64,000 bases of DNA from Callorhinchus milii (lineage: Eukaryota): positions 91,452,001 to 91,516,000 of the forward strand of contig NW_024704742.1 in NCBI RefSeq assembly GCF_018977255.1. Direction: 5' to 3'. Shown piece by piece: positions 1 through 64,000 of this stretch (within the stretch, counting starts at the first letter, position 1; the number at the start of each line of letters is the position of its first letter). The position numbers and the translations under genes were made by a program. The notes under the pieces were generated by a model. It ran no database searches and was not told the DNA's origin. It was given only the letters and a program-made list of their open reading frames with translations.

Positions 1-2159
1 CACTTACTATACAATAAACATATTTCACACACACTATACAATAAAGTACATTATTAAAATGAAATATTGGTCCATTATAATTGCTGCAGAAGTCTGCAAT
101 TGTTACATGTGTAGTTCAGATCTGTTATGCGTAATATCACTGTGAAACAATCTTATATGCTTTTCAAAAGAACTATCAAATGGCAATCTGATTTGAACCA
201 ATTTTCATCTCTCAGAAGTATTGAGATCTGTAAGGCACTGATCATCGAACAGTGCAAAGGTTTGAGGCAGAAGTGGCCACTGGACCATCTAGCAGCCATC
301 CAGCTTCCAACCAAATGTAACATTCTTTTCATTACTTATTTACAATTGAAAGAATAAGATCAAATTTTTAGTGAACATCGTGGAGTAGATCTCATTCTTT
401 AATCAATAAACATGAGAATACACTTTGGGCACATTCTATTTTTTGCTAAGCAGTCGTGAATGATTTCAAACATTTGCTGTACTGCCTTATTCATCCAGTT
501 TATTGCTATTTATTGTACTTGTGTAAAAATCTGTTTACACAGAGAAAATCTGTTATCATCAATATCATCATTTTTTGGTTTGTACCAGGGTACTTGAAGG
601 TATTGTGATTTAATTCAAATTGATTTGAGAAAGCCAAGTCTAGTTGGTTTCCAGAGATGAAGGAGTGTTTTAAAAATGTTTGATCTGTAAATGGTTATCA
701 GAAGCTTAACATCAATGTATGTCAATGTCCTGCTACAATTGTGCAACAAAAATACATGAAGTTTTACTTATTTTGAGAATTGGAATTTGAGATAATGATT
801 ATTATTATTTTAGAATAAAATGCAGTGGTACATGACTCGGTTCTGTACTAGAAATCATTTCAAATGCTTGATTTTGGCAAATTGCGAAAGAGTTATAAAC
901 CAGCCAAGATTTTTCATGTATCATTTAAGTTAAGAATTTGACTTTTCTTTCATTTAGTGGTGACACCTTTAGATTATATTTTAGTTTTGATAAACATTGG
1001 GGTAAGAACAAATATGTGTCTATGCTGTCACCAACATAGAATGTCAGGATTTATTATTTTTACTTCTGATCCTGCTGATAGTTGATTAAGTGTTCATGAA
1101 CATGTGTTTAATTGGGGTGTTGATGGAGAAGTTTTACTTTAATTGCTTTCCAAAGTTCTCCTTAAATAAAATCTACACTGAAACTGAACTCTGGTCTGCT
1201 CCATTTTGTATGTCATTTTCTTCCTCACTTACGGTCAGCAACTTGCACCTGGTTTTGTTTGTCCATTTTAGGTAGGAAATAAATTTTGTTTCTTTGCAAC
1301 GTCCTGATGTTTGAAATCTTGGAGGTTTGGCAACACTGGAATTGTGTGCAAGAACTGGTGGGTCATTATCATTATGCACAGAGGCATCAAAATGAGAAGA
1401 GATCACAAGAGAAATTACGTGGTCCTTTAGCCCATTCAATCTCATATTTCCAGAATACACACCCAATTGCATTCACATTTCCAGGATCAAGCTGTTTCCT
1501 GGTCTCAAACACCCTTCATGGTAACCCCTTTCTCTGTTGAAAGAAGCACACTTTGATATCTGTCCTAAACATAACCTTCACAGCTGTGAAATTGTGACCT
1601 ATTGTCCTGTCACCTTGGCATATCTGAAGTTAATGGCCCTATTGAGACAAGGAGCTCACCAGTTACAGTGTGAACCTACATCTGCTTGATGGACATTTCT
1701 CAGTTACACCTGATGCAGTCAGAAGCATAAACAAGACTGCCATAAATTACAGACACAGAAATGTATGGACCAGAGAGAATCATTGGCAAATCTATTTTTA
1801 TTACTCATCCTTCAAGTATAATCCTTAAATTGCCATCACTTTAGTAAGCGTGTGTATGCTGTGTGTGATGTGCCAAATATCATTTGGCAAATAAATATGC
1901 ACAGATGTGTGCCAGTTCTCTCAAGTTCCTGCCAAGACTTCTTTACAACCTCATAATCATCCCCAGGTAGAGGTTTGAAGCTGGGAATAATAATATTAAT
2001 ATGAAAAAAACACTAATAAAATGACAGTTCCTGCCAAAAATCCAAAAGTAAAATCATCTTTGCTTTGAAGCTATGACTTGTTAAAGCTGGATTTCCTCAC
2101 TATGTCCATGATGGTACAGATTAATTACAGAGAATGTTACTGGACAGGATGGGGCTACT

Positions 2160-2585
2160 TTGCACATCAAGCGAGACACTTGGGTTCAATTCCAGGCAGG
2201 ACAAAACCTAGGGCAAGTTTCCTTACTCCACACGCCTAATAATAATCCCTCCAAAGCCAAAAACAATAATAAATTGGTCATTTTCAATCTACGACTGTTT
2301 GTGGGACATTGCTGTGCGCAATTGGCTGCCACGTTCGCCCACAAATATACAGTCAATTCACTTTACAGTGTGTTCTGTGAAGCGCTTTGGGACGTCCTCC
2401 CGACGTGAAAAGCGCTATATCAAATGCAAGGATTATTATTATTCTGTGAAGCGCTTTGAGACTTCTAGAAGACATGAAAAGAGCTGTATCAAATGCAAGG
2501 ATTATTATTATTCTGTGAAGCGCTTTGAGACTTCAAGAAGACATGAAAAGCGCTATATCAAATGCAAGGATTATTATTATTATTA
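2160..2585 (+). mobile_element. tRNA-derived SINE, 5' truncated, with a triplicated 69-bp 3' tail
   Basis: B-box GGTTCAATTCC, family body, three tail units starting at about 2373, 2442 and 2511. Confidence 0.9.
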
Positions 2586-4448
2586 AGTCCATAATGTTTT
2601 TCCCCTGCATGGACAATTGCTCCCCATATCCTTAAATAATACTTTAAGCATCTACACCCACAAAACACACAGATCACTGCACTTTACACTAAATCCTATG
2701 AAGGGCTTTGGGATGTCTTCCCGACATGAAAGCTATATCAAATGTTATAATTTTTCCCCCCGTAAAATCTCACAACATATCAATTCACAATGAAATGAAT
2801 GGTGCTAAACAGGTTGGACTCAAGCCAGAACCAGACTGCAACTCTCCATGTAAATGTTTGTAGGTGCTAAATCATTCTGGAATCGATCCATTTATCGAGT
2901 GTTTTATTTCACTAAGACAAGCAGCCAATGGAACAGTCCTAAGCATCAACTGTATTCCAATTTTAATAACCCTTATTTAATTTAGCTCCTTTCACATCAG
3001 GAGGACAACTCAAAGGATTTACTATATTGTGCAGTGACCTTGTATGTTGTAAGGAAATGGCACAGTTCCTTGCAATAGGGATGTACTCTCACAAAATCAC
3101 AAAGGAATTAAGGATAAAGAATGCTTATTTTGATCTTCCTACTTCCTTCTGCTCCCGTTCCTTTAGTGAACTGGTTATGAAGGCCCATCATGACCATGAC
3201 TTCATAACCAGTGATATCAGTTTGGAAAGGATGCTCTCATTGACTGCTTTCCTGGGTTTACAATCTTATCTTGTAAACTATAAAATGACTGTAACAGTGG
3301 AACCCAATCCTCCTTCTTTCTGTTCATAACCAAAACCCATTAATATGATTGCCAGTAAGAGCTAACACCCTCCAACCTGAGTCTATGGGCCATGAAATCC
3401 TGGAAGAAAACAAATGTGTATCAAATCAACAGGTAGATATCAACAGCTGGAGCTAACTAGGAAACAGCGAGGGTCGTTCCGCTCTGATTGTTACATGCAG
3501 TGAATTGAGTGAAGTGAATAAACACGCTTCTTGATGATTGGTAAGCTTGCTGATATTTTGTCCCTGTGTGCTTCTGAAACAGAAACAATGCAATTTTGAA
3601 ATTGTTATTTGATTTCATATTCATAATGCTGTTTAACTTTATTTTAAAATTACATTAAGTTCACTGATAAGTGCACAGGAACAAATTCACTGAGAGTGCA
3701 GAGCAGAACAGCATTTAGCCTACAACTGTGAATCTGCTTCATGGAGCATTGAGTTTGAATCGGTGTATTTGGGCTTACAAGCCAATAGGCATATTATGTT
3801 TAGACTTACTGTTAAAATCCTATTATAAGGATACTTTACACTCAGAAATAAAAGTAGCATCAGTACTGCGTCATTCGTAGATTTCTAGACACCTCTAGAT
3901 TAATGCTATATTACCACTAATCAACTAATGCAACAGAGCAGACTTATCTGATGGTTAAGTAAGATGTAGACATTAAAGAAGGTGCATAATCCTTTGGGGT
4001 CAATCTGGCTGAAATGTAGTGATGTAATCCCTGTTGAATGCAACAACCACAGCAATTAATTGCTGGAGATATTGTTGTTTGGTGTTCAAAGACCTTTCTA
4101 AGTTTTTTAAGCTAAATAGTTGGCCAATATGAATGAACAGGAGCGGAATTACTTGTGTGGAGTTTTATTTTCAAAATTGCCTTGAATTCAGTAGGGGCTA
4201 AACTGAAGTATTAGGACCTTGCTCTTTCAATTCAATCGGATTATTCTTATCACAGAGCAGCACTATATATACTGTATAACCCAAGTTATTTCCCAATCAG
4301 CAGACAGTCTTCACATGTCTTGCCATTTGGCGTTCAATAGCTATTTGCATAGTAAGATATTTGTATATAGAAACCATTTGGCTTGTGCATTGCTGAATAA
4401 GAAACAACTGACAGAAACCGCTGGTGCATTCTGCTATTTCCTAACATC

Positions 4449-4769
4449 ATGTCAAAGAAAACGTCAAATCCTCCTGTCTGCATACAGTTGTTCTCACTGA
4501 TTCTCCTGGTTCTCTTTGGACTTTATTGTGTGTTGAAAGGAGCTTCTTTTGCCTCGTTCAGCTGGTGGTACATATTGGGAGCCTCCTGCATTGTGGCAGC
4601 TGCCTTTGCTTCATTCCGTGTGTATGAGACCTGCGTATTAACATCTTTGAAAGAGACCACTTTGGAACATCCTGAACCTACACCTAAAAGTGATGACCTG
4701 GAAACTGATCTGCAACATCCAGCTGCAATAGGCAAGAGAATACTTACACCGGATGGACTCCACTGTTGA
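4449..4769 (+). CDS. Candidate small two-pass membrane protein (106 aa), possibly TMEM275-like
   Basis: True ATG with A at -3, in non-repeat sequence. Two hydrophobic segments (IQLFSLILLVLFGLYCVLKGA; WWYILGASCIVAAAFASF) are followed by a polar acidic tail. The family resemblance is recalled, not searched. Confidence 0.5.
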   Translation: MSKKTSNPPVCIQLFSLILLVLFGLYCVLKGASFASFSWWYILGASCIVAAAFASFRVYETCVLTSLKETTLEHPEPTPKSDDLETDLQHPAAIGKRILTPDGLHC

Positions 4770-4804
4770 AACTAACACTGTCGTTACTGGCACAACAGTT
4801 ATCT

Positions 4805-5053
4805 CTTAGGCAAGTTTCCTTATTTCATATGCCGCTGTTTACCAAGGAATAAGTCAATTGTCAGATTGCTTTTCAGGGGTAATAATCCCTCCCACCCAAA
4901 AATGTGGTCACTCAATCCACAAATGTTTGTGGGACATTGCTGTGCGCAATTGGCTGCCACTTTATGCTCACTTTAAATATATATTCTGTGAAGCGCTTTG
5001 AGATGTCTCAATGACTTGATAAGGCTCTATATCAAATGCAAAGATTATTATTA
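4805..5053 (+). mobile_element. SINE, long form, headless and diverged
   Basis: ggcaagtttcctta...gtgggacattgctgtgcgcaattggctgcc...aaatgcaaagattattatta. Confidence 0.8.
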
Positions 5054-6914
5054 ATTTGGATATTCATATTTTTCCTGACCGGCTGGGTAAAACTCTTGGA
5101 ACTTTTAATGTCTAGTTTGGATGATCCAAACCAAATGATCCCTTGAGAAGGAAACCTCTCCTCACCCTTTCCAGAATATCTCCCCTCTGCTCCTGAAGGT
5201 GTTGACATATAATGATCTGCACTTTTAGATTACAGGCAGCAAATCTTCTCCAGCACCTTCACCATGCCCAAGTGCCCATACTTGACATGTGAGCATAGAC
5301 AGTGAGTATGAGCAACCTATTCACCAGGGCTGGGGAGGGGAATTCACAGTCAAGTCCAACTCTGTCCTCACACAACGTCCACAAACAAACCTTCCAACAG
5401 ATAAAAGTGGACAGTGCAGTGCTCAAGAATGGTAATCCTGTCTGATTTTCTCCCCCAATAGATACTGAGGCAAATTGTAGTACAGTATAATGCTGTCACA
5501 GCTGAGATCACAAACAACTGGAGAAATCTTTGGGATATTTTCTAATAAATGATTTGCCAAAGTAATAGCGGTGTTTATACATTGTATTTGTAACTATAAC
5601 TTAGTACAGTTACCTTAACCCTAATGTGGAATAATTATTCATGTCAGGATTATGCAGCTACTTTAGATTCATGCTCTACGTTCATCCCTTTGCCGATCAC
5701 ATCCCAAGGGTGCTCCTTGGCACATCAATCTCAGAAGAGCATTGGAAACATTTGTCAAAATCCACAGGCTGCATTATCCCACAACCTCAATATAAAAAAT
5801 TTAGCTTTTATAAAAAGTCCCTTTCAATTTGGAGTTCAAAACTGTTTGTGACTTCTGTAAAAAAAAGTTTAATTGTGAAAAAAGTGATCATTATAATTGT
5901 TTGGATGGTTGTTTTGAACTTTGAAAGCGTATGAAATGAATTATTGTAGATATGAAATGTTTGTTATTTAGAACTATTGGAAACAACCGAGGCAATCTCT
6001 GACCAAAAGTACAATAAAATATATCAGAACTTATTGTCATTAATTGGTGTTAAGTATTATTATGAGCAATTAACCTGAGTTACAACGTATTCTTGCGATG
6101 CAAACCTCTCACATCCTTTTGGCAAGCTTTTAACTCAGTGATGTACAAGACCAGAAAAACATTGGTGTCCATCAAACACTGCTCTACCTCTCATAATCCT
6201 CAATTGATTTTTATAACATGTAACTATCTAACTCTCTCTTGAATTTGCTGACACAATCTACCGCCACTTATATCATGAGTAGCCCTTGCTTCTTATCCAC
6301 TATTTTCTGTCTAAAATAATTAAATGGTCCATTTGTCTCTCTCTCTTCTGAGATTGAGCCCATGTCCTGAGGAATTATCCTGCAAACGCTGGAAATCAAA
6401 AATACTAATAATCCTTGCATTTGAGAAGCGCCTTATCACATTGTTGAGACATCTCAAAGCGCTTCACAGAATATACTGTAAAGTGTAGTGACTGTGTATT
6501 TTGTGGGCGAAACGCGTCAGCCAATTATGCATTGCAGTGCTCCACAAACAGTCAAGGGTTACATTTACACAGCGCCTTTCAAGTCGGGAGGAGTAAAAGC
6601 AAAAATTGTTAAAAGTGCAGAGTAAGTCAACCGTTATTTGAAATAGAAATATAAGTAATAAATTTTGGACTTTGAACTCATCGGCCAGCAGTTGCCAACT
6701 CTAGTCTATCGCCACTATGTGGTGCTCTCGCACATCATCAAAATAACAAGTGGAATGAGAACTGCATAATTATTTAATTAGATTAGAAACAAAACATAAA
6801 GTATTTCATATACTTATCTCGAAATAATTGTGGTAAATATCGCTTCTTCCTCTTATCTTTATTAAGCAAGCGCAAGTGGACACCTAGTGGTGATCGACCG
6901 GTTGGAGACCCCTA

Positions 6915-7115
6915 GTTTAGGCTGACACTCCATTGTAGTGCTGAGGGAGTGATGCATTTGTGGTGGTGCTGTTGTTTGGATGAAAGGTTAAACTGAGGTG
7001 TTGTCTTCCTGTTCACAAAATAGTCAATTCACTTTACAGTATATACTGTGAAGTGTTTGAGATATCTCGAAGATGTGATAAGGTGCTATATCACATGCAA
7101 GGATTAACATTATTA
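6915..7115 (+). mobile_element. Old Deu-domain SINE remnant
   Basis: aggctgacactccattgtagtgctgagggagtgatgca resembles the DeuSINE central domain (recalled) and carries the shared L2-type tail. Confidence 0.6.
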
Positions 7116-7900
7116 GTATAACCGGCTGAACCTTAAAAATCAATTTACAGGAAATTGTGAGACACTTTCAATTATTAGGAAATGATAACATGCTATCGGT
7201 TTGTTATGTTGCCACATATGCATACAAAAAACAGTCACTGCACTTTACACAGTAAATCCTGTGAAGCTCTTTGTGATGTTCTCCCGACATGAAAGGTGTT
7301 ATACCAAATCAAAGGATTATTATTCTTATATCAAACACAGAATCTCTCCAATGTAGAACTGGGGGAGTACTGTGCATGTGGAGGACAGCACCTCCACAAA
7401 TGTAGCACTCCCCCAGCACTACATTCGAGCCTCAGCCTAGACTATTGAAGTCAGACATTTGAGAGCTCAGAGCCAAATTTGTTACTTAAATTTCTATTTC
7501 AAGATGTGGTTGGCCTGATCTGCAGGTTCAACAGATTCTGCTTTAATTTCAGATTTCCAGCATTCTCCATTTTGCAGGACTAATGGGCTCAATCCCAGAA
7601 AAGAGGGAGGGAAAGAGAGAAAGAGATGAACACAAAGATTATTGTCACTCAATAAGATTTCAGTAACTGAGTTGATTGACCTGTTGTGGATTCCCCTTAT
7701 TTTCTGGTCTAATTGAACTGGGAAGGGAATAGATTTCAAGCCACACACAGTTAAGGTGTCTGTGGTAACATTGAATGGGAATGGGCTGAGCAGCAGGTGT
7801 TTGCAGTGACTGGAGAGGGGGCCTATGTTAAATATCTGGGTTAGACAGTGTGGCTGGAGGGAGGGAGGTTTGTTACTCTCTCTCTCTGGAGGCTGGCGAG

Positions 7901-8020
7901 ATGCTGAGATCTGCTGGCTTTTTCTGGATTTCTCCTGCCCTTTTCTGAGCTGTGACTCCTGTCAGCGCCCCTTCTGTCACTTTAGACATGCCAGCCAAGC
8001 AGCCTGTGTTGTAGCCCAGG
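7901..8020 (+). CDS. REXO1-like exon 1 (contains a 1-nt frameshift at T5, 7919-7923)
   Basis: ATG CTG AGA TCT GCT GGC TTT gives MLRSAGF; the next frame gives LDFSCPFLSCDSCQRPFCHFRH. Donor G|gtaagg, phase 1. Confidence 0.85.
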
Positions 8021-9636
8021 GTAAGGAGGAGGGGAGCCAGGGGCAGGCAGCACACAGCAGCTCCACACTGCAGGAGGGAGGCCAAGTGCAATTGGTCCAA
8101 AAATGTTGCTTAACTGTGCATGCATTCACTTTTTTTCTTGTTAAAATTTGATGCAAATCTATCCATTTGGTAAGACAGGGATAGCTATCTGATTAATGCA
8201 TATTATCCTATTAATTTTCACCTGTTTGATGCTGGTTATTTTTTGCTAGCATTCCCCTCAGTGGGATTGAGTTGAATTAAGAAGAATTTAATGATAATTT
8301 AATAATTGGAATTCAGGTACAGATCAGCCATGATCAAATAGTATGTTGGAACAGGCTCGAGGGGCTTAATGGCCTACTCCTGGTCTTTTATTCCTATATG
8401 TTCCTATGATAGGTTGGTTGGTTAGTGGCCACATGCTCAGGTGATGGTGTTTTAAGGGAATTATTTATCCCCTCAGTTTTCCTTTCTTATTACTTAAGGG
8501 GGTGACTGGTGTTTGACTGAGTTTTGTGGATGTTGCCATCCACACTTTAGTGGTCACCCCAAGGTGTGTGATCCTGGGCAGCTGTTTTGACTGCCCAGGG
8601 CATCCCAGCTGATCCAGTGCAGACCTCAAGAGACCTACCTGCAATTTAATAATTTGTTGTTCGTGTAGTCTGGCTTTGGGTATTCTTAAATTGATGGGTT
8701 TCTGCATGCGTCAGATATCTGGCTGACCAAAAACAACATTGGTTAGCAAACTAATCAGCAGTGTGTTCTGAGCTTTTCCATCCCCTTTAAATTTAAAATA
8801 ACTCTGCATATGCCAGGGGATGAAATCTGGGGCTATTCTGGTTTGTATAGCTCAGAGCCAAATTTCATGGTCAGTTTAACCATTAAGCTACCCTAGGGTC
8901 TAATGTTTTTTTCATTTGGGCATGATGGTCACCATTTATGTTAATTCCTGTCCTGGTATTAGAGAGGTGTTTATCTGTTCTTTATTCTGGTGTAGAAAGA
9001 CGGATTTATTTTTAACATTATTGAAAGAGGAGGAGCGAAGGCAAGTATCGCCAGCCTTGCTTTTTCTGTCTGTACAATGTTTGCCTTGTAGTTGAGCTTT
9101 TTATGTTGCCTTGATTATAAGGATATCTTCCAAGAAACCTTTCCTTGTGTGTTATAACTGTCCTGATCTCCTGCCACTTGGAACTATTGGGGATTGGGAT
9201 GCTACACTGTGTGACTGGCATTATATACATGCAAGTTGTTGTTGACTGTGTGGTCAGAGTAGCTGCTCCTCAAATTAAACTAACCTGCATTAGTCCTTTA
9301 GATAATTTAAATGGTTGTTCTTTGATTTTTTTTCAGGCTTTGAGAAGAGACTGTAATTTGTGCCATGGTGCCGGGTACAGGAAGTATAATACTAGCACTC
9401 CCTTTACTGATCACTGACTAATAACCATCTGGAAAGTGCATGTGTATGGACAGGATTTTGATCTGACTCTTCAGCATCTTCATATTGCAGTTGAGGCTCA
9501 CAAATGAAGCTTAAGGAGTTGGATAGCTAATTGTACCGTAGAACTTCTAAGATGTATTCCACTGGGAGACAGTTTAAAAAAAATTGTTTTTCCTCCTTTC
9601 ATTCGAAACTCTTTGGATAATTCCTTGATTGAGCTA

Positions 9637-9931
9637 TAATGATCTTTGCATTTGATAAAGCGCTTTTCATGTCTTCTAGACGTCTCAAAGTGCTTCACAG
9701 AATATACTGTAAAGTGAATTGACTGTACATTTGTGGGTGAAATGCAGCAGCCAATTGCGCATAGCAGTGTCCCACAAACAGTCGTAGATTGTTTGACCAA
9801 TTTTTTTTTTAAGGGATTGTTATCAGGCGGGTGGAGTAAGGAAACGTGCCCAAGCTTTCGCCCTGCTGGGAATCGAACCCAGGCTTCTCGCTTGTGAGGC
9901 GAATGCTCTAACCACTGAGCTACAGGACTCC
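9637..9931 (-). mobile_element. tRNA-derived SINE
   Basis: Reverse complement of the GGAGTCCTGTAGCTCAGTGGTTAGAGC head, body and tail. Confidence 0.9.
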
Positions 9932-10196
9932 ACAGCTAGTGGGTTAATAACTTCTCTGGCCTTTGCTTCTGCTGTTTAGCTGACCAGTAGGTGGTGTATG
10001 GCAGGGTGGGCTGGGTAACTTACCATCTAATATTTATTTCCTTCTTTTCTCTATAGAGAAAGCTTTGTTTCTCTGTTTGCCTTAATAAATAATTTTGAGA
10101 CATAAATCTGTTCTTGCCCGACCTCCTACCAGTTTGGAATCTCACTTTGCTTTTACTCTGGGAACGATCGGAAGCACTGTGCTACCCTGCACGAGT

Positions 10197-10568
10197 GGAT
10201 TCTTGTAGCTTAGTGGTTGGAACGCTCGTTTCACAAGCGAGAGGACCTGGGCTCGATTCCCGGGTGGGGCAAAACCTTGGGCAGATTTCCTTACTCCACA
10301 CACCTCTGTTTACCTAGCAGTAAGTAGGAGGTCAGGTGTTAGTCGATTGGCCGATCATTTTCCTGGGGCAATAATCCCTCCCAATAAAAATAATAATTTG
10401 GTCCCCGTTGTGGGACACTGCTGTGCACCAATTGGCTGCCGCGTTTCTCCCACGAAATAGTCAATTCACTTTACAGTATATTCTGTGAAGCGCTTTGAGA
10501 CATTTCAAAGAAGTGATAAGGCGCTATATCAAATATAAATATATTATATAAATGCAAGTTGTTGTTGA
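10197..10568 (+). mobile_element. tRNA-derived SINE, long form
   Basis: A/B boxes, internal cctctgtttacctagcagtaagtagg segment, (TTG)n tail. Confidence 0.88.
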
Positions 10569-10863
10569 TCAGCTGGTACATCTGGGTAGATCTTGACCCA
10601 TTTCATTGAGAACCTGATGGTTTTAATGTGTCACATTACCCTTTTTTAAAAAAAGATATGTTGGTTTTTTGTTACTGTTTTCATTTCATGGCTGAGTTTC
10701 TGTTTTTAACACACCAAATTTTCTTTGTAGACTAATATGTCTAGAATGTTTAGAAACCCAAATGAAGGCAACTATTTATAGTTTCCATTGACTTGATAAT
10801 GTGTATTCTCTCCTTGATTACAGTAATCAATCTTGTGTACTAGGTCTTAATTTTTTTTAACAG

Positions 10864-12629
10864 ACTCTGTAGCTGTGCCATCCGAATTTGAATTCTCTAC
10901 AGCTGTGGGTCTTAAGGTATTGGAGGAGCAAAATGATTTGCCCAAATTGCCTGAAGTTGCGCATACAGTGCTTGAATTGGAAAAGGTCAGCAAAGCTATT
11001 GAGGTGGTCAAGAGTGAGGTGCAAGAGCAACAGCAGAAGCTTTTGAAGTATAAGTCGTTGCTGGAATGTGAGTCGTGTGACTCGATGACCCCATCGACAA
11101 GCAATGACTATAACTACAGCTCTCCTACTCCTAAGGTGAAGAATGTTTTACCATCTCTTCAGCGTGTATCAGTGTGTGAAGTACCAGATGCCCAATTCAA
11201 CCACATTATCTTCAATCCAACTTCGATATCTAACAGTTCTGTAAGTAAGAGCTCACTCAGTGATTTGACTGAGCAAGCTGAAGAGAAACATTTATTTCAG
11301 CATGAAACCATGGCCATTTCCAAGACAACACACAGTGAGTGCACAGATCTGCATAATAAGTATATGAATGGTAATCACAGGCTATGCAATGACTTAGAGT
11401 ATGACCCACTGATGAACTATTCTACTAATTTTGGGAGCCAATATCTCGGGAAGCAAAATATGGAGGAAAAGGAACGATTTCAGAGTTCCATTGAGCACAA
11501 CCATGAAAAGAGGCACTCGCTAGCATCCAAAAGAGCGAGGAGCTCTGAATCAGAATTCAGTTTGCAGGAGTCATCTGATGAGCTTGTTATTGATATTCCA
11601 GAAATTCCACCCCTTGTGAAGGAGTTTGCAACCAGGAAGAGAAATGCTAAATGTTTAAAATCAGCAGTAAGCTTGCAGGAATCTGACGATGATGATGATA
11701 TTCCTAAGATGCCTCTTTCCATTCAAAAGCCAGCTGCCAAGAAGAGGTTCCAGAGTGAGAGAACTGATAATACTATTTTGAATCTTAGTTTAATTCGTAA
11801 AGTAAGGCAGCGCAAGAAGGCTGAGGCCACCGCTCTACTGGTGGACGTGAGAAAATCAACGACTGATACCGATGGCTTTTCAGCAATGAAGGATGGTAAC
11901 AGCAAATGTGGTATCTATTCAGGGGATTTGCAAGAAAAACAAAAATGTAACTCAAATGAGAGCAATCCATTCACCTTAACAGATGGTCCCGTGAATGAGA
12001 GCAGCAGAAGCTATGGGCTTCCGAGCAAATCTGGAAAAAGAAAGCTGTTGGGTCTAGAAATGGTTAAAAAGATAAATTCGGGGACTTGTGCAAATGCCAC
12101 TAAACCTGCAAAATCTCTGGATCAGGAACTTGGAAGTGAATTTATACCTGATGAGTCCAAAGTGGTGTGTCAGAAACGTGAAGCTATGAAAGAAAAAATC
12201 TATGAAGAATCGCATTACAGAGCGTCCAAGAGACTGCCTGAAACCAGCTACACAAATCTGGAAGTCAATTGGCAGACTGCATGCACTGTACTGAAGTGCA
12301 GTGGTCAGGGTGCTGTCAATGAGAGCAAATACAGTGATGACTTGGGTAACAATACCTCAAGGATCAATCAGCAAGGACAAAAGTGGCCGAACCAAGGTGA
12401 CATTTTTGATGATGAAAAAGGGGCTGAGGGTTTGAAAAAGGGAGATGAGAGTCTACGAAATACAATTGATAGAGGGGAGGAATTGTCTCTTTCAGAGGAA
12501 GATGTGTCCAGTTCACTTTTAGATGAAGATCTAGACTTTTCTGAATCTGACCCAATGGAGGAATGCTTTAGGATTTTTAATGAATCCTCCAAACAAGAAA
12601 CTAAAGACAGTGGAACAGAAGCTAAACAG
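10864..12629 (+). CDS. REXO1-like exon 2 (large, mostly low-complexity)
   Basis: 598-aa ORF. Acceptor ttttaacag| is phase 1, donor CAG|gtattt. Motifs LELEKVSKAIEVVKSEV, LEYDPLMNYS, DPMEECFRIFNES. Confidence 0.92.
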
Positions 12630-12839
12630 GTATTTACTGTATGTTTACATTGTCTCTTTTGGAAAGACTAAAACACTGAACATTTTGTTAAAAGTTGAAT
12701 ACTTCATACATAAGATGATTGTCTAACTTATTGATTTTGGTCAGTTGTGTTTTCTACGTGTATTTTTGTAATATGTGTGTGTATATATATACACAAAAGC
12801 ACAAATTATTTGGTAATTGCAGTATATTAAAGAAGCAAT

Positions 12840-13200
12840 AATAATTGCATTTGATATAGTGTCTTGTCTCAAGACATCTCAAAGTGCTTCACAGGATTTA
12901 TTATAAAGTGGTGTAATTGGCTTTTGTGGGTGATCTCAGCAAAATTTGTCACAGCAATGCCCCACAAACAGCCAAGCAGTGAGTGACTTAATTTTATTTG
13001 GGATTTGTTAGCCAGGACACTGAGAGAAACTCAATTCCTTTTTTTTTTTTTTTTTTTTTGAAATGTTGCTATGGGATCTTTATCAGCCACCTGGACAGGC
13101 AGGTGGGACATAGTTTTAATGTCTCATTTGAAGGATGGCACCTCAGACAATGCAGTTTACTCCCAGCACTGTATTTGAATGTCAGCATACACAAGTTGGA
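12840..13200 (-). mobile_element. Old Deu-domain SINE
   Basis: Reverse-complement tail plus Deu-like segment; similar to 42540-42925. Confidence 0.6.
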
Positions 13201-13296
13201 ACATAGACAACTTTAAAGTCAGTGGTATTTGCCTACAAAATACAGTTGCTAAACTTTACAGTATATTCTGTGAAGAGGTTTGAGACATATGTAGGT

Positions 13297-13550
13297 CGTA
13301 TTCCAGGCAGGGCGAAACCTTGGGCAAGTTTCCTTACTCCACACGCCTAATAATAATAATCCCTCCAAAAACAATAATAAATTGGTCATTTTCAATCTAC
13401 GACTGTTTGTGGGACATTGCTGTGCACAATTGGCTGCCGCGTTCGCCCACACATATACAGTCAATTCACTTTACAGTGTGTTCTGTGAAGCGCTTTGGGA
13501 CATCCTCCCGATGTGAAAAGCGCTATATCAAATGCAAGGATTATTATTAT
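13297..13550 (+). mobile_element. SINE, short form, 5' truncated
   Basis: Near identical to the body of 28401-28713. Confidence 0.9.
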
Positions 13551-13675
13551 ATTCATGCGTGGACCTCTGTCTGGTTTGGATATCCTCAAACATGGGGTCT
13601 GGTTTCGCCCCCCCCCCAAAAAATAGGATTTCAAATTGAATTTTGTGCTGCCGCATTAGGAGAGTAGAGCAGTTC

Positions 13676-16600
13676 ATAGAATCATAGAATTGTACAACAC
13701 AAAAAGAGGCCATTCAGCTCATTGAGTCTGTGCCGGCTGTTTGAAAAGAGCAATGTAATGTCAATCCCACTCCCCAGCCCTTTCCCCATAACCCTGCAAA
13801 CCTGTGCTCCTCAAATACCCATCCACTGCGTTTTTAAAAGTTGTTATCGAATCAGCCTCCACCACCCTTTCAGGCAATGCATTCCAGATTCGAACAACTC
13901 ACTGCGTGAAAACATTTCTTCTCGCCTCCCCTCTGCTTCTTTTAGAGACTATTTTAAATCTGTGACCTCGAGTCACTGACACGCCCACCAGTGGAAACAG
14001 TTTTTCCCTTTCTAACTTATCAAATCCCCTCATGATTTTGAAAACCTCTATTAGGTCTCCTCGTAACCTTCTCTGCTCCAATGAGAATAATCCCATCCTC
14101 TCTAACCTTTCCTCATAATCAAAGTCCCTCATTCCTGGTACCATCCTTGTAAATCTCCTCTGTACCCTTTCCAATGCCTTAACATAATTCCTATAGTGTG
14201 GTGCCCAGAACTGGGTGCAGTATTCTAACTGAGGCCTAACCAGTGTTTTATATACGTTAATCATAACCTCCTGACTCTTGTACTCTATGCCCCTATTTAT
14301 AAAGCCTAGTATCCCATATGCCCTTTCTACAGCTTTATTTACCTGTCCTGCCACCTTCAAGGATTCATTTACCTGAACCCCCAGGTCTCTCTGTTCTTTT
14401 AACCCCCTTAAGATTGTATTACCAGCCTGTATTGCCTCCCCTCATTCTTTCTACCAAAATGCATTACCTCACATTTCTCCACATTGAAATTCATCTGCCA
14501 TGTGTCTGCCCATTTTACCATTCTGTCTATGTCTTCCTGCAGTTGGCTACTATCCTTCTCAGTGTTTACCACCCTACCTAACTGTGTTGTCCACAAACTT
14601 GGAAATGGTACTTGCTATACCCAAGTCCCGATCATTTATGTATATAGGAAGAGCATTGGTCCTAATACCGATCCCTGGGGGACACCACTGTACACTTCCT
14701 TCCAGTCAGAAAAGCAACAACAACAAGATTCCATTTATAAAGCGCCTTTCACGTCAGGAGGACGTCCCAAGGCGCTGCACAGTTGGGTCATGACCCGAGC
14801 AGGGGGGAAATGGTCAGGGTGAGGGGAGGGAAGGGAGGGAGCGAGGAGGGGGGAAATGGTCAGGGTGAGGGGAGGGAAGGGAGGGAGTGAGGAGGGCGAA
14901 GAGAGTCGAGAGGGGAGCTGAAGGCTCGGTCAAAGAGAAAGGTTTTGAGACCGGCCTTGAAGGAGGAGAGGGAGGAGGCGGCGAAGGCACTGGGGGATGG
15001 AGTTCCAGAGCCTAGGGGCTGAGAGGCTGAAAGCCCGACCACCGATGGTAGGGCGATTGGGGCGGGGGACGTGGAGCAGACCGGAGCCAGAGGAACGGAG
15101 GGTACGGGCAGGTAGGTAGGGGGATAGTAGGTTGGAGAGGTAGGAGGGAGCAAGGCCGTGAATGGCCTTGTAGGTGAGGATGAGGATCTTGAAATCAATC
15201 CTCTGGGGGATGGGGAGCCAGTGGAGGCGAGCGAGGGTGGGAGTGATGTGGTCGCGAAGCCGGGTGCGGGACAGTACACGAGCTGCAGAGTTCTGAATGA
15301 CCTGCAGCTTGTGGAGGGAGGTGGCGGGAAGGCCGGCGAGGAGAGAGTTCCCATAGTCCAGCCTTGAGGTGACAAAGGCATGGACCAGTGTTTCAGCACC
15401 GTGAGGGGTGAGGTAGTGCCGTAGTCTGGCGATGTTCCGGAGGTGATGGAAGGCGGTGCCAGTTGTGGTGCGGATGTGAGGGAGAAAGGACAACTCAGGG
15501 TTGAACAAAACGCCGAGGTTCCTGACTGGCTTTGAGAGGTGGAGAGTGCAGCCTTGGATGCTGATGGTGTCGGCGCCTGAGGTGCGAAGGCGCTGACGTG
15601 AGCCAATCAGGAGGGCCTTGGTTTTTCGCACGTTGAGCTGAAGAAAGTTGTCTCTCGTCCAGGACTCGATGTTGGACAGGCAGGCTGTCAGGACATCGGT
15701 GGTCGTGGAGTTGAGAGTAGAGGAGGAAAGGTAGAGTTGGGTGTCATCCGCATACATGTGGAAGTTAACTCCATGTCTGCGGATGATGTCACCGAGGGGG
15801 AGCATATAGAGGATGAAGATGAGGGGACCGAGGACAGAGCCCTGAGGGACACCACATGAGACAGTACGGGGGGTGGAGGAGAAGCCATTCGTCGAGAGGA
15901 GAAGCCATTCGTCGAGAGCCATTCACCACAACTCTCTGCTTTCTGTCTCCCAGCCAGTTCTGGATCCATGCTACCACTGTTCCTTTTATACTATGGGCTT
16001 CTATCTTTCTTACAAGTCTTTCATGTAGCACTTTGTCAAATGCCTTTTGAAAGTCCATATAAACTACATCAACTGCACTACCTTTATCCACCCTCTCCGT
16101 TACCTCATTGAAAAATTCTATTAGATTTATCAGACAAGATTTGCCTTTAACAAATCTGTACTGGCTTTCCCTAATTAACCCATATTCTTCTAAGTGAAGA
16201 TTTATTCTGTCCTGGATTATAGTCTCCAGGAGTTTCCCCACTACTGATGTTAGGCTGACTGGCCTGTTGTTCCCAGGATTGTCCTTCTGTCCTTTTTTGT
16301 ACAGAGGAGTAACATTGGCCACTCTCCAGTCCTCTGGCACCACTCCTGTGTCCAACGAAGATTGAAAAATTGTAGCCAAAGCCTCCGCTATTTGTACCCG
16401 TGCCTCCCACAGTACCCTTGGCTGCATCCAGCCCAGACCGGGCGACTTATCTACCTTCAGCCCAATCAACTTTTTCAGTACTTCCTCTCTGTTTATACTT
16501 ATCCTATCCATTTCCTCTACCCTCTCTGCCGATACTGCGACATTTGGTGCATCCACTTCTTTTGTGAAGACAGATGCAAAGTACTCATTCAGTACATCAG

Positions 16601-17130
16601 CCATGCCCTCTGCCTCCACAATAAGATTTCTGCCTTGGTCCTTAATTGGCCCCACCCTACCTTTGACTAAATTTTTTTTCTTGATATGTTTGTAAAATAT
16701 TTTAGAATTCCCTTTAATGTTACCCTCTAACCTTTTTTCGTATAATCTTTTAGCCCCTCTTATTTCCTTTTTCAGTTCTCTTCTGCACTTCCTATATTCT
16801 ATTTGGTTGTCTTCTGTATCTTGGGTTTGACATTTGTCATACACCTCCTTTTTCTGCTTAATTCTAGATACAATTACTTTCGTCATCCAGGGAGGTTTGA
16901 ATGCCCTACTTTTCCCTTTTGTGGGAATGTATTTATTCTGCCCCCGAGCTATCTCATCCTTGAAGACCACTGCTCTTTAGTCGTTTACCTGCCAATCTTT
17001 CTTTCCAGTCCACCTTGGCTAGGTCCCTTTTTAACTCACTGAAATTTGCCCTCTTCCAGTTGAGTATCTTCACCTTAGATGGTTCCTTGTCCTTTTCCAT
17101 ATGAACTCTGAATTGGATTATTACCAAATT
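13676..17130 (-). mobile_element. CR1-clade LINE, 5' truncated ORF2 (reverse transcriptase), interrupted by an L2
   Basis: ORF pieces with KSPG..PRVL, NRPVSLTSVVGKLLE, VDVVYMDFQKAFDKV, WQMNFNVEKCEVMHFG, LVRPQLEYC and LRGDLIEVFKI; (TTCTATGA)-type tail near 13676. Confidence 0.93.
14716..15917 (-). mobile_element. L2-clade LINE, 5' truncated, nested in the CR1
   Basis: 330-aa ORF with [30 protein letters not shown] and [15 protein letters not shown]; 3' stem-loop and (TTG)n tail. Confidence 0.93.
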
Positions 17131-17335
17131 TTGTGGCCTCAACTGGTCCAGGGATTGATCGTTGTACAATTTTTTTTCAGTTCAGAGTAGGTAGAAGCAG
17201 CAGAGGAAGCGGTGGCAGCTTTATACGTTGGCTGTCACTTGTATAGCTTTCTGCTGGATTTGCAGGATTCATTTCTAACAATGTTGGTCAGGAAGATCAC
17301 TATATTAAATGCAAGGATTATTTTATTGGACCCAA

Positions 17336-17638
17336 TGCATTGTAGCTCAGTGATTAGAGCACTTGGCTCACAAGCGTGAGACCTGGGTTTGATTCCTGGC
17401 AGGGCGAAACCTTAGGCAAGTTTCCTTACTCCACACGCCTGATAATCCCTCAAGAAAAAAAGCAGTAATAATTTAGTCAATCAATCCACAACTGCTTGTG
17501 GGACACTGCTGTGTGCAATTGGCTGCCGCGTTTCGCCCACAAATATACAGTCAATTCACTTTATAGTATATTCTGTGAAATGCTTTGTGACGTCTGGAAG
17601 ACATGAAAAGCGCTATATCAAATACAAGTATTATTATT
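17336..17638 (+). mobile_element. tRNA-derived SINE
   Basis: tgtagctcagtgattagagc head and family body. Confidence 0.88.
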
Positions 17639-17844
17639 TTGTGATGCTTGGTTTGAAGTGGGGCAATGAATAAAAAAAAAGCACACCAGTGTTTCATATG
17701 GTCTTCTCTACCATGTTTGCTTTGAGCAATTGGCTGCCACATTTCACTCACAAAATAGTCAATTCACTTTACCGGTACTAATTATTCTGTGAATCCTTTG
17801 AGACGTCTCAATGTGATTATCAAATATTATTATTATTTATTTAG

Positions 17845-17952
17845 AATGTCACAGCGGCCAAAACAAAACCAGATGTGCAAGAATCCGCAAAGGCAAAAAA
17901 TGCTGTGCCAGGACAAAAGAAGAGGATTGCACACATCTCAAAATTTGCTAAA
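17845..17952 (+). CDS. REXO1-like exon 3
   Basis: NVTAAK...VPGQKKRIAHISKFAK; tttag| and |gtaggt; phase 0/0. Confidence 0.85.
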
Positions 17953-18095
17953 GTAGGTTTTATGTTCTCAGACAATAATTTTGATCAGGCTCATTCACAC
18001 AGCTAACTGTGCATCTATAGTAGTTTATAATTAGAACTTATGGGGTAACTGTTGGCCTTATTAAAGGGTATATTTTTGGTTTCATCTACAATCAG

Positions 18096-18324
18096 GAAAA
18101 ATCTGTCTGCAGACGAGTAATTGTTCCGTGCTCCCTCCCGATGCCCAAGCTACAGCGCCGGAATCGAATCGTGCAAGTGCAGCAGCAGGCTATACAGCTG
18201 ACAGCCAATGTGAAAGGTGCTCAGGCCTATAAAGCTGCCACCACTTCCTCTGCTGCTCCTACCTGTTCAAAGAAAATACTTGTGCAAGGAGCAATCCCTC
18301 CACCAGTTGGTGCCATAAAATCAG
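18096..18324 (+). CDS. REXO1-like exon 4
   Basis: EKSVCRRVIVP...RIVQVQQQAIQLTANVKGAQAY; atcag| and G|gtaata; phase 0/1. Confidence 0.75.
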
Positions 18325-18358
18325 GTAATAAATGCTCTGCTCTCCTAATGCCACAGGC

Positions 18359-18515
18359 AACAACAACAAGATTACATTTGTATAGCGCCTTTCTTGTCGG
18401 GAGGACGTCCCAAGGCGCTGGACAGTGTACAGCATTTCAGACCCGAGCTGGGGTCAGGGGGAGAAGGGAGGGGAGGGGTGTGACCAATGGCATGGTTGAA
18501 GGGGATGGGGTCGGG
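18359..18515 (-). mobile_element. L2 3' end fragment
   Basis: Matches the L2 tails at 14716 and 56836. Confidence 0.85.
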
Positions 18516-20342
18516 AACATCTTGGGGAAGCAACTCGGGTCAATTGTGGCAGCCAATGTGCACATGCTGAGACTCGGAGCAGACAGGAGTGTACAGCGAG
18601 CCATGGTTAGCCCGCTGGGCTGGTGAGGCTCAGTGAGGTGATGGGGGCAGTGATGGGGCCGGTGATGTCTTCCCTGTGAGTCCTGGCCTCGAGATTCAAA
18701 TGAGGCGGGCGGGATAACATCATGCGGCAGCCAGTTGTTGATTGGCTGAGCCCTCAGAGTCCCGGATGGCGGTGCGGGCGCTAGTGCTGAGACCCTTGCG
18801 AGTCCCACCGCACCACCCCGGGTGGCCTTGGGCATCGAACTCCTCACCGGGGAAGTCCTCAGACCTTGCGTCAGCCTCACCATGGGTCACGCTCGCCGCT
18901 GAGCTGCCCCAGGCAACGGCTCTGACCGTGTCACAGGTCCCGCTGGACATTGAGCCACGGGTCCAGAGCGAGGCGCCAGTCCCAGCCTCGCTCCGGGCGC
19001 CTTGGGCCTTGATCCCAGGTAGGTTGCCTCCAACTCCACTCCACGCTCCCCGTCCACGGGAGACCTCGACTTTGAGCCCCAGAGCTCCTGATGCCCCAGC
19101 TCGAATCTGGACAACCCACAGCCAGCCCCGTGCGCCTCGAGGTCCGCGAGCGCCGCGCAGCACAACATTCAGCTCTAGATTGGAAATGTTTTTGGTCCCC
19201 GGGTGTCTGACACATTGTGAACTATCTCCATGTTTGAGAGCATCCAAACCAGACACAGTTCCACACTATTGTCACGTGTGGGAAGTTTCCCAGTCTGAAA
19301 TGGATTGTGCATTCTCTCCCTGGAGCCACACACCCTGCTTATCTATTTCAGAGTATTACAACAACTTGCACTTATATAGCACCCTCCACACAGACTGCTT
19401 AACAGTGGTGGAGCCTGACACCGAGCCAGGGGTGGGGGGAGAGGTGACTGTAAGCATGGTCGAAAAGGAAGATTTTCAGACTGTACTTGGAAAAAGGGGA
19501 GAAAGGGGGCAAGACGGAGGGATTGAGGGAGAGTGTTCCACGGTTTCTGGACGTAGTGGCTGAAAGCGCGACCTCCAATGGTGGAGCAGGAGCATGAGGG
19601 ACGAGCAGGAGGCTGGTGCCAGTCGAGTGGAGGTGCCGGGGAGGTAGGGTAGTGCCAGGGAGTGAACGGATATTAGGTATAGATTGGCAAGAGGCAAGGC
19701 TTGTAGATCCCAGAGTGAGTTGTGGAATGGCTGAAACCAGCTAAAATCCCCTGGGCTGCCATTGAGAACACTGGGTGACAAGCTTCCCACTGCATGACCA
19801 GCTAGGACCAGCCTATCTGTTAAAGTGTTTAAGGTTTGCGCTTGGAGGATTAACAGGTGCCAAGTGGGAAGAATCCCGACTCTTAGTGATTGGTTAGTTG
19901 CCCCAGGGCCTGCTGATCTAGGCTGGCTGGTCTTTCATTAGCAGTGCCCAGAGACAACCACAGAGATTGACTTGATTTCCAACATTCAATCAACCTCAGG
20001 CAAAAAAAATAATAATAATAATTTGGTGACTCAATCCATGACTTGTTTGTGGGATACTGCTGTGCGCAATTGGCTGCTGCGTTTTGCCCATAATATACAG
20101 TCAATTCACTTTACAGTATATATTCTGTGAAGCATTGAGATGTCTCGAAGGTGTGATCAAGCCCTATATCTAATGCTATTATTATATTAACCTTGTAGCT
20201 CAGCTCCAAGGAGAGCCTGCTTACCTGCTCTCCTTTACTTTCTCTTTGGCCCCCGAGGGATGGGTGTGTGTTTGGGGGGAATTGATTGGATGCTGCTGAA
20301 TTTATTATAATACAGTAAGACACTAACTGGTAGTGTTTCTAG

Positions 20343-20491
20343 TTTCTTCAAATAACTCAGGAAGAAGGTCTGCTACACTTAGTAGCTCCAGCCATAATGC
20401 CCACTTAAAAGAGCGGACAGTTTCTCAGATTGCGGCAAAGGTTGCATGTACTTTATCCAAGAGGAAGGACTATTGCACCTCTGTTCTACAG
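20343..20491 (+). CDS. REXO1-like exon 5 (alternative acceptor possible at 20334)
   Basis: Branch-point-like cactaac at 20321, acceptor ttctag|, donor CAG|gtgagg. Phase 1/0 fits both neighbours. Sequence conservation is weak. Confidence 0.6.
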
Positions 20492-20588
20492 GTGAGGCTT
20501 TTGTCATTTACCTTTTAAAGTAAGATTTTTTGAGAAAAAATTGAACCATCATGAAACTGATGTCTGCTTCTTTTGATTGTCTTTTCAG

Positions 20589-20726
20589 GGAACTAATGTG
20601 AAGAGAGCAGCTCCTTCTGCAGAAAGAGGTTCTAACATTTCCAAAAGGGTCAGGCATCGATACCTTAATTTTTTCATTGAAGAATTCTTAAAGATCTGCT
20701 CGACTGAGCAAGAGGCCTTCAATAAG
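20589..20726 (+). CDS. REXO1-like exon 6
   Basis: ...VRHRYLNFFIEEFLKICSTEQEAFNK; ttttcag| and AAG|gtaact. Confidence 0.9.
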
Positions 20727-21059
20727 GTAACTTTATTTTGAAGTAATTCGAGACATTATCGACGGTATTGTGCATAACTTGCTGTTGCTGAGTAAACCCA
20801 AGTTGAAATCATTTTGCTCAACTTTTTGGGAGAGGAATTTTGCATGAATGTTTGATACTTTGTATAGTAAGTACTCTTTAAGAATCTGGTAAGTATGCAC
20901 ACCTTTGAATTCCATTGTGTAGTTAGTTATTTCAATCTGTACTTTCCTTATAACAAACTACATTTATATAGCGCCTTTCACATCAGAAGCACATCCCAAG
21001 GCCTTTTTTTCTTTTTGGTCATCCGGGTGTCTGACACATGCAGAAACCAATCGCTGTGT

Positions 21060-21620
21060 TTAAGAGTATCCAAAACAAACTGAGGTTTCCATACATCCCA
21101 TCTACACATGGAAATCCCAGAGATAGATTGTTGTAATGGAATGCACACTCGCTCCTTTGAGGGACACATCCTGCTTACCTAATTCCGGAAAGTATTAGGT
21201 GCAGGTTGGCAAGACTTGGGGACCCCAGAGTATACGTTGGGGTATAACTGGAGTCTAACCAGCAAATACCCCTTAGCTCGACAAACTTTCTTGCTGCTAG
21301 TCCAGCTAGGACCACCTTACCCATTAGGGCTGTGGCTTGCAGGGTTAACATGAGCTGAGTAGGATAAATCCCTGCCCCCAGTGACTGGTCTCCCCTTCCA
21401 GGTCCTGCCAATGAGCCAGGCTGGCTGTGCTGTCATCAGCAGTGCCCTGGAATACCGTGGACCTGCCTGGCTCAGGAACCGGACTACCGAGACCACTGCA
21501 GAGGGCTGGCTCGATTCCAACATTCCATTGCCAGGCATGTCACCTTGGAGCCAGTTGAACTCCAAGGAGACCCCGCTTTCCTCCCCTCCAAGGAGGATAG
21601 TCACTAATCCAAAGTGCTAG
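21060..21620. repeat. Unclassified interspersed repeat (related pieces at about 19700-19990 and, inverted, about 40960-41305)
   Basis: cctgccaatgagccaggctggctg...gtgccctggaataccgtggacctgcc aligns by eye to the reverse complement of 41100-41220 and to 19905-19990. Confidence 0.65.
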
Positions 21621-22368
21621 ACAGTCGAGGATTTGCACCCAAGCGGAGGGTTGGGATCAGAAGGGATGGGGGGGAAGGGTATGTGGAATGGAGTTCCAAA
21701 GGGTGGGGGCAGAGAGGCTGAAGGCCCGACCACCGATGTACAATTTAATCATAGCCGTCCTTTCCTATCTATATATTAACTGTAAATGTACAAGAGAATT
21801 TGGTTGATCTGCTTATCAGTGGGAGTGAGATGATCAGTCCTCTGCACATGGTGATGATTACTCAGTTGCTGGGAGATTGGAAATGGCTAAAAGCAATGAA
21901 CTCAAGCATTCGTAATCTGAAATAGGAAAATAGAATAAGAAGTGTCCCTTCAGCCCATTGGGACCATTTCGCAATCTTAAAATCGCGTCAGATCTTTTAA
22001 TTCCAATATCTTTCACCTTCCCCCTTCTTACCTCTACTTCTCATCGGATGTCAGATCAACTCAATATCTGTCTCAAAGCCTAAATCTTTGAGCACGCTTT
22101 AGGTCATTCCTCCTCACCTCCCCCCTTGACTTCCAACCCTAGCTCTGGTGTCCAGCCAGTACTGTAAGTGCTTTCAGAGTGGCCTTTCACCATCTCTGCT
22201 GTATGTCTGCATACCAGTCAGCTTGACCAGGCACTTGTATCACTCTGGGTATTTTGCGATGCACCAAAATGACTGCAACGATGTGGGTTATGGAAAAACA
22301 AAATATAACTCTTTCAGTATTCCTTTATTATGTTCCTCTTTTCCTCATCTTCCGCAAATGTGTTCAAG

Positions 22369-22492
22369 GCAATCTCTGAAGAAATGATGATCTATGAACA
22401 TAATCCAGCCAGGTCTGTATATCTGAACGTAGCTGTAAGTGCTTTGAAGAAACTCCGCAATCTGGGAAATCTTGGTTCAACTGTTTCAAATG
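22369..22492 (+). CDS. REXO1-like exon 7
   Basis: AISEEMMIYEHNPARSVYLNVAVSALKKLR; donor G|gtatgt. Confidence 0.9.
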
Positions 22493-22596
22493 GTATGTCT
22501 TCAGACTAAGAGAGAATGTCTGTAATAGAAAGTGAGATGGGTCAGTACACGAAGGAAAGGATGGTTATGATTAATTGCTTTTGCTTTTTATTCTAG

Positions 22597-22641
22597 TTAA
22601 CTCTTCGGTCAAAGGCTTCCCTCCTGAAGTGGTTCTGGAAG
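22597..22641 (+). CDS. REXO1-like exon 8 (3' boundary uncertain)
   Basis: ttctag| then NSSVKGFPPEVVLE; phase-1 donor G|gtcagt matches the next exon. Confidence 0.55.
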
Positions 22642-23202
22642 GTCAGTTTCACAATGAGGGCCCATTTTCAATAGATGTGATATTAGCAGACATTTTCTCT
22701 GTTTGCTTCCCTGTAAGTGAATATTAGGAAGTTTCACAGGAAAAGTCACACCCCTTGTATTTTCCTAGTAGTGACCTATCTTTTTTTAATGTGCAGTTGA
22801 TTCCATATCAATAGCCTGCAGTGTGTTTCACATTCTCTATATGAAGAAATCTCATCTGGTCTGATGTTTCAAATGATTTAACTCGCATTTTAAGACTATA
22901 CCCCCTTGTTTTGTATCCTTATACTAGAATGGGTCTTCTCTTTGTTATTTTGAATACTGTGACTAAATCATCCTTTATGCATTAAAATCCAAGTTACTCA
23001 ATCTTTTTGTAGCTAAACCCTTTAATTCCAGATATAATCTAGTGAAATTAAGGGTAAGAAAATAAGAGGGACTGATTTACAATTTAAGGTGGAACAAGAG
23101 GCTTGTTTCCATCCTGAACCACAGAAGATTCTTCTTTTGAACTAATTACACTGGATATTCACTTTGTCTTTAACTGTACAGTACATGTGTTGTGTAAGAC
23201 AG

Positions 23203-23337
23203 ATACTGCACTGTATTGGCTGCTCAAGGAATATGTCTTAACTGAAGAACAGTTAAAGGAGAATGGATATCCTCGAGAAAATTTTGATAAGCCAGGAGTT
23301 GCACTATTGTTTGGATGTGATAAGTACTATGGTGACC
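23203..23337 (+). CDS. REXO1-like exon 9 (alternative in-frame acceptor at 23182)
   Basis: TALYWLLKEYVLTEEQLKENGYPR; donor C|gtgagt. Confidence 0.85.
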
Positions 23338-24394
23338 GTGAGTATAGTGTGAAATCTTTCCACCGCATCACATCTGACTACAAATGCATTGTAAATGTTC
23401 ACTGAAACTTAGATTTATATTGCACAATGTTTCATCAAAACGTCTGTGCTTCACAAGTAGTTGCATTATTTTTGTAAGTGATAGCAAGGTCCTACAAACA
23501 TTCATGAGGTGACTGGTCAATTAATCTGGAGGATTGATGGTCAGGATACTGGGAGAAACTCCTTTCTCTTTTACAAAAGTGTCATAGGATTTATTAATAT
23601 CTTCCTGAAGATGGTGAGACAGGATTTCAATTTATAATCATTCACTCTGAGGACTGCATTTCTGACAAAGCATCACTCCCCAAGTACTGCACTGATGTAT
23701 CGTCCCAGATTAGGGGCCTATCAATTCAAATAGCAACGTGGGACTTAGTGTGGAAAAACACATTCAGCTATTGCTTTCTACAATCATTAGATTTAAAAAC
23801 CTTTTGTTTTCACTCTTGGTATTTTACACGTTTGTCAGCTGCTGTCTATCCTTTAAGATGTTTTAAGTTGAAACTAACTATCCCAAAGTAGGTATTTGAT
23901 TATTTACAATATATTGTGCATTGGGATACTAGTCTACAGTAATATTCCATTGTATCTCCCTTTAAAATGATATTTGTACACTACAACCAAATGTATCCAG
24001 CAGGTGTTGGTGTAGATACAGAATTGCAATAACTAAAGTAAGCTCAGCTCTCCCAGGCAAACCTTAGCTAATTTTGTTTATTGCCATTCACTCTTATGTA
24101 GAAATTACACTTCCAACTATAGAATATTCCCAGCTACATATTTAATGCACCCAGAGAGAGTGCATGTCATAGTGATCTGCATTTCAGTATTTACAGAAAT
24201 ATTTGAATGTACAAAAGGTTTTACAAGCACTCTTGTGAGATTTTTTTTTATTTGTAAGGATTTTTATTCAGTGTTATGTACTGGAAATTACCTTTTTCAG
24301 GTAATCTGACTGCAGCTCACTTCTCAAACTATTTTACCAACAAATAGTCACTTTGGAAAATAAAAACCTAAATAGGGTAGAGGAGCAAAGGGGG

Positions 24395-24670
24395 CCATCA
24401 ATATAAAATAGTCACAAATAGATCAAATAGGGAAGTTAGAAGAAGTTTCTTCACACAGAGTAGTGGGAATGTGGAACATACAACCACATGGAGTTGTTGA
24501 GGCAAATAGCATAGATGTAGTTAAGGGAAAGCTACATAGGTATATGAGGGAGAAAGGAATAGAAGGTTAGGCTTGAAGGCTTAGTTGAAGAAGGGCAGGA
24601 GGAGGCTCATGTGGAGCATAAACACCAGCATAGACAACGGGGCCGAATGGCCTGTTCTGTGCATTCTAAT
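24395..24670 (+). mobile_element. CR1 3' end fragment
   Basis: agaagaagtttcttcacacagag...gtgggaatgtggaac...gggccgaatggcctgttctgtg. Confidence 0.7.
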
Positions 24671-24727
24671 GTACATTACAGTAAATTCTGTAAACCTCTT
24701 TGAAACACTCACCCTTTGTGGGAGGTG

Positions 24728-24993
24728 CTAGACCTGGGTTCGATTCCCGGCAGGGCAAAACCTTGGGCAAGTTTCCTCACTCTACACGCCTGATAATAAT
24801 CCCTCAAGAAAAAAAACAATAATAAAATTGATCACTTCAATGCCCGACTGTTTGTGGGACACTGCTGTGCACAATTGGCTGCCACGTTTCGCCCACAAAT
24901 ATACCTTCAATTCACTTTACAGTCTATTCTGTGAAGCGCTTTGGGACGTCCAGAAGACGTGAAAAGCGCTATATCAAATGCAAGTATTATTAT
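24728..24993 (+). mobile_element. SINE, 5' truncated
   Basis: B-box GGTTCGATTCC, body and tail. Confidence 0.88.
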
Positions 24994-26550
24994 AAGGGTT
25001 CTTCTAACCTACAGGAGAATTCTACTGTTAGTTTATCAGTATGAACAGCTGACTTGAAAGGCACATAAACCATTGACTCATCTCGTCCTGAGCAGCAACA
25101 GAGTAAAGCTCACACTTAAAACTTAAACTACATATAACTGTTGAGAAATCAGGGATGATTTTAAAGGTTGGGATTTGTTTAGATAATTAATTGTCTGTCG
25201 CTAACATTTACTTTTTTTGTGTGAAGTTTGATAACCTACTTTTCCCATTGATTAGATTGTATACCTGAAAGCAGCTGCACATAATAAAAACAAAAATGAT
25301 AATACTTGCATTTGATAGTCTTATCACATCTTCGAGACGACAAAGCGCTTCACAGAATATACTTTAAAGTAAATTGACTGTATTTTTGTGTGAGAAACAC
25401 AGCAGCCAATTGAGCATAGCAGAGTCCCACAAACAATCATGGATTAACGACATTTTTTTGAAAAGATATTCCAGTTATGCCCACCACCTGTTCTTTCACA
25501 ACAACAGTTTGAGATTGCGTACCTGCCTCTGTTGCTGTGTAAACAAAGAGAAAACAGCCCACGTATTGCCAGACCCCTATTCCCGATATTGGTAAATTCT
25601 CCACCCTTCAACTTCATTCTTCAAAGCACACAGACTGAATGACTAAAATTTGTTCTGCTCCCACGCTCTTTGCACAAGCTCCTTCTTCAGAGATGGAAAG
25701 AGAAATCTTTCAGAACTTCTCTACACTTCCTCGCTCGTGCCCTTCTGTAAAGTGTGTAAGAAAGAGGTTATCTGCTCTCTTGTCAGTAAATGGAATGTGT
25801 ATAAAGGGGCTTGAACAAAAATTGGAAATGGTTCTACTAAAATCTACTTTTATAATTCTATCACCAGCCTAAAGGGCCTACTAAAATCCCCATTTACTAC
25901 GACGTATACCAGTGAGTTTCTTCTAAAGAGGAGACTGTTGTTTCTCTTTACTGACAAACAAATGATACAGTAAAAGCTTTCTCCATCTTGTAATTTTGTT
26001 CTTTTACTGTCTTCAGCCTGTGTTTCAAATCTTCTCAAGTGATACGGGTTTTTTAGTACTGCTTTTTGGGGATTTTTTTTAATATAGTCGTACATAAATT
26101 TTAGAAGAAGTTTACATTTGCTTATTAAGTGGTGTCTTAGCCTGAATTAAAAGTACGTGGGTTCATAGTGCAGGCTGCCAACTATAGGATGGTATTGGGA
26201 GTGAGCGCTGTTGGTGGTTTTGTCTTTTGAATGATATGTTAAATTGAGGTTCTGTTTGGGTGGCTATTAAGAGAACATCTGAGGCTATTTGAAAAGAGGA
26301 GATATTTTCCTGGGAAGCTGAGCCAACAATGTGCCACATAAATCGGTCATCCATCCCCCCCTGGCTGTTTGGGGGATATAACTGTACACAGCATGGCTTT
26401 GGCTACAAATAATCACTGCACTCAACAGTAATTACTGTAAAGTGCTTTAAGATATTTTGACATTAGAGACCCTATCAAATTGCAAGCATTATTTTTATTA
26501 TTGTTCCTGTAATGTAAAAAGGTTTATGTTGTGACCTTGTTCTTTTTAAG

Positions 26551-26664
26551 CTTTGAACAAGATTTGCTGCCGTTGTGGAGCATTGTTCTCTGTAACACCT
26601 GGAGGAAGTTATATCTCTAAAAAGGAATGTAAATATCATTGGGAACCAGCCCAAACACAACGAG
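26551..26664 (+). CDS. REXO1-like exon 10
   Basis: LNKICCRCGALFSVTPGGSYISKKECKYHW; tttaag| and G|gtgagt. Confidence 0.92.
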
Positions 26665-27665
26665 GTGAGTACATATTTTAACACCAAATCCTTAAATCAA
26701 TCATTCTTTTATACATGTAAGGGAAAGGATACAGGACTTTCCTCTGGGTGCAAATGGTTGGGAACAATTGATTGTACTGAAAATAACATTCAAAGGGTTG
26801 AACATTTAAATCGATGGGCAGGTAGTCTTTCGTGTGAATAAATTTATTTTTTGCCTGAAACAAGAGTACGCAATAAATCATTAAAATTTTATAGCACAGA
26901 AGGAGGCCATTCGTCCCAAGTGCCTGTGCGGCTCTTTGAAAAAGCTACCAACTAGTCCCACTCCCCCACTCTTACCCTATAACCCTGCAAATTTTTCCTT
27001 TTTAAGTCCATAATCAATAATATTAATAATAAAGTTTGCATTTGATATAGTATTTTCTCAGGTCTTTGAGACATCTCAAAGTGCTTCACAGAATATATTG
27101 TAAATTAAATTGACTGTATTCTGTGTACTAAACACGCAAAAGGCAAACTGTTGGTGTGATTTGTTTGAAAAGTATCCAGTGTAAACTTCCTATCAACCAG
27201 GGTAATCAAGTACTCGGCTTGTTGTTGTTATCATTTTGTGTGATGTTGGGCACCCTACCCTCAAAAATGCTTCTGCATTGGACAGAGCAAAAATATAATT
27301 GTGGGAATTACCAGAAATCGATTATCAAGTATTCACCAAGACAAAATTAATATTCTTCCCAGAGAAGAGCTGAATCCCTTTCTTAGTAGGGAGTTCTTAG
27401 TTTGTGCCGTACTTGACCTGAGATATTGGCACTTGGTTCAAAATGTTTCATATACCACCATGTTTGTGCGTCACTCTATTGGGTACAAAATTCAGATGAC
27501 AATAACTTGCATATATATAGCTCTCCTCACACAGGGCGCTTTATTTTGTGGGGATGTTGGGTACCTTACCTTGGGGCAAAAAGAACATTAATTAAACATG
27601 TCTGTACTTCCAATGACATAGGGATGTTGTACATTTAAAAAAAANGATGCTCTATGTAATTATAG

Positions 27666-27769
27666 TGCCTGGTGGATGGGAAATCCAATACAGTTGCTGT
27701 AAAGGGTCATTGGGATCAGATGGATGTGAGGTTGCTAAGCTATGCAAGACATCAGTAAATGAAAATAAG
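27666..27769 (+). CDS. REXO1-like exon 11 (donor apparently shifted 30 nt downstream)
   Basis: PGGWEIQYSCCKGSLGSDGCEVAK. The expected donor after 27739 reads AAG|ctatgc; an in-frame AAG|gtagga follows 27769. Confidence 0.8.
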
Positions 27770-28176
27770 GTAGGATATTAAGAACTTGTTTTTGCTGTTA
27801 AGTGAAGTCATGCTTATTGTTTGAGATCTACATGTGTAAGGTTTAGCTAGATGATTTCTTCCTGAAATGTGACGAGAGACCATAATGACTCAATCTATTT
27901 TAGCTAAGTTAAAGCAACTTTTTAAATATATATATATATATAATATATTCTTGAATTGCTGAGCTCCCATTTGAAACTGAACTAATTTTTTCACCTTCCT
28001 GGGTTGATATGTGCATTCAAAATTACCAATTGCCCCCTGAAGAATGGAAAACAAAATTATACATGAGAGCAGGTTATTTTCTCTGTGTTCATAGATGGAA
28101 GCATTTTTTTTGTGTGTGCTGCTTTTTTTAATGGCTTTTTGTATGAAGTACTGATGTGAACAGTGCCTCTTCATAG

Positions 28177-28284
28177 TTGCATGTCTGCAATCGAAAAGAA
28201 AACCTTGAAGGTTTTATGAAGACCTTTCTTAGGCTGATGCCCCTTGATGGAAATCCTGGTGTGTTTGCAGTGCACTGTGAGATG
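28177..28284 (+). CDS. REXO1-like exon 12 (ExoI motif, with H in place of D)
   Basis: [17 protein letters not shown]...[10 protein letters not shown]; donor ATG|gtaagt. Confidence 0.92.
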
Positions 28285-28400
28285 GTAAGTATATTTTAAA
28301 AAAAACCTTATTTTTATTTCTGCCCTTTATTCCTTTCATCAAACACTTTTGTCCTAAAATCTTTGTACATGAGACAGATTTGTATGTACCTCCAATTTGT

Positions 28401-28713
28401 GGAGTCCTGTAGCTCAGTGGTTAGAGCACTCGCTTTGCAAGTGAGAGACCTGAGTTCAATTCCAGGCAGAGGGCGAAACCTTGGGCAAGTTTCCTTACTC
28501 CACACACAGCCCTAATAATAATCCCTCCAAAAACAATAATTAAATTGGTCATTTTCAATCTATGACTGTTTGTGGGACATTGCTGTGCACAATTGGCTGC
28601 CGCGTTCGCCCACAAATATACAGTCAATTCACTTTACAGTGTGTTCTGTGAAGCGCTTTGGGACGTCCTCCTGACGTGAAAAGCACTATATCAAATACAA
28701 GGATTATTATTAT
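28401..28713 (+). mobile_element. Full-length young tRNA-derived SINE (short form)
   Basis: A-box TAGCTCAGTGG, TGC anticodon-like loop (tRNA-Ala-like), B-box GTTCAATTCC, L2-type 3' stem-loop, (TTA)n tail. Confidence 0.93.
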
Positions 28714-28911
28714 ATAATTTAATATTGTTTGCTGCTGAAGGTGTGAGTTCATCAAACCTATGTATAATGTATCCTCTTTGTTGGCGATCTCGGGACCTAC
28801 CTATGGCTGGCAGCTTAACTTCTCCAAGGTCAATGCAAATTTAGAAGCAAAAACTAATCTGCCTTTTGGGCATTCTTCAGTTCACTGTTTTCTTGCTTTC
28901 TTCTCTTGCAG

Positions 28912-29027
28912 TGTTACACCAGGCATGGTATGGAAATTGCTCGCGTAAGTGTGGTCAACTCCAGTTTCGAGGTTGTTTATGATACATTTGTTAAACAAGA
29001 TAATGAGGTGATTGATTACAACACCAG
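28912..29027 (+). CDS. REXO1-like exon 13
   Basis: [39 protein letters not shown]; strong pyrimidine tract; AG|gtaaat. Confidence 0.93.
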
Positions 29028-30107
29028 GTAAATAGCATCCAAATTAATTGGTTCTTTTATAGAAGGAGGGTGAGAACTATAATCAGGTATCTAGCTAATT
29101 TGATTAGTGGTAGTTTTCCTTGTTTTTAAAGCAGTTTGTCATTGTGGACAAAAAAAATGATGGAGGGAAGGGTAGTAGGATGACGTAGGATAACAGTTTT
29201 ATAGATATATTCGATTAACTGCTTCATTCCATGCAGACACTGCTAAAATGTGGGACGTGGATCTCAGTTTCATTGTGATGTAAAATGACAAGTTAAAACA
29301 CACAACACAGATGCTGACTTATACTGTAGAAACTAGTTGTAAATAGCAGCAAAGTTGCCAAAGTACATGACTACCTATAGAAATCTGCAATATGAGTTAA
29401 TACATGACTAATACATTTAAAAAAATCTTAACAACATTGCAAAGTTTGAAACTAATCAAAAGCCTGTTTATTCTTGAAGATTTGATAAGAATCAATAGTC
29501 GTCCAACATTTTACTTCAGTGTCTGAGTTGTACTAACAGAAGCACAGGTAGTGTAGCAAACTATAAATGTGCCTTAGTCTATGTTGCACTAAGTTTCCCA
29601 AGGAGGATGGAAGTGTCAGTTTTAAGGTTACCTTTTAACATTGCTCACATTTTATATGGAATAATCAGGAGCATCACAGTTACCATGCTCCCATTTAACA
29701 TAAGGCTCCAACAGGAGTGCTTGAGAATTCCTAGACTTGGTAAGCTTTTGTTTTCAAAAGGGTTATTGGCTTGACCTTCCTTAAACATTGCCAGGATAAT
29801 TTAAGAATCTGGTTGTGATATGACTTGATTTTGTAAAGCTGTTGTTAATTGCCAGACTGCCATTTTTTGACTATTATTTAGCATATCCACAACTCTTGGC
29901 TGTTTCCATAGTGCGTTCTGGGACTTCAAACCTACAAATGCACAGTCTGTCACTGCATCCTACATTAAATCCTTTGAAGCATTTGGTGATGTGATAAGGC
30001 ATTGTAACAAACGCAAGGATTTAGGATGTTATCGTTTATAATATAATTCAATATAAAGTAGTAAGTCATTGTTTTAATGTGGAAACAAATTTGGATTCCA
30101 AAGCAGT

Positions 30108-30610
30108 TCTAAGAACAGGAATAGACCATTCAGCCCCTCAAGTTTGTTCGACCATTCTATAAGATCATAACTGATCTGTACCTCAACTCCAAACACCTGC
30201 CCTTACCCCATATCCCTTGATTCCCCAACCTAGCAAAAATCTAGCCACTTCAGTCTTGAAAATGTGACTGGATCCAGCATCCACAGCCTTTTGGGGGAGA
30301 GATTTCCATTATCCTTTGGGTGAAAAGCTGCTTCCTAATTTCACTCCCAAGTGGCTTAGCTCTAATTTTAACATTATGCCCCCTTGTTCTGGATTCCCCC
30401 ACCAGAGGAAATAGTTTCTCTGTAGCTACCCTAGCGAATCCCTTTATTTTGAAAACTTCAATTAGATAACCCATCAACCTTATAAACTCAAGGAAATACA
30501 GACGAGTTTATGCAAGTTGTTCTTATAATTTAACCTTTTAAGCCCTGATATAATTCTGGTGAATCTGACACTGGACCCCCCCCCCCCCCGAGCCAATATA
30601 TCCTTCCTGA
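30108..30610 (-). mobile_element. CR1 3' fragment
   Basis: ORF GYLIEVFKIKGF..KLFPLVGESRTRGHN; CR1 3' UTR. Confidence 0.85.
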
Positions 30611-30694
30611 GGTTGTCTGAAAAATACAGCTACAGCTTTAGTGGATATTTGTTTATTTTTCTTGCTGCTCAGGTTCTAAATTTTTAATTTGTAG

Positions 30695-30833
30695 ATTTTC
30701 TGGTGTGACACAGAAGGACTTAGCAAATGCAAAACAGACACTTCGTGAAGTTCAGGCAGTGTTACTGAGCATGTTCAGTGCTGATTCCATCATAATTGGC
30801 CATTGTTTAGAAAATGACCTATTTGCACTCAAG
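30695..30833 (+). CDS. REXO1-like exon 14 (ExoII motif)
   Basis: FSGVTQKDL...[34 protein letters not shown]|gtaagg. Confidence 0.93.
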
Positions 30834-33034
30834 GTAAGGCAATTTTATAATTGACAATTTTTGGGAGCAAAAACGTGGAAACTTTATAAAGCTGTAACTT
30901 TTAATTGCTTGAACATTGCTAGGAACAAGTCCACTGGGCTGATTGCTTTTGGCCTAGGTGAGCATGGGTTTGACCTTCATGGGCAGGGCAAGACGGGGAA
31001 AAAAATAGCTAACACCAAAAATTGGGAGCCCAATTAATTGGGCCTAAAATGTATAAAATAACAATTGCACAACTCAAATTAAAATAAAATGCTGGACCTG
31101 GGCTGGAAGAGGGGTGTGCTGCCCCCACTGGTCAGATTTTACACTCGTGTTAATTAAAAAGTGTAAATTTTACCCCGAGTTTCCCTTCACTAAAGGTACC
31201 CATATCACTAACTTCAATGGTGACAATTGCTTGCATTTCTCTCCATTTCCTTAAGCCTTTTCTCAGCACATTGGAATGTCCTCCCATCGTGAAAGGCGCT
31301 ATATAAATTTAATGTTTTCTAACCTGCCCTTCCATGCATTACCTGAGGTCACTTTGCCAACTTTGTGTATATCCCTTTCTTGATGTTCCCAAGTGATGAC
31401 AAACCTGAATTTGAAACTTTTTTTGTGGCTTGTAATCAAAAAANTGTTGATATATTTCAGCCTTCCTGCATGCACTGAGGTAGTTCCCATTAATCTGTGT
31501 TATAATAGTTAATTTCAGGTAACCACTATGCCATTCGCCTATGCAAGAATTCATTCCATTTTAAAAGAGAAATAAAGATGTTTGAAAATTCTTTCCTTCC
31601 TTATTTTGTTTCCAGTTAAATCACACTGAAATGTATTTTGGGTGTTTGACATTATTTTTGGTCAACTAAGCTCTCATTCTCTTATTTGATGCACGTGGCA
31701 GTGAATATTCATGGATGCCAAAATTTGCTGTAGGTATCGGGTTGGCTCAGCTGGTAGCTCACTTGCCTCTGAGTTGGAAGTCTGTTAGGACTCAGCTCAT
31801 ATTCTCGGCTGACACTCCAGTGCCTTGCTGCTAGAGCAGGTACATCAGTCATTCACCTCATGGCTGTTTGTGGGACATTGCTGTGTGCAAATGACTGTTA
31901 TATTTACCTACAAATAGTCACTGCACCTGACAGTAATTTACCTGTGAAGCATTTTGAAAGACAACAAATGCAAGGATCATGATATTTGTAAACTTGGGCT
32001 TCCAGTTTATGCCAAGTTTCAAACGGCAGCACTGTTTCTTTCTTTAACAATCCAATGCTAAACCCCAGGTAAAGAGATTATTCAAAGTACTGAAGTACTT
32101 TATTGTGAGAATGCTCTTTGGTAAGTAGAGAATTACCTATTTTTGCAGAAAGTTATTTCTTTGGAATTATGATCGTTGCGATCCCCTTGTAAAGATATTG
32201 ACTTGTGTTGGGGTTCATTTTTGATTTCACAGTCCTCTAATACTTGCATTCTTCATGTTTTAGCTGATACATTGAGTGTTGCCAGACTATTTGAACTAAA
32301 GACCATCATAGTGGGGGCCTGTGTAGCAACATAGGTCTCAGGTTTCTCATGTTGTTGGTCTTAAGAACATGATCTGCAAAAATTCAAATTGTGTAACTTT
32401 TGAAAACTTTCTCAAATTTGTTTTCAATTTTGAAGCTGACCACTGTACCTTCTATCAGTAATGATAATTACTTGGTTACCTGCGGCAGTAGTGGGTTGGT
32501 GAAGTAATAGTAATTACTTGGTTACCAGTGGCGATGGTGGTGGGCCAGTGAAGTCTGGCTCATCCTCTCTTTTAAAGATGTATTGACTTGCGAATTGCAA
32601 GAGAGAACGTTCTTGCCTTAAACATCCCTGAATGTAGGAATCAGCCTGGGTGTTGCTATCCAACGTTTTTTGGTGAAGAATGGACATCGAATGAGGGCAG
32701 CATTTGTCTGGACTTCACTCACCCTAACTCACCCCCTCCCTAGTAATGCGAATAGCCTGTCAGAACTCTGACCATTTGCCTTGTAACAGTTTTGTGCTTG
32801 TTAATTTAACAATCAGTTGGTTGTTTGGGGTGGGAGAGACTGTAAAATCTCCATCTACAAGTTCTAACATTTTTATCAATTTTTTTTTAAAAAAAGCAAT
32901 TACATTGATGATGTTTACTTCAACCGAATGATACCTTGTTTTGGTTAAACAAGGATTGAATGTTGCAAACTTATTTTCCTAAGAATTTTATGTTGATTGC
33001 AATTTTACTTCAGATAATGTTTATTTTCTTTCAG

Positions 33035-33155
33035 ATTATACACAGCACAATTATTGACACGTCTATTGTCTTCCCACACCATTTGGGTTTACCTCACAAG
33101 CGAGCATTCAGAAACATAGTGGCGGAGTACCTCAGACATATCATCCATGAAAAAG
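33035..33155 (+). CDS. REXO1-like exon 15
   Basis: IIHSTIIDTSIVFPHHLGLPHKRAFRNIVAEYLRHII; G|gtaagt. Confidence 0.93.
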
Positions 33156-34097
33156 GTAAGTAACTGTATTCTCAGTATGGAAAAACAGTGAGATGTTGAG
33201 AATTAAATACACCTCAGCCCTGTGACTGGAAGGGCTGGACAGATGATGTGAAATGTATTGAATCAGTGGAATTGTTCATGTACGTTTAAATTACCTGTGT
33301 TAGTAAATTGTTTGCTTTAAGCCCTTCTCTTTTGTCAGATTCACTAAAATGGCATTAACTAAAATTTTGGAGATAATTATACAGAATGTACTATTATTAG
33401 TCTTGCCACTTACCCAGCGCCTTGGGACGTCCTCCCAACGTGAAAGGCGCTATACAAATGTAATTTTGTTGTTGATGTTGAATTATTTTCCAAGCTTATA
33501 GGAATGTTGGTCTAACCTTCAGAGTGAATTTAGAGATCCCTTAAGATTTGAATATAAATTACTTAGATGGGGCCTGAGGATGATGTTCCCTTTATTTTCC
33601 CCTCCCCTACAACCACTTGGCTCTCTCAATGCTGACGTTCATGAAGCTGACTCATTTGTCTTGTGGATTATGGCTTCTGCCTGCTGGTAAACAGGATTGT
33701 GGCTTAGTTTGAATGTTGTACTAAAACTGTTATCATATTAATGCAAGATCCAGCTTTCTGAACGATGGCAATGTGTCTTTTGTTGTATCCAGTAGTGTAT
33801 ATCAGCATTGTGGAATTCACTAACAGCTGCAAACTACACTAAACAATCAGCTTTGCAGTTTTTTTTAAAAAAATGATAATTTTTAGATGTTCACATTTGC
33901 GATGCCAAAGAACACTTTTTTCCCTGCATTCTAATCTACTGTACATTGAGCAGAGAATAACTAGTGGGCAGTAGTTTCCACAACAAAATGGTTTAGCACT
34001 ATGAAGATTGATAGTAGGTGGAACATAATGTTCTGGGTGCTAATGGTTAACTTGCATTAAAACCAGATTTGATTTCCCTCCATCTTTCTTTTACTAG

Positions 34098-34189
34098 CTG
34101 AAAGCCACGACTCCATTGGGGATGCTCGCGAATGTGTCGAGCTAATGATCTGGAAAGTGAAGGAGGATGCAAAAGGGAAAAGGCAGTGA
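34098..34189 (+). CDS. REXO1-like exon 16 (ExoIII motif, stop)
   Basis: ESHDSIGDARECVELMIWKVKEDAKGKRQ*; acceptor ttactag|. Confidence 0.92.
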
Positions 34190-36442
34190 GCAGATTCTCT
34201 GTAGAGGACAATGCTGGCAGAAAAACAGCCAGCAATTGTGAATCTTTCTCCATTCAAATGGACTGACTGCTTCATCGGTTACACTAATTCTTCAATTTTC
34301 AAGAGGATTTACCTTATGTCTGTTATGTTCATAGATGGATGGCTAACAAGGAGTGTTTACAGACCAGTAATCCAACCACTTAAGCCCATGTGCCATAAAC
34401 TGAGCAAGTAAAGCTCAAAGTGGGCTTTAAATCTTCAAGCTGTTTTCTTATATCTTTTGCTGTTCAGAACCTGTACATGTTCAGTTGTCTCTGGCTGCAC
34501 ATCTTTGTAAAAAGATTGTTTGTCTGTGTTTAAAAGGACTTTTTTTGTTTCGATGCAGACTGAGGCAACTGTGTGCTCCATGTTCTTGTTGACCTCACTG
34601 GAAGATTAATAATTTGTGACTGTTACTGCAGGTTTATGAAGGAAACTCACTGGCTTTAGTTGACAGGAAATTCTTGGCTACTAAGTAATGTTTAGAAGTG
34701 CATAATGATGAATATTTAAAACTTATTTTAAACACAAATTTATTACAAATCACAGTTGCTTTATTTCTCCACATCAAGCTGGTGAGTGTCTGGGCTAGAC
34801 GGACTATGAATAACAGTGAGGATATTTGTCTAGTAGTAGAAAGGTTCTGAAAGCATCAGAGTAACTGAGTAACTTGCCCTTCCGCAAAGCTGTACTACTA
34901 TCTTGGTAATGGCATTATTTTCCAAATATTGCAAATGCTTGTTGCTCAGCCACATATCTCTGAAGAAAGTAGAGGAGGGTGGACTCCTACGTGAAAAGCA
35001 GACTCCATTAAATTCCATTACCTTTTATCCACAAGGGCTTGTCTTGTGGATAATACTAAATGTCTAAATACATTTGTTTTATGTTGGCTTGTTATGTGTA
35101 CAATTCACTCAATATAGTAGTACATAGATTTTGGGGTATAATGGGTTGAGAAGAGGCATAGCTTTTGTGGGGGGAAAAGAGAAGATGTATACATCTCTTT
35201 CATCTTACTTTGCCTCCTCCCCACTCCCTCACTAAGAACCACACAACTGTAACCCAGGATGAATGAAGTGACATTCAAATATCACTGCTTCACTGGCACC
35301 TTGGCTGAAACAAACACTCATCTGCCTTGCTTTTTTTTTTTTGTCGATGCCTATGGGTGCCAGATTATTAGAGGGGAGCAGGTGGGCACGGAACAGGGGA
35401 CAGATTCACACAATGAGCTTGGTAGTAACAGTGGAGTCAACACAGCATGAAAGTGAACTTGAACCCTTCTTTAAAGGGTTTAACAGGAAGTGAAGGGCTG
35501 GCACACTTTGTCAAGTTTCTGGCTTTATTCTCTATGCCCCACCTGGGGTGAATTCATATCAATGGTTTAACTGGAGTGGGTGAGGCAAACGATGCAATCA
35601 TTTCAAAATAGTGAAAAGTGCATTTAACTACTGTACACTTAATAAAAAGGAGAAAAACCTATATGGGTCCATCTAATTCCGTTTGTCTACATTTGTCTAG
35701 GGGGAAATACTCCTTGCACTTGGTAAAGAATTTGGATTTCAAAAGCTAAAGCAGAGTAGTCGTCTGCTATTGTTTTGTATTTTATGTGCTAGTGTATCTC
35801 GTTTGGGTATTTTTGATTTTGAGTTGTAAAGCTCTCTGGCTGCTCAGAAAATTACAATGAACTAATGTTTAATAGTCAGATTTCTGGACAGCAGGTGGAG
35901 CACTCTGATGCAGATTTGTGAGGCTTAATATGGAGAGTTGCTGTTCACGAATGCGTCTTGCTCTCTGGGAATAAGAGAGGCATTACTGCAACTCTTACGG
36001 TTGGTTTGGAAGTAAAGATTAAATGCTGGGTTCCGAAATGAATTGCCTTGTTCTGATAAATCCCAGATAAAGCAGTTTAGCACTAATGGCCGAAGAAAAG
36101 CTAAAAGTAATTTTGCATTCATCAATATTCTCTACCTGTGAGAAATTGTTCCTTGGCTTTACTAGGGACGGCTGCTAATACTTGACAGTTTAAGGATCAT
36201 GCCAAACTGTTTGGAGGTGTCAGCTCCCCACCTAATCTTGTTGGTTCATTTGTTGGTGTTTGCCTTGATCAGTATCAGAGGAAAAACTACCGACCCTGTG
36301 CAACCTGAGGGACTTCAGACATTTATGTTTCATAATTGGTTGCAATTTATTGTTATGAAAATTAAAAAAAAATACAAAATGTGTGCTTTACCCTCAATGT
36401 TTCTTTTGGGTCTGGCTGGGTCTTATTGGAGGGCAGCACTGT

Positions 36443-36791
36443 AATAATAATCCTTGCATTTGATATGATGCGTTATCATGTCTTCAAGACATCTCAAAGT
36501 GCTTCACAGAATATACTGTAAAGTGAATTGATTGTATATTTTGTAAATGAAACGTGGAGGCCAATTGTGCACAGCAGTGTCCCACAAACGGTTGTAGATT
36601 GAGTGACCAGATTATTACCTTTATTGTTGAAAGAATTATTACCCCCCCAGAAAGCGATCCACCAATCGACTAACAACCCAGTTCTTACTTACTGCAAGGT
36701 AAACAGCCTAAGATTTCGCCCTTCCCGGGAATCAAACACAGGTCCTCTCACTTGTGAGGTGAGAGCTCTAACAACTATGCTACAGGACTCC
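36443..36791 (-). mobile_element. SINE, long form
   Basis: Reverse-complement head (gctacaggactcc), internal segment and tail. Confidence 0.85.
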
Positions 36792-39234
36792 ATCATGGCC
36801 TCCTACCCTCCTGTCACAGAGGCTTCTGGTCTATGGAAAGGTTGCATCGTGAACTGATGCCCTGTCCTGCATAGGTTAGGGTGGGAGGCCACAGTGTGGT
36901 GGGCTTCCAATGGACCAGAGGCCTCTGTAATGCATTTGTTCATGGGCCCCAGCTCCGCCAAGTGCCCACACCAGTTGTTGGATAGGGCAGGAGGACTCTG
37001 TGATGCAAGACGCCACCCTATCAGACTAGTTATCTGATCAATTTTGCATTGTAAGTACTTAGAAAAATTTCTAGAATGTGATTAGTTATGTGTTAAGTGG
37101 TGTGACAGGTAAAGAGGCGTATCTTATTAAAATTTCACATGGGAAGCAGCTGTGCTATAGCTACTGAGGTGGTAGTTAAGCCAGTCTTGTTATCAGGAAT
37201 TTACTGTCATAAACTCCAGTCTGAAATTCTTCTGTGCCAATTAAAGATTTTAATAAAATGCTTTAGCTGCCTAATAAGCAAAATAATTACTAAATGTAAT
37301 AACAGGGTTGGAGGGGAAATACTTCACAATCAAAGAACTCAATTCAGCAATGAAGTAGCATATAGAAAGCAGCAGTCACTAATAAGACATAAATGGAATT
37401 GTAAAACCACATGATATTATTCAAAAGGACAAGAGTATTTCTCCCAATGTCCTGGCCAACAATCCTTCAGTTTAATTGATTGTTCGCTCATGTTGAAGAT
37501 TGCTGTGTGAAAATGGATTGCTGTGTTTGCCTGCCAATAGTTACTACACTTAGATAACGCCTTATCATGTTGCTGAGATGGCTCAAAGTGCTTCAAAGCA
37601 ATTATCTTAAAAGCACTTAGAGATGTTTTGATGGTGTGGGTGCCATGTCAAATAAAAGGATTATTATTACTATCTCACAATCTTGAACCATTATTTGGCG
37701 CTGGCGGCTACCTTCTATTATACTTGAATATGCGGAACTGAAGACTCATAGAATAAGGAACGCTCATTCAGCAAAATGTTCTAGGAATTACAAGACCCAA
37801 GTCCACTTCACAGCACCGTTGTTGTACTTTGGAATAAAAATATATTTTAATGTTGAAATATTAACTTGTTTACAAATGACTGAGGAAAACAGTAATGGAA
37901 ACATATTTCAGAACATTGACTGGAGATACTGCTGGTGTCATTTAGGTGATGGCCAATATTCCTCCAGATGGCCGTTTATGGGATGTTGTGTGCAAATTGG
38001 CTGACTACAAAACCTATTACATTTTACAGTATATGCTGTGAAGTGCTTTGAGATGTCCTCCTGACATGAAAGGTGCTATTATAAGATGCAAGTATTATTA
38101 TCATTAATACAGGTGGGAGGTGGCAGACCATAGAATAATTAGATTGTTGAGGAAACTGATCTCTAGAATGAACAGCACTGAGATAAGTTGATCATTACTG
38201 TAAAGATGTAATGTGTCTGGTAGAAGCTGGTGTATGAAGCGAACATGGACCTGGTGGAAGCTGGCTTACAGAGTATCAAATCTACATTTAGTGTCCCGAG
38301 ACTTTGGATTCTCCCTGTTATCAATGAGGTGGGGTTTGGGTTAAAGGGCCTGCCCCTTGTCCTGGTAGCAGATGAGTTTGTTCTGATCATTGATTTTCAG
38401 GTAGTAAACATTACTTCATCCTGGTATGACGTGCTGCTTTGGAAGTAAGCATATCTCACCACAGACTGAAGGATCAAATCAGCTGGAAGCCTTCTGCATG
38501 GTTCAACAACACACTGGACAAACTCACTGAACCAATTCAATATTTCCCCTTTCAAAAAAGCGTCTGGTCAACAAAATGGTTGGAGAACTTTAAAATGAAT
38601 CTGTAAATCAAAGGTGTGGTTATTTGCAGTCAGCCAACAGATGTTCTGAGTTCCATATTATAAACAAGTTTTTAAAGTAATGTCCCTTTGAAAAAGTACA
38701 TAAAACTAAATACCCTCAGCTTGAACTACTACAGATCAATCAGCACTAACCCAGTTTTGTGCTAATGGGATTAAATGACAGAGTGATGAGATGTGGTATG
38801 GAGAGAAGAACCATTCTTAGCAAAGAGAGCGTGACAAAGTAAGATGAATTAGATTGTAGCCTCACAACTGGCTTAGTGAAACTGCAATAACTTTCAAAGC
38901 AGATTTAAGCAAAGCTGATTATTTAGTTGTGATATTTGAAATAGCCTTCAGTGCAACTGAAAGCCTTCTTTGGTCACTACTATCAAATGTGTTTGTTTGA
39001 ATGCTTGAGGCTTTACTCGTTGTTATTGACCATATTCTGATCAGCCTAGAGGAAATTAGTATAAATTGAATTATATTGTAATCCATTTATTTTCTATTTT
39101 ATGCATACATTTGTAAACTTTGACAAACTATTTTTAACCCTTTTCTTGATGAAGAAGCCTGGAATGTACAGGATCAGTACATTAATATATATATTCAGTG
39201 GTACAGAGGGTACATTTCACTGACTGATGTGCAG

Positions 39235-39565
39235 TTAATAATAATAATAATAATAATAATCCTTGCATTTGATATTGCGCTTTTCACGTCGGGAGGACGT
39301 CCCAAAGCGCTTCACAGAATATACTGTAAAGTGAATTGACTGTATATTTGTGGGCGAACGCGGCAGCCAATTGCGCACAGCAATGTCCCACAAACAGTCG
39401 TGGATTGAAAATGACCAATTTATTATTGTTTTTGGTTTTGGAGGGATTATTATTAGGCTCTGTGTGGAGTAAGGAAACTTGCCCAAGGTTTCGCCCTCTG
39501 CCTGGAATTGAACTCAGGTCTCTCACTTGCAAAGCGAGTGCTCTAACCACTGAGCTACAGGACTC
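39235..39565 (-). mobile_element. Full-length young SINE
   Basis: Near-identical reverse complement of 28401-28713. Confidence 0.93.
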
Positions 39566-40164
39566 AGCTACAGGACAGTTATTCTATTGAAGGGGGTAGG
39601 TTCATTGAATGATCAGCATTTACTTACTCTACATCACTTCTGTATAGTATAGGGGCACATTAAATGATGTGTACAACACCACCAACAAAATTACATTTGT
39701 ATAGTGCCTTTCACCTCGGGAGGACATCCCGAGGCGCTGAAACGTACCTTATGGCACTTCTGTAGTGAAGAGATAGTAATAGATTCACTGAATGATGAGC
39801 ATTTATCCAGATTCTTATGTAAGGTGCTTTGACAAACAGACATGTCCTCTGTGAAGCTGACTCCACCTCCAGGATGCTCAGTGACATGGTTTAGGTAGTT
39901 GATGGTGACTAACCCTGGTATGCGGCATTGATCCTTGACCTCTAGAATATCAAGGTGTCTGGCATGTCACAACTTTCTTCCTGTATAAGTACTTCTGTCA
40001 TGCTGAAGGCAGGTATATACTCAATAACTGGTGAAAGAATTCTGATTTTTTAAACAAAAGTTGCTGAAAGGCACTACCTGGAGTCTGAGTTTGTTAACAC
40101 ATGCTCATATATTAAGAGCTTTATGTTCACCTTCATTGGCTCTGTATTTCCAACAAGTATACAT

Positions 40165-40876
40165 GGAGTCCTGTAGCTTAGTGGTTAGAGCACTCTCCTT
40201 GTGAACAAGAGGACCTGGTTTTGATTCCCAGGCAGAAGAAAACATTGAGCAAGTTTCTTTACTCCACATGCCTCTGTTTACCGAGCAGTGAGTAGAAACC
40301 CGGTGGAGTCCTGTAGCTCAATGGTTAGAGCACTCACTTTCCAAGCGAGAGACCTGAGTTCATTTCCAGGTGGGCGAAACCTTGGGCAAGTTTCCTTACT
40401 CCACACGCCTAATAATAATCCCTCCAAAACCCAAAACAATAATAAATTGGTCATTTTCAATCTATAACTGTTTGTGGGACATTGCTGTGCGCAACTGGCT
40501 GCCGCATTCACCCACAAATTTACAGTCAATTCACTTTATAGTGTGTTCTGTGAAGAGCTTTGGGATGTCCTTCCAACGTGAAAAGCGCTATATCAAATGC
40601 AAGGATTATTATTATTATTGTCAGTCGATTTGCAGTCAGTCGCATTTCCAGGGGTAATAATTGGTTCAAAAAAATAAAATAAATAATAAAATAATAATTT
40701 GGTCACTCAATCCACGATTCTTTGTAAGATACTGCTGTGCGCAATTGTCTGCCTCGTTTCGCCCACAAAATATACAGTCAATTCACTTTGCAGTATATTC
40801 TGTGAAGCACTTTGAAATGTCTCCAAGATGTGGTAAGATGCTATATCAAAATGCAAGGATTATTATTATTTATTAT
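40165..40876 (+). mobile_element. Long-form SINE with a young short-form SINE nested at about 40305-40619
   Basis: Two tRNA heads and two tails; the host sequence resumes at tgtcagtcgatt after the inner tail. Confidence 0.88.
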
Positions 40877-41306
40877 TTAGAGTAGGACCGTTGCTCAATG
40901 GATAGGGATATGTGTCCATGATGTGGGTAGGAGGAAGGTGGCAATGCTGAGCTGTGCTGCTTAACACTGGTATCCAACTAGTGAGGGCTCAAACCTATGC
41001 GTATCAGATGTCAAATGACTAACTAGTGACTAACCTTTTTGGCGGAGGTAAGTTGGTCTACTTGGGTTTGAGGTGGCTCAAAGATAATGTGCATGGCAAT
41101 AGAATGTCAGAAATTGAGTCAATCCTCTGTGGTAGATTCCTGACCGAGGCGGGTCCACGGTACTCCAAGGCACCGGAGATGATAGACCAACTAGCCTGGA
41201 TCATTGGCAGGAATTGAAAAGGCATACTGGTCAATGAGAGTAAGGATTCTTCCTGCTTGGCCTACATTAATCCTACAAGTCAAAGGTTTGGTCCTTGCTG
41301 GGTAAG

Positions 41307-41888
41307 CAACAACAAAATTACATTTATAGAGCGCCTTTCACATTGGGACAACGTCTCAAAGCACTGAACAGTCAGGTGTCAGGGACCGAGCATGGGGGAG
41401 GGGTGGTGTAGGGATGAGGGAAGGCAGAAAGGTGGGAGGGCGAACAAAGGCACGATCAAAGAGAAGGGTCTTGAGACCAGCCTTGAAGGATGCAAGGGAG
41501 GAAGTGAGGCGAAGGGACCGTGGGATGGAGTTCCAGAGTGTGGGGGCAGAGAGGCTGAAAGCCTGGCCACCAATGGTCAGGCAGGAGACATGGAGTAGGC
41601 CAAAGCCCGCTGAACGGAGGGAGCGGCCAGGTTGGTAGGGAGTCAGCAGGTCAGAGAGGTAGGAGGGGGCAAGGCCATGGAGGGCCTTAAAGGTGAGGAC
41701 GAGGATCTTGAACTCGATCCTCTGGGAGATGGGGAGCCAGTAAAGTCGGGCGAGGGTGGGAGTGATGGGGTCGCGGAGCCTGGTGCATGAGAGTACACGA
41801 GCTGCAGAGTTTTGGATGATCTGCAGCTTGTGAAGGGAAGAGTTGGGAAGGCCGATGAGGAGGGAGTTCCTGTAATCGAGCCTTGATT
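41307..41888 (-). mobile_element. L2 3' fragment
   Basis: Aligns with 14716-15370. Confidence 0.88.
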
Positions 41889-41889
41889 G

Positions 41890-42200
41890 AGTCTTGTAGC
41901 TCAGTGGTTACAGCACTCGCTTTGCAAGTGAGAGACCTGAGTTCAATTCCAGGCAGGGCGAAACCTTGGGCAAGTTTCCTTACTCCACACGCCTAATAAC
42001 CCCCCCAAAAACAATAATAAATTGGTCATTTTCAATCCACAACTGTTTGTGGGACATTGCTGTGCGCAATTGGCTTCCGCGGTCGCCCACAAATATACAG
42101 TCAATTCACTTTACAGTATATTCTGTGAAGCGCTTTGAGACGTCTAGAAGACGTGAAAAGCGCTATATCAAATGCAAGGATTATTATTATTATTATTATT
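41890..42200 (+). mobile_element. Young SINE inserted into the L2 fragment
   Basis: The L2 sequence agccttga|ggtgac is split by the SINE. Confidence 0.9.
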
Positions 42201-42539
42201 GAGGTGACACAGTGCTCTCTTTCATTGTCTTGGTGGATTTGATTGTATTTGGGGTTTACTTTTTCCATCCCATTTAAATTTTATATACCTCTATAAGGTC
42301 GCTTTCAGACCCTCTTGAAGAGCCCTAATGTAAATCCAATAGCTATTCCTCAATGCTCTTTCCTCTAACACTGGTTCATTCTCAATACTCTCTTCTGCAC
42401 TGCCTCTAGGGTCAGTGTGTCCTAATGTCACAAAATTTAGAACTGTATGCAGTACTCTTGGTGCACCTCACCAGAGCATGATATAGCTAGAGTATGACTT
42501 CTGGGGATGTGAACTTGTGGGTGATCTGCTACCCTGGGT

Positions 42540-42925
42540 ATAATAATCCTTGCATTTATTATAGCGACATCACATTGTCGAGAACGTTTTAAAGTGCTTC
42601 ACAGGATTTTTACTGTAAAGTGTAATGACTGCATTTTGTAGGCAAACACAGCAGCTAATGAAGTGAATGACCAATTTTATTTGGGGGATTGTTGGCGAAG
42701 ACACCAGGAGAAACTCCCTTCTCTTTTCAGATAGCATGGGACCTTTAACAACTGGTACCTCGGTTTTAATCTGTGGGATTGCACCTCCAACAATACAGCA
42801 CATCACCCAGCACTGCATTCGAGAGTCTGCCTAGAGTATGAGTTCAAAGGCCCTACATGGAGCCTGAACCCACAACCTTCTGACTCAGAGACAAGAGTGC
42901 TACCAACTTCGGCAAGCTGACCTCA
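42540..42925 (-). mobile_element. Old tRNA-headed Deu-domain SINE, near full length
   Basis: Head (reverse complement of tgactcagagacaagagtgctaccaac), Deu-like centre and shared tail. Confidence 0.65.
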
Positions 42926-44354
42926 ATAAATAACACATTCAGTAAATAATAGCTCAACAACAAATTACACCTGTGTAGCATCTTTCACATCGGGAGGACA
43001 TGCCAAAGTGCTGATACATTCATGCTCCTTAACATGAAGCTTGCAGGGTATACCTGGTATTCAACTAGCGAGGGCTTAAACCTGTGCATATCTGGCCCAA
43101 AACATTCCTTTTGTTTCCTGTGAATTTGTGTGCAGTACTATTGCACTAACAGTAACACTGCATGAATGCCTCATGCTCTCAGAATATTAATATTAGCAAT
43201 GTGTGGGCAATATTGTCAGAATTGATATTAACACAACATTTAAAATGTGAACTGTTTTCAGATCAGAAAAGGCTTGCACGGAAATATGTTGAGATTGTAT
43301 ATGTGTGGGGTTGGTGGGGGGGGGTTCCTCTGGCCCAGCAATTATACCTGCTGCTGTGCTTGTGCAACAAAAGTAGAAAGCTTGAAATTAAATCAAGGAT
43401 TAGGGGGCTCATTAATGCACACAGGAGTTTCTTTTCTGAAGTAGCATACAGGTGAATGAGGTGGGATTAAAGCCTAAATCCGATAAGAGGTTTAGAACCT
43501 TAAACCCATTAGCTATTCAATTTCATATGCCATTTGCTAATTCCGACTCTTAGACAGGGTTGGGAGTTAGCTGTTTGGTCTCAAAAAAGAAAAGATTGAT
43601 GAATAAAGAGATTAAAAGGTAGAAAGTTACTGGAAGTAATTAGTGAAGGATCAGCAGCTTCCTTTGTCCCTTTAGGAGATTAAATCTGCAGGTGATTTGA
43701 TGCCAAGTATTAGTCTTTTGTGGTTTACTTTTTATGGTGATTTGATATATAATAGATTTCTTTCAACTTTACCTTCTTTACCTAACATAATTCTCCAGAC
43801 GTTCCTCAGGTCTGAACAAGCTGCTTCCTGGTGAGAGAAAGAGACGTAAAAGTGTGTAAACTGTGTGATGTTTCATTGGCAAATGTATTGAATTTATTAT
43901 GAAATGTTATGAATCTGTTACAGTTTTCACCCTGTTGAATGCGAGTGAGGGACGCAGCTGACAGGAGAAAAGTGAAAATATCTGTTCAAGAAAGGGACTG
44001 CAAGGCAAATGGAGAGATCATCAGTGGAGAAGTGGAGAGGATTTGGGAACCATCCATATACTGAGCAGAGGACATGTCCTGTACTTTTCTACAAAGACAA
44101 GGGAAAAAGTGATGGCTGTGTGACCTGAGACACTCACACCTACAGCCAGATCGAGTGGTCCAGTGGTACAGTAGATTTCAAGAAGAGATTTTTTTAGCTG
44201 AAAAAAGGATTCAGCTGAAGAAAACTGAATAGAAAAGAACTCTGGTTATGGAGGATTATTTTTGTTATTGAATAATCTCTTCCTTCAAACTCAAACCATC
44301 ACAAGAGACTGGGTTTTGATGAAATTATGGTTAAATCACAAGATCAGAAGATTG

Positions 44355-44598
44355 AACAAAATGAAAAATACTGCAGATGCTGGGAATCTGAAACAAAAAC
44401 AGAAGTCGCTGGGAACACTCAGCAGGTCAGGCAGCATCTATGGAGAAAGGAAAGTGAGTCAACGTTTCGGGTCAACGACTCTTTGTCAGAACAGTTCTGA
44501 TGAAGGGTCGTGGACCCGAAATGTTGACTCACTTTCCTTTCTCCATAGTTGCTGCCTGACCTGCTGAGTGTTCCCTGTGACTTCATTTTTATTTCAGG
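44355..44598. mobile_element. Palindromic Penelope-like non-autonomous element with an 11-bp flanking direct repeat
   Basis: Arms 44388-44492 and 44494-44597 are inverted copies; TCAGAAGATTG at 44344-44354 and 44599-44609; hammerhead-like core. Confidence 0.75.
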
Positions 44599-47309
44599 TC
44601 AGAAGATTGGTTCTGAGGAAGCCCTTTAGCCTATCTGATCTCACCCCTCCACAACACCCACCCTCCCATCACAGCATTAATTAAGTCCAATATCCTGGCC
44701 ACAACCACCCTTCCCGGTAACCTGTTTCATTCACTATTTACCCTCTGGGGAAACAAAAGCGTCCTGGTATCTGAAACTGTCTTTTGCAATTCTGAATTTA
44801 TAGGTCCTCTTGTTCTATTGTCTCATTGGATTGTAAAGTATTCATCTGGGCCTAGTTTTTCAAGCCTATTTAACATTGTGTAGACCTCTATAAGGTCGCC
44901 TCTGAGTTGCCTTCTCTGTAGACTAAAGAGCACTAGCCTGTCTAATCATTGCTCATTCCTCTAACAGGATATTTGTGCAATTCATTTTGGAAGAATCCTG
45001 AAGGAATACTGGTCTAGATCACTCAATAGAGGCTGCTATGGCAAGAACATTGAATTGCAAAATTCCAACAATGCTCAAAGCATATCAACATTCTGTTATT
45101 TTCATTCATTCTGTTATTTTGGTTGATATTTTATTCATTGAGAATTAACAAGGCAGAAAAAAACATTTTCCTTCTTCTTTTTCATTTGTTCCACCTGCAC
45201 TCAGTTTGTTGCGCTAACATGCCCCTAATCCCCTAATGCTCTCTCACTAAGAGGATTTGCACCTTTTCAATGATTAAAGGATTGTGAGATCAGACAGAGA
45301 CAGGTTTTTCTTGGGTGTGGTGGAGGTGGGCTGCATAAAACAGAATACCGAGAGTCGCTAAGTTATCTTCACAACTGGTAATAATGTCAAATGAATTGGA
45401 GGAAGTCACTGATTTGCAATAAAAGGAAAATGAAAGTATTCGATTACAAAATACAGTCCCTGCACATTACTTTAAATCCTGCCAGATGCTTTGAGACATC
45501 TTCCCAATGTGAAGGATGCCATATCAAATGCAAGGATTGTTATTATTGTTAGTTATTATGAAGAGGGAGAGTGAAAAAAGGAGACTGAAAGAGTGTAAAA
45601 AATCTGCTTTAGGTGAAGTTTTTCCATAATTTTAAATTGTGTCCATGTTTTCGATGCTTTGAGCAAACAACAGCTATGATGGTTTGTTATCACTTTCACT
45701 CGTTTATTTTGTTCTAAGCAAGTTGCAGTCTCTGCCCACTCTCTGCCATATCTGTTAACAGGAGAGTCTTTATCAGAATCTGCCTTGACCTGATCTCTAA
45801 TTTGTTACACTAATAATCCTTGCAGTTGATGTACATCAGGATGTCTCAAAGTATTTCAGCAGGTTTTGTTGTAAAGTGTAGTTATTATGTATTTTGTGGG
45901 TGAAGGCACCAGCCAATTTGTGCACAGCAATATCCCACAAACAGCCACAAAATAAAAAACTAGTTTCCTCCCTTTGTGCGTAGGCACTTGTCCTAGATAG
46001 GAACCACTAGAGTCCTAGAGATAAAAAGGCCTATTTTCAGAGGGAAACTTTGCCTTGCAAGCCAGAAATTTCAGATATAATCAAGTAAACTGCTTGGTGC
46101 TAACCCAATACAGCAATACTGGAAGTAATGCAATCTTCAGAAGAGTTATACAAGAAAAACCAAGGTGCAGCTTAATCTTGAACAGTGCTATTGCTCTTGG
46201 AGGGACCTCAGACCATTCTGAAGTGTTGCCACAATTGTTAATGGTGCTATCCCTTTAAAACTATTGAATGCTCCTGCAGTGTTCAGCTCCCCAACTTTGT
46301 GCGCCAAGGCCTGCCCCTTGTTTAGTCAGACAGGTGCACTTAGATCAGCCCATTCCTTAAATATCTTTTCTCTATTGGCTCCAGTCAGACTCTGCTCTAA
46401 TTGGACTCTTATTTGCAGTTAAACCAGCCCGAGTATTCCAAGCACCAGAGATTTTGCTTCTGTAATTCCAAAGACTGGAACACTTTTTCCCTTATATCAT
46501 CTGTTCTCACTTACAACTGGAGCTCATTGGAAAGAAACATTCTCCTCTTTTGAAACAAGGGACTTGCTAACTGCTGTGCCAGGTGAGTCCCAAGTGGTTA
46601 CTTATTGTTTATCTCACTAGTACATGACTAATCTATATAGTGGCCCACCTGTACATTACAATGCAGATCAGTTAATATTAACCTGACTGTTCATTCACAG
46701 CATTTCTGATTTATGCAGTTGAGACACTTAATAACACTTAACCCTATGGTTAGTGTCTGTACATGTTTATGGCTGTTCAGTTTAGTGCCTCTTTTGCTGC
46801 TTAGTTACTGTGCTGTTGAACAGCTCTTAGTAATAACGGTGGAAAACCAGCTTGCACATTATGACCGAATTCATGAATTTCCTGAATTTTGCACCATCTT
46901 GAGTTTCAAGACAATGACCTTAAGGCAAAGACCAGAAGAAATGTTGTTGCCTCAGAAGCAAAAACCTGTCTGAATTTCTTCTCCTCTGTAACCTGGACAA
47001 TGGGGCCAGTAATAATCCCTATAAGTCCTGGCTGAGATCAGCTAATGCAGCATTTCCCCATCCCCTGTGGTGATGAATTTTGGACTTTCCAGGTCTGTAT
47101 GGTTTAGTTTAATACTTGTCCTTCTCGCTAGGTAGTGGACAAAAAGGAATCCTGTATTATTGTCTTCCAGAGCTCAAGTTCCATTCAAAGTATTATGCTA
47201 CATGTAATTCACATGTACAAACATTGTCGTCATGAGCTATTTCCTGTTTCATACAGCTGCTTGCTCTCTGTAGTGATGATAAGTACTGGTTATACAATAC
47301 AAAATACAA

Positions 47310-48260
47310 ATTTACCTTTATATAGTGACTTTCATCTCTGGAGGATGATGCCTTAAGTTACTGGACAGACCAAGGTTTGCCCCTGAGCTGGAGGTGGGGG
47401 TTGGGAGTGGTGGCAAGGAGGTTGAGGGAGTGAAAGATAACCAGACGTGGGACTAAGAGGAAGGTCTTGAGGTGGAAGGAGATGAGGGAAGAGGTGATAT
47501 TAAGAGTTTCTGAGATGGAGTTCATACAGAGTGGAGGCAGACAAGCTGAAAGCTTTGACTGCCGATGGTGGGTGGGGGATGTGAAGCTGGACGGAGCAGT
47601 AGGTTTGGAAGTGTTTGAGGAGATTGCAGAGGTAGGGTGGGGCAAGACCATGGATGGATTTAAAGTTAGAATGAGGATCTTGAACTTGATTTACTAGTGG
47701 ATGGGGAGCGAATGGAGCCAGTTGAAAAAAGGAGGTGTTAAGCTTGCGGACCCTAGTGTGGGAAAGGATTCGAGCTGCAGAGTTCTGGATAGTCTGTAGC
47801 TTGTGAAGGGAGAGATGGATAGTGCAGTGAGCAGAGTTGGTGTAATCTAACTTCTAAATGATGAATGTGTGGATTAGGGTGAGGATGTTACAAAGTTGAG
47901 GGAAAGCTGGACAGGTCAGAGCACGGATGTGAGGCTTAAAGGGCAGTTCAGAGTTGACCAAGACTCTGTTGTTCCACTGGCTCTGTAAGGTGGAGTGCGC
48001 CTTCAAGTAGGTTGATGCTATCAATGCCTGTAGTGAGAAGGCACTGATAGGACCCAAGCAGGAGAGCCTTTGTCTTGTCAATGCTCGATTGAAGAAGTTA
48101 GAGCTCATCCAGGACTTGAAGTCTGATAGACAATCGATCAGAATATTCCTGCAATCGAAGGTGGAGGCAGATAGATAGGGTTGGGTGTAATCCGCATACA
48201 TATGAAAGTTAACCCCGTGTCTCAGGATGACATTGCCGAGTGGGAGCATGTAGATGCAGT
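47310..48260 (-). mobile_element. Degraded L2 LINE
   Basis: [26 protein letters not shown]2 tail near 47310. Confidence 0.85.
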
Positions 48261-48930
48261 ATTAAAGAGGAGAAGAACGAGGAACAGGAACTGTACACTA
48301 CACAAATCCAAGCCATGGTGGTAATGAGCATTGTCTTCTGCATTCTTGATACATCTTTTCTTATTCTCTGATACTGGCTCCTTTGTAATGGTGGGAACAT
48401 AAAACCCCTGGTTTTAGACAGAGCTTTAAACTAGCACCAAGACCTGCACATTTCTTGTAGACCTAGAGCGTAGGATGTGAGTCAAGAACTGAACATAAAT
48501 CAATCTCATGCGACATCGTTAATCTAACTTTCTCTTTCAGACACTGATTGACTCTCTGTGGATTTCCAGCATTTTCTCTTTTTAGTTCAGAGTTTCTTGC
48601 ATTAAAATAATCCTTGATTTGATATAGCGCGTTATCACATCATTGAGACAAAGTGCTTCACAAAATATACTGTAAAGCAAATTGACTACTATAATTTGTG
48701 GGTGAAATATTATCCCAAATGCAAGGAATATTATTATTTTTCTTTGTTCTGCACTGTATAATAATAATCCTTGCATTTGATATAGGACCTTACCACGTGT
48801 TTGAGACGTTTCAGCTCTTCACAGAATATACTGTAAAGTGAATTCACTGCATTTTGTGTAGCTCTTAAGGTTGATTCTCACTGATATTTTGCTTACTATT
48901 TGAACAGGACCATTTGGATGAGGTTGGAGA

Positions 48931-49069
48931 ATGAACATGATGAATGATCAGGGAGTTGGCAGATTTTCCTCTGCCATTTCCAGTACCCCTCCCTCCCTGT
49001 ACAGTTTCTACCAGCAGGGGCTGTACCCCATGACTCCTCATGTTCTCACACTCGCCCAACGCCTGACAG
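48931..49069 (+). CDS. DMBX1-like homeobox gene, coding exon 1
   Basis: MNMMNDQGVGRFSSAISSTPPSLYSFYQQGLYPMTPHVLTLAQRLT resembles the DMBX N-terminal HALTLAERLA motif. Donor G|gtacgg, phase 1. Not in the supplied ORF track. Confidence 0.8.
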
Positions 49070-49836
49070 GTACGGAAAAATTCTACCCAGTTAGGCTCAG
49101 TTAGATATAAATAACACTGCCACTGATCCTTTACACTTTACTTATCTCTCTCTCTCTCTTTCTCTCTCATATTTTCTTACAGACTCATTAAAGTAAAGGT
49201 ATAAGTTGCACTAATGTTCATTTTCCAGTTCAAACTCTTTTTCTCTCAGTTTAGTTTGAACAGTTATACTCGAGTTTAAAACATTACATCATTGCATTAG
49301 ATGATACAGGGCAATCAGGCAGTCCAATTACTCTGTTTCCTCCTTAGGTTGCACTTCCTTTCCCAGAGCATGACTAGCCTTTACCTAAGGCAGGGTGATG
49401 AATACCCTCTTATACTGCATACATCGGCAATAATGTGGAGCTAAATCTTTCAGTCAGCTCCAGAGGCTTGCAGGACATGATTATCTGCACACACGCACAG
49501 TGCATTAGTATTGCAATGATGTCAAGATGTCCCCTTGATGGAACATCTTGACACTATTGCAATACCAAGAGTGGAGCCTGGAAGGTGTGCCTAAAAATCA
49601 GGTGGCTTAATAAGAAATCCCATTAGAAATCCCGCATTTTGCATGCCAGCACCACCTTTTTAGAGCACACATTAGATTGTTCAAAGATACAAGAAAATAA
49701 AACAGTCCTCTATCTTCAAGGTCTTTTCAAGGTCCCTTTCAATCATTGTGTGAAGCATACAAATAACTGTACTTTTGTGATGAAGGATATTACCTCAAGC
49801 AGGAAGTGGAATTGCTCATTCTGTTGTTGGGTATAG

Positions 49837-50012
49837 TCCTTGAGGTGAGATACAGGAATCATCACTATGAAAAGCAGAGACGAAGCAGGACAGCATTCAC
49901 TGCTCAGCAGCTGGAAACCCTGGAAAAGACATTCCAGAGAACCCACTATCCCAATGTAGGAATGAGAGAGACACTGGCAATAAGCACAAACCTGCCCGAG
50001 GCAAGACTGCAG
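49837..50012 (+). CDS. DMBX1-like coding exon 2 (homeodomain residues 1-46)
   Basis: [58 protein letters not shown]; donor CAG|gtaacc at the canonical PRD-class Q46/V47 intron position. Confidence 0.92.
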
Positions 50013-50299
50013 GTAACCTCTTTCACTGGCCTGACTTGGCAAAAAATCTAAACTTCTTTCCCAGAAAGAGCGAGAGATCTGGATGCTGTATTTTTGTTTG
50101 GAAGTTTCCTGACTATGTTAGTGGATGTGAGTGGGGTGGCTGCGGCTGGAGGTGTGCGTGTGGGTGTAGGTGGTTGTACATGTGTGCGTGCATGCTTCTT
50201 TTAAAGTGCTCTCACCGCTATCAGAAATGAATTAGTTTACAACTGATATATAGTGCTTAGAGTCAGATTCTATTATATTGTTAATTTTGGTCCATCTCT

Positions 50300-51332
50300 G
50301 AACATAAGCACATAAGAATTAGGAGCAGAAGTAGGCCATTCGGCCCCTCTAGCCTGCCCCGCCATTCAATAAGATCATGGCTGATCTATTCTAACTCCAC
50401 CTACCCGCCTTATCCCCATATCCCTTAATCCCTTTATTCACAAAAAATCTATCAATCTCAGTCTTGAATATGTTCAAGGACTGAGTATCTACAGCCCTTT
50501 GGGGTAGAGAATTCCATAAATTCACTACCCTCTGAGTGAAGAAGTTTTTCCTCAACTCAGTGTGAAAGGGCTTACCCCTAATTTTAAGACTGTGACCCCT
50601 GGTTGTAGTTTCTCCAACTCGGGGTAAAAGTCCCCCACTATCTATTCTGTCGTGCCCTTTAATAATCTTATAGGTCTCTATAAGATCACCTCTCATTCTT
50701 TTATATTCTAGAGAATATAGGCCTAAATTGCTCAACCTATTCTCATAACTCATCCCCCTCATCCTTGGTACTAACCGAGTGAATCTACATTGTACCCCCT
50801 CCAAGGTGAGTAAATAGGAAGCTCAAAACCGCACACAATACTCTAGGTGTGGTCTCACCAGGGCCCTATACAGTTGCAGCAATACTTCCCTACTCTTACA
50901 TTCTAACCCTTTTGTAACAAATGCCAACATACTGTTAGCCTTCCTAATTGCTTGCTGTACCTGCAAACTAACTTTTTGTGACTGGCGTACAAGGACACCC
51001 AAGTCCCTCTGAACGCTAACACTATCTAAACTCTCCCCTTCTAAAAAATAATCTGTTCTGCTATTTTTGCCACCCAGGTGCATGACCTCACACTTCCCTA
51101 CATTATACTTCATTTGCCACCTATTTGCCCACTCACCTGGCCTATCTATATCTCGTTGGATTTTTTTAATGTCATCCTCGGTGTTTACTCTCCCTCCTAG
51201 TTTAGTGTCATCTGCGAATTTGGATATATTAAGTTTGATGTCCTCATCTAAATCATTGACGTAGATTGTAAATAGTTGAGGCACTCCACTAGTCACATCC
51301 TGCCAATCTGAGAAGGACCCGTTTATCCCTGC
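50300..51332 (-). mobile_element. CR1 LINE 3' part, in the intron splitting the homeobox
   Basis: ISKFADDTKLGG, LVRPHLEYC, MRGDLIETYKI, NFFTQRVVNLWNSLP. Confidence 0.93.
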
Positions 51333-51571
51333 TTAGAGATTTGTGGATATAATGTTGCTCCAGATTAAATTGTTTTGCTCAATGAAGTTTTTATTAAAGG
51401 ACTCAGCATACAGTCTATCTTTGAGTACATGTGATGTCTGTTTACTAGTGAATCACATGGTCTAATCATTGGGCTGTGGTGGGAGCGAGGGACAGTGATA
51501 GTTGGATGGGCAGTTTTGGCTTAGTCAGATGTTCATTCTGAAATGGAGTTTGTCTCCTATCAATCTTCTAG

Positions 51572-51890
51572 GTGTGGTTCAAGAACAGGAGAGCAAAGTT
51601 TCGTAAAAAGCAGCGCTCTCTCCAAATAGCACAATGTCAAGGGAAGGACGAATGGCAGGTTACGGAGTCCGAACAGAAACAGGAAAAAGACTTGAAGCCA
51701 GTCGACAATGAGAGGAAGAGCCTAAGCACAACTCCCAAGGGAGGGGAGAACCAGCTCCCTTTGTTATTGGATTACAAAAGCCCTGTTAATGACTTGGCCT
51801 CTCTGAGTTCACTGGCACTCGCACCGTATTCTAATCGCACAATATTACACAAACCGTGGGATAGTGAACTCAGACTCCATGGTGTTGAAG
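51572..51890 (+). CDS. DMBX1-like coding exon 3 (recognition helix, K50)
   Basis: VWFKNRRAKFRKKQRSLQ; ttctag| and G|gtaatt. Confidence 0.92.
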
Positions 51891-52334
51891 GTAATTCAGT
51901 ATTGGAAACATTTTGATATGTTTGTGAAGGAGTGAGAGGGTTTGTGCAACCAAAGTAACCTCAAACGTGTTGTTATCTTTAAATCCTTCCCTTATATTTG
52001 TATATATATACATATATAATATATATATATACTATTATATATATATACGCACACATAGGCAAGAGTTAATGGTTAGTATCCCATTCCTCGTGCTAATAAA
52101 CATATGTTCTCTCCTCACTGTCTCTCCTGAAATTATTTTTCCTTTTACTGGAATACAGTTTTCCACATTGCTCCATTCCTCTCCTAAAGACACCGAATCT
52201 TCCCGAGGCACAAATCTATGGACAATTTGCTTCCTCGCCCAAGTAGCTAATCTTTATGTCTGAGGTTATTTGACTTTGCTGGACCTTGCAGTTGAGCTTA
52301 ATCCTGTTATTACCTGCTGTTCCTCACAAAAGTC

Positions 52335-53695
52335 CTAGAACACGTTGTTGCCAATCAACTTCGCACAAACCTCTCCTCCCATTCCCTCTTTGAACCCCTC
52401 CAGTCCAGTTTCCGCCCTGCCCACAGTACAGAGACTGCGCTTGTGAAAGTCACAAACGACATCCTCTCTATCAGTGACCAGGGCCCCCTCTGCCTCCTTG
52501 TTCTCCTGGACCTTTCCACCGCGTTCGACACAGTCGATCACGCCATCCTCCTCCACCACCTTTCCTCCGTCATCCACCTCAGTGGGTCCGCACTCACCTG
52601 GTTCGAGGCCTACCTCACAAACCACCAGCAGTACATCTGTACAATGGCTTCTCCTACCGCTCTCAACCGGTCACCTGCGGGGTACCCCAAGGATCCATCC
52701 TTGGCCCCCTCCTCTTTCTGATGTACATGCTCCCTTTTGGGGATGTCATCCGCAGACATGGGGTACACTTCCACATATATGCAGATGACACCCAACTATA
52801 TTTTCCCACCTTTCTTTGTGACCCCCAGTCCCCTGATGTTCTGTCAGCCTGTCTGTCAGACCTCAGGAGCTGGATGAGTGCAAATTTCCCTTCAGCTGAA
52901 CATTGACGAGATGGAAGCCATACTCTTTGGCTCTCTCAACATCTAAAATCTCATGGTTCTCAACTCCTCCACCTACCTGACCTCCCCCTAAAACTCTCCG
53001 AACCAGTACGCAATTTAGGCGTCAGGTTCGACCCTCAATTATCCTTCCTCCCCCACATCCGGTCCCTCACCAGCACCGCCTTCTTCCACCCCCAACGCAT
53101 CGCCCGTCTCTGCCAATATCTCTCTCCAAAAGCCGTTGAAACCCTGATCCATGCTTTTGTCGCCTCTCAGCTGGACTATTCTAACGCCCTCCTCGCCGGT
53201 CTCCCCTCCACTACCATCCATAAAATCCAGATTATTCAAAACTCTGCCGCCCGCATTCTCACCCGCACCAAACTCTGCTCCCCGATCACCTCAGTCCTTG
53301 CCAGACTGCACTGGCTGCCTGTCCCAAAGAGGATTGACTTCAAGATCCTCACCCCTGTCTTCAAATCCCTCCACTCCTCTGCACTCCCCTACCTCTCTGA
53401 CCTCTCTCCTCAAAACAGTGCCCGTGGCCTCCTCCTTGTTCCCCGAGTCCTCCGCTCCACCCTTGGTGGCCGTACCTTCAGCCACTGTGCCCCGAGGCTC
53501 TGAAACTCCCTTCCTCACTCCCTTCACCTCGTCCCCTCTCTTCCTATTTTTAGGTCTCTGCTGAAGACCTTTCTTTTCGACTGCGCCTTTGGTCACCTTC
53601 TTCCCCCTGGCTTGGCCCGGGGATCCGTTACTGTGAAGCGCTCTGAGATGCCTTCTGGCATGGAGGGCGCTATATAAGTCCAAGTTGTTATCATC
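52335..53695 (+). mobile_element. L2 LINE 3' part (frameshifted)
   Basis: [32 protein letters not shown]; 3' stem-loop tail. Confidence 0.92.
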
Positions 53696-54047
53696 TGCAT
53701 GTAATCCACCAATGTCACTGAATAGTGACCAGGTCAAAGATGTTGGCAGATAATTTTCCTCCCTCACCCTAGGATGCTAATTTTAGCATCTCTCCTGAGG
53801 TTGGCTCACTCAGCACAGAACAGAAATCAAAACAAGTGTCCTTCCAGGTAGCAAGACTCCGTGTTACTCCAGTTATTCCAGTCAATATCTGTAAATATAG
53901 AGCAATTAAACACAAGTGTTTAGTGGTGTTCAGATTAACTTCACACTCTAAACGGGCCTCACCCTATTCTGTGATCTTCAGCTTTTTGTTACTACACTGA
54001 AGAAGATGAATGGAGTTTGTAAGCTGTTGCATATGTTTCTCCTGCAG

Positions 54048-54454
54048 GTGCTGATTCTGATATCGGAGGTTTACGTTGTCTGACGTCTTTGGTAACTCCC
54101 ACCCACTCGTCAAACATGTGTGTTTTGCAGGATGATTTTAGCAGATATGTTCCCATTCCTGGGTCCATTGGCTGCTATTTTTCTTTTGACCTTCCATTGG
54201 GTACCAGCCCTGTTTCCTACATAGACATCAACACAGCTACTGCTCTGTGTAATATGCAGTGTCAGCAATGCCCGCAAGAAGCCTGGACTTGTCCCATCCC
54301 CGGGAAGCTGACAAGACTGACCTCCAAATCCTCCAGTATTGAAAGCCTGAGGCTCCGTGCGAAGCAGCATGTGATGGCTCTTGGGCTGCACAAATCCAGC
54401 ACAGCAAGAGAATACAGGACGATAACAAACACACCTAGCTGGGAATTACATTAG
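54048..54454 (+). CDS. DMBX1-like coding exon 4 (OAR motif, stop)
   Basis: Acceptor cctgcag|, phase 1; LTSKSSSIESLRLRAKQHVMALGL is an OAR motif. The spliced CDS is 1041 nt, 346 aa. Confidence 0.9.
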
Positions 54455-55489
54455 AGGGGAAGTGAGATAGGCGAGCCTGTTCTTCAGGTGCATGTTAGCT
54501 GTGAGGAGCATGGTGATGGGTTTCCGAATGTATCGAGATACCCGGTTGACCAACAAAAATTAAACATCTTATCATATTTATTCAAAAAGAGAAGTTTCTC
54601 TCAGCCTCCAGACGCACAAAACCTCCAGATAAAGTGTGATGGCTATTTATTTGACTTTGATGGATTACCTACAAAAGAAAACACTTCATGGCACTTGACA
54701 GGAATTACTAGCAAAGTACTTTGAAATCTTTTGATATGATAAGTTGCTACAAGAAGTTAAACGTTTTTATGTTCTTATTCTAATGGCACAGAATGCTAGT
54801 TTGCCAATGTACTGTGGTGCACTAGATGTAGGACATAAATTACTATTCATAAGATGGTGAGGGGATGGTCATTGGTTTCCAGGACAGAGAGAGAGAGATG
54901 GGAAGGAGCTTGTGAAGTAATCTTATTCGACTCACATGCCATGTTAGTGAAGAATGTCAGTGACCATTTATAGGCATGTGGTAAATGGAGTTGCCATTCA
55001 ATCCATTTGCGCCTGTTGCAGCAGGCTGATTCTTATATAAAACAATAATATTTTTTGCATTTGATATAAAGTTTCAGCGTGTTGTCAAAATGTCTCAAAG
55101 CACATTACAGAATTTTACTGTGAAGTGCAGTGACTATTTTTTAGACAAATGTGACAGCTAATTTACACACAGCAATGTTCCACAAACAGCCATGAAATAA
55201 ATGAATTATTTTATTTGGAGAATTAATTGGACAAAACGTCAACTTTTCAATTGTGCCATAGAATCTGTAACATCCACCTGAATAGGCAGACACCTCCAAC
55301 AAAACAGCATCTCCAGCACTGAATTGGAGTGTAAATCTAGACTCTAGATTATGATTATTTCTTTGCAAAAAAAATAACAGATTGAAATGTTTCCAATGAA
55401 GTCAACATTGTGGCCTGGTTTAAGAGTTATGAACAGACTTCATCCTTTAAATGAATAATACAAATCCCAATATTGCGGGTAGTGGAAAT

Positions 55490-55690
55490 CTGGAACTCTT
55501 CCCCCCAAAAGGCTGTGGATGCTGGATCTATTCAAATTTTCAAGACTGAGGTGGATTTGTTAGATAGGGGAATCAAGGGACAGGAGCAAAGGCAGATAAT
55601 TGGGAGTTGACGTACAGGTCAGCCATGATCTAATAGAATGGTGGGACAGGCTCGAGGGACTGAATAGCCTTCTCCTGTTCGTATGTTCCT
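55490..55690 (+). mobile_element. CR1 3' end fragment
   Basis: tggaactcttccccccaaaaggctgtggatgctgg...ttcctacgtt; inverted relative to 30108-30610. Confidence 0.75.
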
Positions 55691-56835
55691 ACGTTTCCAA
55701 TGGTCCGATACAGCTGATCCCTGGTGCTTACTGAAAATGTAAGTAATTCTGTTTTATGTATCTGTGGGGAACACATGTTAAATGTGAAATGCAAAGCATT
55801 GTTAATTTGTCTTCTAGACAATAAACACTTCCAGAATACTCTGGGCGCTGGGCCCATGAGTTTAAGCAAGAAAATTCTGGCAATGTAACTATAGAGACTG
55901 TTCATTGCTCCAAAATTCTGAATACAGTAGAAATCCATTTTTAATTTATTTTAGTGATTATTATAAAACAGGTGAACCTAAATTCAAATACAATTTGAAA
56001 CAAGAGACTTGGATACTCGGCAAAAATGGCTGGCATCAGTGCAGTGGATACTGTGCTTGAGTGATCCAAGATCCCAAGGAGATGTTGAGAGTTTGCAGCA
56101 CAGAAAGAGGCCATTCAGCCATTGTGCATGTGCTGGTGCTCTTCCTCTCTGGGGCTAAATTCTCCAATCCTATTCCAATGCTCTTTTCTTATACCCACTT
56201 TTTGCCCTGTGATTGGATGCTAATATAATAAAAACCTAATAGTCTAGGCTGACACTCCATTGTGGTAGTGGGGAAGTGCTGCCTTGTTGGGAAGTGCTGT
56301 CCTTCAGATGAGATTTTAAATCAAGGTCACTGGCAAACACTGGATAAAATTAAACACCCAATCATAACTAATTGTGGGACATTTGGAAATAGGTTGCTGC
56401 ATTTGCCTAAAAATACATAATCACTACACTTTATATAAAAAACCTGAAGTGATTTGAGATGTTTTGACATACAGCCAGGATTATGATTATCATATCATTA
56501 GTGAAATATGCAAAATACATCATCCTGCCAAAATAATATGGTGAAATGTCAAAGTAAAACTTTTAGCTTCCATAACAACCTCTTTGAGTATGTTTGAAAA
56601 TGATTAAACTATTGCAAAGTTGTGTAATTCTTTCACAAATCAGACCTGCAAATCTGGTTTTGTCTAAAAAGAGGCTGAGTTGATGTACTGGTTCATCCAG
56701 GTAGCTTTACACCTGAGCAAAGACATAGGCTGTTGTTCCAATTGCTTCAATTTGAAACTGAATCACCAAGGCACCTGGTCAAAAGGAAGCCTCCTTCACA
56801 CATTAAACCTATGATCTTTCATTTCGAACCTCATA

Positions 56836-57555
56836 GCAACAAGAAGAAGATTACATTTGTATAGCGCCTTTCACGTCAGGAGGACGTCCCAAGGCGCTGG
56901 ACAGAGTACAGCATTTCAGACCCGAGCTGGGGTTGGGGGGTGGAAAGGAGGGGAGGGGAAATGGGGTGACCAATGGCATGGTGGAAGAGGAGGGTTTTGA
57001 GGCGGGACTTGAAGGAGGCTAAGGAGGGGGCGAGGCAGAGTGAATGGGGGATGGAATGCCAGAGGTTGGGGGCAGAGTGGCTGAAGGCTCTCCCGGCAAT
57101 GATGGGGTGGTGGTCGGAGGACATGGAGCAGTCCGGAGCCAGCTGAGCGGAGGGAACGGCCGGGTTGGTAGGGTGGGGCGAGGCCATGGAGGGCTTTGTA
57201 GATGAGGACGAAGATCTTGAACTGGATCCTCTGAAGGATAGGGAGCCAATGGAGTCGGACGAGAATGGAGGAGATGGGGTCACGGAGTTTGGTGCGGGTG
57301 AGGACACGGGCTACAGAGTTCTGGATTATCTGCAGCCTGTGGAGGGAGGAGTTGGGAAGGCCGACAAGCAGAGCGTTTCATAGTCCAGCCTGGAGGTGAT
57401 GAAGGCATGAATAAGAGCTTCAGCGGCCTGAGGGGTGAGGTAGTGGCGGAGTCGGGCGATGTTACGGAGGTGAGGGAATGCAGAGCAGGTCATGACTTGG
57501 AAGTGGGGAAGAAAAGACAGTTGAGGATCGAACAAGACACCTAGGTTCCTAACTT
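56836..57555 (-). mobile_element. L2 3' fragment
   Basis: [32 protein letters not shown]2 tail. Confidence 0.9.
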
Positions 57556-58674
57556 TCCTAGCAAAGTAAACAGCGCAATGAACACATTCAAGCACATATC
57601 TGGACAGCTCATTTATCATTCTGAGAAATTAGGTGTACAAAAATATCTTTCCAAGCAGCAGCAAAGATATATGTTTCATTAAACAATCTTCTTTCAATCT
57701 TGATGCAATTGAGAGATTCAATACCATGTATTTAATTCGACTTGTATGTTCCTGGAGGTATGATTGGCTTTGGGTGATGGGGATGAAATGTTCATACAAA
57801 TACTGTAGTATCAAATTGCTGTGGATTTTACCAGTATCAACTTCAACTCACTGTGCAATTTCTGATCTATAGCTTGCTTCATCCAATTGTTTAGCAACCA
57901 AGAATTTATTTCAAATGGTTTTAAGTGCATGCACACAAAGCAAGTATTGGTTAAAACAAATGCAACTTTTTTTATTGGAATCTTTTTAAAAGAATAAATT
58001 GGAGCCTCTCTTGTAGGAGAACTGTTAAATGAACTGCAGGTAAACGAACCTGGACCAATAATTATTGAGTATGTTGCACATATATACCTCGGATCAAACT
58101 GTCAAGTCAAGCACCATGCTATCCAGACAAGGCTAACACCTAGCAAGGATATCTATGCAGCTGGTAAACTGGGGAGTACATAGAACTATACATAGTACAT
58201 AGGGAGGAAGTGCAAGCATGCATGCAAAACAAGTTACAGTGGGGGCTAGAGTTTCTGATCTCCAGAAATATGTTTTTGTTTTACTAAGCTTTTATAATTC
58301 TAACCTGAAATGGGATTTTCCTGTCACAAAGATACAGTGGAAAAGATGGCTAATACTTAGCAATTGGCGTACGTCAGAGCCTGATATTTATTTGCTATCA
58401 AAACTGGCAGGTTAACAAAAAATTCTACATTATAAACATACAATGGCATATCTGTAATTAACAAGGCCAAGCACTATATACAAAGTAGCATAACAATCCT
58501 AAAAAGTGGAAGCATTTCTCATAATGACACACAATATTTAAATACTATACAGCTTCTTCCTCCACACTGCAGGCATGAATCAAATCCCACGTTTCCTGTT
58601 GAAAACAATTCTCTGTTACTTCAGGGGGTTCACTTTAATGAGTGAGGAGTCACTGTCAAACACTTTGTTCAAGT

Positions 58675-58937
58675 GGAGTCTTACAGCTTAATGGTTAGAG
58701 CATTTGCCACGCAAACGATAGGACCTGGGTTCGATTCCCGGGCATGGCAAAGGGTTGGGCAAGTTTCTTTACTCCACATGTTTACCAAGCAGTAAGTGGG
58801 AACCCAGTTGTTAGTCGATTGGCGGATCGCTTTTCTGGGGGTAATAATCCCTTAAGAAAAATTTGATCACTCAATCCACGACAGTTGGTCTCTCGCTTGC
58901 GGGATGAGTGCTCTAACCACTGAGCTACAGGACTCCA
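58675..58937. mobile_element. SINE 5' part (+) followed by an inverted SINE head (-)
   Basis: ggagtcttacagcttaatggttagagc at 58675; gctctaaccactgagctacaggactcc ending at 58936. Confidence 0.85.
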
Positions 58938-59618
58938 TGTTTTAGTCTTGGGGCGTGGGGAGGGACAGAAAATTGGTGTACATGTATATAGCTCCAATGG
59001 GATAGTCAGCATAAACTTGTTGGGCCAAATGGCCGTCTCTGTTCTGGGATTTCTATATCCTTAGTGGATCCCTGACGGATGGTTGGTTAGCTAGCTCCCC
59101 CACAACCCTAGCTCAGTAACTTCTCCACACTAACTACTCTGCAGCTATCAACACTCACGAATTAAACAACAGTTAGAGGAAGATAAGGAATGTAACCATG
59201 CTCTGGGTAGGATTTCCACCTGGATTTATATTTGCTCTATTTGTAGCATTTTAGAGCATCCAGAATCTGTCAAATTCAGTCTTAACTTTCAAGCTAGTTC
59301 TTATAGTTCTCAAAAGAAACATACAGAAAATTGCTCAAAATTCAGGCTGTATTTAAGAATTTACCAAATTCCAGACACTCTGAAAAGCTCCATAAATAGA
59401 GTGAACCAGGTGTAAGGTCTCTCCACTAACGCTTTCTTTGATTATGAATACTGGTTCTCGGCTGTGGCACATCGTTCTTCCAGCCAGATGTTTGTGAACC
59501 TATGTAGAAATATACTGTGACGCACTGCATATGTTACTGCTTGCATTATCTAAAAGGTACAAAGTTTACAAAACAAACTTTGTTCACTTTTCACGGCTGA
59601 TTCCCCTGCACGGGATGT

Positions 59619-59978
<360 letters not shown>

Positions 59979-60460
59979 TTATGCTTTTGAAAAAGTTACA
60001 AAATGTTAAAAAAATTGTGACAATCTTAAAGTTACAATAAAAAAGTGCTCTAAAGAGATGAATTTGAAAGCACTTCTGACCATTTTTGCTCCATTCTTTT
60101 GTCAAGAATACACAAATCAAGATTACAATACATTATAGAGGATATCGAATAGACTACAGTGTAACAGGATAATCTGCTTGGTAGGAGCTTGGCATTTGTT
60201 GAGATTATAGAGTACTCAAGCACTGAATTTCCTTGTTAGCTTTTAAAATGACACCACCAGTCTATGACACACAGAGCTTCAGGTAACAGTTTAAATTATA
60301 GCCTCTAGAGAGGATGTGACTACCTGACTGGTCCTCATTCACCATAAATCCTTCACTCTCTGAATTTTCTATGGTCTCAGGAGTGCTTTCTTTGAGGATA
60401 CTTGTCTCCACTCAATGCAGTATGGCTAGCAAATCACACTCAGACTTCATGTCTGAAAGT

Positions 60461-60783
60461 GGAGTCCTGTAGCTCAGTGGTTAGAGCACTCGCTTTGCAA
60501 GCGAGAGACCTGAGTACAATTCCAGGCAGGGCGAAACCTTGGGCAAGTTTCCTTACTCCACATGCCTAATAATAATCCCTCCAAAACCAAAAACAATAAT
60601 AAATTGGTCATTTTCAATCTATGACTGTTTGTGGGACATCGCTGTGCGCAATTGGCTGCCGCGTTCGCCCACAAATATACAGTCAATTCACTTTACAGTG
60701 TGTTCTGTGAAGCGCTTTGGGACGTCCTCCCGACGTGAAAAGCGCTATATCAAATGCAAGGATTATTATTATTATTATTATTA
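60461..60783 (+). mobile_element. Full-length young SINE in a TEK intron
   Basis: Near identical to 28401-28713. Confidence 0.93.
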
Positions 60784-60958
60784 CAGTAAAACTCGCATAA
60801 ATCTGATCAGTACAAATCATATAATCGCCTAAGTTGCACATCTGCCTGAGTCCTGTTCAAGAGTTTATAATTCTATGCAAGGTTGACATAACTCATACTT
60901 TGCATAAGTCATATTAAATATATGGTCCCAACTGATACGACTTATGTGATCTTTACTA
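60784..60958. mobile_element. Old MITE with imperfect terminal inverted repeats of about 29 bp (Tc1/mariner-pogo type)
   Basis: 5' TA|CAGTAAAACTCGCATAAATCTGATCAGT versus the reverse complement of the 3' end, TAGTAAAGATCACATAAGTCGTATCAGT. Confidence 0.55.
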
Positions 60959-61199
60959 CAGAGTTAAGAGCCGATACCTCCATGTCTCATTGATGTGACT
61001 GACAATCTGGACAACCTCCAACAATGCCTATGATTATTGCGACCTGCCTGGCTTCTCTTGACAACTCGGCCTCAGGGAAAACTTGCTCAATAAGCTGGAA
61101 AGGCTAACGATCCAAAGCTCAGCATTCATTTTTATGCTGAGGGGTTCTACATCCACTGACAAGGGGAGTCAAATGTATTGAAGGATTTGAGGAACTTAC

Positions 61200-61296
61200 A
61201 CTTCACCGACACAGTTCAATGGTTTTTCCATCCTGTATCCTTGGGGTAGTTTCTCATAAAGTTCAGCACAGGACATCCCACAATATGGCGTGCCAC
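61200..61296 (-). CDS. TEK: TEK exon (kinase)
   Basis: [32 protein letters not shown]. Confidence 0.95.
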
Positions 61297-61419
61297 CTAG
61301 CCACAGTTGCAAAGCAAAGAAGGGTTATTTTATGTTATCCTTAAACAGGACAATTTCAATAGTTTAGACGAACCATGCAAGAGTAAAATACCGTCGTGTA
61401 AAATACTGGGGTGAAAAAT

Positions 61420-61810
61420 ATAATAGCATTTGACAATAGTGCCATTTCACACTGTTGAAACGTCTCAGAATGCTTCAGAAAATTTATTGTAAAATATAGT
61501 AAAATATCAGCTGAGTATAAATAGCTGAATGTGGCAGGCAATTTGTGCACAGCAATGCCAAATAAATAGCCATGCGGTGAATGCTCAATTTTATGTGGAG
61601 GATTGTTGGGCAGGACATCATGAGAAATTCCCTTCTCTTTTTGAGTAGTGCCATGAAATCCTTAACATCCACTTGAATAGGAAGATAGGACTTTGGTTTA
61701 ATGTCTTACCGAACAATAGCACCCCTGACAAGGCAGCATATCCCTAGAATGCCAGCCTAAACTAGAAACTCAAAGTCTCATCGTGGGCTTGGACCCATAG
61801 CCTTCTGACA
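61420..61810 (-). mobile_element. Old Deu-domain SINE
   Basis: Similar to 42540-42925. Confidence 0.6.
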
Positions 61811-62218
61811 CCTCAACACCAAGATGTGATGTTTCATAACAGATTCAAGGTGGTAAATATCTCAGAGATGGGCAGGAGATATTCACTATTTTACACACTC
61901 AGGGAAGGAATTCAATTCAATTTGATTCACTCTAGTCTCTTAGTTTTCCAGAATTTTGAAAATTCTTAAATACAGCCTTACTTCTGAAACCAGCTGTCTG
62001 TAAGTATTTTTCCAAATTAATGAAAATTGGCTTCAAAGTTATGACTGATTTCAACAGTTTGCTCTGAAAGGCTAAGAGAATAAAAACTGAAATGTTTGAA
62101 ATCTGGAGAGGTGGAATTCAGCCCGTATATAATTGTGGGCTCACTGGTATCATATAAACTCCTGTCTCCTCGCATTCCACATGGTTACGTGAATGAAGTA
62201 AAAGATTGCATCACTTAC

Positions 62219-62259
62219 CTAAACTAACAATTTCCCACAAGAGAACCCCATATGACCAC
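62219..62259 (-). CDS. TEK: TEK exon (kinase subdomain IX)
   Basis: WSYGVLLWEIVSLG; 41 nt with canonical splice sites. Confidence 0.95.
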
Positions 62260-63083
62260 CTGCAAAAAGAAAATTCAGTGAGTGAATGTTATATGTTTAC
62301 AGCTCTTTGGTGATGGGTTATGATTGAGAAACAAGTCATTGTTCTATATATATATGCAGTTGGATCACTTTATCTGAAAAAGGTATTGTTGTAATTTCTG
62401 TTTGTTAAGAATGTACAAAACAATGAAACAAAATTTGTGATATTCATAATGTGTTTTTATTGACCATATTATTATAATACTAATAATCCTAGCATTTGAT
62501 ATAGTGCCTTTCATGCTGGGACGATATCTCAACAGGATTTATTGTAAAGTGTAGTGACTGTGTATGTTATAGGGGAAATTTAGCAGCAGTGAATTTGAGT
62601 ATAGCAATTTCCCACAAAGTCAAGTAGAGGAAGAGGGTCACAAGATCTCAAGATTACAAGACTAGTTTGAATGATGAAGGCCCTTCGGCTCATATGATCC
62701 TCCTGAACACCCAGCTTATTTTTCTCCCATTACAGCATCAAGCATCTTTTTAAATAAGTCCAGTGTCCTGGCCTCAACCACCCTTCCTAGCAATCTGCTC
62801 CAGTCATTAATTACTGTCTAGGTAAAGAAAAACTTGCTGGTGCTTATCCTGAAATTTCCCTTTGCAACTCTATATCTATGTCTTTTTGTTCTACTATCTT
62901 GGTGCATTCTAAAGTAAATAGATTCTGTAAGTTGGGGGAAGTAGCCTCAATGAGCAGATCAGGAAGCTTAAGCATGTGCTCTGAGGATGTTAATACAAGC
63001 AGATACAGGTGGAGGTTTCAGGCTGTAGATAAACTAGCAGAGTCAGGCCCAATCCTAGTGTGAGGTGCAGAAGTGAAACTTAC

Positions 63084-63154
63084 ACATCGCTGTTCGTAGT
63101 GTAAACGCTGTAATTTAAGGACTCAATAGCCATCCATCGAACAGGAAGCCTTCC
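63084..63154 (-). CDS. TEK: TEK exon (kinase subdomain VIII); the gene continues beyond the window
   Basis: GRLPVRWMAIESLNYSVYTTNSDV. Confidence 0.95.
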
Positions 63155-63328
63155 CTATCAAGAACAGAAATTCAAAAATATTGCATTCAAAGTATCTACG
63201 CACACATATTGATTCAATAATAATAATCCTTGTATTAGATATGGTGCCTAATCGCATCAAAATTTCTCAACGGACATCACAGAGGCTTCTGTACAGTGTA
63301 GTGACTGTGTGTTTCTAGGTGACTCAAG

Positions 63329-63490
63329 TAGTTATGTTTTTTATATAAAAATAAAAATAGTAAACATTTAATTTCCTTTATATAAAATTTACTGTCTCTC
63401 AATTAAATGTTTACTATTTTTGTTTTTATATAAAAAACATAACTAGTAAACATTTAATTGAAAAACAGTAAATTTTATATAAAGGAAATT
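63329..63490. repeat. AT-rich interleaved inverted repeats
   Basis: 63329-63373 pairs with 63401-63445; 63370-63416 pairs with 63444-63490. Confidence 0.85.
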
Positions 63491-63619
63491 ACTACCATAT
63501 CTATATACGCACAAAAAGCTAACTGTGTTATCATGTCTCATGTCTCATGGGCCGGTTTACGATGAATTGCGTAAAAAGGCTGACTTCTGGGCGTTGTCAG
63601 GTCATTGCTGATTATTTCC

Positions 63620-63900
63620 ACTGGTTGGTGAGTCAGTGAATAGAGAGCATCAATTTAAGATAACTACCAAAGATCCAAAGCGGGAGGATTAGAAGGATGT
63701 TTTTATACAGAGTCGCTAGGATATGGAATGCCCTGCTGGATGCAGTAGTGAAGGTAATATCCATAGAAGCTTTCACAATAGGGAACTAACACCTATCTAA
63801 AATGAAGTAATTTTCTGGGGTATGGGAAAAAGCAGGTAAATAGGAACTTTTTTAAAGAGCCAAAACAGTCACAATGGGCCAATATCCTTCTGTACTGTAA
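63620..63900 (+). mobile_element. Degraded CR1 3' fragment
   Basis: ttatttccactggttggtgagtc...tttttatacagag...tggaatgccctgc. Confidence 0.65.
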
Positions 63901-64000
63901 ATTTCTTTTGTTCCAGCAGAGAGCAGTAGATTTAAGTACTGTGCCAAGATTGTCTTATGAGATAAAGTCATGCCTTCAAAACCTTGTAAGGGAAAGAATG

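What the first reader, a model, noticed from the sequence alone, without database searches (positions are those of the whole stretch)
4449..63154. Whole window looks like a retained 2R paralogon block: TM ORF - REXO1-like - DMBX-like - TEK
Seen: gene order as in the title. Recalled human synteny: TEK lies beside MOB3B (9p21); DMBX1, TMEM275, MKNK1 and MOB3C lie together on 1p33 with TIE1 on the same arm; REXO1 lies near MKNK2 and MOB3A (19p13.3). Inference: the TEK/MOB3B copy of this ancestral segment kept REXO1 and DMBX paralogues here that are absent from the human TEK locus, so the window preserves the pre-duplication neighbourhood.
Basis: partly seen in the sequence, partly recalled or inferred. 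Interest (0 to 1): 0.75.

Follow-up and report, generated by a model that had tools for sequence, protein, structure and literature searches.

The report
Chimaera's extra Dmbx and REXO1 copies
Beside the blood-vessel receptor gene TEK, this chimaera (elephant shark) keeps intact extra copies of a brain-patterning gene and an RNA-trimming gene that most likely date from the genome doublings at the origin of vertebrates and that mammals lack at this spot.

Summary
The gene order is real: a lone two-helix ORF, an intact 16-exon REXO1 paralogue, an intact 4-exon Dmbx paralogue, and the 3' end of TEK. The proteins match named Callorhinchus milii records. The REXO1-like exon-1 frameshift is an assembly error, and the gene is spliced. 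Published orthologue tables place the true DMBX1 elsewhere. A further Dmbx class, spread across jawed vertebrates, also has a C. milii member, so this gene is a third Dmbx. The REXO1 copy groups with a waterfowl 'GOR-like' gene (95/84) inside vertebrates, and both have eroded the first catalytic motif. Best reading: whole-genome-duplication ohnologues kept beside TEK (0.72), probably from different rounds. Limits: AU tests reject no deep alternative. The Dmbx tree cannot date the duplication, and no orthologue was found outside C. milii. MOB3B beside the window was not shown, and the ORF's link to TMEM275/KNCN is untested. RefSeq already holds both genes under generic names. Verdict: new members of a known kind (cryptic ohnologues), moderate interest.

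The parts
4449..4769 (+). Single-exon 106-aa ORF with two N-terminal hydrophobic helices and a polar tail; possible small membrane protein gene (KNCN/TMEM275-like layout, recalled); gene status unproven
7901..8020 (+). REXO1-like exon 1 (start codon, Cys/His motif); the window lacks one T of a T run at about 7924, an assembly error
10864..12629 (+). REXO1-like exon 2 (1766 nt); probable RNA contigs of three runs end exactly at its donor, 12629
17845..27769 (+). REXO1-like exons 3-11 (17845-17952, 18096-18324, 20361-20491, 20589-20726, 22369-22492, 22597-22641 or -22712, 23203 or 23199-23337, 26551-26664, 27666-27769): EloA-BP1 domain and Cys-rich region
28177..34189 (+). REXO1-like exons 12-16 (28177-28284, 28912-29027, 30695-30833, 33035-33155, 34098-34189): DEDDh exonuclease domain; first catalytic Asp reads His (exon 12)
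48931..49069 (+). Dmbx-like exon 1 with the Dmbx N-terminal motif
49837..50012 (+). Dmbx-like exon 2, homeodomain residues 1-46
51572..51890 (+). Dmbx-like exon 3, recognition helix with K50
54048..54454 (+). Dmbx-like exon 4, eroded mid-C-terminal Dmbx motif and OAR motif, stop
59619..63154 (-). TEK (TIE2) last five coding exons: 63084-63154, 62219-62259, 61200-61296, 59859-59958, 59619-59693; tail-to-tail with the Dmbx gene, 5.2 kb apart

Best explanation
The window is the elephant-shark copy of the C9orf72-(MOB3B)-TEK-IFT74 segment. It still carries two duplicates made by the early vertebrate genome doublings and lost from the mammalian TEK locus. The REXO1 copy is most likely the macrochromosome (alpha) partner of microchromosomal REXO1 from the jawed-vertebrate doubling (2R). 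It survives at least in chimaera and waterfowl and has drifted to an Elongin-A-binding protein with a weakened or dead nuclease. The Dmbx copy is a third jawed-vertebrate Dmbx, most likely split from DMBX1 at the first doubling (1R), together with TEK/TIE1 and MOB3B/MOB3C. It keeps a K50 homeodomain and OAR, so it should still bind bicoid-type sites as a transcription factor, but evolves much faster than DMBX1. Shown: intact genes, splicing of REXO1-like, paralogue status of the Dmbx gene, origin within vertebrates. Inferred: assignment to 1R/2R, loss of catalysis, the Z location of the bird copy, function of the Dmbx protein.
For: True DMBX1 lies elsewhere: in PMC8302630 supplementary tables the anole/human DMBX1 partner is SINCAM005429, and SINCAM005425, 005426 and 005432 map to human ids recalled as RAD54L, LRRC41 and NSUN4; gar ids for these genes run in order with MOB3C and MKNK1. 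The same tables give C9orf72 = SINCAM920563, TEK = 920566, IFT74 = 920567, leaving two slots, as in the window. In gar a MOB3-family gene (3808) follows TEK (3757). 119 of 119 other listed hits share one identical 46-residue homeodomain stretch, while the window protein differs from DMBX1 at 8 of 60 homeodomain positions. A separate Dmbx class (16 rows, 99/99) includes another C. milii gene on a 10.7-Mb contig and excludes the window gene. The window Dmbx falls inside vertebrates (99/98) and keeps the amphioxus state at three OAR-region sites where 9 of 9 DMBX1 rows and lamprey share another. REXO1-like is 55% identical to gar REXO1, against 77% for gar-chicken. It groups with goose and duck 'GOR-like' at 95/84 inside a vertebrate clade (90/92) with 8 non-vertebrate outgroups. 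Two residues in the nuclease core occur together only in the 2 C. milii and 8 waterfowl rows of 127 examined. Waterfowl copies lie on 81-85 Mb contigs, while seven bird REXO1 records lie on 5.9-9.4 Mb contigs, the large/micro pattern described for 2R pairs (PMC8302630). A bird-specific origin of that copy is rejected (p-AU 0.023).
Against: No orthologue of the window Dmbx was found outside C. milii. Dmbx trees do not date the split: the three AU tests gave p 0.28-0.34, and the best tree put the gene with DMBX1 at 34/17. For REXO1, 'window = plain orthologue' (p 0.22), 'duplication on the bony-fish stem' (p 0.10) and 'tetrapod-only duplication' (p 0.063) are not rejected. Polarised sites are 4 for window+goose against 3 for window+REXO1 and 1 for goose+REXO1, of 218. 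Both grouped branches are long, and REXO1 monophyly has only 55/54. No second, conventional C. milii REXO1 was seen among the 120 of 389 hits listed. The anole MOB3 gene beside C9orf72 is paired in the tables with an elephant-shark gene next to MKNK2, so MOB3B beside this TEK is not shown. Gene names behind the Ensembl ids are recalled, and the 92xxxx id series is only partly positional. No cyclostome or shark REXO1 was available.
Confidence: 0.72

Rival explanations
1. The REXO1 copy is an old ohnologue, but the Dmbx gene is a cartilaginous-fish or chimaera-only duplicate of DMBX1 that moved beside TEK and diverged quickly.
For: No orthologue outside C. milii. Long branch and unresolved placement, with the best block tree nominally joining it to DMBX1 (34/17). 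Lineage-specific divergent dmbx1 duplicates exist: the Sardina and Coilia proteins look like such copies by eye.
Against: It would have had to land by chance in a segment already paralogous to the DMBX1 segment (MOB3, TIE families). It keeps outgroup states at three OAR-region sites.
Confidence: 0.13
2. The block arose by a segmental duplication in the vertebrate stem rather than by whole-genome doubling.
For: The trees only bracket the events between invertebrates and crown jawed vertebrates.
Against: The large/micro chromosome pattern of the REXO1 pair and three MOB3-bearing segments, each with partners from this set, fit the 1R/2R scheme.
Confidence: 0.07
3. The REXO1-like gene is simply the chimaera's own REXO1 orthologue, moved and fast-evolving, or a decaying pseudogene.
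For: p-AU 0.22 for window + REXO1; no other C. milii REXO1 seen. Signs of decay: His in motif I, usual exon-11 donor lost, RefSeq isoform X2 skips exons.
Against: 95/84 grouping with the waterfowl copy and shared core residues; 55% against 77% identity; open frame over 16 exons and spliced RNA contigs.
Confidence: 0.08

Closest known systems
DMBX1 / zebrafish dmbx1a, dmbx1b (PRD class, K50, OAR)
   Same: N-terminal motif, K50 homeodomain, OAR; Atlas first hit DMBX1 cluster at 0.94.
   Different: 8 of 60 homeodomain changes where DMBX1 is invariant from lamprey to mammals in the rows seen; mid-C-terminal motif eroded; lies beside TEK, not among RAD54L/LRRC41/NSUN4.
Second jawed-vertebrate Dmbx class (here 'class B'; perhaps the gene called dmbx2, zgc:101100, in zebrafish; identity not checked)
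   Same: Cryptic, fast-evolving Dmbx paralogue with no mammal among its named rows; shares a few homeodomain residues with the window gene.
   Different: Own clade at 99/99 without the window gene, no OAR detected in the rows scanned, and its own C. milii member XP_007897137. Union with the window gene is not rejected (p 0.28).
REXO1 (EloA-BP1, RNA exonuclease 1 homolog)
   Same: Domain order (N-terminal Cys/His motif, EloA-BP1, Cys-rich region, DEDDh domain), about 1200 aa, multi-exon.
   Different: 50-58% identity in the C-terminal 450 aa; motif I HxE against DxE in 103 of 112 covering rows.
Waterfowl 'exonuclease GOR-like / RNA exonuclease 1 homolog' (XP_047906029 and cluster)
   Same: Likely orthologue: 95/84, shared core residues, eroded motif I, large chromosome.
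   Different: Only 48% identical; motif I altered in other ways (NxN in goose and swan, DxD in Oxyura); position next to TEK not seen.
Cryptic ohnologues lost in mammals (Pdx2, Bmp16, FoxG2/3, Pax10; recalled)
   Same: Whole-genome-duplication copies kept in slowly evolving lineages, fast-evolving, generically annotated.
   Different: Here two or three such genes sit side by side in one 60-kb interval.

Membership tests
Dmbx homeobox family | PRD-class homeodomain with K50 and best similarity to Dmbx | tested here: met
Dmbx homeobox family | N-terminal Dmbx motif and C-terminal OAR | tested here: met
DMBX1 orthologue | Position among RAD54L, LRRC41, NSUN4, MKNK1, MOB3C and near-invariant homeodomain | tested here: not met
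   another C. milii gene holds that place (gene names recalled from ids); 8 of 60 changes
Dmbx class B | Member of the class B clade | tested here: inconclusive
   excluded in the best tree (99/99), but union not rejected (p 0.28); C. milii has a separate class B gene
REXO1 family | EloA-BP1 domain plus DEDDh exonuclease domain | tested here: met
Active DEDDh exonuclease | Acidic D-x-E in motif I, D in motif II, H and D in motif III | tested here: not met
   motif I reads H-x-E where SDN1, ISG20 and ISG20L2 have D-x-E; the other residues are present. Activity itself not testable
Retrocopy (as primate REXO1L1/GOR, recalled) | Intronless | tested here: not met
   15 introns
1R/2R ohnologue | Duplication after invertebrates and before crown jawed vertebrates | tested here: inconclusive
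   lower bound met for both; upper bound favoured for REXO1-like (95/84, AU tests not decisive), unresolved for Dmbx
1R/2R ohnologue | Paralogous neighbours on paralogous segments | tested here: met
   id order in PMC8302630 tables: MOB3C-MKNK1-DMBX1 and IFT74-TEK-MOB3 in gar; MKNK2-MOB3 and C9orf72-x-y-TEK-IFT74 in elephant shark; indirect, names recalled
1R/2R ohnologue | Single pro-orthologues on one amphioxus linkage group; alpha/beta assignment | not testable with these tools
   no eukaryote genome search; the held supplement is cut before such tables
TEK/TIE2 | Kinase C-lobe and tail of TIE2; IFT74/C9orf72 neighbourhood | tested here: met
   31 of 33 and 22 of 23 identical to human TIE2; no TIE1 kinase sequence was available for contrast
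KNCN / TMEM275 | Sequence homology of the 106-aa ORF | tested here: inconclusive
   no Pfam or Atlas support; no reference sequence could be fetched; only the two-helix layout and position recall them

The most novel reading that the evidence does not exclude
The jawed-vertebrate ancestor had three Dmbx genes, and this chimaera gene is the last known survivor of the third. Its neighbour is a REXO1 ohnologue that became a pseudo-nuclease separately in chimaeras and waterfowl, and the small ORF is the lost sister of KNCN/TMEM275. The window would then be the most complete surviving copy of a pre-1R block MOB3 - two-helix gene - REXO1 - Dmbx - TIE.
Probability: 0.3. Interest if true: 0.62.

Novelty: new member of a known kind. 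Interest (0 to 1): 0.42.

Why it matters
Dmbx1 is treated as a single-copy midbrain and cranial-crest regulator. PMC2954992 speaks of a single Dmbx1 in land vertebrates, and PMC10153176 says Dmbx has no 1R/2R paralogues with a similar function. Three copies in a chimaera, and a second class in newt, turtle and lizard, would change the starting set for questions on midbrain origins and give a direct test: where are the extra copies expressed? The REXO1 copy offers a natural comparison of catalytic and scaffold roles. The general phenomenon, ohnologues kept in cartilaginous fishes and lost in mammals, is well known, which caps the surprise.

Tried and rejected
No genome is held for the window, so flanks could not be read. 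Dmbx C-terminal search found only the gene itself and one weak goby hit. Atlas on the small ORF: nothing at 0.9 or more. The ORF's bin has no cover in 3 of 3 probable RNA runs while the DNA run covers it; no run is on record as RNA, so this is not evidence either way. An apparent 25-residue deletion shared with goose was dropped, because exon 8 can also be read in a long form with canonical ends. One Albula row lacked the recognition helix and was dropped from the Dmbx tree; a Polypterus fragment was left out of the REXO1 trees; 8 of 14 inspected metagenome loci, of 80 kept, served as outgroups; 5 distant outgroup rows were left out of the block tree. The full-length Dmbx tree was uninformative (branch 7.3). 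Viral and prokaryote collections held no REXO1 relative. Gene-symbol search of the held supplements of PMC8302630 other than file 4 found nothing; reading table parts 23 and 84 did not locate a chicken REXO1-like gene; several recalled ids were absent. Ten literature searches found no description of this locus, of a third Dmbx or of a non-primate REXO1 paralogue. The gar genome paper, where I recall extra Dmbx names may be used, is not held. Earlier scan notes: nothing relevant. tRNA calls are heads of a repeat, not genes.
Full report
What is in the window. The sequence is vertebrate DNA rich in LINE and SINE fragments. No whole genome is held. I built exon models from the sequence. A 106-aa ORF lies at 4449-4769 (+). 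A 16-exon REXO1-family gene runs from 7901 to 34189 (+). A 4-exon Dmbx-family gene runs from 48931 to 54454 (+). The last five coding exons of a TIE kinase lie on the minus strand, 63154-59619; two of them match human TIE2 at 31 of 33 and 22 of 23 residues. The Dmbx protein differs at 2 of 346 residues from a UniRef record of Callorhinchus milii; its cluster holds RefSeq XP_042202770 on a 139-Mb contig and XP_007890765. A REXO1-like exon matches XP_007890767 in full. Both genes are therefore already in RefSeq under generic names.

Are the genes intact? REXO1-like exon 1 breaks frame at a run of five T in the window. One DNA run and one probable RNA run each show a contig with an extra T at 7924. 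The RNA contig joins 7878-8019 to 10863-11014, and contigs of three probable RNA runs stop at the exon 2 donor, 12629. The break is an assembly error, and the product is about 1200 aa. The runs are only guessed to be RNA, but a contig that skips the intron is spliced. The Dmbx gene is open throughout, and a second UniRef record (V9KYB2) has the same four-exon structure with small sequence differences; I recall such entries come from cDNA. I could not lay reads on it. The small ORF is harder. Its length is common by chance (1205 of 2500 simulations); its two hydrophobic stretches are not (7 of 2500, thresholds set afterwards). It has no family hit. Its layout and place recall KNCN or TMEM275 beside DMBX1 (recalled), but I could fetch neither, so homology is untested.

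The Dmbx gene is a third copy. Of the 120 hits listed (423 found), the 119 other than the gene itself share one identical 46-residue homeodomain stretch; the window protein differs from DMBX1 at 8 of 60 homeodomain positions. RefSeq calls it DMBX1 without 'like', so I tested whether it is the displaced orthologue. The orthologue tables of PMC8302630 (supplementary file 4, rows seen; the file is held cut) pair human DMBX1 through anole with SINCAM005429. Its numerical neighbours 005425, 005426 and 005432 map to human ids that I recall as RAD54L, LRRC41 and NSUN4, and gar ids for MOB3C, MKNK1, DMBX1 and these three run in order. This id series follows position. So a true DMBX1 sits in its usual place. 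The search of all representatives also exposed another class, named in C. milii (XP_007897137, 10.7-Mb contig), two rays, reedfish, swordfish, coelacanth, lungfish, newt, turtle and lizard. It forms a clade at 99/99 that excludes the window gene. A preprint passage names a zebrafish dmbx2 (zgc:101100); whether it is this class I did not check. No orthologue of the window gene turned up outside C. milii, though a slower orthologue could hide in a DMBX1 cluster at 50% identity. Trees place the gene inside vertebrates (99/98) and no further, because DMBX1 has hardly changed: AU tests gave p 0.28, 0.34, 0.33 and 0.42. Three OAR-region sites keep the amphioxus state against 9 DMBX1 rows and lamprey, a small hint of a 1R split.

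The REXO1 copy is old and not confined to chimaeras. Over the C-terminal 450 aa it is 55% identical to gar REXO1, against 77% for gar and chicken. One listed hit, a goose 'exonuclease GOR-like', and its cluster (goose, swan, ruddy duck) share two core residues with it; the pair occurs in those 10 rows of 127, against 102 rows with the REXO1 pair, 14 partly covered and 1 mixed. With 8 unnamed non-vertebrate outgroups from metagenomes, chimaera and waterfowl group at 95/84 inside vertebrates (90/92). All 8 outgroups have the REXO1 state at the first diagnostic site. A bird-only origin is rejected (p 0.023); tetrapod-only (0.063), bony-stem (0.10) and 'plain orthologue' (0.22) are not. Polarised sites split 4:3:1 of 218. 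Both branches are long, so the grouping is favoured, not proven. The waterfowl genes lie on 81-85 Mb contigs, the size I recall for Z, where I recall birds keep TEK; seven bird REXO1 records lie on 5.9-9.4 Mb contigs. PMC8302630 (passages) describes 2R pairs as a large chromosome plus a microchromosome. I did not see a conventional C. milii REXO1.

How the REXO1 copy probably works. Motif I reads H-x-E in both C. milii records, N-x-N in goose and swan and D-x-D in Oxyura, against D-x-E in the other 103 of 112 covering rows and in SDN1, ISG20 and ISG20L2. The first Asp binds both metals in DEDD nucleases (established knowledge), so catalysis is probably weak or lost, by different changes in each lineage. 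The EloA-BP1 domain remains, which points to a binding role. The loss of the usual exon-11 donor and the exon-skipping RefSeq isoform fit relaxed selection.

Neighbourhood. In the same tables C9orf72, TEK and IFT74 of elephant shark are SINCAM920563, 920566 and 920567. TEK is identified as the row after TIE1 in family-sorted files and by chicken id order. 920564 is paired with a human id I recall as the exonuclease REXO5, and 920565 has no anole partner. Two slots between C9orf72 and TEK fit the window's two genes, though this series is only partly positional. In gar a MOB3-family gene follows TEK. Its anole partner is paired with SINCAM012869, next to MKNK2 (012870), so MOB3B beside the chimaera TEK is not shown and may be unannotated or lost. 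Three segments thus share MOB3 with MKNK, Dmbx, REXO1 or TIE members. From the published scheme (recalled for these chromosomes) the TEK and REXO1 segments are 2R partners and the DMBX1/TIE1 segment is the other 1R copy. That the order is the ancestral one is a parsimony inference; no amphioxus order was seen. Whether the genes are held together by shared enhancers or are a passive relic was not tested; with the waterfowl copy surviving and no Dmbx orthologue found there, a passive relic seems likelier.

Comparison and novelty. This is the known pattern of cryptic, fast-evolving ohnologues kept in cartilaginous fishes and lost in mammals (examples recalled). Ten searches found no paper on this locus, a third Dmbx or this REXO1 paralogue. 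Papers seen: PMC8302630 (passages, supplementary rows); PMC10153176, PMC2954992, PMC5596316, PMC10525774, PMC11034925, PMC13553756, 10.1101/2022.05.24.493215 and 10.1101/2024.05.13.593729 (passages only). The library lacks most subscription papers and the gar genome paper, where I recall extra Dmbx names may appear. The uncut remainder of the PMC8302630 archive and the paralogue tables of the hagfish paper, which I could not see, may already classify these genes.

Verdict. Observation confirmed; interpretation partly supported. Ohnologue origin of both genes 0.72. New members of a known kind; interest 0.42.

Noticed in passing
window 59619-59693 (-): The TEK tail has Phe where human TIE2 has the second tail Tyr (22 of 23 otherwise identical). 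I recall this Tyr as the Dok-R docking site and TIE1 as having Phe there.
   Followed up: partly
proteins P0176, P0202, P0205, P0185, P0165, P0214, P0210, P0426, P0203, P0209: A second Dmbx class without detected OAR, in chimaera, rays, reedfish, a teleost, coelacanth, lungfish, newt, turtle and lizard, mostly mislabelled DMBX1-like (one as Lhx9-like); clade at 99/99.
   Followed up: partly
proteins P0298, P0396-P0402: Waterfowl REXO1 paralogue on 81-85 Mb contigs with motif I altered (NxN or DxD); named 'GOR-like' although it is not the primate GOR copy.
   Followed up: yes
window 7919-7924: Homopolymer deletion in the assembly that breaks REXO1-like exon 1.
   Followed up: yes
window 27740-27770 and 22641-22712: The usual exon-11 donor of REXO1-like reads CT instead of GT and an in-frame donor 30 nt on adds 10 residues, as in RefSeq isoform X2; exon 8 has two possible in-frame ends.
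   Followed up: partly
window 49782-49836: RefSeq XP_042202770 uses an upstream acceptor that adds 17 residues before the Dmbx homeodomain, the spot where DMBX1 also has alternative acceptors.
   Followed up: no
proteins P0159, P0160, P0194: Divergent Dmbx copies in two clupeiform fishes and a second, very divergent lamprey Dmbx; placement unresolved.
   Followed up: partly
window 28400-28715 and 34 other places: A tRNA-headed SINE of about 315 bp, full copies 80-94% alike; accounts for the tRNA calls.
   Followed up: yes
window 13680-17200, 41330-41900, 47400-48260, 50390-51330, 52300-53600, 56870-57630: Broken LINE fragments; reverse-transcriptase domains confirmed at 14930-15922 and 15789-16976, the others judged by eye from translations (no Pfam hit).
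   Followed up: partly
window 18650-19260: GC- and CpG-rich 600-bp stretch in REXO1-like intron 4 with long open frames on both strands, nearly single copy in the window, no Pfam hit; unexplained, perhaps part of a mobile element.
   Followed up: partly

Follow-up and report, generated by a model that had tools for sequence, protein, structure and literature searches.

Whether a Dmbx-type homeobox gene lying beside TEK in the elephant shark, Callorhinchus milii, is DMBX1 itself or another member of the family, and how old and of what use such a member may be, is the question raised by this locus. The window analysed is the whole stretch of 64,000 nucleotides (NW_024704742.1, 91,452,001 to 91,516,000, forward strand). 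The contig bearing it is called C1, and C5 and C21 are the contigs of two paralogues. DMBX1 (Dmbx1, Otx3, Mbx) is described in PMC2954992 and PMC4974023 as a K50-type repressor, forming dimers with Otx2 and repressing Otx2-driven transcription, and the former treats Dmbx as single-copy outside teleosts. The neural-crest gene table of the hagfish-genome study enters Dmbx1 solely under alpha1, with alpha2 and beta2 empty, and the study argues in its text that no paralogue of Dmbx functions similarly (PMC10972751). The literature outside subscription journals gave, among the matches listed, no report of a third vertebrate Dmbx or of one linked to TEK, and the supplements of PMC10208646 contain no Dmbx entry.

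Gene structure and transcripts

The first-pass annotation had described four exons that splice into an uninterrupted protein of 346 amino acids, and the exons do form one open frame (Table 1). The coding introns are of the GT-AG type (767, 1559 and 2157 nt), and all three are bridged at the predicted exons by contigs from runs X1 and X2. These runs belong to two studies; their RNA nature is the software's guess, none being recorded as RNA, and contig depth is unable to rank tissues. A 5' non-coding exon is joined to the first coding exon in an X2 contig (46429-46579, then 48905-49069) and likewise in an X1 contig (46462-46579). The longest contig reaches back to 46429, and the real start is possibly further upstream. 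Run X8 continues through the donor of this exon unspliced, one X3 contig reads from intron 2 into exon 3 without splicing, and among the matches listed for run X5 no piece fell on the first exons. The loose end of X2 past 49069 consists of the opening letters of the exon at 49837. Smaller contigs beyond the proximal 3' UTR reach 55013. The start context of the upstream open reading frame, read from the sequence, is weaker than that of the main ATG.

The protein is already present in databases (P0001; UniRef A0A4W3HK03, 'DMBX1-B-like', Callorhinchus milii). The RefSeq model has 363 amino acids and an upstream acceptor at 49786 that is unused by the contigs, and the RefSeq protein carries the plain DMBX1 name. 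The gene is auto-annotated, and that name is misleading.

Table 1. Features of the Dmbx locus on C1 and its neighbours (positions in the window)
Feature	Position	Strand	Remarks
REXO1-like gene, upstream neighbour	10851..34186	+	EloA-BP1 and exonuclease exons; limits approximate
5' non-coding exon	46429..46582	+	donor CAG/GTGAGT; spliced to 48908
First coding exon	48908..49069	+	ATG 48931; LTLAQRL 49045-49065; then phase-1 intron
Upstream ORF, 9 codons, out of frame	48918..48947	+	overlaps the Dmbx start codon
Second coding exon	49837..50012	+	VLEVRY motif; homeodomain positions 1-46, from 49875
Third coding exon	51572..51890	+	homeodomain positions 47-60 including K50 (51572-51613), RSLQ, diverged linker
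Last coding exon	54048..54454	+	DMBX1-like C-terminal block, OAR ~54326-54370, stop codon
Proximal 3' UTR	54455..54564	+	ATTAAA at 54559; X1 contig ends 54552, X2 54525
TEK 3' exons, downstream neighbour, tail to tail	59619..64000	-	TEK extends past the window

Homeodomain and motifs

The LTLAQRL motif, the K50 homeodomain, RSLQ and the OAR motif were all found where they had been reported, and VWFKNRRAKFRKKQRSLQ is encoded from 51572, as placed earlier. Pfam gave a Homeodomain score of 50.1 bits from exon 2 alone and an OAR score (PF03826) of 26.2 bits (cut-off 20.1); the exons and P0001 contain PF00046 and PF03826 only, without a paired domain. The homeodomain is nearest to Dmbx, not to Otx, Pitx or Gsc. 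The earlier estimate of about eight changes in 60 positions relative to DMBX1 was exact (A15T, K22R, D27N, V29G, R33T, M36I, C37S and V45L), and the K50 part of helix 3 is unchanged as recorded, positions 46-60 all being as in DMBX1. The intron in the homeodomain falls between codons 46 and 47, with the lysine at position 50. DMBX1-like homeodomain matches are mutually identical in 169 of 175 cases, and D27N, R33T and V45L are absent from all 273 of the other Dmbx-like homeodomains compared. The second Dmbx of the lamprey (P0287) also has G29.

The family motif LAERL...LEARY reads LAQRL-TV-LEVRY, two residues shorter and with E changed to Q. The acceptor of exon 2 lies 6 nt downstream of the site in both paralogues, which removes two residues. 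A spacer of two residues is found only in the two records of this gene; 196 of 230 proteins have four, and the other 32 have five to nine.

Residues R5, V47, K50, N51 and R53 read the DNA in homeodomains, positions 28, 42 and 43 serve cooperative dimerisation in the paired class, and the DMBX1-type binding motif is TAATCC. All of these residues are unchanged relative to DMBX1. Surface and contact assignments follow general homeodomain structure, since the single-sequence structure model (pLDDT 31.6) was of no use.

Constraint, variation and search for orthologues

Synonymous sites are saturated between this gene and DMBX1 (pS 0.73-0.76) as between the MOB3 paralogues (0.79-0.80); saturation gives a minimum age only, and the age of the split agrees with that of the neighbouring MOB3 ohnologues. 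The substitution-rate check suggested earlier against neutrality gave a homeodomain pN of 0.072 vs a pS of 0.73, a whole-history average in which recent relaxation is invisible. In a neutral simulation, 2% of runs retained an open frame after 0.1 substitutions per site, and none of 2000 did after 0.2. The homeodomain is under long-term constraint.

The best genome match of the protein after itself is DMBX1 (80%), the remainder reaching at most 67%. In the protein collections the named top matches, among the matches listed, are DMBX1 proteins. Exon 2 gave 414 matches among longer proteins, and in the best 120 none but the gene itself exceeded 76%. The full protein gave 743 matches, with no relative closer than DMBX1 in the best 120. 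The last exon found an orthologue in none of 11 candidates among proteins of 73-235 amino acids. The best 150 of 17231 representatives at 50% identity likewise included no relative closer than DMBX1; 20 of them were named and 98 with K50 were put in a tree, where no teleost protein grouped with the C1 gene. These searches covered annotated or gene-called proteins, with shark and other chimaera genomes outside them; judged from these protein collections, the C1-type copy was likely lost in most other jawed vertebrates.

An unlikely reading, sharing the same ancient origin, is that the gene is still transcribed under relaxed selection but heading to loss, with no distinct job. The three changes absent from 273 relatives and the two-residue loss in the motif also fit decay, and the terminal branch is 1.8 vs 0.03 for the C5 DMBX1. 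The variants that change an amino acid, of which G30R and K174E are well supported and C236Y and G263V come from single records, equal or outnumber the two silent ones, an upstream open reading frame overlaps the start, and no orthologue was found among the matches listed. Against this, the frame is open, the splice sites are canonical and used, the broken acceptor was replaced in frame, the homeodomain and OAR are free of variants, and pN is far below pS within the limit of that average.

Three Dmbx loci

The gene was rightly taken as a retained paralogue rather than the DMBX1 orthologue. Contig C5 carries the separate, more conserved locus looked for in this genome; its homeodomain is the invariant one of DMBX1, and in the tree the gene falls together with the DMBX1 of zebra shark (100/99). 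The gene had been counted as the second Dmbx, which is wrong, the genome having three (C5, C21 and C1), and the proposed name 'Dmbx2' is in use for zebrafish zgc:101100 according to the accessible part of 10.1101/2022.05.24.493215. The upstream motif of Dmbx occurred only at C1, C5 and C21 among the 30 of 43 homeobox matches that were translated; two of the 30 gave only a Q50 exon and one was blank, and the 13 weaker matches are outside this count. None of the 43 was on C29. No match stood out among non-coding sequences of the three loci.

The C1 gene resembles DMBX1 in exon layout, in intron phases (1-0-1 at all three loci), in 52 of 60 homeodomain positions, in RSLQ, the C-terminal block (37% identity to the C5 gene over 99 columns) and OAR, and in having MOB3 upstream. 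Unlike DMBX1, which is on another chromosome with MKNK and not a REXO1-like gene and TEK as neighbour, it has the eight homeodomain changes, a shortened LAERL motif and an unalignable linker.

The C21 gene (P0269) also has K50 and belongs to a clade (97/97) spanning rays, reedfish, bowfin, teleosts, coelacanth, lungfish, newt and turtle, with 10-16 changes in 60 homeodomain positions, a homeodomain end KGQ or similar, and no OAR. With this KGQ clade the C1 gene shares K50, the intron phases, the slot right after REXO1 and a putative 2R sister chromosome; EVRY for EARY is common to the C21 and C1 genes. The clade is widespread and more diverged, whereas the C1 gene falls outside it and retains OAR and the end KKQRSLQ. 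An atlas look-up of one KGQ protein gave no name for the clade, which possibly includes zebrafish dmbx2.

Gene order

TEK, named earlier as the neighbour, was confirmed: its exon matched TIE-2 structures only (4/4), and Ig_Tie2_1 lies further along the contig. The REXO1-like gene on its other side has a paralogue immediately before the C21 Dmbx. Order and strand of the neighbours match (C21, MOB3-MKNK-REXO1-Dmbx; C1, MOB3-REXO1-Dmbx-TEK; C5, MOB3-MKNK-DMBX1), so that each Dmbx gene closes a block MOB3-(MKNK)-(REXO1)-Dmbx. The C5 gene occupies the DMBX1 position, on the TIE1/JAK1 chromosome in the company of MKNK1 and MOB3C, and a TIE paralogue is 1.17 Mb from it.

Hagfish chr7 has TEK at 140.14 Mb, DMBX1-1 at 140.39, MKNK2 at 140.48 and MOB3B at 140.59 (PMC10972751), an order taken from the available supplement rows, which are without strands and have one TEK-to-DMBX row unseen. 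A position of Dmbx beside TEK is thus ancestral. Hagfish DMBX1-1 (EA30952), like the C1 gene, is beside TEK, between TEK and MKNK/MOB3; in the rows available only a homeodomain is listed for it and its top expression is in the ovary (PMC10972751). In both bamboo shark and frog the gene numbers leave a gap of one from TEK to MOB3B, a weak hint from the same supplement, in whose available rows no gene for either gap was found. In an available part of that study TEK and JAK2 are labelled alpha2, JAK3 beta2, and TIE1 and JAK1 alpha1. The JAK quartet pairs C1 with C21 against C5 with C29 (100/100; 56 informative sites vs 5 and 3, of 691 columns), the JAK markers being 13.5 Mb (C1), 17.4 Mb (C5) and 1.4 Mb (C21) from Dmbx. 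On the paralogous chromosomes the neighbours of the C1 gene recur as paralogues in unchanged order, an arrangement that a jawless vertebrate also has.

Gene tree placement

The phylogeny proposed earlier as a check put the C1 gene outside the clade of C5 and zebra-shark DMBX1 in the best tree, but the tree alone gives no firm placement: the gene sits at an open fork close to both DMBX1 and the lamprey Dmbx. AU tests did not reject its pairing with C5 DMBX1 (p 0.149), chondrichthyan DMBX1 (0.258) or all DMBX1 (0.417), nor with the C21 clade as sister (0.146); pairing with the C21 gene alone was rejected (p 0.002). The preferred topology is 2.85 log-likelihood units under the best tree. By sequence the gene is nearer to DMBX1 than to its putative sister, the C21 gene.

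It is very unlikely that the gene is the 2R sister of DMBX1, in a block departing from the history of its chromosome. The best tree places it weakly on the DMBX1 side (86/29), and the available published table files the Dmbx family under CLGQ/CLGM and TEK under CLGL (PMC10972751), a linkage group other than that of TEK and MOB3, which counts against the reading preferred below. The JAK quartet, the labels of TEK (alpha2) and TIE1 (alpha1), and the retention of REXO1 beside Dmbx on C1 and C21 alone argue the other way, as does the pS to the C21 gene (0.61, ~43 sites only), lower than that to DMBX1 (0.73).

A DMBX1 copy that arose within cartilaginous fishes or chimaeras, moved beside TEK and quickly diverged is hardly probable either. 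DMBX1 proteins are nearest by sequence and have RSLQ, the C-terminal block and OAR in common with it, the first two AU pairings above are not rejected, and herring-family fishes have such diverged DMBX1 duplicates (P0252, P0253). These three features are ancestral, however, because lamprey Dmbx has them; synonymous sites are saturated like those of the MOB3 ohnologues; and such a copy, introns included and strand matching, would need to have inserted precisely into the post-REXO1 slot of the C21 paralogue and beside TEK as in hagfish. Orthology with zebrafish dmbx2, which would mean that the gene is already named, is highly improbable: that name exists and V29G is common to 16 of 29 KGQ-type homeodomains, but among bony fishes the sole diverged Dmbx clade recovered sits with the C21 gene and lacks OAR, a bowfin model fuses its member to REXO1, and no teleost protein among the 98 treed joined the C1 gene.

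Proposed origin and function

The gene is intact and spliced, the three loci stand in matching blocks, and the DMBX1 orthologue is elsewhere. The reading preferred here, with a probability of roughly 0.78, is that of a third Dmbx, likely the alpha2 copy, which likely encodes a transcription factor predicted to act at TAATCC with changed partners and in restricted tissues. An ancestral block TIE-DMBX-REXO1-MKNK-MOB3 would have been doubled at 1R, one branch leading to DMBX1 (alpha1) and the other, doubled at 2R, to the C1 gene (alpha2) and the C21 gene (beta2), the latter losing OAR. The C1 gene most likely parted from DMBX1 when the genome first doubled and is sister of the C21 gene, and is most likely alpha2 because of the shared block, the hagfish order, the pairing of C1 with C21 by JAK and the alpha2 label of TEK.

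As to function, the kept and changed residues would agree with the earlier proposal of the same DNA specificity and altered interaction surfaces. The protein may bind TAATCC and palindromic sites, either singly or as a dimer, because the DNA-reading and dimer residues are unchanged. The homeodomain changes would sit in helices 1 and 2 and the loop, and an acceptor shift would have cut two residues from LAERL-xxxx-LEARY; together these suggest, on balance, that the protein competes, or represses more weakly, at K50 sites rather than backing up DMBX1 in the midbrain.

Tentatively, and at less than even odds, at least three Dmbx genes may have existed at the base of jawed vertebrates. The alpha2 copy would survive in chimaeras only, having been lost separately by sharks and rays and by bony vertebrates, as a specialised K50 factor with a re-cut partner motif, possibly gonadal like its positional counterpart in hagfish; beta2 would have persisted largely unnoticed up to amphibians and turtles. 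Pdx2, Pax10, Alx3 and the Kazald quartet, as far as the available sources describe them, are likewise doubling-derived developmental copies kept in few lineages; the C1 gene differs in family, and so far a single species is seen to retain it.

The DMBX1 name in RefSeq and the unsupported acceptor at this locus can mislead orthology work. The finding is a correction of the Dmbx repertoire and no new mechanism. The C1 and C21 genes fill the empty alpha2 and beta2 slots of the hagfish-genome table, and with three genes in one animal a post-1R origin of the Dmbx1 role in cranial neural crest and midbrain is therefore testable.

Gene structure and transcripts

Spliced at GT-AG introns, the four coding exons of the Dmbx gene beside TEK give an open frame of 346 amino acids. 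The protein carries LTLAQRL, a paired-like homeodomain with K50 whose codons 46 and 47 are separated by an intron, the RSLQ sequence, and an OAR motif scoring over the Pfam cut-off, which confirms the intact gene described in the first-pass annotation. Public collections already hold this protein (P0001, UniRef A0A4W3HK03, 'DMBX1-B-like', Callorhinchus milii), with two residues different from the window allele. The UniRef cluster also includes V9KYB2 (343 aa), an entry of a type presumably derived from cDNA, and a RefSeq model of 363 aa under the plain name DMBX1. The RefSeq model XP_042202770.1, its gene named DMBX1, has 17 extra residues through an upstream acceptor that is unused by the compared contigs.

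Thirteen sequencing runs were listed; seven, guessed to be RNA by a tool that neither certifies runs as RNA nor assigns tissue, contain 7-22% of words, about the exon share. Assembled contigs were compared with the window across the gene (runs X1-X4) and upstream of it (X1, X2, X5 and X8); X1 and X2 come from different studies. An X2 contig of 864 nt covers 46429-46579, 48905-49069, exon 2 and exon 3 and extends into the last exon. X1 contigs join exons 2-4, reaching 54552 (1002 nt), and an upstream exon to exon 1 (311 nt). Beyond 49069 the contig sequence continues with the letters that begin at 49837, and the form seen is therefore the one of 346 aa, not the 363-aa model. The upstream donor is crossed unspliced by an X8 contig, and intron 2 is left unspliced in one X3 contig; no X1-X4 contig covers the unique part of intron 1. 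The short upstream ORF may dampen translation. No CpG island was found upstream of the gene (near 46374-46398).

Features and their coordinates (window positions unless a contig is named)
Feature	Position	Observation
REXO1-like gene	10851-34186	Retained paralogue between MOB3 and TEK
N letters	27645 and 31444	Only two in the window, both inside the REXO1-like span
First exonuclease motif, REXO1-like	28267-28284	AVHCEM vs ALDCEM in C21 REXO1
Reverse CCAAT box, TAATTG site	46374 and 46398	30-55 nt before the 5' end of the longest contig
Upstream ORF	48918-48947	Short, out of frame, spanning all three candidate start codons
Dmbx gene beside TEK, coding exons	48931-54454	
Extra segment of XP_042202770.1	49786-49836	
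Introns 2 and 3	50300-51330, 52300-53700	Broken LINE-type reverse-transcriptase fragments, densely covered by repeat contigs
C21 Dmbx gene (P0269; L004, L031, L032)	C21:6403727-6405787	Directly after REXO1; K50; no OAR

Dmbx genes in the genome

Exon 2 gave 43 matches in the C. milii genome. The second lies on contig C5 and codes for 365 aa that include the canonical DMBX1 homeodomain; the fourth, on contig C21, is identical to P0269, a C. milii protein labelled 'DMBX1-like'. Intron phases 1-0-1 are common to these two genes and the one beside TEK on contig C1, and no further Dmbx was seen among the 30 of 43 homeobox matches that were translated. The C5 protein clusters with zebra-shark DMBX1 (100/99), so that the gene beside TEK is, as first proposed, a retained paralogue and not DMBX1. 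It is one of three, however, and not the 'second' Dmbx gene. The suggested name Dmbx2 is already in use for zebrafish zgc:101100 in the portion consulted of 10.1101/2022.05.24.493215, and should not be applied before zgc:101100 has been placed.

Phylogenetic analysis

In the tree of 37 proteins and 261 columns the gene beside TEK forms a long branch that sits apart from gnathostome DMBX1 and shares an open fork with lamprey Dmbx. The AU test does not reject joining the gene to all DMBX1 (p 0.417), to both cartilaginous-fish DMBX1 (0.258) or to C5 DMBX1 (0.149). Grouping with the C21 clade is likewise not rejected (0.146, or 0.30 with the second lamprey gene added). Only an exclusive pairing with the C21 gene is rejected (0.002). 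For the proteins sampled, the tree shows paralogy with C5 DMBX1, but not the age of the split. One identical homeodomain is found in 169 of 175 DMBX1-like matches; because DMBX1 has barely changed, the likeness to it consists mostly of ancestral states, present in lamprey too.

Gene order

The age is decided by synteny rather than by the tree. The order on one strand is MOB3-REXO1-Dmbx on C1, with TEK downstream on the opposite strand, MOB3-MKNK-REXO1-Dmbx on C21, and MOB3-MKNK-DMBX1 on C5, where a TIE paralogue lies at 1.17 Mb distance. Supplement rows of PMC10972751 give the hagfish chr7 order TEK, DMBX1-1, MKNK2, MOB3B within 0.5 Mb, and a Dmbx beside TEK is therefore older than jawed vertebrates. 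For this hagfish gene (EA30952) supplement file 5 lists only the homeodomain, and an expression peak in ovary, as for its MOB3 neighbour.

The four JAK genes lie one each on C1, C5, C21 and C29. Fourteen collinear exons group C1+C21 against C5+C29 (sites 56:5:3, support 100/100), a pairing read from markers megabases away from the Dmbx loci. In the parts of PMC10972751 consulted, TEK and JAK2 are labelled alpha2, JAK3 beta2, TIE1 and JAK1 alpha1, and TYK2 beta1; Dmbx1 is entered under alpha1 only, and its family is filed in a different linkage group from TEK. The gene beside TEK would be the alpha2 copy, the C21 gene beta2 and DMBX1 alpha1, with beta1 lost. An origin as a genome-doubling ohnologue is given a probability of about 0.78.

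EloA-BP1 matched at just two loci of the genome. Spliced X2 contigs near the 3' end of the REXO1-like gene join 33105-33153 to 34096-34257. The histidine of AVHCEM occupies what we take to be the place of the first catalytic aspartate; the motif possibly reflects an inactive nuclease, or else a one-letter variant or error.

Sequence evolution

All eight homeodomain changes fall on the branch of the gene beside TEK, because the DMBX1 homeodomain is identical in lamprey, shark, lungfish and frog. Between the two homeodomains pN is 0.072 and pS 0.73 (MOB3 paralogues: pS 0.79-0.80), and in simulation a neutral frame of this length seldom stays open at 0.1 substitutions per site. Dmbx family dN/dS is 0.036 in the part consulted of PMC2954992. 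Constraint has persisted over a long time, though less tightly than on DMBX1. Recent relaxation is compatible with these values, and the variants in runs and records are too few to argue against it: two are silent (S18, T228), G30R and K174E have at least two sources each, C236Y and G263V one each (G263V at depth 2), and none of the variants lies in the homeodomain or OAR.

The changes concentrate on helix 1, loop and helix 2, which point away from DNA in homeodomain structures. D27N, R33T and V45L, the last a conservative core change, occur in none of 273 other Dmbx-like homeodomains. DNA reading is predicted to be the same as in DMBX1, because the two proteins do not differ at positions 46-60 or in the N-terminal arm; the K50 homeodomain site is TAATCC. 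At the exon 2 acceptor position the gene has GG, vs AG in both paralogues, and splicing shifts to an AG 6 nt further on, so that the LAERL...LEARY motif is two residues shorter. In a set of 230 proteins this spacing was confined to this gene; longer spacers do occur. DMBX1 is described as a repressor dimerising with Otx2 in the portions consulted of PMC2954992 and PMC4974023. With slightly better than even odds, judged from the residues, the factor would still occupy K50 sites with changed or weakened co-factor contacts, and its role, confined to some tissues, would be that of a competitor or a weaker repressor.

Distribution in vertebrates

Among the protein-collection matches listed there was no closer relative than DMBX1, and shark, ray, gar, bichir, coelacanth and lungfish were present with other Dmbx genes. 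From these collections, loss outside chimaeras appears likely. The literature searched, subscription journals being outside its coverage, described neither a TEK-linked nor a third Dmbx in vertebrates. The core of the first-pass annotation stands, and the gene is of a kind comparable to Pdx2 and Pax10.

The C21 gene forms one clade (97/97) with relatives named from two rays, reedfish, bowfin, three teleosts, coelacanth, lungfish, newt and turtle, and is probably the beta2 ohnologue; it may correspond to zebrafish dmbx2. Database names in the clade are DMBX1-like, uncharacterised and even Pax-6, and the bowfin model fuses Dmbx and REXO1. Diverged herring-family proteins without OAR (P0252, Coilia grayii; P0253, Sardina pilchardus) nest with teleost dmbx1a (91/87) and are a separate, later duplication. 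Land vertebrates are said to possess a single Dmbx1 in the part consulted of PMC2954992; the C21 clade, with its newt and turtle members, already contradicts this.
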